From NCBI GenBank assembly GCA_905178155.1, contig CAJINV010000012.1:2632707-2696706 (forward strand): a stretch of DNA of 64,000 bases, read 5' to 3'. The stretch's first letter is position 1; every line of letters begins with the position of its first letter. Origin of the DNA: Amoebophrya sp. A120. Lineage: Eukaryota > Protista > Dinoflagellata. Under the pieces are notes generated by a model. The model had not been told where the DNA came from and did no database searches. It saw only the letters and a program-made list of their open reading frames with translations. Both the position numbers and the translations under genes were made by a program. Of the stretch, positions 1 to 64,000 are shown piece after piece.

Positions 1-925
1 CTGTTGGAGAAGCAGCAACAGTACGATATTTCGTATTGCTGAGGCAGGTCGGATGTAAAAATGGATCAGCACACATGCTGCTACTTGTGAGTCAACTTTA
101 TCTATACCTCATGCTCCTCCCAGGAAAAGGCGAACAATTTCGGCGGCTCCGCATTTTTCGCATACTCCACGTCGAAGAAGCAGTGCAAACAGTACAACAC
201 CGACGCGGTTAACGCGGCGACCTTGCTATTCAGGTCGTACCGGATAAAAGAAGAACTCGACGTGATGTTGGACAGAGAAGGGGCAGCTCCACTACTATTC
301 ACTTTGTTCTTTCCCATAACTTCATTTGCCGCTACCTGAAGCAGACTGCTAGATGAGTTGGTGCGGCTCGTGGTGCCAAAATAACCCCCCGAAGATGCTG
401 CTGCGCTTGTCGTGAAAGGTGTAGCTGACGTGCCTCCACCAGGGCTTTTTGTTTTTGATGCAGCGAATGAACTTGTAATACAATTTGATGAGCTACTGGA
501 GGAGCTACCATGATGCCGGCTGTCATCGTCGTACAAGGCCACTTTGGCGTGCACGAGATCCTCCTTCTCGATTGCGTCCCACGCGATCCGGACTAATTTC
601 TCCAGTGGATTGCTGTTATATGCATTGCAAATAAAGCTGCATCGTGCTAGTACTAGTTATAAACTGCATGACAAATTTTCCTACAGAAGAGAAGTGGAAT
701 TTGTAAATGCCGATTTATTACCTAATGTCGAGGATTTATCATGCATGATCACTGTAATTACTACGAGCATGATACTTTTGCAGTGCATATGGTGCCGACT
801 GCGTTGATCCCGTTGCCCGCCGGATCATGGTGGCGGTTTGTTCTCTCTGCCGTTGCGTGAAGGTTGACCTGCTGTGTGGCGTGCTCCGCACCGCCGGTCA
901 CGAGGCTGGATTTAGAGGAGGGCAT
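1..925 (-). CDS. Hypothetical protein, 3' end outside window (exons 925-790 and 613-108, then a GT intron)
   Basis: ATG at 925. Removing introner 619-789 plus one repeat copy joins ...INAVGT/SNPLEKLVRIAWDAIEKEDLVHAKVALY in frame with ORF 102..554. GTATAG donor at 107. Confidence 0.65.
619..789. mobile_element. Introner family A (degenerate)
   Basis: TATGCATTGCAAA...GATACTTTTGCAGTGCATA; flanks TGTTA/TGGTG; removal restores frame. Confidence 0.7.
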
Positions 926-1613
926 TGTTGCGTTTTAGTACTCTCGTCTCTGCGTGGTTTCTTCTTTTCTTGTTCTTCCCACCGCCGCGATTGACGCTGA
1001 CCATTGCAATAATATATCGAACGGTTGTGCTTTCAAAGCGAAATCGCAAACTGTGAGAACTAAGAAAGCACATCACGCACCCAGCGCCACACGTTCGGTC
1101 AAAGTTTCCTCAAAAATCCACAACCACAACACCCCGTGTGTTTGTTCCTTATGCCGTTTATTCGTTGAACACAGAAAAGACTACACAAAAACGAGCTGCA
1201 GCGAATGACGCTAGCTGCATTCAACTACAGCATGTGCTACGCACTACACCACGGCGTAGAGCAGGACTGCTTATGGCACTACCAGCAATGTTGTTTGTTG
1301 CTGTTGTTGCTGGATGAACTAGAACTCAACTACTTGGTTATGTCAACAACAGGAGTCTTAGTTTTTCAGGGATTTTGGTTTTTCTTCCTCGGGAGTCACA
1401 CACTGACGCTGAGATCTGAACTGTAGTAAGCTCATCTGAAGATGCTCAAAGTAAAGTATTCTTCAGGAACACCTGAGAAAAGAGTAAATCCGTTCTTAGT
1501 GAGCAGAACGCGACAGCATAGTATTCTCAAAAGTAAAACCATTTGTTCGTCCCCGTCAATACTAATCCCACCGCGACTGGTGGTCCACTCGCGCATGCTC
1601 TTGGTCACATTGT

Positions 1614-4600
1614 TCACGAAATCTCCTCGACACTGAGCCTTTCTGCGTCGTCTTCCTCTTCCGTGTTTCTTTTCCTCTCTTCAACTCCAGTGGCTGCTGC
1701 TCCTCCCATCGGTCCCTCCAATCTGAAGTCCTCAAAGCTGTCCCGCGCATTTTCATCGCCCATGTTGCCGCTGTCGTCCTCGCCAACATCTCCACCAACT
1801 AGGTTCCCCGACAAAACCGCACCAACATCTCCTGCTCCTGTGCCACTGACGACCCCAGGCGGCTGTATATCTCCTGCTGCATTCGTCGAACCTCCTCCTG
1901 CTATTATACTCCCTGCTTTCCCAATAATACTATCCACTGGTCCTTTCTGGGGTGAAAACGCGTTGTAATTGACCGATTTCCGTCTCTTCGGGTCCAGTTT
2001 CACCTTCGGCAGGTGCAGGGCCCGGTGCACCGGAGAAAATTCCTCAACCTGGTCCTCCTGCGACCCCTCGGGGATGGGGTTCAAGGAGCCAGGTGCAACT
2101 GCGTTTGATGCTGCTCCCACCGCTGAGGAAAGGACGGAGGTTTTGTTCTCGTTGTTCATCATAGAGCTATTTTTTCTGCTCGGCCGCACCATCGCCTCCG
2201 TCTCCTCCCCCGGGTTGCCCATGTCGGTCATCAGATTTGGCACCGGGTGTGGGATGTCCGGCAGGGGTAACTCCAGATGATGAGACATCTCCAGGCCGGT
2301 AGAGTTTGCTTTCCTGAGCTGCTCCACGAACTCGTCATGAACCCCGTCTGCCGCTCCTGCTTCAGTGGTTTTGCGCTGCTCTCCCTGTCCAAACGCGGAG
2401 AACATTGGTGGACCCCCAGCCGCGCCTTGTGGAGGTACAACACCTTGGCCTTGGTTTTGGTACATCATCTCAGTCGTTTTCATGTCGTCGTCGATGTGCA
2501 CCGCTCTTTGTTTCTGCTTGATAAACCGCCGGCGCTTGCTCCGTTCCGCGATCTGCGACCAGGTCAGGACTTGCGTCAGCCCGGGCTTCATCATGCCCGG
2601 CTCTTCAATCGTCGACACCTTTTCCATCAGAAAGTCTCGCCCGGCCTCCCGGTAGTGCTCGAACTTTTTCTGCCGCTTGTTGCACAGGTTCTGCAACTTC
2701 GTCAGCTGCCGCATGAAGAGCTTGTGCTCCTCGTGGAACACGTAGATGTTCTCCGGGGAGGAGACGGAGGAAACCGTGTTGCGCTGCTGGAAAATCTTCT
2801 CCATCTTCTTGAAGCGGCTGTCCTCCCGGATTTTCGGCAAGATTTCCTGCTTGAAATACGCCCGCCGGCTGTCGATGATCCGCTTCTCCACGCTCGTCTG
2901 CGTGTCGATCAGCTTGTGGGTCATCAGCGCAACGGACTTTTTCGCCTTCGAGGTGGGCGACAGCTGGTATGGTGTTCTCAACTGTTACATTCTCAACTGT
3001 TACATGGATTTGCGATGCAAAAGCCGCAACAGTCAAAGGTGCAAGCTTGCTGCTTTCGCATCACAGATTTGGCACCGATTTAGATGCTGTTTAGCCCTTC
3101 GGATATTTGTCATGCGAAGCAGCTTGATCATCTACCGGCTCAAGGTTGTTTTGCATGAGAAATTCATGTAACAGTTGAGAATGTAACGTTTGAGAACACC
3201 ATAGCTGGAGATCAAGGTGGTCATCCTCTACGTTGGCCGTGTATGACAGTGCACAACTACAACTCCACCCTCATTTGTCATGCAAGCCATCAAATCCACC
3301 CTTTGATGCCCCTTCGCACCTTTTGCATGACAGGTTGTGGTAGATCAAACAGCACTACAATCGTCCTGGGTGAATTTGTCATGGAAAACCCGCACTCTTG
3401 CCAACGCTTGTATTGCTGTACATGCAATACAAATGAGGGGGAGGCGGAGTTTTGCACTCTCATACCATGTCAACGTCGTCGTGTAGATTGTCCAAATTCG
3501 CCATGTTCATTTCTGGTCCGCTGGTTGCGGCGGAACTGCTGCCGCTCGGATTGTTATCGTCGTCGTTCGCGGAGGAAGCGGCCGCGGAGAGAGTGTTTTA
3601 TGCGCTGCAAAAGTATCGTACTCGTACTAATTGCAAATCTGCATGACAACTCTTCTTCCAAACGTAAAACAGCATTACGAGTTGCATTCTTCATGCTGAG
3701 CAAATTTGTAATGCAATTCATACTAGTACGATGCTTTTGCATTGCATATGTTTGTTCCCCCGTTGACTCCGTCGTCCACGAGCTCCTGTCGCGGCTCAAT
3801 ATTCAAATGCTTTTCCAACTCGGAGATTGTGTTGCAGTTCGACACCAAGTCGAGCTTCTCTTCCCACGCGTGCACTTTTGAATTTGGGGTTAACGCAGAT
3901 TGCTTCGACGAGGTTTTATTCGGTCGATGATTTTTCGTGAAAGATGTCATCGTGGTCCCATGTTTTGCGAGATTCGCCGCCTTGGCCTTCGCAGAGGTGG
4001 TCTTCGCAGCGGGAGGTGCGCCGCCGGCTTTGCTGGTGCTCTTCCCACCACCTCCCACGGCGGCGGAAAACCGGGAATAGGTCGGGTTTGCGGTCGTGTG
4101 CGTCACGCGAACATTTGTCCCCGGCACAATGGGATTATTTGCCATCGCTCCTGCGGAGGTGGCTGGTTTGTGTCCGGACAACTGGCTATTCACATCCGAA
4201 TTGTCTCCCTCATCCGCGGAGGAACAGCTGGACATGGCCAAATCGGATTCCATCGGGTCCGGAATGACTTCCGACGGGAGAAAGCCGTGCTCCCGCAGCA
4301 ACTGCAGGTAGTTTTGCCGGGCCAACCGATCCTCCCGGACCGCGGGGTGGAGCATGCCGCGGGCGCCCGGCATGTATGAGAGTGCACAACTCCCCCTCCC
4401 CCTCATTTGTAATGCAAAATACCAAATCCGCCACCCTGTGCCTCTTGGCACTTTTTGCATGACAAGTTCTGGCAGCCCAATAGCACTACACTCCTGTGCA
4501 AATTTGTCATGCAAGACCTGCATTCTTGCTGACACTTGTATTGCCGTTCATGCTATACAAATGAGGGGGAGGGGGAGTTGTGCACTGTGATAGCATGTTC

Positions 4601-7600
4601 TGCATTTCCAAAAAGATTTTCCACAATTTCAGCGATTCCAATTGCCCAAGCTCGGACACAAATCTTCTTCCCTTCGCGTCGTTTTCGATGATCTGAAACG
4701 CCTCCTCCCAGGTCAAACTGCCGGTCAACTTTTCGTGTTGACAGAGGAATGCGTGGAACTGGGGGATGAGAATTTGCTGCCGCTTTTGCTGGCGTTTGTC
4801 GCGTTTTTGCAAGAATTTGTTGAACGCCTGGTCGAAAATTTCCTCCTTGGAAACGTCCTTCACGTTGTCCCAGGACGGAAAATCGATCGGATTTAGATCT
4901 GCGAACTCCAGAAACTGGACCTGGGGTTTAGATGATGTATAGCATAATTATCTGACATAGGTACTAGTACTACATTCACGTAGTACAGAGCACGGTGTGC
5001 AACCACATCAAAGTATACGTAGTGAGCGAAAAGTTATTGTACCTGAACTTCGTCAATGTTCGTCCCCGTTTCAAGTTCGTCGCGTTCCAAGCACTCCAAG
5101 TATTTCCGCATTTCCTTCCCGAGTAGAAAGACCGCGTTTTTCCGTCTCTCCTCGCCCTCGACCTCCTGCTGCACCCTGTGCATTGCAAAAGTATCGCACT
5201 AGTATAAACCAGCCATGCTCCGGCTACCGCCGGAGCGCAAGGCTGTTTGGCCGGGTCTGAACTGCTTGCGGACCGGACCACAGCGACATACATACTCATG
5301 CCCCCACAGAACTCTCTGCGCGCTTCTCGCGCCTAAGGGCGCTCTGCGCAGGGAGGAGCTACCGCGAGCACTGGGGCAGAACAGGACGCACCTAGGTGCC
5401 ACACCAATCCGCTACGCATGCCTTTCGTTAATCAAGATGAACCACGAACCCCGCCCCATTCCCCGGCTTCGCTACTTTTTCAATGGCTTCAGTGTGGGAG
5501 GGCGGCGCGGGAGGGTAGCGCGAGAGGGTGGCGCGAGAGGGTGCGCGAGAGGGTAGCGCGAGAGGGTGGCGCGAGAGGGTGGCGCGAGAGGGTGACGCGA
5601 GAGGGTGGCGCGAGAGGGTGGCGCGAGAGGGTGCGCGAGAGGGTGGCGGGGACAAACGCCGTCCGCGAAGAGCCTGCAATGCTAAATATGAGCACTACCA
5701 TGCGGATTCGCGCCAGCCACTTTGTGTTTTTACCCTCTCGCAGACCTCTCGCAGACCCTCTTTTTTACCTCTTTTGGGGGTCCCCGCTAATAGTCCGGCT
5801 ATACTCGCGGGTAGAGGTCGACAGAGGTGGCCCAGAGGTGGCCGAGAGGGTGCGCGAGAGGTTGGCCCTTATTCGCGCCACCTCTCTCGACCTCTGTCGA
5901 CCTCTCGCGCCCCCTCTTTTTGACCTCTCTGCACCCTCTGAGGCACTTAGGCGCCGCCTTAAGGTGGGTCCTTCGGCGGGCTATACTCGCGCACCCTCTC
6001 GCCGACCCTCTCGAAAGGGGTCCCGCGCCACCTCTCCACCTCTGTCGACCTCTTTTTTACCTCTTTTGACCTCTTTTTGACCTCTCGGCCACCTCTTGTT
6101 TACCCTCTGTCTACCTCTTTTTTCGCATGAATATAATATATAAGTAATTGCATCACAAATTTTGGCAAGAAGGAAAGTGGAATTTGTAATGCTGTTTTAC
6201 CTCAGGAAGGGAATTTGTCATGCGTATTTGCAATTAGTACGACTACGATACTTTTGCACAGGATACACCCGGTTTTTCAGCAAATACTCCGCGTAGCACT
6301 GCTTCCGGTGCTTCTCCTCCGGCAGTAACACCACCTCCTCAATGTGGAAGTTCTGGTTCTGCTTGTTCTGTGGCTGGATGTTCACTTGGTTCTCATCGAT
6401 CGTCGCTAAAGCGGTGGAATTCGACGCGGGGCCCTTTTTTCTCACTTTCACCTTGTTCTCCACCATACTGTCGACGGAGGAAAAGTGGTACGAAGTGTCG
6501 CCGTCGAGTGTGCGCTCGAGTTTCTGCGTGTACAGTCGAAGCCGCTCTTGCTGCACCAAAGGCTCGTCGAGAGGAGCTGGTGTTTTATTTTTTCGCTCTT
6601 CTTCAATTTGTGACGCAGAAGCAGAATCGATGAAGAACTACAACTACGCAGCACAAATGCATCACTAAAGAGATGATGCTTGTTATAAGTACTTCAAGCG
6701 CTGCCTCTGTCATGCAGCTAGTGCAATAGCAGGAGCACGACAAGAGGTATCTGTGATGCATAAAGCACATCTTGACAAGATGAGGATGACTTAAGTACCG
6801 TCGTCGCTGCCCTCGTAAGGGTCCTTCCCCTCGCGTATCCTGTGCAAAAGTATCGTACTCGTATAGCAATCATGCATTACAAATCATCTTGTCAAAGCAA
6901 ATCAGCAGTACAAATTCAATTTCTCATGCTGAGGAAATTTGTAATGCATTTATACGAGTACAACGATACTTTTGCAACGCATATCGCGAATGCGCCTGAC
7001 GGCATCCGGCTCTCGCCAACATGTCACTCTCGTCTCGGAATTGTAGTAATACAGACGATCGCCCCAAAGCGACATCCTGAATAAGTTTTTGATGTATATA
7101 TGAAGTTCCATCTACGACTCAGCAAGCTGGACATACGTCATCTTCAGCGCGCAAAAAATCTTCAGTATCCTACACAAATTCCGAAGGACAAGGAACTACT
7201 TCAACTTCTAGAACTTGAACTTCCATTTCTATTTTATAGAAAAATCGTGTGCGACGAAAAAGATTCATTGGTAGTATGTAAGTACTCTCGCCACGGGGTT
7301 AATTTCGCGATTTTCAACTGCATATCGCTCATCAGTTCCTTCGGACACAGCCACTGTGCCTTCCCCGTCTCGAGATTAAAGTAATATTTCGACCCATCGT
7401 TCCTTGATTGCGTCGTCCAAGGGTATATCTTGCTATTCATATTCTCTGGGTTGTTCTGGTGTTGCTGTTGGTGATAATTTGACCCAGCACCTTGGTGACC
7501 TTGCTGATGGTGTTGCCCGAATGATGTTGGTCCCTTTCCGCCGGGGCCAGAATATTGTTGGTGGTGCTGTGGGTAAAAATTCGTGCCACCTGCTCCATGT

Positions 7601-8588
7601 TGCTGGTGTTGGGGACCTTGGTTGTATCCACCATGATGCTGCTGCTGCGGACCTGGTGCAGCTCCTGGGTGCGATTGTGGACCACCTGCTCCCGGGAGAG
7701 GACCACCTGGTGGACCACCACTTCCGGGAGGACCTCCACCTCCTCCGGCGCTGTTGTTATAGAATTGCTGGTGATGTGGCGGAGGTCCTCCAGAAGGAGC
7801 TCCTCCTGCTGGTACTACCCCGTCATGATGAGGTCCGCCCGCCCCGTGAGGTCCGCCCGGAGGACCACCGTGGTGCATCATCATGTTGCCTCCCCCAGAA
7901 CCTCCACCACCCAGCGGTATGGCGTTCGCCGAGGTTCCCGGCGGGGGTCCGCGCGGCGGGGGCCCACTTATACCACCGCCCGCGGGGCCGGAAGCCGGCG
8001 ACCTCCCGGGGGGATGTGGTCCTACACCAGGACCACCGCCTCCGACGGCGCTGTGCGGAGAGCCCTGAACTCCGACGAGGGGATTAATATGAGGCCCCCC
8101 GCCCTGCGGGTGCGGGATTTGCAGTTGTTGGCCGTCGCGAGGGCTTGGCTGCTGATGATGTTGTTGCCCGGCAGTGCCCGGCGGTCCGCCTGCTCCGGGA
8201 GCTTGCATGAACCGATTCGCCGCCGCGAGGGCTGCTTGCTCCGCACTCGTCGCTTCGTTAATGTTGCTGTAATTCGGGTTGTTGTAGGGATTCGGTGGGT
8301 ATCCTCTGCAAAAGTATCGTACTCGTAGCGCAAGCATGCATTACAAATATTTTTCTTAACGTAAATCAGCATTACAATTTCATTTCTCATCATGCTGAGG
8401 AAATTTGTAATGCATTTACACGAGTGCGATACTTTTGCACGGCATAGTGGGGGATTGCTGTTCGGTGGGCCGCCGCCAGGGAGTGCAGCTGGGGGTCCAC
8501 CGGGTGGTGGGCCGCCGTTATTGCCAAAGCCAGGATACCCGCCGGGGGGCCCGCCGGGGGGGCCCTTACTGTTGAAATTGCCGTACAT
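1614..8588 (-). CDS. PRP40: PRP40-like pre-mRNA splicing factor (Pro/Gly-rich N-terminus, tandem WW domains, FF-like repeats); 7 introners and about 3 GT-AG introns
   Basis: WW1 is PWTTQSRNDGSKYYFNLETGKAQWLCP; WW2 (spliced) is PWREMSLWGDRLYYYNSETRVTCWREP; FF-like segment FHAFLCQHEKLTGSLTWEEAFQIIEND. Frame is continuous after removing introners at 8300, 6836, 5177, 4375, 3599, 3242 and 2968 plus inferred GT-AG introns 7077-7285, ~6577-6798 and 4921-5042. Confidence 0.75.
2968..3203. mobile_element. Introner family C
   Basis: TIR TATGGTGTTCTCAA..GTTACATTCTCAACTGTTACATG; TSD GCTGG. Confidence 0.92.
3242..3464. mobile_element. Introner family E
   Basis: TATGACAGTGCACAACT...AGTTTTGCACTCTCATA; TSD CCGTG/CCATG. 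Confidence 0.88.
3599..3748. mobile_element. Introner family A
   Basis: TAT....TGCAAAAGTATCGTACT TIR; TSD TGTTT. Confidence 0.92.
4375..4592. mobile_element. Introner family E
   Basis: TIR core AGTGCACAACTCCCCCTCCCCCTCATTTGTA; TSD GCATG. Confidence 0.92.
5177..6265. mobile_element. Introner family A carrying a ~930-bp insertion
   Basis: TGTGCATTGCAAAAGTATCG...CGATACTTTTGCACAGGATA; TSD CACCC; removal gives KNRV/QQEVE in frame. Confidence 0.88.
5497..5650 (+). repeat. Tandem ~12-13 bp repeat (GCGCGAGAGGGTG)n inside the insertion
   Basis: About 11 copies visible; the reverse-complement motif ACCCTCTCGC recurs at 5732-6012. Confidence 0.9.
6836..6983. mobile_element. Introner family A
   Basis: Family A TIR; TSD TCGCG. 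Confidence 0.92.
8300..8446. mobile_element. Introner family A
   Basis: Family A TIR; TSD GTGGG. Confidence 0.93.
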
Positions 8589-9496
8589 GGTGTTGTTGCT
8601 ATGGTACGCTATGAAGAACTTTACGATTAACAGGAAAGAGACAATAATTGTCCTTCCCAAGGGTGAAACAGAAAGTATTGTTAGTTCTAGCACGATGCTA
8701 TCATTTTTGCTTTGAATTCCAATATCAATATGTTCCTGTAGTACATCGTGAGCGCAATACGATTTGTTGTTGTCCTACTATGTGTTCGCTGTTCAACATA
8801 CCCGTCATCCAGATCGGTCCTCTAGGGTCCTCGTTAGGGCAGAACAATACAAAGGCACTACATCCAAAAATGACAAAAAAGTCCGTGTAGCTGGTGGAAC
8901 GAAATCCAAATTTCAATTTCTGTGATGATAAGAGAGATACAAGATCGTGAAAAAGATCCGCGGGGTTCTGCGTAAAGTATCAGCTATGTACAGATCTTTT
9001 TACTGGAGGTCCTCGACCAATTTCATTGCAGGCAGCTATAACAAATTGACATTGATCATATAGAAGATCCTTGTCTTTGCTTCCCTATCGGTCGCGTAAG
9101 TATCTAAAAAAGTGGACAGCGCTTTTGTGACAAGAGCAGAGGGGAAAGGCGGGCTCGTCGTCTATCTCTTATCTACAAGCTGTGTTGAACAGATTCGGAC
9201 GTAACTAGTCGACGAGGACCTTTCTACAGTATCTAAAACCGCGCCACGACTTTTCTCCGTGAGTTTGCTTTTGCGGGTTTCAAGTTCGATCTCATGCTTA
9301 CGTGTATTGTCCACATTTGTTCGTGCTCGTCGTGGTAGTACTGCGAATCATACTCATAGTGTACACATCTTCACCAACTACATAGGCTGCAAACGCATTC
9401 TTTTTCGTGATTGCAAAAGAATTCGAAATGTGTTCGTTCCTGTTCCTCGTAGGTCGTATATGATCTATAGAAGCTACAAACTTCTCCTTCATTCTA

Positions 9497-12400
9497 TCAG
9501 TCAAATTCGTCCCAAAACGCGTCCTCCGCTTCTTTTTTCAATTCTTCCGCCTTTTTCAAGGGCACCGGTTCCTTTCGCGGCGGTGGCTTCTCCAATTTCG
9601 CAAACATCGCACTCGGGCCCTGTTTTGGACTACCCGTGCTCTGCTTGGACGAGTTCGGCGACGAGGGGACTGATGGCGGGCGAGAGTTGCTTTTCGGCGT
9701 TGGAGGTTTATCTTTATTACTCATTGCGCTTATGCAATACAAATTTGCTGTACATGTACAAAATGCATCACAAATTTCACCAACTTGGAGCATGCCACTT
9801 GTCATGCTGAATAGAATTAAAAGAAAAATTTGTCATGCAGAAACCGAATTTGTACATGTACAGGAAATTTACTGTGGATAGCGCTATAATTGTTCGCACT
9901 CGCAGGGACCACGACGAGGTGGCTAGAGCTAGAGGACGGAGAAGGAGCCCCTGCTGGGATGATATTCGTTTTATTCGTGGTAGTTGTCGTTGGGGTCGTT
10001 CTTGCGCTACTATCCAGGATGAAATCATCCCCAAAAAAGTCATCGCCCCAAGGGTCGCTCTGCTTCGACAAATTGCTCTTGGAGCCGAGAGGCGATAGCT
10101 GCTGTTTCAACATCTGGGTTGATGTATTGTTGATCTTCGGGGCCGCCGCGAAGCTGCTGTTTTTGTGAGGACTCGTCGAGGAACCCACTGGCGCGGAAGA
10201 AGATGGATTGTTACCGACAGTCGGCAAGCTCAACAGCGAGTTGGCCGAGGCCCTACTAGTTCCCGAGCCTCTTCCCGGAGGCAAAAATTGCGACGCCGGC
10301 GATTCCATCCCCAAATTTAATTCCGCGAAGAGCATTTCGTCCTGCTCTTCCGCCAATTTCTTGGCCGCGGAATTCGTGGAGCCAAAAATGGATTTGGGCA
10401 CGGGATTCCTCGATTTCGATTGCGCTTGTTGTTGAAACACCGCGGAAGTAGTCGTGTTAGAAGGTGGAACTGCCGGGGTTATAATTTTTGGCGGCTGGGA
10501 AAATGATGCTGATGGTAATGATGTTGCAGCTCCAGCACCAAAAGATGCTCCAGTCGGCGTAGTTCCACCGCTACTGATTGTGTTTAAAATCGGTGGAGCC
10601 GGTGGCGGCGCGGGGACTGGCACGACCACGCCAGGAGCATTTGACGTACCACCACCAACACTCGCTGTAGAGGTCGTCGGTGTGAGACCTCCTGGTGTGC
10701 TGTTGTTATTCGCCGGCGCGCCCGATGTTGTTGAAATGCTTCCCTGCAAATCTGCGATCTTGGAGAACGCCCAGCCGCCCCAGCCGGAAGACGAGGAATT
10801 TGAATTCCTGCTAGCTGGAACAGACCTAGAATCTGTACTGTTCCCAGGCTGCGAAACGCTACTTGCCGACCCCGACCCCGACGTCGTAGAGGTTACAACG
10901 CTGCTCACCATCTCACTCTTCAACTTCTGAATCTGCGACACGACCGCCTGCAAAACCTCCATCGCCAGATCCGACACCTGTTGCGCGACCAATTCGTTAT
11001 TCTTCTGCTCCTCTTGCTGCGCCTGCTGTTCCGCAGGGGTGACGGCGGTGTTTAATCCGGGTTTATTTTGCTCGACGGGTGAAAGAATCACTTTCGCTGC
11101 GACGAGAGGGCAAACCGTGTTGCACAAATCCACCATGGTGAAATAATTCAAACACGCCCGCACTGCTTGCAGCGTCGCTAACCGACATATCCTGAGTAAA
11201 AACGTCCCCACCCCAATTATAGCCAAGTAGATGGCGAATCGACTAGAAAAATCCACAAGCTTTGGCTGTCGTGCATGAGAAATTTGGACTCGTAATGTAG
11301 TACTGTTTGAGCTAGCTCAACAGCATCACAGATCTAGTATATCATGCTGATTGGAGCATGACAAATTGCAAAACACGACTAGAAAATGCTTCTCATGGGG
11401 CTCCGCATGAGAAACATTTCTAGCATGCAGATTTGCATTACAACTATAGGATGGGGACGTTTTTAAATACGATACGACACGGCATGAAACTGTCGTTGAT
11501 CGAGACGGAAAATGCGGCTTTCAGAATGCGGCTGGTGTTATGCATTACAAAAGTATCGCACTCGTATAAATGCGAGTCTAGCATTACAGATCTGCTTTCT
11601 TAGCTGAACCTGCATGACAAGTTTCACTTTTCTTCTAGGAAAAATTTGTAAAGCATTTATACGAGTACGATACTTTTGCATTTCATAGGTGACCGGTAAA
11701 TCGCTTCCGGGATTCAGTTCCGGGTTCCCAAACCCGTTCAGCGTCGCAATCTTTCCGAAACAGATGCACACGTTGGTCCGCAAACTGGGTTCCGGATCTC
11801 TTAGCCTTTGCTGTAGCTGTTTCGCGACCTTTATCCAGGAAAAAACACCCATCCCCATCCATTTTTTGCATGACAAACACAGGAAACAATGCACGTTTTG
11901 CATGACAAACTGGATGGGGATGGGTGTTTTTTCCTGGATAACCTTGTCTTGGATGGTTTGGATTGGGATCAAGGGTGTGCTAGTCGTGGGCTGGCTCGCC
12001 GGGTCGGAAGATAGGCTTTGTCTACTGTTGTTATCAAATGTAAAAATGTCTGGGTCTGGAAGAGTCATGCTGTTTTTGCATGACAAAGAAGGTCTGGCGT
12101 AGAAGCTCTAGCATCACAGGTTTCGAGAAGCTTCCGCGATGCCGAACCCGCATGAGAAATCCGCCATTTTGGTGACAGAAAGTGGGCAGCTTTTGCTACC
12201 TATGCATGAGAGATCTTTCTGTGTTCTAAAATGCGCATCACAAGTTCGGATCCTTCCAGACCCAGACATATTTGCATTTGATAGTTGTCCGTCATGCACA
12301 GAACCACCATCGCTTTCACTGTCGCTTCGCGTATGGCGTTCTCAAACGTTACATTCTCAACTGTTACATGAATTTGTGATGCAAGAATGGCAAAAGTGAA

Positions 12401-24362: not shown

Positions 24363-25195
24363 TTTTTTGTTTCGCAGCGGTCGTTGATGAGCAAGAGATA
24401 GTACAAATTGTGGTGTTTTAGTTTATCTTGCAGAGGAAGGAAGTATATCAGAGGGAGCCGTAATGTTGCTGTACTGTAGTAACGACGTCGGATGCGAAGC
24501 GTGACCAGTGAGCCAATACAGAAACAAAATGGAACCGCGAAATTCTATTCCCGTGCACAATCTAAAAAGAAGCCTATACGAAAAACAGAGCCTGGTGTGA
24601 GATTATGAGTAGATGCATGCATTTATGATCCATGGATGGTCAGACTAGGACCACAAGGTGCTGACACTCAAAGCACTTTTATAGTAGTTTTGGTTTCATA
24701 CTTCGGAGTGGATCTTCATTTCTGGCTGGCTCAGTTCCAACTCGTGAGCGAAGCAGCTGCGTAGTTCAAGATCTTCGTCTTCACAACGAATTTTTTTTTC
24801 CAGGACGATTGCGAGATCCGACAGCTCAGCCTTCTGTTTGCGAAAAAGTGGTGGATCTTACTTACTCTATCCATCGGTCACAACGCTATTGGTCTTGTCG
24901 TTCTTATTTCACGATCATTATCTCGCGTCAAGATTGTTTTTCTGCTTTTTGCGGATCAAGAATTTGAATTTGTTTCCTCAGGCGTGTCATGTGTGGTCAG
25001 ATCGTTCAGCTGCATGAGCATGATCGGTCTGAATCGATGATCAGTCAAAGATCTTGTAGTAGGACACAAGACAGCACAAGGCAGCGGCTTTTACTTCCTA
25101 CTTCGTCCTCGCCTTCGCAGCGACTTATGGTGAGCCTGGTACTTTCCGACAAAGAAGAAGATTATACTTCGTAATGAGGTCGTGTAATACCAATA
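24361..25195. repeat. Upstream region duplicated at 30282-30742
   Basis: Shared blocks such as AAATTGTGGTGTTTTAGTTT, GGATGCGAAGCGTGA, TGAGCCAATACAGAAACAAAAT and GGTCTGAATCGATGAT. Confidence 0.85.
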
Positions 25196-26409
25196 ATATA
25201 TTTCGCGATAACTACTGCTCTGCGTAACAGCTATTGGTCTGCTCGATCTCAAAGTTAAAAGTTTTATTTGTTGCAGGTCCTCCGACGTCTGGTCGACGTT
25301 GCTCAGCAGGTAGTTCTTCTTTAAAATCTCCTCTAGTGATGCCCACGCCGATCATTCTTCCACCTCCACATCTTTTGTTCATTCTATCCCTGGCACTGCT
25401 GGCGCTGCAACTCACGACGCTACATCTAGTCGGACAAGCCCTGAGCTTTCCAGAAATCCTTGTTGTGCCTTCTCAACATTGTGCTACTTTTTAGCCCTCG
25501 AATAAAAGATCAAACTGGCGGCAACAAGAGATCAAAAAGGCGGCAACAAAGGATCAAAAAGAGCGGCGACATTCCTCACCGATCGCCGACGCGTCGAAAA
25601 TTATGAACGCCTCAATGCACAGGATAAGTCATTGTCTGAGCCTTCCCTGGTCGTTCCGCAACCTGTTTGCAACTACTCCCACCGACTACCAGCACAAGTG
25701 TGAGGGGAGTTGTCCGTGCACCCGATGTCGCCCTTTCCTTGGCCGTCTCGGCAATTGAAGCACCGTCTTAGAATTTTTTTTTCTATCTCCTCCAGCGCCG
25801 CGCGTTGAAACGGGTCGGGGCTCTTGCAACTACAGGTCTCCACATTCAAACATGCGCACGGTGGAAGTGACATTTCACCACACTCACCAGCACGCTGGAG
25901 GAGCTGTCGCTGATCGTGCTGCCACTCGTCAACATTTTGCCTCCGTATACTGACCAACGCCGCCCGCGAGGGACACATTTCCGCAAGGCCCTGCGAGTGC
26001 AGGCCTATGTCAGAATAGCGCGCCAATCCGTATGGTCCGCAAGTCTGGTTGTGGGAATAGTACACGCGCTGCCAGTGTGAAGCGTCCTGAGCCTCTGCGC
26101 CAATTGTATTGCGTCTGCTTGGCCGCACGTCATTTGTTTGCTTCCGAGAAAACAAAACTTTTGTCCTGCAGAAAAGTACATGCACACCGCATTTTTACCT
26201 TTAAAAAATAAATCTATCTTCTCGCGCCGCAAAAAAAGCACTTTGTGACTGTACCGCATGAAAAGCTTTCACTTTGTGAATTTTAGTAGTGCCTGCTGTC
26301 CTCGTATCGATATAAATTTGTATAGCGGATAATTCGCATGATAGACTGCAAGCTGCGTTCTGCATGGCAGCACTACAGCGACTGTCTTGTGGTCTCCGTC
26401 TTCGCAGAC

Positions 26410-29400
26410 TTACATTAGATTATATGTCTTTTTTCTTTTTGATGTCAAGACATGATCACGAATGCGCTTGACGAAACGCAATCTTTTTTTCTGGTATAAT
26501 GGGTGCAATGGAGGACTCTTGTCTTGGATAGCTTTTGCGGTCCGCAGGTACAGTTGCAAGTCGTCCTGGAATATCAAATGTAAAAATGTCTGGGTCTGGA
26601 AGAAGGGAACTTGTGATGCTGAATTTGGATTCCAAAAAAATCTGTATTGCATGAGCAGCAAAGAGAATGCAATTTTTGCTACGCGGAGAGGGCATTTGTC
26701 ATGCGGAATAGGCATCGCGAAGCCCTCAAAAAATCTGTGATGCTAGGGCATGCATCACAGACATCATCATGGCCAATGCAAAACATGCATGACAAGTCTC
26801 AGAATCTTCCAGACCCAGACATTTTTACATTTGATATGGAAAAAATCGCGCGGACCTGGCGGTGCTTGTGCTCGTGCCTCTGAAGTAGACGAAGAGGTTG
26901 CAGGACCGGTCTTTTGGAAGTCAGTTGACGCTGCTGCTTGTCCCTTTTGGACCCGCCGGATTACCAGCGTCAACACAGCATCATCACCCTCTTCAGGAAA
27001 CGATGGCCGGTCGCCGAAGACGTCAGCCAGAACCATACTCCTCGCAGCGGCAGCATTGACGAGAGCCAAAGACTCGTCGCTCCCTGGACCTGCCTTGTTC
27101 ACCCCGTCTGCGCGATGAAAGTTGACTTCCTCGAGTGTTATCGGCTTGGGATACAAGTAAGCGGGCGAGAAATTATTTTCCTTTTGAATTTTATTTCCAA
27201 CTACAGAAGTAGTTCCAGTTCCTCTTCCTTCTCTATTAATGGACGCTATCGTGTGCAGATCCAGCTTCGTAGCCAGCTCCTCGACATTCCATTCTTCCCA
27301 GTTTTCTTCGGCACCACCATCAAAGCGCACGGCTTGCGCTGCGTCTTCTGTCTGAACGATAAGACCGCGCCGGCCTGATGTTTTTTGACCCGCGACGTCG
27401 AGTGGAGGTCGCGTGGACGTGGGAACAGTAGTACAAGTGCCAACTGGTGTTGAACTAGGAATATGGGATTCTCAAATGTTACATTCTCAACTGTTACATG
27501 ATGAATTTGAGATGCACCAGCAGCAAAAGTGAACGCGGCAAGAACAAGATTTAGATTTTTGCACACTTCGCATTACAAATTTGGAACAGATTCAGGTGCT
27601 GTTTTGCCCTTCGAGAATTCGTCACGGACGCGAAGCACCTTGAAGATCGTGCGCTGGCCGCGTATGGCAATTTTGTAGTATGACAAATCATGTAACAGCT
27701 GAGCATGTAACGTTTGAGAACCCCATACGGAGTCTTTTCGGCGTGGTGGCCAGAGCAACAAGAACCCTTGCCGAAAATAATTTGCGGAGGGGCGCGGCGG
27801 GCGGGGTCATTACAGAAATAATTCTCGTCATCGTCTTTTTTATCAGCAGCTTCTGCGACAAGAACCGGCTCTGCCCGGTACTGAACCGAGATCGATGCGC
27901 CTTCCAACTTCAGCCCGCCTTTTTCTTCCAATTCAAACCTGAACTTAAGGGAGAACGCGGGCAGAGATTGCTGCACCCAGCCAGTGACACGCGGCTGCTC
28001 CGAAACAAAACGTCCGCCTCGACCCTTCTGATAAATCGCGTCTGAGACCTGGAACCTTGCATGTGCCTTACTTTCCAGCACTACTTTAATAATCTGCCGC
28101 ATCGGCCCATTAGGTTCGTCAATTGAGAATACACAAAAGTGGCAGCTTGGCAGGTCTGCTCGCAGCGTACTCAAGTCAATATTTCTGTGATCATCTTCAT
28201 CTTCGTCGGTCGCGGGCGTAGTAGTTTCTGTGCCTGCACCTCCGGGCGACGTAGTAGAGGAAGAAGACGGAGCGGTCTTGGCTGCACCTCCACCTGAAGC
28301 TGCTGAAGGCCTTCCTTCTCTGGCACCCTTCAGCAGTGGCACAAGTGTGACCAAGGGCGTGCTCACTACATCATCCGGACTTTGCAGCGCTACTTTATCG
28401 TCCTTTCGGCCCGGGTAGACGCTCTTTGGAACGGCAACCGCCGTTCTTTCTTGCACGCGAGACCAATTTTTCCCTGCTGTCCCTGAACAAGATGCAGAAG
28501 AAGAAGTGCTCGAAAATAAGTTATACTTCTCCGGCCAGAGTATCTCCACGAGTTCGGAATCCATTTGCACACTGTGCACAAAAGTTTGCGCAAAGGCATT
28601 GAGCTCCTTCGTCATTTGCTCGCGGTACTGCGGCCAGAGCTCGTTTATCGCTGCCCGCTCTTCATTGCTCGGCATGCGGCCTTGGATGTCTTTCCACTTG
28701 CGCCGTTTCGCCTGAGAGTAGTCGATCAGTTTAGGAAAGTGTTTGCTTAGGTCCTTCACCCACAACTGATCGAGAAAAGCCGGAACGGCCCGGTGAATGG
28801 AAGTCCCTCTCTCCAGTGTGTAGTAGTCCTGCCGTATGTAGTAGTCAATAGTCTCCTCATCTTCATCCGTGCTTAGGTTGTTCCCCGTCTCGCCCTCGCA
28901 ACTCCCCCCGCTATGGGACTCTCAAGCGTACTTACACTCTCAACTGTTACAACACCATGTGTCATCGTTACACTCTCACTCTCAACTGTAACAGTTACAC
29001 GATTTTTTGTCATGCAAAAATACCATCAGCCTCGAGCTCGACACGATCAAGATGCTGGCTCGCGTGACATCAAATCCTCGAAGGGGTAAATTATTGAGTA
29101 GCATGGAACAAATCCGTTCCAAATTTGTATTTGCAAGAAGAGGCGTAAATATCTACCCGCGGCCAGCATTTCTTTCCTTGCATCACAAGAAATTTGTGCA
29201 ACAGTTGAGAATGTAACGTTGGAGAACTTCTCCATACCCGCTGCCCGCAGCTTTTGACGTCGAAGACGCGGCGATTTTCGTCCCCGCTGTTGTCCTCCGC
29301 TTCTTGCCCCGCTTCTTTGTAGTTCCATCCCGTCTCTTCTTTTCGTGCTGGTGGTAGAAGAACCTTTTGCGAAGCTCTCTACTTGCTCCCCCTAATTGCC

Positions 29401-30130
29401 CCACCGCACTTTCGCGGGGGCCTGAGATCGTGTCGACAGTGCTGGGCAGGAAGGAAGCGACCTCATCCGCAACGGCATCCGGGAGCGACCGGAAGGGCGC
29501 CTCTCGTCCTGGAGAAGGTGAAGTTGCCGTCTCCTGCCCCTGCAGCCCCGTCCTTCTGCCGGGCAGCTGCTGCACAGAAGTACTACTACTAGAGAATCTA
29601 GTCCTCTTCCTGCTCCTTGAAGATGAAGAAGATGTAGACGATCTACTCCTATAGAATAAATCATCCCTGCTCCTACGAGTAGAGCCAATTTCTGCTGCGG
29701 CTGCGAACAGGACAAAACTCCTTTCGTTTTGCTGTTGTTTTTCGAGGAACGTTGTACTAGCTCCTGCACATGATCCCGCCAAGAGTAATTCCTCTTCAGG
29801 GTCTACGTCTAAGGCGCAATTGCTCCGCGAAAGCGGGGCTCGCAAGTGTTCTTGCCAGAAAGTCTGTCTATTAAGCGACAACCAGATCATGGCAGCCGCC
29901 AGATGAAGCATGCTGACCAGGAGCGGGGTCCTCGTCCTGCGGGGCGTGTGGTGCCCGGCGTCGTGGTGGCCCAGGAGTGGGCCACAAGAACTACTGTAGT
30001 TACAGCGACGTAAATGTTTCTTGCTGGGATGAATCGCGACGGCTCCTGCACGACGCCGACAGTAATCTGACGTCCATGGCACAACAACGCACGACGTTGT
30101 GGAGGAAGGATAGCACTTCATTCGTGCCAT
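26410..30130 (-). CDS. Hypothetical protein with a hydrophobic N-terminal segment; 3 introners; start uncertain
   Basis: ORFs 29183..30646, 27551..28765, 26767..27330 and 26410..26715 join in frame after removing 28912-29236, 27462-27727 and 26572-26836. Confidence 0.65.
26572..26836. mobile_element. Introner family B
   Basis: Family B TIR; TSD TGGAA. Confidence 0.93.
27462..27727. mobile_element. Introner family C
   Basis: Family C TIR; degenerate TSD AGGAA/CGGAG; removal restores frame. Confidence 0.88.
28912..29236. mobile_element. Introner family C (expanded)
   Basis: Family C TIR; TSD CCCGC. Confidence 0.88.
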
Positions 30131-31142
30131 TCTTTTGAGGTTAAGTTCGTGAAAGATGTTGAGGTTAAGTTGGATGTAAAAAGAAAAACCCAGCAGGAGC
30201 GTAGAAATAGTGTGTCTTTCTCCTCTTTGATGCCCGTATAGTGACAATGAAGAGGAGGTCTTGTCCTCAGGTGCAGATGCTATGTTTTTTCTGTTTCGCT
30301 GTTGATGAGCAACAGATAGTAAAAATTGTGGTGTTTTAGTTTTTATTGCAGAGGAAGCAAGTACTATATCAGAGAAGGCCGTTGTAAAAACGTTGCTGTA
30401 CTGTTGCGACGGATGCGAAGCGTGAGCAATGAGCCAATACAGAAACAAAATATTAGAACCACGAAATTCTATTCCCGTGGACAATCTAAAAAGAGGCCTT
30501 ATTAATAAGAAAAGAGCCTGGCGCGATATTATGAGGCTTTGAATATTATCAGGTGGGTCATGTTTGGTCAGATTGTTCATGATCTGCATGATGTTGGGTC
30601 TGAATCGATGATGATGACCAGTGAAAGATCTTCTACTAGAACACAAGACAAGGGGGCAGCGGCTTTTACTCCTTCATCGACGTATTGTCAGCCTGATACT
30701 TTCAGATTCAGATATTCGAGGCGAGGTTTACTAGTACCAATACTTTTGAGGGACGTGTACTTTGTTGGTGTGACCAGTAGCAGGACCACTACTTTTTTGG
30801 AGCGCAATAATCCTGGTGGAGTGGTGGTAGTAGATCTTCTAGATCATAAAATACGTCGTCGGTCATTAAAACAAAACATCGAAAAATCAAATCGGTGTAC
30901 CTACAAAAAGATCGTAACTCTAAAACTGGTTGTCGTTTTTGTGAAAATTGGTTTCGCAACAGAGGTTTAAAACAGTGTAGAAGATTGGCACTCTACTGAT
31001 CCTTTTCGTGTCATTTATTCGTTCTCAGAGCTGCCAGAGGTAGAACTAGAATGATGAAAAGCACTTCTTGTCCCACTTTTTCCAAAAAACTTTTCATACA
31101 AAACTCCCCCTCTTCTCACGACGCAACTGCATGCGTTGATTT

Positions 31143-34100
31143 TTACGGGTTTGAGACTTCGTCTGCTCCAGTCGTGGAAGCTGTTTTGTCTCCCTGGTCA
31201 TCTTGGCCAACAACAACGTCAGCACCATCTTTTTCTTTGCTAGAAGTTGAGGTGGCCGACGCAGCTTGTTCTGCAGAAGAAGTGCTGTCCTCGTCCTGTT
31301 TGTCCGTCGTACTCGTGGTACCTTCTTCTGCTTGTTCGACGTCCACCTGTGAGTTGTTGTGCGAAGACTCGACATCACCATCAGCACTGCTATTGGGATC
31401 TTCATCTTCCACCTTGCCCTCTTCCGCCTCGCGGTCCTGGTGCTTGTCTAGTTGGTCTTGCAGATTGTCGATTTCCGTTTGCGTCTTCGCCATCACCGCA
31501 TTCACTTCCTTTGCGTGCAACAGCTGCGCGTCCAGCAACACTCGCAGGATGTAGTTCTGCCGCTTCTCCTCGGTCATCTCCAAAAGGTCTTTCTCCACCT
31601 GTTTTTCCAGCTCCTGCATGTCCAGGAGCCCATCTTCCTCTTCGTCATCTACCTCGGTCTGCTGTTCGTCACTTCCGGTTGTAGTTCCTGCCAAATCCGC
31701 GCGCAATTGTTTTTTCTTCTCCTCCCATTGCTCCCCGGTGAACCGTATCCAGTGCAAAGATGTTGATGTCCGGGTCTGGTGTATATAAAGTTGCAATGCT
31801 GAGCGGCGCAGCATGAGGAGGCAGGCCATAAGAGGTGGCGCAGCATGACAAGTTTCATGTGAGCTCCTAGGTATTCTGCCTATTTTTTCGGATGACAAAC
31901 TGCGTTTCTGCATCAAGGAAAAGTGGGGTTGTCGGGTAAGAACGTGCATGACAGACTTGAGAGTCTCGCTAGCTGAGCATTTCAAACTTGCATTCTTCCA
32001 GATCCGGACATATTTGCAATGCATAAACTGCGACAGGGTCTGTCTCGCGGTTTCCACTTCCTGCTCAAACTTCGCCTCGTCCACCTTCATCGCGCCTTGC
32101 AACTTTGAAAGGTTCTTATCCACTGCAAAAGGGTATCGCACTCTAATTGCAAGTATGCAATACAAGTTCAGGTTAAACAGGCAAATCAGCACTACAAGTT
32201 TCATTTGTCATGCTGAGCCAATTTGTCATGCAATTTGTAGTTTAGTACGATACTTTATTTGCGATGCATAATTCTCCCACAGCATCAAATGATTTTTCTC
32301 GAACCGCTGCTGCGCTTCGTCGAGTTTCGCCTTCTCCAGCAGATTCATCTTCTGCCTCTTTTTATTGTCCGAAAATTCCCGGGCTGCTTGGTGCACCTCC
32401 TGCTATCCTGAGGAAAAACGTCCCCACAGCGCCATGCTGTAATGCATGAGAAGCATTTTCATCATGCAGATTTAATCTGCATGATGAAAATGCTTCTCAT
32501 GCAAAGCCCCACGAGAGGCGTTTTCTAGTCGTGTTTTGGAACTTGTCATGCTCCAATTAGCATGATATGCTAGATCTGTGATGCTGCTGAACTACCTCAA
32601 ACAGCACTGCACTTCGACGACAAACTTGTCATGCGAAACAGCCAAAGTTGGTTGATTTGTGTAGCAGATTTCCCATCTTGACTATGGGATCATGGGGACG
32701 TTTTTGCTCAGGATACCTGCATGCTCTTCACGATCCACTCCGCAAGCGAGCTCGGGTCTTCGCGGAGCGCGGACACGGACCTGGGGAACGGCCGGGAAAA
32801 CTCTTTCAACTCGATGCCCTTCAAGTCCAACTCCTCTCCTTGAGCGTCCCGCCCGCCGTACAGCTTGACCGTGCTCATCGCGAAGTGCGCGGACAGCTGC
32901 AGCGGAGCCTTCTTGTCGAACTATCCTATGTAAAAACGCCCCCACCCCATAGTTGTCATGCAAAAACGCATGCGCAAAATTGTTCTCATGCGGATCCCCA
33001 TGAGAGACATTTTCGCATGCTCTCTGGGGAAGTTTTGTGATGCTGGAATCAGGATAAGGTAGTCGATGTGTCATGCGGCTGCACTACCTCAAACAGCACT
33101 ACACTATGCGTCTAAACTTGTCATGGGAAACAGCTAAAACTTGTTGATTTGTGTAGCAAAGTCACCATCTTGACTCTGGTGTGGGGACGTTTTTATTCAG
33201 GATACGAACTCCGCCTTGCTCTTGTAGTTGTTGTCGTTCGTCTTAAACTGCCACACGTCCCGCTCGCGGTCGCCCCACTCGGTCCACTATCAAATGCAAA
33301 AATGTCTGGGTCCGGAAGGATGCAACTTGTCATGCTGTCTTTGGATTCGAAAAAAATCTGTATTGCGTAAGCAGCGAGAGGAGTCCAGTTTCTGCTACGC
33401 AGAGGGGGTGTTCGTGTTCCTCATGCGGTATAGGCATCAGAAAGCCGTCACAAAATGTGTGATGCTGGGCCATGCATTACAGGCGTCACGGGTCATGTTG
33501 GGAAGCTAAGGGCCATGCAAAATGTGCTGCATGGCAAGTCTTCCAATCTTCCAGACCCAGACATTTTTGCACTTGATATCCACCCGGCATGCGCCATGAA
33601 GTGAAACATGGGCTGCACCATTTCCAAGGCCTGCAACAGTTTCGGATCGGTCACCCGCTTGTTGGTCACCAGCACAATCAGATTGACCCCGTGCTGCATT
33701 TCGTGTCGTAGGGATTCTGGGTACACCCGCCCATACGCGGGGTACATCAATATGGAGTTCTCAAATGTTACATTCTCAACTGTTACACGAATTTGTGATG
33801 CAAAAACAGCAATAGGGAAAGCAACAGGTTGCAAGTCTTGCATCACAAATTTATTTGCCACAGACTTAGATGCTGTTTAGCCCTTCGATGATTTGTCATG
33901 CCCGGCAGCTTGATTGTCTGGTGGCTCATGGTCCTTTTGCATGACAAATCATGTAACAGTTGCGAATGTAAAAACGGTTGCGAGTGCCATAATCAATCCC
34001 TTCAACTTCGGCAACCCCTCTTTGTCCTGACCCAACAGAAAGTTCCGGGCCTCTTCCTCGTTGATGAAAGAGTACTGGGAATCCGCCGTCATCAACTCCG

Positions 34101-37100
34101 TATCCTCCTGGTCGGCGTGCACGAAGTATCCACTGCAAAAGAATCGTACTCGTAGTAATTATATGCAAACATGCATTACAAATCGTGTTCCTAAGCTAAA
34201 TCAGCATTACATCGGAGGCGCGGGTGAAATCGTGTTCCTAAGCTAAATCAGCATTACAAATTTTATCTCTCATGCTGAGGAAATTTGTCATGCATTTATA
34301 CGAGTACGATACTTTTGCAGAGGATACGAAGGCGCGGGTGATAATGAACTCGCTGCACGGATGGTACGAGGCGACAGGGAGTTGCTCTTCTTGTTGCTTT
34401 TTTTCGTCTTCTGAGTCCTCTTTCTCTTTGTCCTCAGAACCAAAAGCGCCAGCTTTGTCCTCCTTGATTTCCGCAAGTTGCGCGTCCTTCAGTTCCGCCT
34501 CAACAACTGCAGTGTCGGCTACTTCCTTCGGTGCAGCAGGAGTAGAAGAGGTACTTCTAGGTGCAGAAGCATCTTCTGTCCCCTCTTCATGATTCGCTTT
34601 GTTTTCAATAGGTTCATCCTGCTCCACTTCCGCTTCTTGTTGTTCTTGCATCGTCAACATCTTGGCCCTCTCCCTCGCGACCACCGCTTCCCTGTACTTT
34701 TTGCAATCCAACCCCGCTGGGTGATTTTTCGCAACTAGAAAATTCTTAAACATGTCGTCCACAAGATCCTTCTTCTCAAGCCCGTTCTGAAAAGGATCCG
34801 TATGGCTTCGAAACCGCTTCGCGGGCGCCCCGGACGGACTGTAAATACTGAATTTATTGATGTTGTCATTTTTGTCTTCACTGACGTCAGCAGGAGCATC
34901 TTCATCTTGGGCACCTACGACGACCTCAGCTTTGGTAGATGTAGAAGTTGCAGCGATGGCATCAGTTTGCTCTTCTGCTTTTTTATCGTCCCCTCCTGAG
35001 ACGACCACTCCGGCGGAAGAAAGAATCTTACGTCCGCCGCGAGACACTTCCCATTCATCGTCTTCTACCATGTAGCTGTAGAGGGATAGATTGTCAAAAC
35101 TCTGGAACTGCGAGTCCGCGATCTGCAGCTTCCCGTCAATAACCGTTTGGTAAATTTCGTTTTCCTGTTTCTTCCTCGCCTTGTGCTCTTCGAAGGAAGA
35201 CGGCTTGCCGAGCTGCTTATGCATTGCAAATAAGTCTGAATCTAGAAGTTTGTGATGCAAGGAAGGGAACAGGGAGCACACTGTGATGTGCTGCCCAACA
35301 TGACAAGTTTCTCATCTGGGGTTCAGAGTTGCGTGCTCCACAAGAGAAGTTACGTTTTTGCATGACAGACAAGAGGAGCTCCTCTTTGCGGGCACGCAAT
35401 CCAGAGTTGAGAGTCATGCCAGACTAGCATGACAGATCTCGCAATTATCTCCCAGACCCAGACACATTTGCATTTGATACTGCTTCAGCTGCTCCAGTTT
35501 CCCCACTTTGTAGTACATCTCCGTCGCGAGTTTGGCCAGCGTATTGAAAGGAAAAATCCCCCTCCCCATATTGAAAAGGTATGTCTCCGAAAATTTGTGT
35601 TGGTGATTTGAGGTCACAAATCACATTTGTCTTGCAAGAAGGCAACTCTACAGTCTCCGCCGCATTATTATATATGCGGACGGTTTATTGTGATGCTGCT
35701 TGGGCTACAGCGCAGACATTTGTGATGCTAAGCGTCCACGTCAGAAGCTCTGTACTCAGGCACGGCATATGCCTCCAATCCTGTACGGCAAGACAGCTCT
35801 GATTTGTGTACGGAAATCCAGCATCAGAAACCTCGTTTTGATATGGGGAGGGGGGATTTTTCCTCACGATACAGCGGCGGCGAGACAAAGAACGCCATTC
35901 GCGCGTTCCCGGGCAAATTCGTCTTCCCGAACGTGCTGGTAAAGACATTACCCCGCTTCACATGTCCGGTGGAAAACGGGTGAATCAGCTTGTTGCTGCG
36001 GAGATTCTCTTCCAGTTGCTTCTTCATAAGAGTTGTGGTCTCGTCCTTCTGTTGTAGGCTTTCATCTTGTTTATTTGCATCACTGCTTTTCTCTTCCGCG
36101 GCGGAGGTAGAGACAGCTTTGTCAGAAGAAGAAGAAGTACTTATCAAAAGGAAAAATCCCCCCACCCCATATCGAGACGAAGTTTGTCATGCTGGATTAG
36201 CGTACACAAATCAGCTCTGTACTGCAGGAGGGCATTGCGGCCAGATCCCCAGGCTAGGTAGGGGCGTAGGGGTCTAGGTGCTCAGCATTGCAAACGGCTC
36301 CCCTTTAGGCCCAACAGCGTGACAAATCGCTTCCAGAATGGGGCGGAAGCTTCTGCCATGGTCTTCTTGCAAGACAAATTTGATTTGTGGCCTCAAATCA
36401 GCAACGCAAATTTTCGGAAGCATGCCTTTTCGAAATGGGGAGGGGGGATTTTTCCTCTCAATAGTACTGGAAGCCGTAGAAATTGTGTAGTTTTTGCCCT
36501 CTTCCAAAATCTTTGCCACAACAGCCGGCAGACCGGTCCTCTCGTCTTCTTCGCCCCCGCCGTTGTTGAGAACGAATTGAAACTTGTCCTTTATCCCTCG
36601 CTTCACCTCGGACAGAGTGGGCATCTTCACCATGGGATCCCGCAAGATTTTAAGCAGGTCGTCCGTTGTTGCACTATCCGCCGTCGGGGGGTTTGCTGGA
36701 ATCTCCGAGCTTTCATCCCCTGTCATGGCCACCGCGGTAAACATTCGTCGCATCTCCATTTGGTACTTTTTCAGTTCCACCATATTCTCCGCCCAATCAA
36801 TAATCCGCTCCGCCCCGTGTCGGAACAACGGCGCATACTTGTCCTGGTCATACCACTGCACCCTCGGTACTCGCTGGCCAATATACATTGCAAAAGTTGT
36901 ATCGCACAAGTAGTATGAATCGAAGACTTGAATTGCAAATACCTTGACGAAAATCCGCATATCACAACTTCTATCTTGTTTCATGCTGAGAAAATAAATT
37001 TGTCATGCGATTCATACTAGTACGATAGTACTTTTGATGCAAAAATGCATAGCCAAACGTCGGCGAGGCTTCGTCTTTGTCTTTTTCCGTCGTCCAGAGA

Positions 37101-38939
37101 CCGATGGCGGGGTAGGAGCGGGGGACTTTGTACTTCTCCCGGAATTCGGCAGATAAATTGTTCGTGTCAGCCATACCGAAATAGAGACCCGTCTGGCCGA
37201 GACCTGATAGGAACAAATACCGATTGAAACAGATGACAAAAATTTCATTTATTGCCCCGTGCTGGCGAGATCGATGATGATGACGATCATGCAAAGAGGT
37301 AGTGGGATCAATTATTGGTGGTGAAGACAACTACTACAGCTGCCAGAATCGCATAGCAGAATGATTATCATCGAGAAAAAGCATTAGAAATCGCGATTTT
37401 CACATTACCTCCTAGCCGCGTAATGTTTCGTTTGACCTCGTCCGACAAATTGTGAAAGTCCACTGAAGAAGAAGATGCTCCCTGTGCAACTCCAGAAGCT
37501 GCTCCCGTAGTTCCTTCCGCACCATCAACGGAGCTGCTGCTGCCCGTGCTGGTGCCCTCTGTTTGTCCACCATGATCGTTCTTCTCCAAACTCAACCCCA
37601 CGCTGTCGTGGATGTGTTTGTAGCTGATGATCCCCTGGCTGTGCTTCGCGTATCCTGTGCAAAAGTATCGCACTTCTTAGTAATTGCATTAATGCATTAC
37701 AAATCTCTTTCTCAAGGTAAATCCGCATTACAAATTGAGTTTGTCAAAATGCTGGGTTAGTTTGTCATGCAATTATTTCCACCTAGTACGATGCTTTTGC
37801 ATCGCCTATCGCGAAGTACAGATTCAAATCCGTCGCCAACTTCTGGCAAAACACGCACTCCGGCATGTGCACCGCCAAAATGACCCCATTGCGCTTGTGG
37901 AAAAACCGGCTATGAACTGCAAAAGTCTCGTACTCGTAATCGTATGGCAATCATGCATTATTTTTTTTTTCAAGGTAAATCCGCATTACCAATTTTATTT
38001 CTCATGCTGAGGAAATTTGTAATGCAAATATACGAGTACGATACTTTTGCATTTCATACCGGTCCTCGGAAAGCAAAAAGTCCAGGAATTCACCCTCGTT
38101 CGCCGGCGTCCAGAACGATTTCTTATACGCGACCTCGGGATTGCCTGTATTACGTTTTACTTGTTAAGCGAAGTTGGTGACATGGTCAACATCATGTTTT
38201 GCTTCATTCCATTTCCATCATTTTATTGAGGCTATTTCTTATAGGTTTAACCCGTACCTCCCTTCATAAGCTCCCGCATCCCCGCCAGGTCATACATCAT
38301 TTTTTATCCTGTGTAAAAAGTTCGTCCCCACCTGACGCTTGTGATTTTTTACCAAATCTGCACCATGCCCAGAACGTGCCAGCGCAAGATGCAGCTATCG
38401 CCCGTGCGGCTTAAGACCTTGCGTTTGCGATTGCGTAGCTACAAAATTATAAACTAGCAGCAAGTAGATGACCATCTAAATTTATATATCATGTGTGGGT
38501 ACGCAGCTTTTACTCACGATACTTCTTGATTAATTTTCATCTCGGCCTGCACTGCCTTCATGCCGCTGGGGAGTTCACTTTCATCAAGATTTTGTCCCTT
38601 TGCAGCCTTGATCCGCTTGCCTTTACTGCTCTTCGAGGACGAGCCCTTTGCTTTTTTCTCCAAGTTTTCCTGGAACTGTTTCCGAAAAAACTGGATTCCG
38701 TACATGAGTAACATTCCCACACACGGCATCACCACGGCCACAATCAGCGTTCGCCAGTAATTCGACCGCGCTTGTTGGTGCTTCGAGGGGCGATAAGGAA
38801 GTTTCTTTCCTTGATTGCTGCTTTTCGAGTAATTTTTATTCGGAGAAGTAGAACTGCTTCCTCCTGCCTTATCATTGCCCTTCCCAATCTCGTCCCGAAA
38901 CGGGTTGGAGGGCTGAGCTTTTGCCGGAGACGGCGCCAT
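31143..38939 (-). CDS. Thioredoxin/PDI-like membrane protein (N-terminal TM, CVFC motif, acidic coiled-coil C-terminus); 14 introners and 2 GT-AG introns
   Basis: TM segment WRTLIVAVVMPCVGMLLMYGI; spliced VILAVHMPECVFCQKLA (CxxC) and FREKYKVPRSYPAIGLW (thioredoxin cis-Pro loop). Frame is continuous across all 14 introners plus introns 38145-38257 and 37204-37408. Confidence 0.7.
31746..32025. mobile_element. Introner family B (diverged)
   Basis: B-type core GTCYGGRTCTGG; TSD AACCG/AACTG. Confidence 0.85.
32117..32270. mobile_element. Introner family A
   Basis: Family A TIR; TSD GTTCT/ATTCT. Confidence 0.87.
32404..32715. mobile_element. Introner family D with an internal palindrome
   Basis: Family D TIR; TSD CCTGC. 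Confidence 0.92.
32922..33204. mobile_element. Introner family D
   Basis: Family D TIR; TSD CGAAC. Confidence 0.92.
33288..33578. mobile_element. Introner family B
   Basis: Family B TIR; TSD TCCAC. Confidence 0.93.
33751..33991. mobile_element. Introner family C
   Basis: Family C TIR; TSD ATCAA. Confidence 0.92.
34127..34326. mobile_element. Introner family A with an internal duplication
   Basis: Family A TIR; TSD CGAAG. Confidence 0.92.
35218..35479. mobile_element. Introner family B (diverged)
   Basis: Right TIR CCAGACCCAGACACATTTGCATTTGATA; TSD CTGCT. Confidence 0.88.
35542..35871. mobile_element. Introner family H
   Basis: TIR core AGGAAAAATCCCCCTCCCCATAT; TSD CAGCG. Confidence 0.92.
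36142..36463. mobile_element. Introner family H (opposite orientation to 35542)
   Basis: Family H TIR; TSD GTACT. Confidence 0.92.
36882..37051. mobile_element. Introner family A (diverged)
   Basis: A-like TIR; TSD GCCAA. Confidence 0.85.
37651..37808. mobile_element. Introner family A (right end CTA)
   Basis: Family A TIR; TSD TCGCG. Confidence 0.88.
37911..38058. mobile_element. Introner family A
   Basis: Family A TIR; TSD CCGGC/CCGGT. Confidence 0.9.
38305..38521. mobile_element. Introner family D (highly degenerate)
   Basis: TATCCTGTGTAAAAAG..CGTCCCCAC...GTGGGTACG..CTTTTACTCACGATA; flanks TTTTT/CTTCT; removal restores frame. Confidence 0.75.
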
Positions 38940-39231
38940 TTTTTTGTAAGGTCTTATGTGCACCTTACTCCTAGAAAAAACGAATTTACGTAATGACTCA
39001 CGAGAAGTACAAAAAACAACTACGTAGTGAAGTAGAGAAATCTTGCCCTAGTATCCGAGAGAAGAATTCCATGCGGTAGAGGGTAAGGAAACAGCACAAA
39101 GGAATGACTGCTATGTCCTACAAAACAAAGCATCGCAAAATGAAAATCTTCGTCAACCGGAATTATAAACAACAGAAAAATGGTCGATCACAAGTAGAAA
39201 ATACTCGGATGACTGGAACTATCGCACAGAA

Positions 39232-39697
39232 GAGAGAGAGAGAGATAACCTATTTTCAGATCAGATCAGATCAGAGTGGCGACGCGCACGCTACCACCGG
39301 CGGCAGGGACGACCATAAGGTTCAGGAGACTCCCCTTTTTTCGGGGGGGGTAAGAAAGCTAAATCCGCGCGCAAAACTTCGGCGGGCTTCAAACTACTGA
39401 AAGATCCTGGTCGTGCGTGAGGGATGCAAAAGGATCAAAATGCAGTAAGAAGTCGAATAGTATAAAGCTCTCAAACCTCCGACGTCCTTATGTTTCGATG
39501 AAACTAGGACTAGTCAACAACGCACACCACACAGTTGAACGAAGACCCTGCTTCCGCTCCCCCGCTTGAGTGATGCCGTTTTTGTCCACCTCGCAACGCC
39601 CTTCTGTGGTCCGTCTGATCTACCCTCGGAATGCGCGGTGGCGTGGCCCTAGGTGTCTGCCAAGCTGATAGAAATCCACAGAGAGTTTGGTAGTCAG
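39232..39697. mobile_element. Insertion flanked by an 18-bp direct repeat (retroposon-like)
   Basis: TGGAACTATCGCACAGAA at 39214-39231 and 39698-39715; (AG)n and (CAGAT)3 microsatellites at the left end. Confidence 0.55.
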
Positions 39698-41228
39698 TGG
39701 AACTATCGCACAGAAAGAGAAACAAAATCTAAATCACTTGAAGATCGATGATGCGGCATTGCTCAACAATATTAACGGAATGCAGCGCACGAAGCTCAAA
39801 ATTATACCAGGATCCGTTTAGGAGCACGTCCACCTTGGATCATCTTTATTCTTGACGGCGCACGACACAAGAAGTGGAACACGAACACTTCCGTTTGTTG
39901 ACTTCATGCCACTAGACCAGCATTTGGCATGCCTCCTTCACCCTAGGTTTTCTTTTTTTTCAAATTTTTCACAAAACCTCATTAATCGATCGAAGAAAGT
40001 CGTTTTTCTAGCGGTTTGTGGTAAAAAAGACCAAAGTGTAGTGGATTCTAGTAGTATCGTACATTTTGTATGCTCTGTCCTTGAATTATGCGCCAGCGCG
40101 GTAGCGATAGGATAGCGGTTAAGTTTGTTCAAATGGTGCTTCATAATTGATTCGCCACCTTCGAGGTACTATCATACAGACTTTTCTGCTTGTCCCGCCC
40201 ATGCAAACTTTGAAAAATCTACTTGTATGTAGCCAACAGTAAAAACCAAAATCTTTTGTAGCTTAAGTTATTTCTGCAGTGGTTTGTTCCCCTGAGCAGG
40301 CGTGGGCAGCTTCATCTTCCCCAGCATGTCTGTACAGTCTTTTCAGAATCTTTATCACGCACGTAGGTTACTCTCTCCAGAACAGAATCGTGTTTTTTTT
40401 TCATTTTCTACAGCCTACTACTAGAAACATAACTTCAATCTCTTTTTCATCCATTTTATCACCACCGTCGTGATCATTTTCCCGCAAAACCAGAGCAAAA
40501 GAAGCACACATCGCTTCGCTCACATGTCATATACGAGATTCTAATGTGCGGGCGGGTTATCGTTATTTTTCTTACTTCGGATCATTTGGTGTAATAAGTG
40601 TGGTGGTCGCCGAATGATGTTTTGCGTCGACAGTGTCACAATACAACTCAAACCGCTTGTAGTTGAGAAAAGTCCAATCTAGTTTTCGCCTCATTCTATA
40701 TGGCGCAATCCTCAAACTATAAAGCCGGTTCGTGATCGTGTCGTGTAACTTTTGCGACCAGCATTCGATAGGATCAACTAAAATCCTTGTCCTTCCGCTT
40801 ACGGTCGTGTAGTTTCGTAATCAAAAACTCCGCTCAAGGTGGAAAACGTCAAGTGGCAAAAGGTAAAAATACTGTTAGTCTCTGTGCGAAGAAGTGGTCT
40901 TGAGATAAGAAATTCTTCATCACCGTAGCCGCGGGGGTTGAACTTGAAGTTGTACTAGGTGGATCAATGGTACCCAGGACAACGAATTGCCCTCCTTTCG
41001 ATGAATTTGCTGCCTTGGGCCTTTGATGTAGGTAGAAGCAGACTCAAAGAGTCCATCTCTGCAGCTAGTACAACTTCTGAGTATTGGTAAAAATTCCACC
41101 ACGAGCGACGTGTTCTTTAATGGGGAGCAGGAGGGATTATATTATCGTTTTTTTCAATCAGACAACAAGAACAATTTAAAGTCAAAACATAAATAGTCAT
41201 CTTCGGTCACATTCAAAACAAATAGGTA

Positions 41229-42946
41229 TACAGCGATGAAAAACGCTTTCGCTTTCAAAATTTAAATTTTTTTGCAGCCCGTCTCTAGCATCCTGCCCAA
41301 CTGACCGCATCTGCGTCATCCCGGTCAGCGACCCCACAAGCGGCTCCGGTTCCTCCAGCCTTGGAGTTGCTTTTTTTGCAAATGAAGTTTCTTGATGACG
41401 AATGGGAAGACGAAAGCACACAGCTAGCTTGTCGCGGTGATGGCTGGCGCAAGTTGCGTAGTGCTTGAGATGTTCCGTGAAGGATGTCTGAAGCAGGTAG
41501 ACGCTAACCAGCGACACAAGCCTCCCAGCTTCGGCGCCCACCCTGGGCGCCATCCTATCCGCCACACCCTGCGAGGGAAGTCAATGGGGGCGAGCCGCTA
41601 TGGGAGATAGTTCCGCCTTGGAACTACAGCAAAGGTTAATGGTTGCCAATACTGATGGAAACAACGGGCGGTCTTCGAGTTGCCTCGAGCTGCCGCACTG
41701 TGTCCGCCCCACGTTGGGCGCTTGCAAGTTTCGTTCCAAAAAAAGGGAGAAGGGGCCGGGGTCCCTGTAAGAGCCTTGGAAAACATTGCGCGGCCAAACG
41801 CGTGGCCGTGGCGATGCTGGCGCGCGAGCCCACCAGGTACGAAGATAGACGCGACCGCGCGACGGCCCCCCAAACGGCTAAAGTGTTGGGCCAAGGTGGT
41901 TGGGCACGTAGCGGGCTTGTTTTCATTGGGCCCAGGCGCGGACACGTTGGGTCCGTAGCGATGACCATTTCGGAACCCCGGGAGCCCAGATGATTCTGGC
42001 TCCAGGTGTTCTCTTTGCCCTTCATTATACCCCCCCCCCTTGAAAGCGTTTTTTTGGAGGCCAAAAATCGCGAAAGCGTTTTTTACAGGAACTAAAAAAC
42101 GCTTTCACTTGATTTTTTTATAGCGCGTTAAGTCTTGCCAAAGCCCTTCCGAAGGGCAACACAAATGGCAACGCTTTTGGTCCTCCTGGTGATAGTCAAA
42201 GTCCGACAATGTCGACTCAGGTCATCGCAACACAGGGAAAATTCCTCCTCACAACAAAGACAGCGAACATCGTCAGAAAGCGGCGCCTCGGTGCGTAAAT
42301 GGTGACCGAATGGCCTCCAAAAACCGGTGGGCTCCTGCTAGTGTGTCTGCATGGGCTGGCGGATATCCAAGAAAAAACACGAACCCGCAGGAGGCATCTA
42401 TGGCGTCGCAAACTTGTCGCCCAATAGCATGACAACCCAGCGCCCTTTCGTGACAAATTTCATGGAAGCCCTGCGCGGCAATTTGCGCACCGCGCAGGAG
42501 GTCTTGGACTGTAGAGAAGACCTGTTGCGGATAGGAGTTTGCGGGGCAACTTCCCTGACGTTCCAGTGGGAGCACCGACCTCGCCTCCGGATTTGGCCGA
42601 CTACTTGCCGCGCCCCCCAGGGCGGTGCTCAGCATGCCGCTCACGGCGATGCGCAGCGCCGGGGCGCCCACCCCGGCAGCAAAGGACTATGCGGAAAAGC
42701 AGGCGCAATCGCGGTCGCATATTTGCGCCACCTATCACCGCGACAGGCTAAGTACATAACGAGAAGAAGAAACTGACGACATCAACACACTGAAGTGATT
42801 CAGGCAACAAAAAAAAGCTTCGCTGCTCACCTGCCCAATGCCTTCCACTTCAACGAGGCCACCAGCGGGGTCCTATCTGGGCCGACGCTTAAGGGGGGCA
42901 AAGAAAAATTTGATTTTTGAAAGCGAAAGCATTTTTCATCGTTGTA
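41229..42946. mobile_element. 1.7-kb TIR DNA transposon-like element with TAC...GTA ends and a 5-bp TSD
   Basis: Left TACAGCGATGAAAAACGCTTTCGCTTTCAAAA pairs with right TTTTGAAAGCGAAAGCATTTTTCATCGTTGTA; TSD AGGTA at 41224-41228 and 42947-42951. Confidence 0.88.
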
Positions 42947-43679
42947 AGGTAGGAGCGCTATCTATCAGATCATCTTCTCTGTGGAGGTGAGGTTCCTCGT
43001 TTGCGGCGGACAAAAAACCCATATATTTCATATATACAGCGAATCTTATCGGGCCTACGAGCCATGACATTCGTTGCATAGTTCGTTGTCACAGACAGAT
43101 AATGATCTCATCGCACTTCTTAGGCGGGTAAGTATCTACTTTCTAAACCGGAGCAAGAATTCTTGCAACTTACTACAGAAAACCTCCGTAGGCTGTAGCC
43201 GGCTTTTTCCACAGGAGGTCGACGCGGCGTTCAAACTACATTTCTTTGTAGCGAAAAAATTTTCGTAGCCGAGACAGCAGCATACCAACGGGGATTCGCT
43301 GATGTGCCATGTGCCCAACTGATCATTTTTAGTACGCTAGCAAAAGTACGTAGTGTTGAAATACGACCTGCTATCCTCAAAGAAATAATTTGTACTACCA
43401 AAATAGGTAAATGTGGTAGAGGTTTTATCGTAGTCGAGTTTTATCGTTTCTTGCCGCCGCCCCCGGCAAGTACTTCAAGTTCAAGGAGATGCACACAACA
43501 TCAGCTACAAGAACTCGAAAATAAAGTAGAACGCAGTTCTTCTGTATACTATCGCTTTGTCGCAAGAGGACATAGTAAACTGCATTGATTTGTGTACTAT
43601 AAATCGCTTTTTGTCGCAACAACTGTATGGGACAAAAGGGATCGCCGGGTAAAGGATAGTTTCGCTTCGTCGTTACTCG

Positions 43680-43834
43680 TATGAACTGCAAAAGTATCGC
43701 ACTCGTATAAATGCATTACAAATTTCCTCAGCATGAGAAATAAAATTTGTAATGCAGATTTGCCTTGGAAACAAGATTTGTAATGCAAGACTTGCGTTAG
43801 CATTTGTACGAGTACGATACTTTTGCACAGGATA
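43680..43834. mobile_element. Introner-type element, family A (host transcript unclear)
   Basis: Family A TIR; TSD ACTCG. Confidence 0.9.
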
Positions 43835-43872
43835 ACTCGCTGCTCGATCGCTAGTCGTTCGCTCCTAGTGCC

Positions 43873-44687
43873 AATGGATTGCAAAAATGTCTGGGTCTGG
43901 AAACTTGTAATGCTACAAGTGAATGATAGACGCACTGCAATACGCAACTATGCATGACAATTTTTTTGGCTGCCGTGTCTTACGTATTCCGCATGGCATA
44001 TGGCGCCGTATACTATCTCAACGTCGAACTATCTCAAATTTTTTTACCTCAACTCTATATAGCTATCTAAAGTAGGTAGTTTATGTAGATAGTGAATTAT
44101 ATGCAAGTAGATAACTGTTTTGCATGACAAATGAGCTATATTAGAAGAAATCGTCTGGTCCCGCTCCGCCGCCCTGTCAATTTCCGGAACCCCTTTCGAC
44201 CCCGTCTGTGAGGGGCCCCCCCGGAAGGGGGGTCGGCGAGGGGGGTAGCTGAGGGGGGCAATAATAAGCTTCCGCCGATGCTAGGGCGCACTGAAAAAAT
44301 GCAGCTTTTTGAGCACCTTTCAGGGGTTCGCGGAAGGGGTGTCCGGAAGGGGTCATGAGGGAAGCAACAGGACTAGAAAAAATCGGCGGAGCAGGACCGG
44401 ACGACTTTCATTGATCTAACTTAATCTGTCACGCCAAAAATCTAGCTACATAAGCATCATGTGTTAGCTGAATAAACTAGCTACTTGAACTACCTATTTA
44501 ATATTGGGTTGAAAAATTTTGAGATAGTTGAGCGTTGAGATAGTATACGGCGCCATATGGCAAACTGCGTTTTTGCATGACAGGTAAGAGGGCTTTTTCC
44601 TGCCTATGCAACACAGACTCTCAAGTCATGCCAGACAAGCATGACAGACTTGCATTCTTCCAGACCCAGACACTTTTGCATTTGATA
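43873..44687. mobile_element. Family B element interrupted by a nested element
   Basis: B-type TIRs; TSD GTGCC/GTGCT. Confidence 0.88.
43999..44557. mobile_element. Nested 559-bp foldback/MITE element with TAT...ATA ends
   Basis: Perfect 25-bp TIR TATGGCGCCGTATACTATCTCAACG with longer imperfect arms; TSD TGGCA. Confidence 0.92.
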
Positions 44688-45478
44688 GTGCTATCGCGTC
44701 GAAACTTACCCAATAACTTGAAGGTGCTAGTACAACAATTTCATTTTTTTATCTTTATCGTGCTGTATTGATATTCTCATTTTTTAGTTTTCGTTCTTGT
44801 CAGAATTATTCTCGCGAATGATAAATACGTTACATTTTTATTTTTTTCGAATAGCTCTTTTAATTTTTTTTGCTTTTTTCAACTTTCGAATTGTATAGGT
44901 CGATAAATTCAATCCTTTTTCTACTCAACCAAAATTATCTTTCACTCCCAGAACCCCTAGTAATGAGATCACAAGAACTGTACTTTGACCGCCAGAAAAA
45001 AAAAACATACTTAGGCCTTAATAACATGCCAAATCCAACAGAAGTACAGGTACACCAAGTATCTTTCCAGAAAAAACATATAGTGCTTACTACCAGACTA
45101 GCGCTCTATTTCCGTAAATCTAAAAACAACCGGTATAATTACATGTTCTCGCTGAGCAACTATTCTACACCGAGCATGAGCCTTTTGCTCCACCCGAGTG
45201 CTTTTTTGTCTCTCGTAGATCTTGAAGGCATATGTTCGTTTTGCCGTTTAAGTTTAACTTCAAGCTGAAGCTCATCACTATCTGCTCTTCACATAAAAGT
45301 GTCTTCAGATACAGCTAGTTAATCGAGGTTTGGACATCAACTCAGCCTCAAGGAGCAGCACTCCACTAGTAAAGAAGTTATCCTAGACGAGCCTTCGTCC
45401 ACTAAACGACATCAAATGCAGTCACTTCACGTCATTCTGGCACAACTCTTCTGAGGAAGACTTTGCCCAGCAAACTAC

Positions 45479-48400
45479 TTAGGACACCCGCATGTTGTTC
45501 GAAGGGTACTGCTGCTGCTGGTTGTGATCGTGATTGTACTGCTGTTGTTGCCCGTACTGCTGCAGGTTGTTATGGGAAATATTCGCGCCGTGAAGATTGT
45601 TCGCGTGATTATTTCCCTTCCCCGCATGACTTGTTCCATGGTGCTGATAATTGTTGTGATACGCGGTAGAAGTATGGTCCCCTCCCTTTGTTCCTCCAAC
45701 AGCGTTACCTCCATTGTTCCCGCCACAACTCGACGTCGGACTCTGTCCCACGTTGACTGCCTTTTCGTTGTTGAAGTTCAACGGATGCGTCGGCGTGCCA
45801 TGGGGTGTCCGTGGGCGCGGCTCCTCGGGGTCGTTCCGCAAAATGTTGAAGAATTTCGTCAGCCAGGCGGAGGGGTTCTTCACCCGCATAGATCCGTCCT
45901 CATTCCGGCGTTCTAACTCCGACGATTTCAACAGCATCGGGTGCCAGTAGCAGGCGAATTGCTCTTCCAAGAACCAATCGACTGTCCTTTTTTCCACCTC
46001 GTACTTGTTGCAAACCGACAAAAGCGCGCTGTGGACCTCATCCTTGGACAAGGAATTGATGGTCTGGGACAAATGCGTCTGATTGCTGTAAGACGTCGGA
46101 TTTTGCTCCCCATTTCGGCCCCGATTCCCCACTGGGGGGTACTCCTTCGGCTGGTGGTGCTGGTGGTGCTGCTGATGTTGCCCATGTTGCCCACCTTTCA
46201 TGTTGTTGTTCATAGGAGTATGGTCGGAGGCCGTGTGGTACTGGTTGTCGAAGTTATTATTCCCACCAGCGAAATTACTAGTACCAGTGTTGTTGTGTTT
46301 ATCTCGGGCCGCGTTATGTTGGCCACGATTATGATCTTTCCCGTTGTGATGGTCCTTGCCAGAATTGTGCTGGCCACCTTGCCCTTTTCCGCCAGCGTTG
46401 TAAGCTGCAGTGTTATTGTTCATAGCTGAATAGCTGGTGTAATTGTCCTTTCCCGACAAGGCAGCTGAACCGGAGTTCTGCTGGTGTTGCGCCGGTGCGT
46501 TGAATTTGTCATGGTACTTGCCGCTACCGGATCCCGGCTGTTGGGTTTGTTCCCAATTACTCTGATAGTTCGTTCCTTGGTTGTTGTACTTATCGGAGGA
46601 GGAGGGTTGCTGGTTGTGGTACTTATCATTGTTCCCGCCGCCCTTACTGTTGTTACTTCCGTATGGCGCATGATGATCTTTGTGCTGCTGGTGGTTTTGC
46701 CCCTTGGTGTTAGCGATAGTTTGCGCCCACTGCTGCTGCGACCCATTGTTGTTCCCATTGTTATTACCAGGATTGTTGTTGTGCTGCTTTCCGTTATTCA
46801 ACATCATTCCGTGCTGGTTCTTACCACCTGCACCTTTCTGGTTGCCGTACTTATTGTTCGTCGTGCTGGTGTGGTCACCAGCATGTTGCTGGCTGGTCAA
46901 CACCATCCCTTTTGATGCCGCGCCGTGGTTGTTCATTCCACCATGATTGTCCTGCTGGTTGTTGCTTGTTCCCATCGTCTGATGATGCTGCTGCTGCTGC
47001 TGCTGCTGAGCCGCGTTGTTGTAGTTGTCCCGGAGCGAGTTCAGCTGCTGCTGAATCTGCTGCGGAGTCGGCAACACCGGCGGCGGCGGCGGATTGAAGG
47101 ACTGGTAGTTGTTAGTACTACTGCTCACCGGCTGGTGAGATGTACCATTTTGGTTGTTGTTCGCAGGCGTATTGTTGTTCATCCTGGAAGATGAATTGTT
47201 GTTCATTTTTTGTTCCTGCATTTGCATCTCCTGCTCTTCCGCTTCCATGGTTTGTTGAAACCACGACTTCGTGGACTTTTTCGTCAACAGAGTGGACGCA
47301 TTAGACTGCGGCTGCTGGTGCTGAGAGTTGTTGTTCATCATCTGCTGATTGTTGTTCATCTGCTGGTTGTGCTGCATCATCCCGCCGGCGTTGGCGTTGT
47401 GCGAGGTCAAAATGCTACTACCCGTGGTGAAGCCCGAGTTGGTTCCCGAGAATTCCAACTTGGAATTGCTTCCCGGCTGGTGCGGTTGCCCGATCGTAGA
47501 CCCGAACGAGTGCAGGAAATTGTTGTTGGTGGTGGAGGAAGAGTTGGCACCGTTGACACCAGCAGCATTCGTATTCGAGTTGTGCTGCTGGGTACTGTTG
47601 TTGTGGCTTTGATTTTGATTTTCTTGCTGGTGCTGGTGGTGCTTGTTCATTCCTCCTTTCTTGTTATTTTTCCCGTGGCCCTTAGAAGTATTGTTTTCCT
47701 TGTTGCTGTTGTTTTCCTTACTTCCGGTGTGAGTAGAAGTAGCCGAGTTATTGTTGTTGCTCGTCTCACCCTTAGAATTATTATTCCCCCCAAACTCCTT
47801 GTTCGCACCACCGTAACTGAAAGCGCTCATGCAGGATTTCGATCCCGACTGGCTCTTCCCAGTCGTCTGCCCGCCAGGAGTGGTGGACTGAAAGGAACTT
47901 TCGTTCGCCGCGGTGGTGTGGTTTCCACCGTTAGAAGTACCGTCGTGCATCATCTTCCCGCCCGTCCCGCTGGAAAGACTGGTGTTCCAGTGGTTCGGCG
48001 TTTCAACCCAGGTGCCCGCCCCGGGAGTCTCGTTCCAGGCCTTGTTGTCGCGCCACGCGCGGCCGTCGGAGGCTTGTCCGTTGTTGTCCGGCTCCATAGA
48101 CGGGGACGCGTCGGGAGCGGACTGCTTGGTCGTCGCCTGTTATTTCATTCAATGATAATTTCTCTGCTATTGATTGAACACGACTCAGCCGATGACTGCA
48201 ACCCACGTGAAGATGGACTCCCTCACTTCGGCACACCAGGATATCAGAAAGACTGCACCTACGTAATTCATTTTCATCCCGATAGAAATTGGAATTGCAT
48301 TGCTGCAATTCCAATTTGATATTTCATTTTTATTCAGCATAAGAAACAAAGAAACTATACCGAGCGACCACCCGAATTATTGTGCTCAAAGCCCTGGTGA

Positions 48401-50770
48401 AAGTCGATGCGACGCTTGGTGATCGGCAGGATGAGGCCTGGCTGCGTGGTAGCTCCTGCAGCTCCCTGTTGGTTGTTGTTGTTGTTCCCAGCAGTAGCAC
48501 CACTAGCACCTCCGGTATTACTGTTGTTGTTGTTCCCCGTATTATTATTGTTGTTGTTCCCCGCGGTCCCAGCAGCAGCGCCTCCACCACTCTGCGGTGG
48601 GCTCGGCGGCGCCTTCTGCGGTGGCGGCGGCGTGACCGCTTCGGGAATGGTGCGCGGGGTTTCGGACGATTCAGAAAGACCCGGCGGACGCTCGGGGCCC
48701 GACTTCGGCGAGTTTTTCTTCTTCTTCGACGGACCAAGCTCCTCTGTGTAGGTTTGTTGTTGTGTGAGGATTTTGTATGAAGAAGATTTTTCGATTTGTC
48801 ATGCTATTGGTATTGCTAACTGGAAAGGCAATGCACAAAAAATACAAGCGAAGTGATCTCTTGTGCTGATGCGATGGATCAGTGTTGTAGTCGGGTATCG
48901 CATGAAGAACAAGTAGAAGAGATAGAGAAATCATCAACATAAACCGAAGCAAATCAACAGTCAAACAAGAATCGGTCATCTGTCAAACAATTCACTCATG
49001 TGTATCCGGGGGTTTTAAGTCGTTGTCTTCTTCGTGAACTTCTTTCTCTGTCAAACAAGTTAAAGTAAAAAGTATACTCAGTTTTTTCTTGGTGGCCGCG
49101 ATGACCACCTCCGCCGCGCTGGAGCTTTTCTATCCTGTGCAAAACTATTGTACTCGTATTGCAGTCATGCATTACAAATCTTCTTTTTAAGGTAAATCTG
49201 CATTACAAATTTTATTTCTCATGCTGAGGGAATTTGTAATGCATTTATACGAGTACGATACTTTTGCAGTTCATATTTTCTTCGCCGCAGCCACCGGCGT
49301 CTTCTGGTCCATCATCTTGGGCGTAGAAGTCGCATTGTCAAGAACAACATCGCCGACAGAAGTGGAGATCATGACCTCTCCACCCGCGGGGGTGACGACC
49401 CCATTGTTGGAAACGGAATCCCCGGAGGTGGAGCTGGAGTCTTCGCCGTCCCCATCACAGCTCCCGGCGTCGCAGCTGTTGGAGGAGTTTTGCGACGGCG
49501 TCTTCCCCGTGTCCGACAAAAAATCGTTTTGGACAGACTTGTTCAGCTTCTTGTTCAAATTCTTCAACACCGAGGTCGGCGACTGAGTCGTGATGTTCAT
49601 CTGCTGGTTAGAAGCACCAGTACAAGAGCCCCCGGTCGTCGCCAACACCTGCTGGAAATTATGTTGAGCAGCGACGCCGGTAAGCGCCTCCGTCGGAGCT
49701 CCAGCAAGGGTCCCCGCCGGCGGAGCAAGCATGTTGCTCATGTTGAAACTGCTGTTCACAGCCCCCGTCGTGTTAACCACCGCTGTCCCGGTACTGAAGG
49801 CCGTCATGGTCTCGATGTACTGTGCAAACGTGTTTGCGAGAGACTTGTTTTCCCGTTCCAACCGCTTGATGCGGTCGTCTTTTTCCTGGATCAGGGACAT
49901 GCACTCCTGGCGCTGTTTTTCGACCACTTTTTTCTCCGCCTCCACGTTGTCCAAGACAACGGTACTCCGGTTGGAGATGTTCTGATCCACCGCCATCTTT
50001 TCCGGCAGGGTTAGGCCGTCCGTAGTAGTACTAGGATCACCTGCAGCTCCACCAGACGTTGCACAAGAAGTGTTGGTCGAATTGTTGCTGCCGGAGCAAG
50101 CAGAGCCATCGTTGCCGGCGGTCGAGCTGCAAGAACCGTCAGCATTGATAGTTCCAGCAGTAGTCCCGGAGCAAGTGGAATTCATACCAGCACCGCCCAA
50201 CGGCAGCTTCAGACTCTCCCCCTCCCGTGGCGTGACGCCCCCGAGATCGGCACAGGTGGAGGGCGTGTTCAGACCACCATTGCTAGACTTCGTCTCTCGG
50301 GGCGTGTTGGAGAACGACCCGTACAACAGGGACGCGAAGTTGTCCTTTTCCATCTCCAGTTGCGCCACCTGCTGTTTCAGTTCCTCGCGCTGGTGCAGCA
50401 TGCTCTCGTACTTTTCCGTCATGCGGTCAAAGGCACACTGGAGCTCGTCAACGGGGGCAGCTGGTGCCTCAGCACTGGTCTTGTCTCCATCGGTAGTGGT
50501 AGTGCCGTTAGTGTCTGTATTGTTCGAAGTACTAGACTGGTTCAGCACAGTACTAGGCTGGAAGGACGATGTGGTGCTGTTGGCGGATTCCTGCCTTTGA
50601 CCGGATTTCACGGACTCCACATCGTTGTCACCTCCACCTCCGACCAGTGTGTTCGTGAAAAACCCCACCGACGGGTTCGTGTTCGTCTCGCTATTCAAAG
50701 CAAACCGCGGCGGCGGCATCGGGCTAGGGGTGGATCCCAGAGACAAGGTGGGCGTCACGGGTTCCGGCAT
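45479..50770 (-). CDS. Large low-complexity N/Q/G/H-rich protein with coiled coils and a short helical C-terminal domain
   Basis: ORFs 49271..50770 and 45479..48097 link in frame via introner 49131-49275 and inferred GT-AG introns 48744-49077 and 48137-48360. VKNPSAWLTKFFNILR weakly recalls the hnRNP Q acidic-domain helix motif. Confidence 0.6.
49131..49275. mobile_element. Introner family A
   Basis: Family A TIR; TSD TTTTC. Confidence 0.92.
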
Positions 50771-52674
50771 TTTGTTCTTGGATAGATTTTATTTCAGTGG
50801 TTTACTACAATTTCGAGAGATACAACGGATCGCGAACGGACCAGATGTGCTGCTTCTTGCGCGATTAGTACTAGTAATAGCCGTAGTGCTATTTTCTGTA
50901 CAATGTGCTGGATACTTTGGTGAGGACGGCCAAGTTCAAATCCTATAGTTCAAAACAATGAGCAGCGTACTGCTGAATAGGTTACAAGTTGTCAAGATTT
51001 TTATTGTGAAAGGATCTCTGTACTAGAGTTACTCTGGTCGTGGTCCCGATACTTCTTAACAACCTCGGAGGTATTTGTGTGCGTTGAGTAGTCTTGGATA
51101 GTTTTAGAATTTTACACGTAGTAGTTAAAAAGTTGTACAGTATCTGGCCTGCGTATCCTCCCGCTAGAAGTACGTCTACCGAAGGCTCCTACACCCGTAA
51201 ATAAGTGTCGTAGTCGTGAGTAGATACTTTTCCGTTTTCGAAAGAAAAATACGCCCTATATTTGTACAAATGTGACCTAATGCGAAGATGCTGTTTAAAA
51301 ATATTAAAGTACTTGTAGTTGAGCTTGTTGTCGATCGTCTTTTGACTTGTTTTGAGATGTTGTGGTCGATATAATTGTGATCTTGTTAGTTTCGTAAAAA
51401 TAAGTAAAAACCGTTGATTCTATTTCTGGATTCAGAAAAGAAAAAACGGCACTTGAAAGGAGTCAACGGCTTCAACGAGGAAGACGCTGCCCAGTCAAGA
51501 TTTTCGCTGTAAAAGAACCTGGTGATTAGTTTCGGGGGAAAAGAAAAAGTTATGGGAAATAAAAAGCGAATTCTCAGGGTGGAGAAATGTTAAGGAGTGG
51601 GTACAATTTCAAAAGTGATCGGCGAGATAAGACTCTCGGTTCTTTTATTTCGGGTCGTCGCGGGTGGATTTTTATTTTTTTATACAAGCTCGGAGATCGT
51701 CGTTGAATTTAATATTTTGCTAGCTCGATTTTGATGCGAGAGGATGATCGTTTCTTTTTGCCGAACCGCGATGAATGAACTTTGCTCGATCTGTTTTGAT
51801 GTTTAAGGGATTCTTACTAATACTCGGATTTTGAAAAGAAGAAGGCTATATGCAGATCGTGTACAATTTATCGTGAAAAACTTCGCGGGGAAGGATCGAT
51901 CGTCGTCGTCGTAAGTCGTTTTAGGGTCGTGGTTAGAACAGATCTCGTCGCTGTGCGCAAGATTTTGAAATGATATTTGGATCGCCTTTTCACTTTGAAA
52001 ACTAAACACGACTTGCGGCTCTTTCTTTTATCGCCGCTCCTGCGTATGAACAAGGGAGACCGATTTTTTCTCTTCCGTTCCTCAACAAATTGTCGTTCTA
52101 AATCTAGTGATCTCTTTACTTACTTTCAGATCCACTGGTGCCCGTTGCGTCCTCGCTCTCCTCAGCTTGTCGCAGAATGAAATATAAAAGCATTCTCATG
52201 TGAATGATCTCATCTTTCGTTATACTAGACCGATATTGCTTTATCGAAAACCGAACCGAGTTCTTCTCGCGTTCCGCCCGAAGGAACACAACTCTCGCAA
52301 AGTACATCCTGCATCAGAGGCCATCAACACTGACTCGTCTTCGATAATCGCGTATGGTATCAATGCTTAGTAGTAGTCGCAATGGTTTATTTTCTTCATG
52401 TGTTTATTCTTGGATCAGTATCATCGATACGGTTTGTTTTTTCCGAATACTGATGTTGAAACGTCGGCTTTTGACTCTCTTCATTAGATGTAGGAATTCT
52501 TCATTGAGGTACTCAAATATGTCCTCTTCACACATCTCGAATACAGTACGGAACTGTGATCAAAAGACAGTGCTGCCACTTCGTAAGTTGGCGCACGAGA
52601 CCGATCTACCTTAACTACTACAAATAGCACCTTGGAGCATCAATTTCTCGACCACCTGTTCGATGAAAACATAG

Positions 52675-55600
52675 CTAGAGCCAGCCGAATTTGGTATCGA
52701 CGCAGACGAAGGCGTAGGCGTGTGCCTGTCCGGAGTCGCGATCTTCATCATTCAGACCATTGCCACCGCCGCCATGAAGGGCAGCACCGCCTCCGTTGAT
52801 TCCAACACACCCCCCATGATCTCGTCGCCGCAGCTCCGGCAGGAAAATTTTCTCGTCCACCACCAGTTTCACCGCACCCTCCACAAACGGCATATCCCGT
52901 GCAAAAGTATCGCACTGTACTCGTATTGCGATCATGCATTACAATTTTTTTTCTTAAAGCAAATCCGCATTACGAATTTTGTTTGTCATTCTGAGGACAT
53001 TTTTTGTAATGCATTAATACGAATACGATTTACTTTTGCACAGGATACGGCAACCGGTCCAGCCACTGCAGCAGAATCGGCCGCAGCACCTTCCGCACCT
53101 CCGCCTCGCTGAACCACTTCTGCCGCATATCCTGAGTAAAAACGTACCCACGCCAGAGTTAGGATGAGGATTTTGCAACACAAACCTAGGAGCTTTGTGA
53201 GTCACGCATGACAAGTTGAGCTCTGCAGTGTAGTGCAGGTTAGCAAGTGCAGCCGCGTCACAAATCCAGCTGCTCATCCTGTTCACAACGTCACAAATTC
53301 CAAAACACGATTGGAAATGGCTCTCATGGGGATGCGCATTACAACTCTGGTGTGGGTACGTTTTTACTCAGGGTACCGCAAGCCGAGCAGCTGCGCCTTC
53401 TGCAGAAAGGTTTTCGCGTAGAAGCACACCGGGACTCTCTCCTTTCGCTGCTCGATCGTGAACCCAAATTTGACGGATTTGAGTCGGTACTTGTCTTCGA
53501 TTCTTTCCAGCACACACATCTCCTCGAAATTCTGAGGCCACACGTCGACTATCTGCATCGAGTGGTCGGGCGAATTGCCGCGGACGAGCCGGAGGGTACG
53601 GAAAGTTGTGCTGGATACAGAGAGGTGACGCTGCGCCTGTACTTCTCCTGAAGAGGCCGAGCTGGCTGTTCCCGGCGCCGCCAGTGAAGGAGCTGCTGCT
53701 GCGCCGAGTGGGATCCTCGTCGAGGTCGTGAGATTATTGTTGAGATAATTTTCATTCAAGTGGCTCTTGCCGCCGTTAGGTGCATTTTTGTCATGCGATA
53801 AAGCGCTTTCCATGTTGATCCGCGCGGCCGCGGCAGCGGCTCCCTCAACACCGCCACACGACCCGCCCCCGAAATTCACCTTCAAAGAATTTCCAGAACT
53901 GTTCGCACCAAAACCCTGACTTGGCACGATTCCCAATTGCAGCTCTCTTTTCAATATCCTGTGCAAAAATGTCTGAGTCTGGAAGGATGTAACCTGTGAT
54001 GCGCATTTCAGAACACACAAAAATCTCTCATGCATGGGTAGCAAAAGCTGCCCACTCTCTGTCACCAAAATGGGGGATTTGTCATGCGGGTTCGGCATTG
54101 CGGAAGCTTCTCGAAAGCTGTGATGCTAGAGCTTCCATGCCAGACCTTCCGTGTCATGCAGAAACAGCATGACTCTTCCAGACCCAGACATTTCCACATT
54201 TGATATTCAACTTCCGGTGCGCCTGGAGAAACTCTTGTACGGAGTGAAGCGGCGGAGGATCGAAGTCCCGGTGCTCCTGTGGAAATCCAGCACCCGATGA
54301 AGAACCAGTGCTGCCTGGTGGAAGTAAAAACCCTGCCGCAGTAGATCTCCCGGTCCCGGCGCACCAACTACCATCAACTGCATTTCGACCTCCAGCAGAT
54401 GTTCTTCTTGCCATCGGCATCACCCAGGGTCGCGGATCTGTCAAGTACACCCTGGCGTCCAATCGGTTCAAGATTCCGTATTTCGGATCGAACGGAATCG
54501 CGGAATCATACTGCAAATACGAAACCTGCTTTGCGTCGTGAGGTAGGGACAAAACGGACGAGTAGAGAGGGGGAGATACGACAACTTCTGGTGCTGTCCC
54601 AACGCAAGTTACAGCATTTTTGCCTTTAATATTGTCGTCGACGTCACGGTTTTTTTGTGTGTGGAAAAGCACTCTGAAGAAATTCCGTGCCACATGGTAT
54701 CCGTCGCTAGGGAAAGCTAGACAAGCAGTCTGAATCTTGTCGCTGGTGGTCCTCGATGCGTAATTATATAATTCTTCGCGGGCACCGGTGTTTGAAGCGG
54801 TCTTCACCGAAGCTGCGTTCAGAGTTGTCGCATTGACGAGTACGTACTCTGGTTGAAGACGATGCGCCTCTTCACCTTGGTCATTCATGTTTCTGTTTTG
54901 CATATCGACGGTTGAAGGTATCGCGGCGTCGGTCATTCTTTCAAAGCGAACAAATTTCGGCTTCAACGTCAACGCATTGCCGGGGTCTGTAGAATCTTGA
55001 AACTCATGATCCGCGGCGTGGTATCTGTCCCACAGTAGTTGCTGTCCACAATAAATTATCCAGTGCAAAAGTATCGTACTCGTATAAATGCAAGTCTTGC
55101 ATCACAAATCTTGTTCCCAAGGCAAATCAGCATTACAAATTTTATTTCTCATGCTGAGGAAATTTGTAATGCATTTATACGAATACGATACTTTTGCAGT
55201 GCATATAAATCTCCCACACGAAATTTTCATCTAATCCGCCGCCCTTGTACGCATTTGCCGCGAGAGGCTGCTCCAGGTTTTTGCTGTGCGGGTTGTACAC
55301 GGTAAACGACGCATCTTCGTAAAAATTCATTTTGTTTCCAAAACAAAACGGCTGCTGGTGACCACTACCCGGTAGGTGTAGTCCTGGTGCCCGCTTGTTG
55401 TTACTCTTATCAAGAGAACAACTACCCGCATTGAGACTGACATTTTTGATTTTGCTCGACATAGTACGATCTTCCCCGTTAATGTAATTACCAACGATTC
55501 GCCCCACGAAGCAGGAGCTCTCGTTGTATTCCGCTTCTTCGCGGACAAAAGGCTCGTGGCGTAATCGCTTGCGGAAGAGCGACTCCAGGGGTTCACGCTT

Positions 55601-57790
55601 CAGGATTTTTGCTCCTGCAAAGAAATGTCTTTTTCCTGCCGTCGTTCCTGGTCGTTGTGGAGAGTCGTAGTCCTCTGGCAAGATGACAATGTCATCCTCG
55701 CCCTTTACAACATCCCCTTCCATGAGGACATTTTCGTCGACGTCCGGGTTATGTCTCGTAAAGATATTAGCACTTTTTGCTCCTGTAGACGGAGGAAAAA
55801 CAGCTCGATTTCCAGCTTCTGCTCGATTTGTTTGCGCCGTAGTTCTTCGTCCAGCATCATCTTCCCCGCTAGTAGTTGTACCAGCACGACCGAAGAACCG
55901 CCTCTCCAGCTGCAAATAACGCAGGTGCTGTGCGGAAAAAGTGGCGACCCGCAGCACCGGGTTTAACAGAACGGAGGGGTCGAGACACAGCCGGTCGTTG
56001 TTATTCACGTCGATTTGCACCGCGCCGAGCACTTTCACCAGCATCGAGTCGCCAACTTGAAGGTGCCGTTTTTTCAGGGGGATGGTGGTTGACTTATTCG
56101 ACAAGGACGTCATCTTCAAAGGCGGCCTGTTGTTGTTCCCGGCCGCCGGGGAGAGACCACCTCCAGAGGACCCCCGAGGTAGTAGAAATGGCCCAGCACG
56201 ACTGGTGTCAGAATATTTCGCTATGTTGCGATAATTTTCTGTACCAGCAGCTCGTCCTCGTTCATCATGTGGCTTATTTTCATTTCTTTCCATGATGTGC
56301 TTGTGCTTCTGCTTTCGTAGAATTGCACGTGGCAGGCCGTCGTGGAGGTCGGCAAGCTCAAGTTCCGGATCAATGTCCGAGTCGTGAAAATGTTCATCTT
56401 CGTCTTCGCCGATAAAAACCTCACTGTTCTCCACAAACATGTCGTCGTTTGTTCTCCGTCTTTTTCTGTTCGTTCTCATCTCCAAAAAATCGCACCTCTC
56501 CTCCTCCTCCTCCTCTTCGACTACGTGCACGAGAAAAAAGTTCCCCGAGTGCCTCAAGCTGGCGTAGTCCGCGATAGAGGTAGCGTAAGCAAAATCCCGG
56601 TCGATGACTTGGTAGCAGTAGTCGCCGATTTCCGGACCGTGCACGAAAAACTTTCCGATGATGAGAAGTTCGAGGAGTTTGGAATTTTTTGAAAAGTTGG
56701 TCACGTGCTGATCGTCCTCGCGGCCCAACTTGCTTTGCACTTCATGCTCCTCATTCTCTTTCTCCACGACTTCCTCCTCTTGCTCTTGTTCCAACAAGCG
56801 AAAATAGGTCCGTAACCGATTCTGGTTCTGAATCTGGTCCAAGATGGCGCAGTACTCGCGGAGGGCAGTGTAGTAATCACCTTCAGGTACATCTTCAGCC
56901 TTCTTGATGTAGTTCTTCGTAGCTTTACAGGTTTCGAGATTTTTGCCAAATACGCTGCATTTTATTTCCATCTTGTTCCCAACTTGAACTTCAGCAACAT
57001 CTACCTGGTCGCGCTCGAACCCTGAGAAAGGCAAAGGGGCGGCCACTTGACTGCTGCAGCTCTTGTTGTAGTTCCTTGCGTGGAATAAACTTGAAGTTGG
57101 ATTTTCCTCAACAGCAGCACTTGCCAATATTTTATGCTCAGTAGCTGCACCTAATGCAGCTGTAATATTCCGGCGCACAAAGTGCTCCAGTTTCTGCATC
57201 CTGCCGTCTTCCAGCTCCACATAAATCCCCGCGCCGCTTTGGTTCTTCTTGCTGTTGATCTCATACTCGTTGCGCTTGAAGTGCACCACGTCGCCCACAC
57301 GCAGCTGCGTCCAGGCGGCAGAGAGCAGGGCTTCGTCCTCGGTGAGCAAAAGTTCGTGGAGCTGGTTATGGCGTTCTCAAATGTTACATTCTCAACTGTT
57401 ACATGAATTTGTAATGCAAGAACGGCGAAAGTGAAAGGGACAAGATTGCGCCTTTTGCATTACAGATTTGGTACGGACGTACGTGCTGTTTAGCCCTTCG
57501 GATATTTGTCATGCCAAGCAGCTTAATCGTGGCGATCTTGGTGGTAAATTTGCATGACAAATCATGTAACAGTTGAGAATGTAACAGTTGAGAGCGCCAT
57601 ACTGGTTCGCAGACCAGCACGCGCAGGCCGCGGTGTCCTCGAAATCGGAACTTTTGTTCTGCTCCTTCATTTTCCCCTCTCGTCGACGTCCTGCTGTTGC
57701 GGCTGCATTTGAATCGATTTCGCGGAGCAGAATCCGCATTTTCTGCTCCGCATCGGGGAGGTGGAGGAAGAGAACGACGGCACGGACCAT
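52675..57790 (-). CDS. Large hypothetical protein; 5 introners
   Basis: ORFs 57509..57790, 55175..57349, 54154..55068, 53364..54098 and 52675..52935 join in frame after removing the introners at 57367, 55057, 53955, 53128 and 52893. Confidence 0.7.
52893..53047. mobile_element. Introner family A
   Basis: Family A TIR; TSD CGGCA. Confidence 0.9.
53128..53375. mobile_element. Introner family D (right end GTA)
   Basis: TIR CCTGAGTAAAAACGTACCCACRCCAGAGTT; TSD CCGCA. Confidence 0.92.
53955..54205. mobile_element. Introner family B (inverted close relative of 12032)
   Basis: Family B TIR; TSD TTCAA. Confidence 0.93.
55057..55205. mobile_element. Introner family A
   Basis: Family A TIR; TSD TAAAT. 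Confidence 0.92.
57367..57601. mobile_element. Introner family C
   Basis: Family C TIR; TSD CTGGT. Confidence 0.93.
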
Positions 57791-60697
57791 TTTCTCTACG
57801 GCATCTGATATTCTATTTTGGGGCTTATTTTAGATTAGTTTAACCTCCGTCAAAGACAGAATAAGATCAAATATGCTTGTTTTGCCTCATACGGGGTCGG
57901 GGCGAGACATGTATTTCACCAATCAAACTGAAATGGTATTCGAAATTTATGGCTCTTGTTGTCTACGTCGTCAGCGACAATGACAAAAATGGAAATAGAC
58001 CTGTATATATGGAAATAGACCTGTATTTGTGGGAATGGGAATTCCTTAAAACAAACGCCGGCATCAATTTGGGGACATGAAAGAAGGCTAGTGTGCCACA
58101 GCACACTCAGTCAGACAATGTTATAAGCAAGAACATCGCCGCCGACAAAGATATGTGCTTTTTTCTTCATGTGGAACGTATGAAACACAGCGGAAGGGGA
58201 AGACGAAGATGAAGATCGTCTTACTTTGTCTTGAGACAATTGTACTACCCTTCGAAAAGGACACAAGAAGTCGGAGAACAACTACATTGTGTTCCTATCG
58301 CCGGATTCGGGAACCACGGAAGCGAAAAAAGCCAAGGTCAATGGCAAGAAACAATAACGAAGCGAAATCGCAAAATAAAAGTTGCGAGAGTTCATTCTCC
58401 TGCTTATCCTTGTTCGTTCCTGTTCGTGTTGCTTGGCAAGCGTCTTCGCGCGACGACTTGTTCTTAGGCCTGCAACTCTAGTTGCCCTGTTCTAGACTCA
58501 AGAATAATGTTGCGATCTGCAAAAGAATTAAAAATACAAATACAATTACGCATACGCATACTTCGACTGTTTCAGTGCCCAGAACAAGAGAAACATAAAA
58601 AGCTGCGGACTGTGCCTCACTTCCTTTGCTCTCTCTCCTGTCGTTTGTGTCAATCCAATCGCTTCATCAAATTCTGGTGTCTCAAGGTAGAGTGAATAGT
58701 CCTGCAACAGAGAGAAAGTAGAAATCGTAATTGAGATTTCAAGTCGCTGCACAATTATGTCGCTGTTCTTGCGCCGCCTTCCTTCCTCACAACTTTTGTT
58801 TGACTTCTTCCCGGCCAATATCGTGGTCAACATAGTACTTCCTTGCAGCTGCGCTTCTATTGTACGTAATCTAATTTGTACTATACTTACCTAACCAGCA
58901 GAAAAAATCGACAGCGACAGTTCTCCGCCCTTAGCCTTAGCATGATCTCTGGCGCAAAGAGGTTCCAATTGTAGTTGTACTGCTACTGCGACTGCCGGAG
59001 CCGGTTAGAATTAGAAAATGAAAAATAAATAAAATTGAGCTCATTAATTTTTGTTCTTCGTTTTTATTCTTTACTTTTCCTCTGTTCGTTGGCGTCGCAG
59101 TGCAGACCTATTTTGAGCTCATTGTCCAGTGAGTCTGAGTGATACACGACTCAAAACCACGCCCGGTTCCTCCTGTTCACAATCGGTTCACACGACAAAC
59201 AGGACAGCTCGACGGTGCAGGTGGTCCTGGAGTCGCGGACACAAAATTAGCAGGAACAGGCTGCTGCACAGCATAGAAGTACCGCAGAGTAGAAGAAAAA
59301 GGGATGTCGAATCGATACAGGACAAAGCCGTTTGGTGCCGTCGCTGAAAAAGGGTTGCAAGAAAAAGCGCCGAGGGGCTGACGCTGAGCAAACCTCTGAT
59401 GACAGGCAAAAAAGGTCTGTCCATACCAACAGCACAAGGACAACCGGAACCGAGAGATTACCCACCAGTGGCTAATAAATATTAACTCTTCTGCTGTGCT
59501 GAAAGCATGTGCTCGCGGATGCAGTTTGCGTTTCGCAAGCTACGCTTATTTTTGCTCTTCCCTATTCTACTTCGTTCCCTACGCTGCGAAAAAGTTGTTG
59601 CTTCCAGCAGGTGCAGGTCCTCGCGGCCTTCTTTTTGAGTAACAAGTACGTAGTTACAGGCGCAGGGTGGACAGGAACGGAAAAGTTTTTATCGTGATAA
59701 TAATAATTTGTAATCTTCGTATTAAATTTTGGTGGACTATCTCTAAGGTAGCAGCTCGTTGTCGTTAGATATTTTCTCAAGGCTCGTTGTTGGCATTGCT
59801 TTTTGATACACAGTTTGTACTCGTAGCGGAGTGTTTCTTGTTCGTGAGGAAAGTCGGTGTCTTTGTGTTTTGTCGCAAAAATAAGAACTTCCAAATATAC
59901 AATGCTGGTGGGTGCCGAAGAGGGGAAAACCGCCTCATTCTGATATGACACTTCGCAAGCAAAACACCAATTGTTCACTATCATCTTCAAGTTCGGTGGA
60001 AGTGCTTTCTACTGAGAATGCTTCTTTATTCCTAGTGGTTGCCAATGAAGAAGCCGTGGCGTTCGCGTTTCGGGTTCGCGTTTGATTAGTTATAGTTTCA
60101 GATTCAGTCATCATAACACTGCAAAAATATAGTGGCTCCGCGAGCACCGTCGTTAGAGAACAGCAAATGAAATAATAGTAAATACGGTTCAAGTCGATAC
60201 TGTGAGCGCAGACACCAACATGCGCTGCAGCTTTCGCTGGTGAGTAACAAGTACTGTGGTAGTACTATATATAACTTCTAATTGGACATATTTGTCGTCT
60301 TTTGTATTTCTTTCTTGCGTGTCGCAGAAACAATGCTTCTGCGCCAACGTCGCGCGCGCCAGTCAACTTGCGTTGCTGTTGCTCGCAAAATTATATCGAT
60401 TGCAAATTATTGTGCAGATAGAAAAAATAAAAAAAAAGTAAAAATCCAAGAAAATAAAAAGTCGCGTGCTATATTCTCTGAATGGTAAGAAGTGAAAAGT
60501 GTTGCTTGATACTTCTCGAAGTCAATCATGTAGAAGTGTGGCATGAAGCTGCACCCTTCATAAAATAAAAAGTTGCACCCCACCCCGGTCCAAACTTTGT
60601 TTCTCACACAACTGCTTCTTCCTGGCGAACCACATTGATGCATTTCGATCGATGACAAATGGCACAGCACGTAAAACCGCACCACCTTGCGTGATCT

Positions 60698-63430
60698 TCA
60701 CGTCATCGTTGGCAGCCGATCGTGGGAGGCCGACCCGGAGAGGACCCAGGGAAAGTTTGCACTGGCAGTGCCGCTCCGCTGCATGTCATGCCTGCTGGAA
60801 GCATTCGTGGTAGTCCTCCCGCCCCCAGCTCCGCCAGGAGTAGTACCATGCGGCTGATGCACCATCCCACCGCCCGTGTAGCTGCTTGTGCTTCCCGTAG
60901 TACTACCCCGGGTGGGGTGGAATAGGTGCTGGTTTTGTTGCTGTTGCCCCCCTCCTGCAGCTGTGGTGTAAAAACACGACGGCGGCGGCTCCCATCCGTA
61001 TCGATCTGGGTATTGGTTGTCAACAACCCTAGAAACCGCGGAAGACCCGACTGTCGATGCGCCCGAGTGCTGGTGCTGCAGAAACACACCGCTGCCGCCG
61101 CCAGCAGTGCCACCTCCTGACTGGTGCAGGAAACTACTGCCCCCCGGGGTCACGCTGCAGCCCGAAGATGAAGCTGTTACTGCACCGCCGGCAGTGGGTC
61201 CTCCTGACGAGGCAGCTGCGCCATGATGAACCGCGTGACTCCATGTCGTCGGTTGCCACTGCGGCGGGTTTACGTTATCCCAAGAAAAAAGTGTTACAGT
61301 TACACATCTGTAGTGCATTCTGCATCACAAACTTGCCTCGCATGACAGAGAAAACTTGCAATGCAGAGATCATTATATAGGCAAAACACACATGAAACAA
61401 GGCCCGCAAGCATCTTGCGCATGACAGAGGTGGTGTGTCTTGCGTGTTTTGCAACACAATGTGTAATGTGTAACAGTTTTTTTCTTCGGATACACGTGCG
61501 GGTGAAAATAGTTGCGCTGGTCCCGCCGGTCGCAGACTGTGATTTCGGTTAGTTTGGACACTATCCTGTGCAAAAGTAGTTGTACTCCTTGTAGTTGCAT
61601 TTATGCATATACAAATCTAGTTCCTAAGGCAAATCCGCATTACAAATTCAACCCTTTGCTCGCGTCTTATGGCGCACGAGTTACTGTCTGACATATACAG
61701 CTACTGAATCCTGAGAGTAAGTCCTTTGTAATGCTGAGACAAATTCAATTTGTAATGCTGAGCCAATTTTTTGTATTGCAATTTATACGTAGTACGTTTT
61801 TACTTTTGCAATTCATACACACCAGATGCCGGTGAAATTGCACCATTTCGTTTCTCACCTCCCAGTCCGCGCACGATATCAAATGCAAATATGTCTGGGC
61901 CTGGAAACTTGTGATGCTAAAATGTGACTGGTGGGCGGGCTGTAACACGCACCCAAGCATGACAAATTTTTCAGCTGCTACTGTGTTAGTTTCGTTTTCC
62001 GCATGGGCATGGCAAGCTGCGTTTTTGCATAACAGGCAAGACGCCCTTTCCTGCTCATGCATTACAGATTTATGAGTCATGCCAGACAAGCATGACAAAC
62101 CTGGCATCAATCTTCCAGACCCAGACACTTTGCAGTTGATACGCGACATGCGTAACCGATTCAGCTGCTCGCGAGCGAGCATCGTCGTCGTCTGTTGAAT
62201 TTGAGTTTTTGGTTTTCTTTGAATTTGCAAATAGCATCAACATGTCTGAAAAGTTTCATTTGATGCAGTTCTGTCCCTACGTAAGTAGAAGTTGTACATA
62301 CCGAGAATATAATTTGAGTTTGACAGCGAAGCAACGCTGAAAAAGTACCGCGACGACGTTCCCGACCCCAGAGGAAAAGCTATTCACGCGGTGCGTGCTC
62401 TGTCCCGACGTCTGCATCCTGAGTAAAAACGTACCCACACCAGAGTCAGGCTGGGGATTTTGCAACACAAACCTAGGAGTTTTGTGAGTCACGCATGACA
62501 AGTTGCAGGCTGTATTGTAGTGCAGTTTAGCAAGGGAAGCCGCATAACAAATCCACCTCCTCATCCTGTTCACAGCATCACAAATTCCAAAACACGATTG
62601 GAAATGGCTCTCATGGGGATGCGCATCACAAGTCTTCCTGTCTTTGCAAATCTGCATTACAACTCTGGTGTGGGTACGTTTTTACTCAGGATAGTCTGCG
62701 AGTCGTTGTCATGAGGGGATGCGCCGACTATCCCAGACAAAATCGAGCTGGAGTTGTTACTATCCTGTGCAAAAGTATCGCACTCGTATTGCAGTCATGC
62801 ATTACAAGTTTTTTTCTCAAGGTAAATCCGCATTACAAATTTTATCTCTCATGCTGAGGAAATTATTTGTAATGCATTTATACGAGTACGATACTTTTGC
62901 AGTTCATAGTTACCCCCTCTGTGGTGCGGGTTGTGGTGGTCTCGCAGCAGATGCTGTCCCTGATTCATCATGATCGCCCCGGTCCCGATCGAACTCGCCT
63001 CGCTGGGCGGCCGGGGGAGTTGCGCCGTGTGCTCCTCCAGGGCCGCGAGGCGGGGAATGAGCACCGGGTGGAGGTGTCCCAACGGCTTATGACAGTGCAC
63101 AACTCCCCCTCCCCCTCATTTGTATAGCATGAACGGCAATACAAGCATCAGCAAGAGTGCCAGTTTTGCATAAAAGATCTGCGCCGGAGTACTTATCGTG
63201 CTTTTTGGGCTACCAGAACTTGTCATGCAAACAGTAACAGTGCCAAGAAGCAACGGGTGGATAGGCTATTTTGCATGACAAATGAGGGGGAGGGGGAGTT
63301 TTGCACTTTCATACGGGTCGCAGGGCATTTCGAAGTAGTAGCGGGAAAAGAATGCCTGCTGGTGGTCATTGGTGCCCAGAACGGAGGACACATTGCTAGA
63401 AACCGAGTCCTGCCGGGGATTGTTGTTCTG
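60698..63430 (-). CDS. Hypothetical protein, 5' end unresolved; 6 introners and GT-AG intron 62192-62348
   Basis: Spliced reading ...YFEMPCDP/LGHLHP...GGN/NSSS...SQT/SGQ...RMSR/ADWEVRNEMVQFHRHLVC/KLTEITVCDRRDQRNYFHPHV/NPPQWQP is open across all junctions. Confidence 0.6.
61276..61492. mobile_element. Introner family I
   Basis: TATCCCAAGAAAAAAGTGTTACAGTTACACAT...ATGTGTAATGTGTAACAGTTTTTTTCTTCGGATA; TSD TACGT/CACGT. Confidence 0.88.
61562..61817. mobile_element. Introner family A with internal filler and duplication
   Basis: Family A TIR; TSD GACAC/CACAC. Confidence 0.85.
61877..62141. mobile_element. Introner family B
   Basis: Family B TIR; TSD CACGA/CGCGA. Confidence 0.9.
62415..62693. mobile_element. 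Introner family D (left end CAT; close relative of 53128)
   Basis: Family D TIR; TSD GTCTG. Confidence 0.92.
62761..62908. mobile_element. Introner family A
   Basis: Family A TIR; TSD GTTAC. Confidence 0.93.
63088..63313. mobile_element. Introner family E
   Basis: Family E TIR; TSD CGGCT/CGGGT. Confidence 0.9.
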
Positions 63431-64000
63431 GCGAGTGTTGTAAAATGTTGATAATTCGCTTTATTTCGACTTGACATTTTTGCATGATAAGCTGTAAAAC
63501 CATCATGCGTGGCATTATCGATTTTCGATTTCTGCAATAATCGAGTACCACTACCATGCGCGTCGTCCAACAAGCAACATGAAGTTGAAATTTCTTGCGT
63601 ATCATGATCCAAAAAGGTACTTCTTAAATCCTTACCACGGGTCCACCATCCTCGTCAATGCTATTCCTTCTGCACACCCGTGCCCAGAACGACAGTATCC
63701 AAGAAAAAAACATTGTAGGTCTAACTTTTTTGGAGGAACAGCATTACAAACAAGGTCCGAGCACGGGGGCTGGGGCCCCCGTGCAGAGACCTTGCATCTT
63801 TGGAGGGCATTGGGCGGTCGGAGCAGTTTCCGAGGCCGGGCGGGCTTGCTCCTCGCGACATTCGAACGCAACCACAACGGGGACGCGCGTCGCGAAGTAG
63901 AGGAATGGCCAGTGCCGCGCCATCCCCAGCGGGCTACCACATAGGGCGCCCCGATGGGCGCCCGAGGGGTGGCGCGTTCGCTTCCACTTGCAGGACTCCG

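What the first reader, a model, noticed from the sequence alone, without database searches (positions are those of the whole stretch)
107..62348. Canonical donors are GTAY-biased, and introner 5' ends read N-TAY: possible spliceosome with a relaxed +1 base
Seen: the inferred canonical donors are GTATAG (107, 48360), GTACAA (5042), GTACTT (6798, 7285, 62348), GTACTA (22862), GTACAT (23981), GTACGG (38257), GTATAC (49077), GTAATG (37408) and GTGCTT (15434). That is mostly GTAY rather than GTRAGT. On the transcript strand every introner starts with TA (TAT, once TAC, once TAG), while 3' ends tolerate ACA, ATG and ATT. Inference: if cleavage falls one base inside the upstream TSD, introners begin N-TAT, which equals the donor consensus with only +1 relaxed. 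The TIR stem could then replace AG recognition by bringing the two ends together.
Basis: inference. Interest (0 to 1): 0.75.

Follow-up and report, generated by a model that had tools for sequence, protein, structure and literature searches.

The report
Transposon introns cut without GT-AG
These are the already published mini-transposon introns of the marine parasite Amoebophrya A120, and every testable junction here fits one cut, one base before and four bases after each element, which likely means a loosened ordinary spliceosome reads only the second and third intron bases and likely measures from a conserved A seven bases before the end instead of looking for AG.

Summary
The window is Amoebophrya sp. 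A120; its 50 TAT...ATA elements with 5-nt duplications are the introners of Farhat 2021.

The predicted register holds. Of 14 elements with mismatched duplications, 12 were testable and all fit the N-TAY...ATA+4 nt cut. Spliced contigs alone allow registers 2-4; annotated proteins narrow this to 4. Positions 3 and 4 each rest on one gene model.

In 353 elements from a related assembly, +1 is free and a terminal AG is not enriched. Canonical donors are mostly GTAC (7 of 13), whereas introners read TAT; +4 pyrimidine donors are known elsewhere.

The stem-as-ruler idea is weakened. One perfectly paired element lacking A at -7 is cut 2 nt later, restoring that A; variants avoid -7 (2 versus 11 at the paired +4 base, p=0.02).

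Best reading (0.55): relaxed U2 spliceosome with a short branch-A ruler. Rival (0.25): Euglena-like non-spliceosomal excision. Lariats, snRNAs and Prp8 are untested. Earlier notes of this scan reported the same register, and one the -7 A, on other pieces of this genome; I found neither in print.

The parts
107..107 (-). candidate canonical donor GTATAG
   Evidence: sequence; in-frame AG at 39 only; not RNA-tested
615..790 (-). introner 619-789, model intron; duplication mismatched at positions 1 and 3
   Evidence: sequence; not tested
3238..3465 (-). introner 3242-3464, model intron; position 3 comes from the upstream copy (registers 3-5)
   Evidence: annotated protein P0002
4921..5042 (-). 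canonical intron GTACAA...CAG
   Evidence: P0002
5173..6266 (-). introner 5177-6265 with 3' end ACA; element plus 5 nt removed
   Evidence: P0002
6577..6798 (-). canonical intron GTACTT...CAG
   Evidence: P0002
7077..7285 (-). canonical intron GTACTT...CAG
   Evidence: P0002
11535..11688 (-). introner 11539-11687; duplication mismatched at position 1
   Evidence: sequence; not tested
15434..15434 (-). candidate canonical donor GTGCTT
   Evidence: sequence and open frame only
22862..22862 (-). candidate canonical donor GTACTA (plausible acceptor 22602)
   Evidence: sequence and open frame only
23981..23981 (-). candidate canonical donor GTACAT; near-identical context repeated at 23200
   Evidence: sequence only
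26158..26531 (-). introner 26162-26530 with degenerate TIR and 3' end ACA; position 5 from the downstream copy; model intron CT..AG
   Evidence: joint 26157>26532 in X1 and X3
27458..27728 (-). introner 27462-27727; position 1 upstream, position 5 downstream (registers 1-4)
   Evidence: adjacent contig pieces 27457 and 27729 in X3
31742..32026 (-). introner 31746-32025; position 2 upstream
   Evidence: joint 31740>32026 in X1 and X3
32113..32271 (-). introner 32117-32270; position 5 downstream
   Evidence: joint 32112>32272 in X1
32400..32716 (-). introner 32404-32715; reads GT..AG exactly at the model register
   Evidence: joint 32398>32716 in X1
37204..37408 (-). canonical intron GTAATG...CAG
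   Evidence: P0003; contig piece ends at 37201
37907..38059 (-). introner 37911-38058; position 1 upstream
   Evidence: P0003
38145..38257 (-). canonical intron GTACGG...CAG
   Evidence: P0003
38301..38522 (-). introner 38305-38521; position 2 upstream, position 5 downstream (registers 2-4)
   Evidence: P0003
41223..42947 (-). 1.7-kb element 41229-42946 with TAC...GTA ends in a non-coding 3' region; element plus 7 nt removed, which with an N-TAC start puts A at -7
   Evidence: joint 41220>42946 in X1, X3 and one X8 read; DNA not checked here
43869..44688 (-). introner 43873-44687 with 3' end ATT and a nested element; position 1 upstream
   Evidence: joint 43865>44686 in X1 and X3
48360..48360 (-). 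candidate canonical donor GTATAG
   Evidence: sequence and open frame only
49077..49077 (-). candidate canonical donor GTATAC (plausible acceptor 48744)
   Evidence: sequence and open frame only
61272..61493 (-). introner 61276-61492; position 5 downstream
   Evidence: adjacent X2 pieces 61271 and 61494; both duplication copies confirmed in DNA-like run X5
61558..61818 (-). introner 61562-61817; position 5 downstream
   Evidence: X2 piece ends at 61557, depth arithmetic gives next start 61819; P0001
61873..62142 (-). introner 61877-62141; position 4 upstream (registers 4-5), the only position-4 test
   Evidence: annotated protein P0001; the contig junction was not displayed
62192..62348 (-). 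canonical intron GTACTT...CAG
   Evidence: X2 piece starts at 62349; P0001
62411..62694 (-). introner 62415-62693 with 3' end ATG; element plus 5 nt removed
   Evidence: adjacent X2 pieces 62409 and 62694
63084..63314 (-). introner 63088-63313; position 2 upstream
   Evidence: adjacent pieces 63081 and 63313 in X1 and X2
   Evidence: adjacent pieces 63427 and 63636 in X1 and X2

Best explanation
The elements are non-autonomous TIR transposon copies that are missing from spliced contigs together with one copy of their 5-nt duplication, with one cut (one base before the element, four after it) fitting every testable junction, and they are likely removed by the ordinary U2-type spliceosome, which likely ignores the first and last intron bases, reads U at +2 and a purine at +3, and likely uses the first A of the 3' ATA as a branch point seven bases before the 3' cut. 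Shown: precise removal, a register compatible with all 12 testable elements, a free +1 base, no AG requirement, near-invariant +2 T, +3 purine and -7 A. Inferred: spliceosomal chemistry, the branch-point role of the -7 A, and a helper role for the inner TIR stem (positions 8-14) in holding the ends together. Because the duplication supplies both +1 and the last four intron bases and the TIR reads the same from either end, an insertion in any exon and either orientation would be spliced back to the original sequence.
For: Register: 14 of 14 informative letters in 12 elements; the only common register is 4, chance 0.008 if each element took a random register 0-5. Of six uniform registers only 4 gives 0 differences from P0001 over 404 codons. 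Shared signal: +2 T in 402 of 403 elements, +3 purine in 403 of 403, all four +3 variants being G; +3 purine in 13 of 13 canonical donors. Where the duplication happens to supply AG|G the model register is an ordinary GT-AG intron (32404). In 190 coding elements of the related assembly duplication mismatches concentrate at +1 (14 of 36, p=0.010), are mostly transversions (9 of 14 versus 3 of 22, p=0.003) and 8 of the 9 put a purine at +1 (post hoc). A at -7 in 49 of 50 window elements; the exception is cut 2 nt later, restoring it. In the related assembly variants number 11 at +4 and 2 at its pairing partner -7 (p=0.022), and both -7 exceptions have a frame-keeping GT-AG alternative. Farhat 2021 Table S4 rows: all nine top non-canonical end pairs of A120 have T at +2, and all nine of A25 start TT where its IRs start TTA, which also reads N-T-A. 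The same paper finds 83 of 89 spliceosomal proteins, U2, U4 and U6, but not U1 or snRNP27; SNRNP27K loss goes with +4 U donors in yeasts (PMC10581693). Branch-to-AG spacers of 2-4 nt exist in Yarrowia, Trichomonas and Giardia (PMC2483917), which puts the branch A at -6 to -8.
Against: No lariat, snRNA or Prp8 evidence was obtained. Spliced contigs alone allow registers 2-4; positions 3 and 4 each rest on one annotated gene model. A cut position inside a duplication cannot be read for the 36 elements with perfect duplications. The -7 A has no branch-like context (CTAAC or CTTAAC in the last 40 nt in 1 of 403) and sits in a predicted stem. Only 3 of 7 supported canonical acceptors have A at -7, so the two intron classes would need different 3' rules. 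Supported donors are GTAC or GTAA while introners are TAT. G at +1 is not enriched (104 of 353) and GT-AG at the model register is at chance (7 observed, 7.4 expected); the window's G excess (18 of 49, p=0.046) did not replicate. No orientation preference for +5 G (98 versus 98). The purine-at-+1 trend rests on 9 events and is not seen in the non-coding set. The shifted cut at 41229 is one case, and a 2-nt assembly or strain difference there was not excluded. The -7 asymmetry is one of about 35 comparisons, although it was specified beforehand (note).
Confidence: 0.55

Rival explanations
1. A second, non-spliceosomal route like that proposed for euglenid nonconventional introns: a protein binds the paired TIR ends, reads the TA/ATA motif, cuts at fixed spacers (1 and 4 nt) and ligates the exons.
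For: TIR positions 1-3 and 9-14 pair in 88-100% of elements. Neither terminal base is constrained. U1 was not detected in either strain. Euglena uses a paired motif plus spacers, N3CDG...CHG N5-6|R (PMC12501133 abstract), and its excised introns are circular (review PMC11282704). A motif-reading nuclease would also explain the shifted cut at 41229.
Against: The constrained 5' bases (+2 T, +3 purine) are those shared with canonical donors, and the constraint is asymmetric between the two ends (+4 free, -7 fixed). Mismatches at +1 in coding elements lean to purines. Both -7 exceptions can be read as GT-AG introns.
Confidence: 0.25
2. One reading: a spliceosome with a relaxed +1 base makes the 5' cut, and the TIR stem alone positions the 3' cut four bases past the paired end, with the branch point elsewhere.
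For: Same register and donor evidence as the best explanation. The terminal three pairs have mean pairing probability 0.71-0.80 in 47 folded window elements. The -7 A is also a paired TIR base.
Against: Element 41229-42946 is predicted to pair at the normal end yet is cut 2 nt later. Ends ACA, ATG and ATT, which break a terminal pair, and the degenerate TIR at 26162 are cut at the normal length. Breaking the +4/-7 pair from the 5' side is tolerated (11 cases) but from the 3' side is rare (2 cases).
Confidence: 0.15
3. The cut wobbles within the duplication and differs between elements, as Farhat 2021 drew it; the apparent single register comes from few cases and from the annotators' alignments.
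For: [quoted passage not shown] Contigs allow three registers (chance 0.12) and drop rare variants. Element 41229 departs from the rule.
Against: Position 5 comes from the downstream copy in 6 of 6 tests and positions 1-4 from the upstream copy in 8 of 8. Annotated proteins agree with contigs at 61562, 63088 and 31746, the three junctions where both are informative. The paper's own Table S4 shows T at +2 throughout.
Confidence: 0.05

Closest known systems
Introner elements / non-canonical introns of Amoebophrya sp. A120 (Farhat et al. 2021, PMC7789003; seen: abstract, passages, sections 11, 16, 32, supplement passages and Table S4 rows; figures not held)
   Same: Same organism and elements: TAT-starting inverted repeats with an A run, 3-5 nt direct repeats, many families, RNA-supported removal.
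   Different: The paper reports no clear splice signature and variable sites. It does not state a single N-TAY...ATA+4 register, the match to donor positions +2/+3, or the -7 A in the parts I read.
Fritillaria borealis transposon-derived non-canonical introns (review PMC11282704 section 6; PMC13326754 abstract and two passages)
   Same: TIR and TSD-bearing introns outside the GT-AG rule, handled by a U2-type spliceosome.
   Different: Fritillaria keeps preferred ends (AG-AC, AG-AT), keeps U1 and has duplicated U2AF. Here +1 and both last bases are free, +2 T is kept and U1 is undetected.
Euglenid nonconventional introns (PMC12501133 abstract; PMC11282704 section 6; PMC12621601 passages)
   Same: Paired motif near both ends with fixed spacers to the cuts; no terminal dinucleotide rule; direct repeats at junctions.
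   Different: Motif CDG/CHG with 3 and 5-6 nt spacers and a purine at the exon start. Here the motif is TAY/ATA with 1 and 4 nt spacers and the exon start is a purine in only 206 of 353.
Short fixed branch-to-3' distance introns of Yarrowia, Trichomonas and Giardia (PMC2483917 passages)
   Same: Branch A 6-8 nt from the intron end, no polypyrimidine tract.
   Different: Those keep a strong ACTAAC box and a terminal AG; both are absent here.
+4 pyrimidine donors: Saccharomycotina lacking METTL16/SNRNP27K (PMC10581693 passages); Mastigamoeba GUACGU (bioRxiv 10.1101/2022.06.08.495308 passages)
   Same: Canonical donors prefer C or U at +4; snRNP27 is undetected in Amoebophrya.
   Different: These keep G at +1. 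The yeast shift is to U, whereas A120 donors here are mostly C, with no +5 G preference.

Membership tests
Amoebophrya A120 introner elements | host genome is A120 | tested here: met
   three exons 100% identical to annotated A120 proteins
Amoebophrya A120 introner elements | terminal inverted repeats starting TAT with an A run after about seven variable bases | tested here: met
Amoebophrya A120 introner elements | 3-5 nt direct repeats at the boundaries | tested here: met
   5-nt duplication perfect in 36 of 50, 3-4 of 5 in 14
Amoebophrya A120 introner elements | repeated in the genome and removed from transcripts | tested here: met
   summed contig depth up to about 1e5 on elements versus about 45 on unique DNA in X5; joints and pieces in X1-X3
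U2-type spliceosomal intron | GT (or GC) at the 5' end | tested here: not met
   G at +1 in 19 of 50 and 104 of 353; T at +2 in 402 of 403
U2-type spliceosomal intron | AG at the 3' end | tested here: not met
   AG in 5 of 50 and 25 of 353 (8.4% expected)
U2-type spliceosomal intron | branch-point adenosine | tested here: inconclusive
   constrained A at -7 without a consensus box
U2-type spliceosomal intron | lariat intermediate and dependence on U2/U5/U6 | not testable with these tools
   no such data; no snRNA found in the window or in 58 of 148 loci scanned
U12-type intron | RTATCCT donor oriented at the 5' end (consensus recalled) | tested here: not met
   TATCCT at the 5' end only in 70, at the 3' end only in 61 of 403, p=0.49
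U12-type intron | CCTTAAC-type branch box and minor snRNAs (box recalled) | tested here: not met
   box in 1 of 403; minor snRNAs reported absent
Euglenid nonconventional intron | N3CDG...CHG N5-6|R signature | tested here: not met
   N1-TAY...ATA-N4; exon start purine 206 of 353
Euglenid nonconventional intron | paired intron ends | tested here: met
   pairing fractions and probabilities
Euglenid nonconventional intron | circular excised RNA | not testable with these tools
   no intron-product data
MITE (non-autonomous TIR transposon) | cognate transposase acting on the TIRs | not tested
   no search was run for it

The most novel reading that the evidence does not exclude
Amoebophrya A120 has a U1-less major spliceosome that has dropped both terminal-base requirements and removes tens of thousands of transposon introns by reading only U+2/R+3 and a branch A fixed seven bases from the end, with the same N-T-A rule reached separately by the TTA-ended elements of strain A25.
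Probability: 0.4. Interest if true: 0.85.

Novelty: new variant of a known kind. Interest (0 to 1): 0.62.

Why it matters
How Amoebophrya removes the 60% or more of its introns that lack GT-AG has been open since 2021, when the sites were described as having no signature. A single register turns that into a code (N-T-R at the start, A at -7, any last four bases) with direct tests: where the lariat branches, and whether U2/U6 are needed. If spliceosomal, it shows that the first and last intron bases, usually taken as fixed by the catalytic core, can both be given up at genome scale, and explains why a transposon can land in any exon in either orientation without harm. It would also allow the junctions of these genomes to be annotated to the base.

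Tried and rejected
No whole genome was held for the window, so genome-wide counts come from loci of a related assembly of unknown strain. An unconstrained TIR+duplication scan gave 687 mostly spurious pairs and was replaced by end-anchored and library-based scans. Raw RNA runs X8 and X9 laid only 51 and 11 reads on 20 kb, too few to test register heterogeneity. In one search all 15 displayed joints came from the DNA-like run and are repeat artefacts; only the pieces table was usable, and the position-4 junction was not among the displayed pieces. The representative-protein search for the gene holding donors 48360 and 49077 found nothing. Rfam found no family in the window or in 58 loci (422 kb), and the loci's records were not held for a family search, so U1, U6 and Prp8 remain unexamined. 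Rejected: enrichment of G at +1 (window only, not replicated); enrichment of AG or GT-AG at any register; a U12-like reading of N-TATCCT; selection for +5 G; A at -7 as a rule for canonical introns (3 of 7). The automatic mapping of P0001 failed; its test is. Element 28912-29236 was entered one base short and corrected; window counts are, and the end library kept that one shifted entry.
Full report
IDENTITY. Three exons of the window are 100% identical to proteins labelled Amoebophrya sp. A120 (P0001-P0003). The window holds 50 catalogued elements of 109-1718 nt with terminal inverted repeats and a 5-nt target duplication; three were added after the end-anchored scan, two from contig joints and one by reading, so a few more may be missed. 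All host genes that could be oriented are on the minus strand (40 of 50 called minus, 0 plus, 10 undecided). These match the A120 introner elements of Farhat et al. 2021 (PMC7789003): IRs starting TAT, an A run after seven variable bases, direct repeats of 3-5 nt.

OBSERVATION. Six are supported by annotated proteins or a spliced contig, six only by an open frame. A thirteenth, GTAAGG at 63635, is contig-supported and was missed. GTAY is 10 of 13 against 12.1% of all GTs, but the pyrimidine excess given GTA is marginal (10 of 12, p=0.046; 5 of 7 supported, p=0.33), and it is mostly GTAC. All 50 elements start TA; 3' ends are ATA 45, ACA 2, ATG, ATT, GTA.

REGISTER TEST. Fourteen elements have mismatched duplications. 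I laid runs on 24901-44900 (X1, X3, X8, X9, 15 of 31 joints and 16 of 1032 pieces displayed) and on 60600-64000 (X1, X2, X3, X5, 15 of 84 joints and 32 of 4282 pieces displayed). X1-X3 are only guessed to be RNA and come from two samples of one study, but their contigs lack both elements and GT-AG introns precisely. Position 5 comes from the downstream copy at 26162, 27462, 32117, 61276 and 61562 (the last partly by depth arithmetic). Position 1 comes from the upstream copy at 27462 and 43873, and position 2 at 31746 and 63088. X5 covers both duplication copies of 61276 without differences, and one copy each of 61562, 61877 and 63088. Contigs alone allow registers 2-4. Annotated proteins add 3242 (registers 3-5), 61877 (4-5), 38305 (2-4) and 37911 (1-5); only register 4 reproduces P0001 with 0 differences over 404 codons. 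The intersection over 12 elements is register 4 alone (chance 0.008 under random registers). Elements 619 and 11539 were not tested. Gene models are not reads, but they agree with contigs at the three junctions where both are informative. At 32404 the duplication reads GCAG|G and the model intron is an ordinary GT-AG intron. Farhat's Table S4 gives outside support: the nine commonest non-canonical end pairs of A120 all have T second, and those of A25 all start TT where its IRs start TTA.

WHAT IS READ. A motif scan of public metagenome contigs returned 149 stretches (148 loci on file, 623 kb with overlaps); the 80 listed rows share one assembly prefix, strain unknown. A library of inner TIR sequence that ignores the terminal three bases recovered 45 of 50 window elements with no extras and found 383 unique elements in the loci. 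I dropped 30 (3-of-5 duplications, nested, unoriented or conflicting), leaving 353 oriented by a 4-mer strand model (49 of 50 right, 0 wrong in cross-validation) and a codon model (188 of 193 agree); 190 have a coding signal. At +1, G is 104 of 353, no more than at other duplication positions. AG ends 25 of 353 (8.4% expected) and GT-AG 7 (7.4 expected). Variants per site: +2 one, +3 four (all G), +4 eleven, -5 four, -6 four, -7 two. In coding elements all of +2 and +3 are intact (190 of 190). Mismatches there cluster at +1 and lean to purines, a post hoc hint that +1 is relaxed rather than ignored; the non-coding set does not show it.

THE 3' END. Element 41229-42946 lies in a non-coding 3' region (longest open frame 111 codons on the transcript strand), has TAC...GTA ends predicted to pair normally, and loses 1725 nt rather than 1723 in X1, X3 and one X8 read. 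With an N-TAC start the 3' cut falls 2 nt late, which restores A at -7. The other 49 window elements have A at -7, including those ending ACA, ATG and ATT, which are cut at normal length. I wrote this rule down before testing it on the loci, where variants were 11 at +4 and 2 at -7 (p=0.022); both exceptions have a GT-AG alternative that keeps the frame, though the standard cut keeps it too. TIR positions 4-7 pair in only 38-60% of related elements, positions 9-14 in 93-99%. So the cut follows a base rather than the end of a helix, on one direct case whose DNA was not checked plus one population test.

MECHANISM. The constrained 5' bases are those shared with canonical donors, and a constrained A near the 3' end at a distance known from Yarrowia, Trichomonas and Giardia (PMC2483917) is what a branch point would look like. 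Amoebophrya keeps most spliceosomal proteins, U2, U4 and U6, and lacks detectable U1 and snRNP27; SNRNP27K loss goes with +4 U donors in yeasts (PMC10581693), which gives an ordinary cause for the GTAY bias. I therefore favour a relaxed U2 spliceosome with a branch-A ruler (0.55). Against it: no branch box, different 3' features in canonical introns (all 7 supported end CAG, 3 of 7 with A at -7), C versus T at +4, and no biochemical evidence. A U12-like reading of N-TATCCT was tested and rejected.

NOVELTY. The elements, their non-canonical ends and the missing U1 are published. Five full-text searches naming Amoebophrya or dinoflagellate introners and the passages read showed no statement of the fixed register, the +2/+3 match or the -7 A. 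Figure 3 and Figures S19-S25 of Farhat 2021 are images I could not see and may show part of it; most subscription journals are not searched. Eight of 40 matching notes of this scan were shown: seven report a fixed cut on other pieces of this genome and one also the -7 A. They are unchecked and were read after my own tests.

VERDICT. A real feature, a known system, with a sharper and testable code than the published description. New variant of a known kind; interest 0.62.

Noticed in passing
window 43999-44557 inside 43873-44687: A second TIR element nested in an introner is removed on its own (joint 43992>44557 in X1 and X3) as well as with its host: a twintron-like intermediate.
   Followed up: partly
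window 40007-45480: About 5 kb of apparently non-coding 3' region behind the gene at 45479-50788 holds three elements that are all spliced out; 18 X8 reads show a poly(T) adaptor end at 44835, a likely poly(A) site.
   Followed up: partly
window 41229-42946: 1.7-kb element with long TAC/GTA inverted repeats and an inner inverted pair (41425-42750); longest open frame 168 codons; no match in the related loci.
   Followed up: partly
window 23180-23240 and 23960-24020: A near-identical stretch of about 60 nt is repeated around a 720-nt insert, giving two competing donor-like sites, 23200 (GTACAC) and 23981 (GTACAT).
   Followed up: no
window 5485-6140, inside element 5177-6265: A 13-nt-period repeat block with inverted copies sits inside the introner; a 77-78% identical 570-590 nt match occurs in L008/L009 and L053.
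   Followed up: no
window 4921, 6577, 7077, 37204, 38145, 62192, 63428: All seven supported canonical acceptors end CAG, and most are A-rich with no polypyrimidine tract.
   Followed up: partly
window 63697-64000: Another high-copy element starting TATCC begins at 63697 and runs off the window; the spliced contigs stop at 63696.
   Followed up: no
window 16000-17500 and 20500-22000: Two GC-rich (63-64%) blocks between genes; not examined.
   Followed up: no
window 1617-8588: The gene's protein P0002 (1391 aa) carries Pfam PF00397 (WW domain, name recalled) and is interrupted by 7 introners and 3 canonical introns.
   Followed up: partly
L001 1359-1507: The only element with a +2 variant among 403 would start GC at the model register, the usual alternative donor.
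   Followed up: partly
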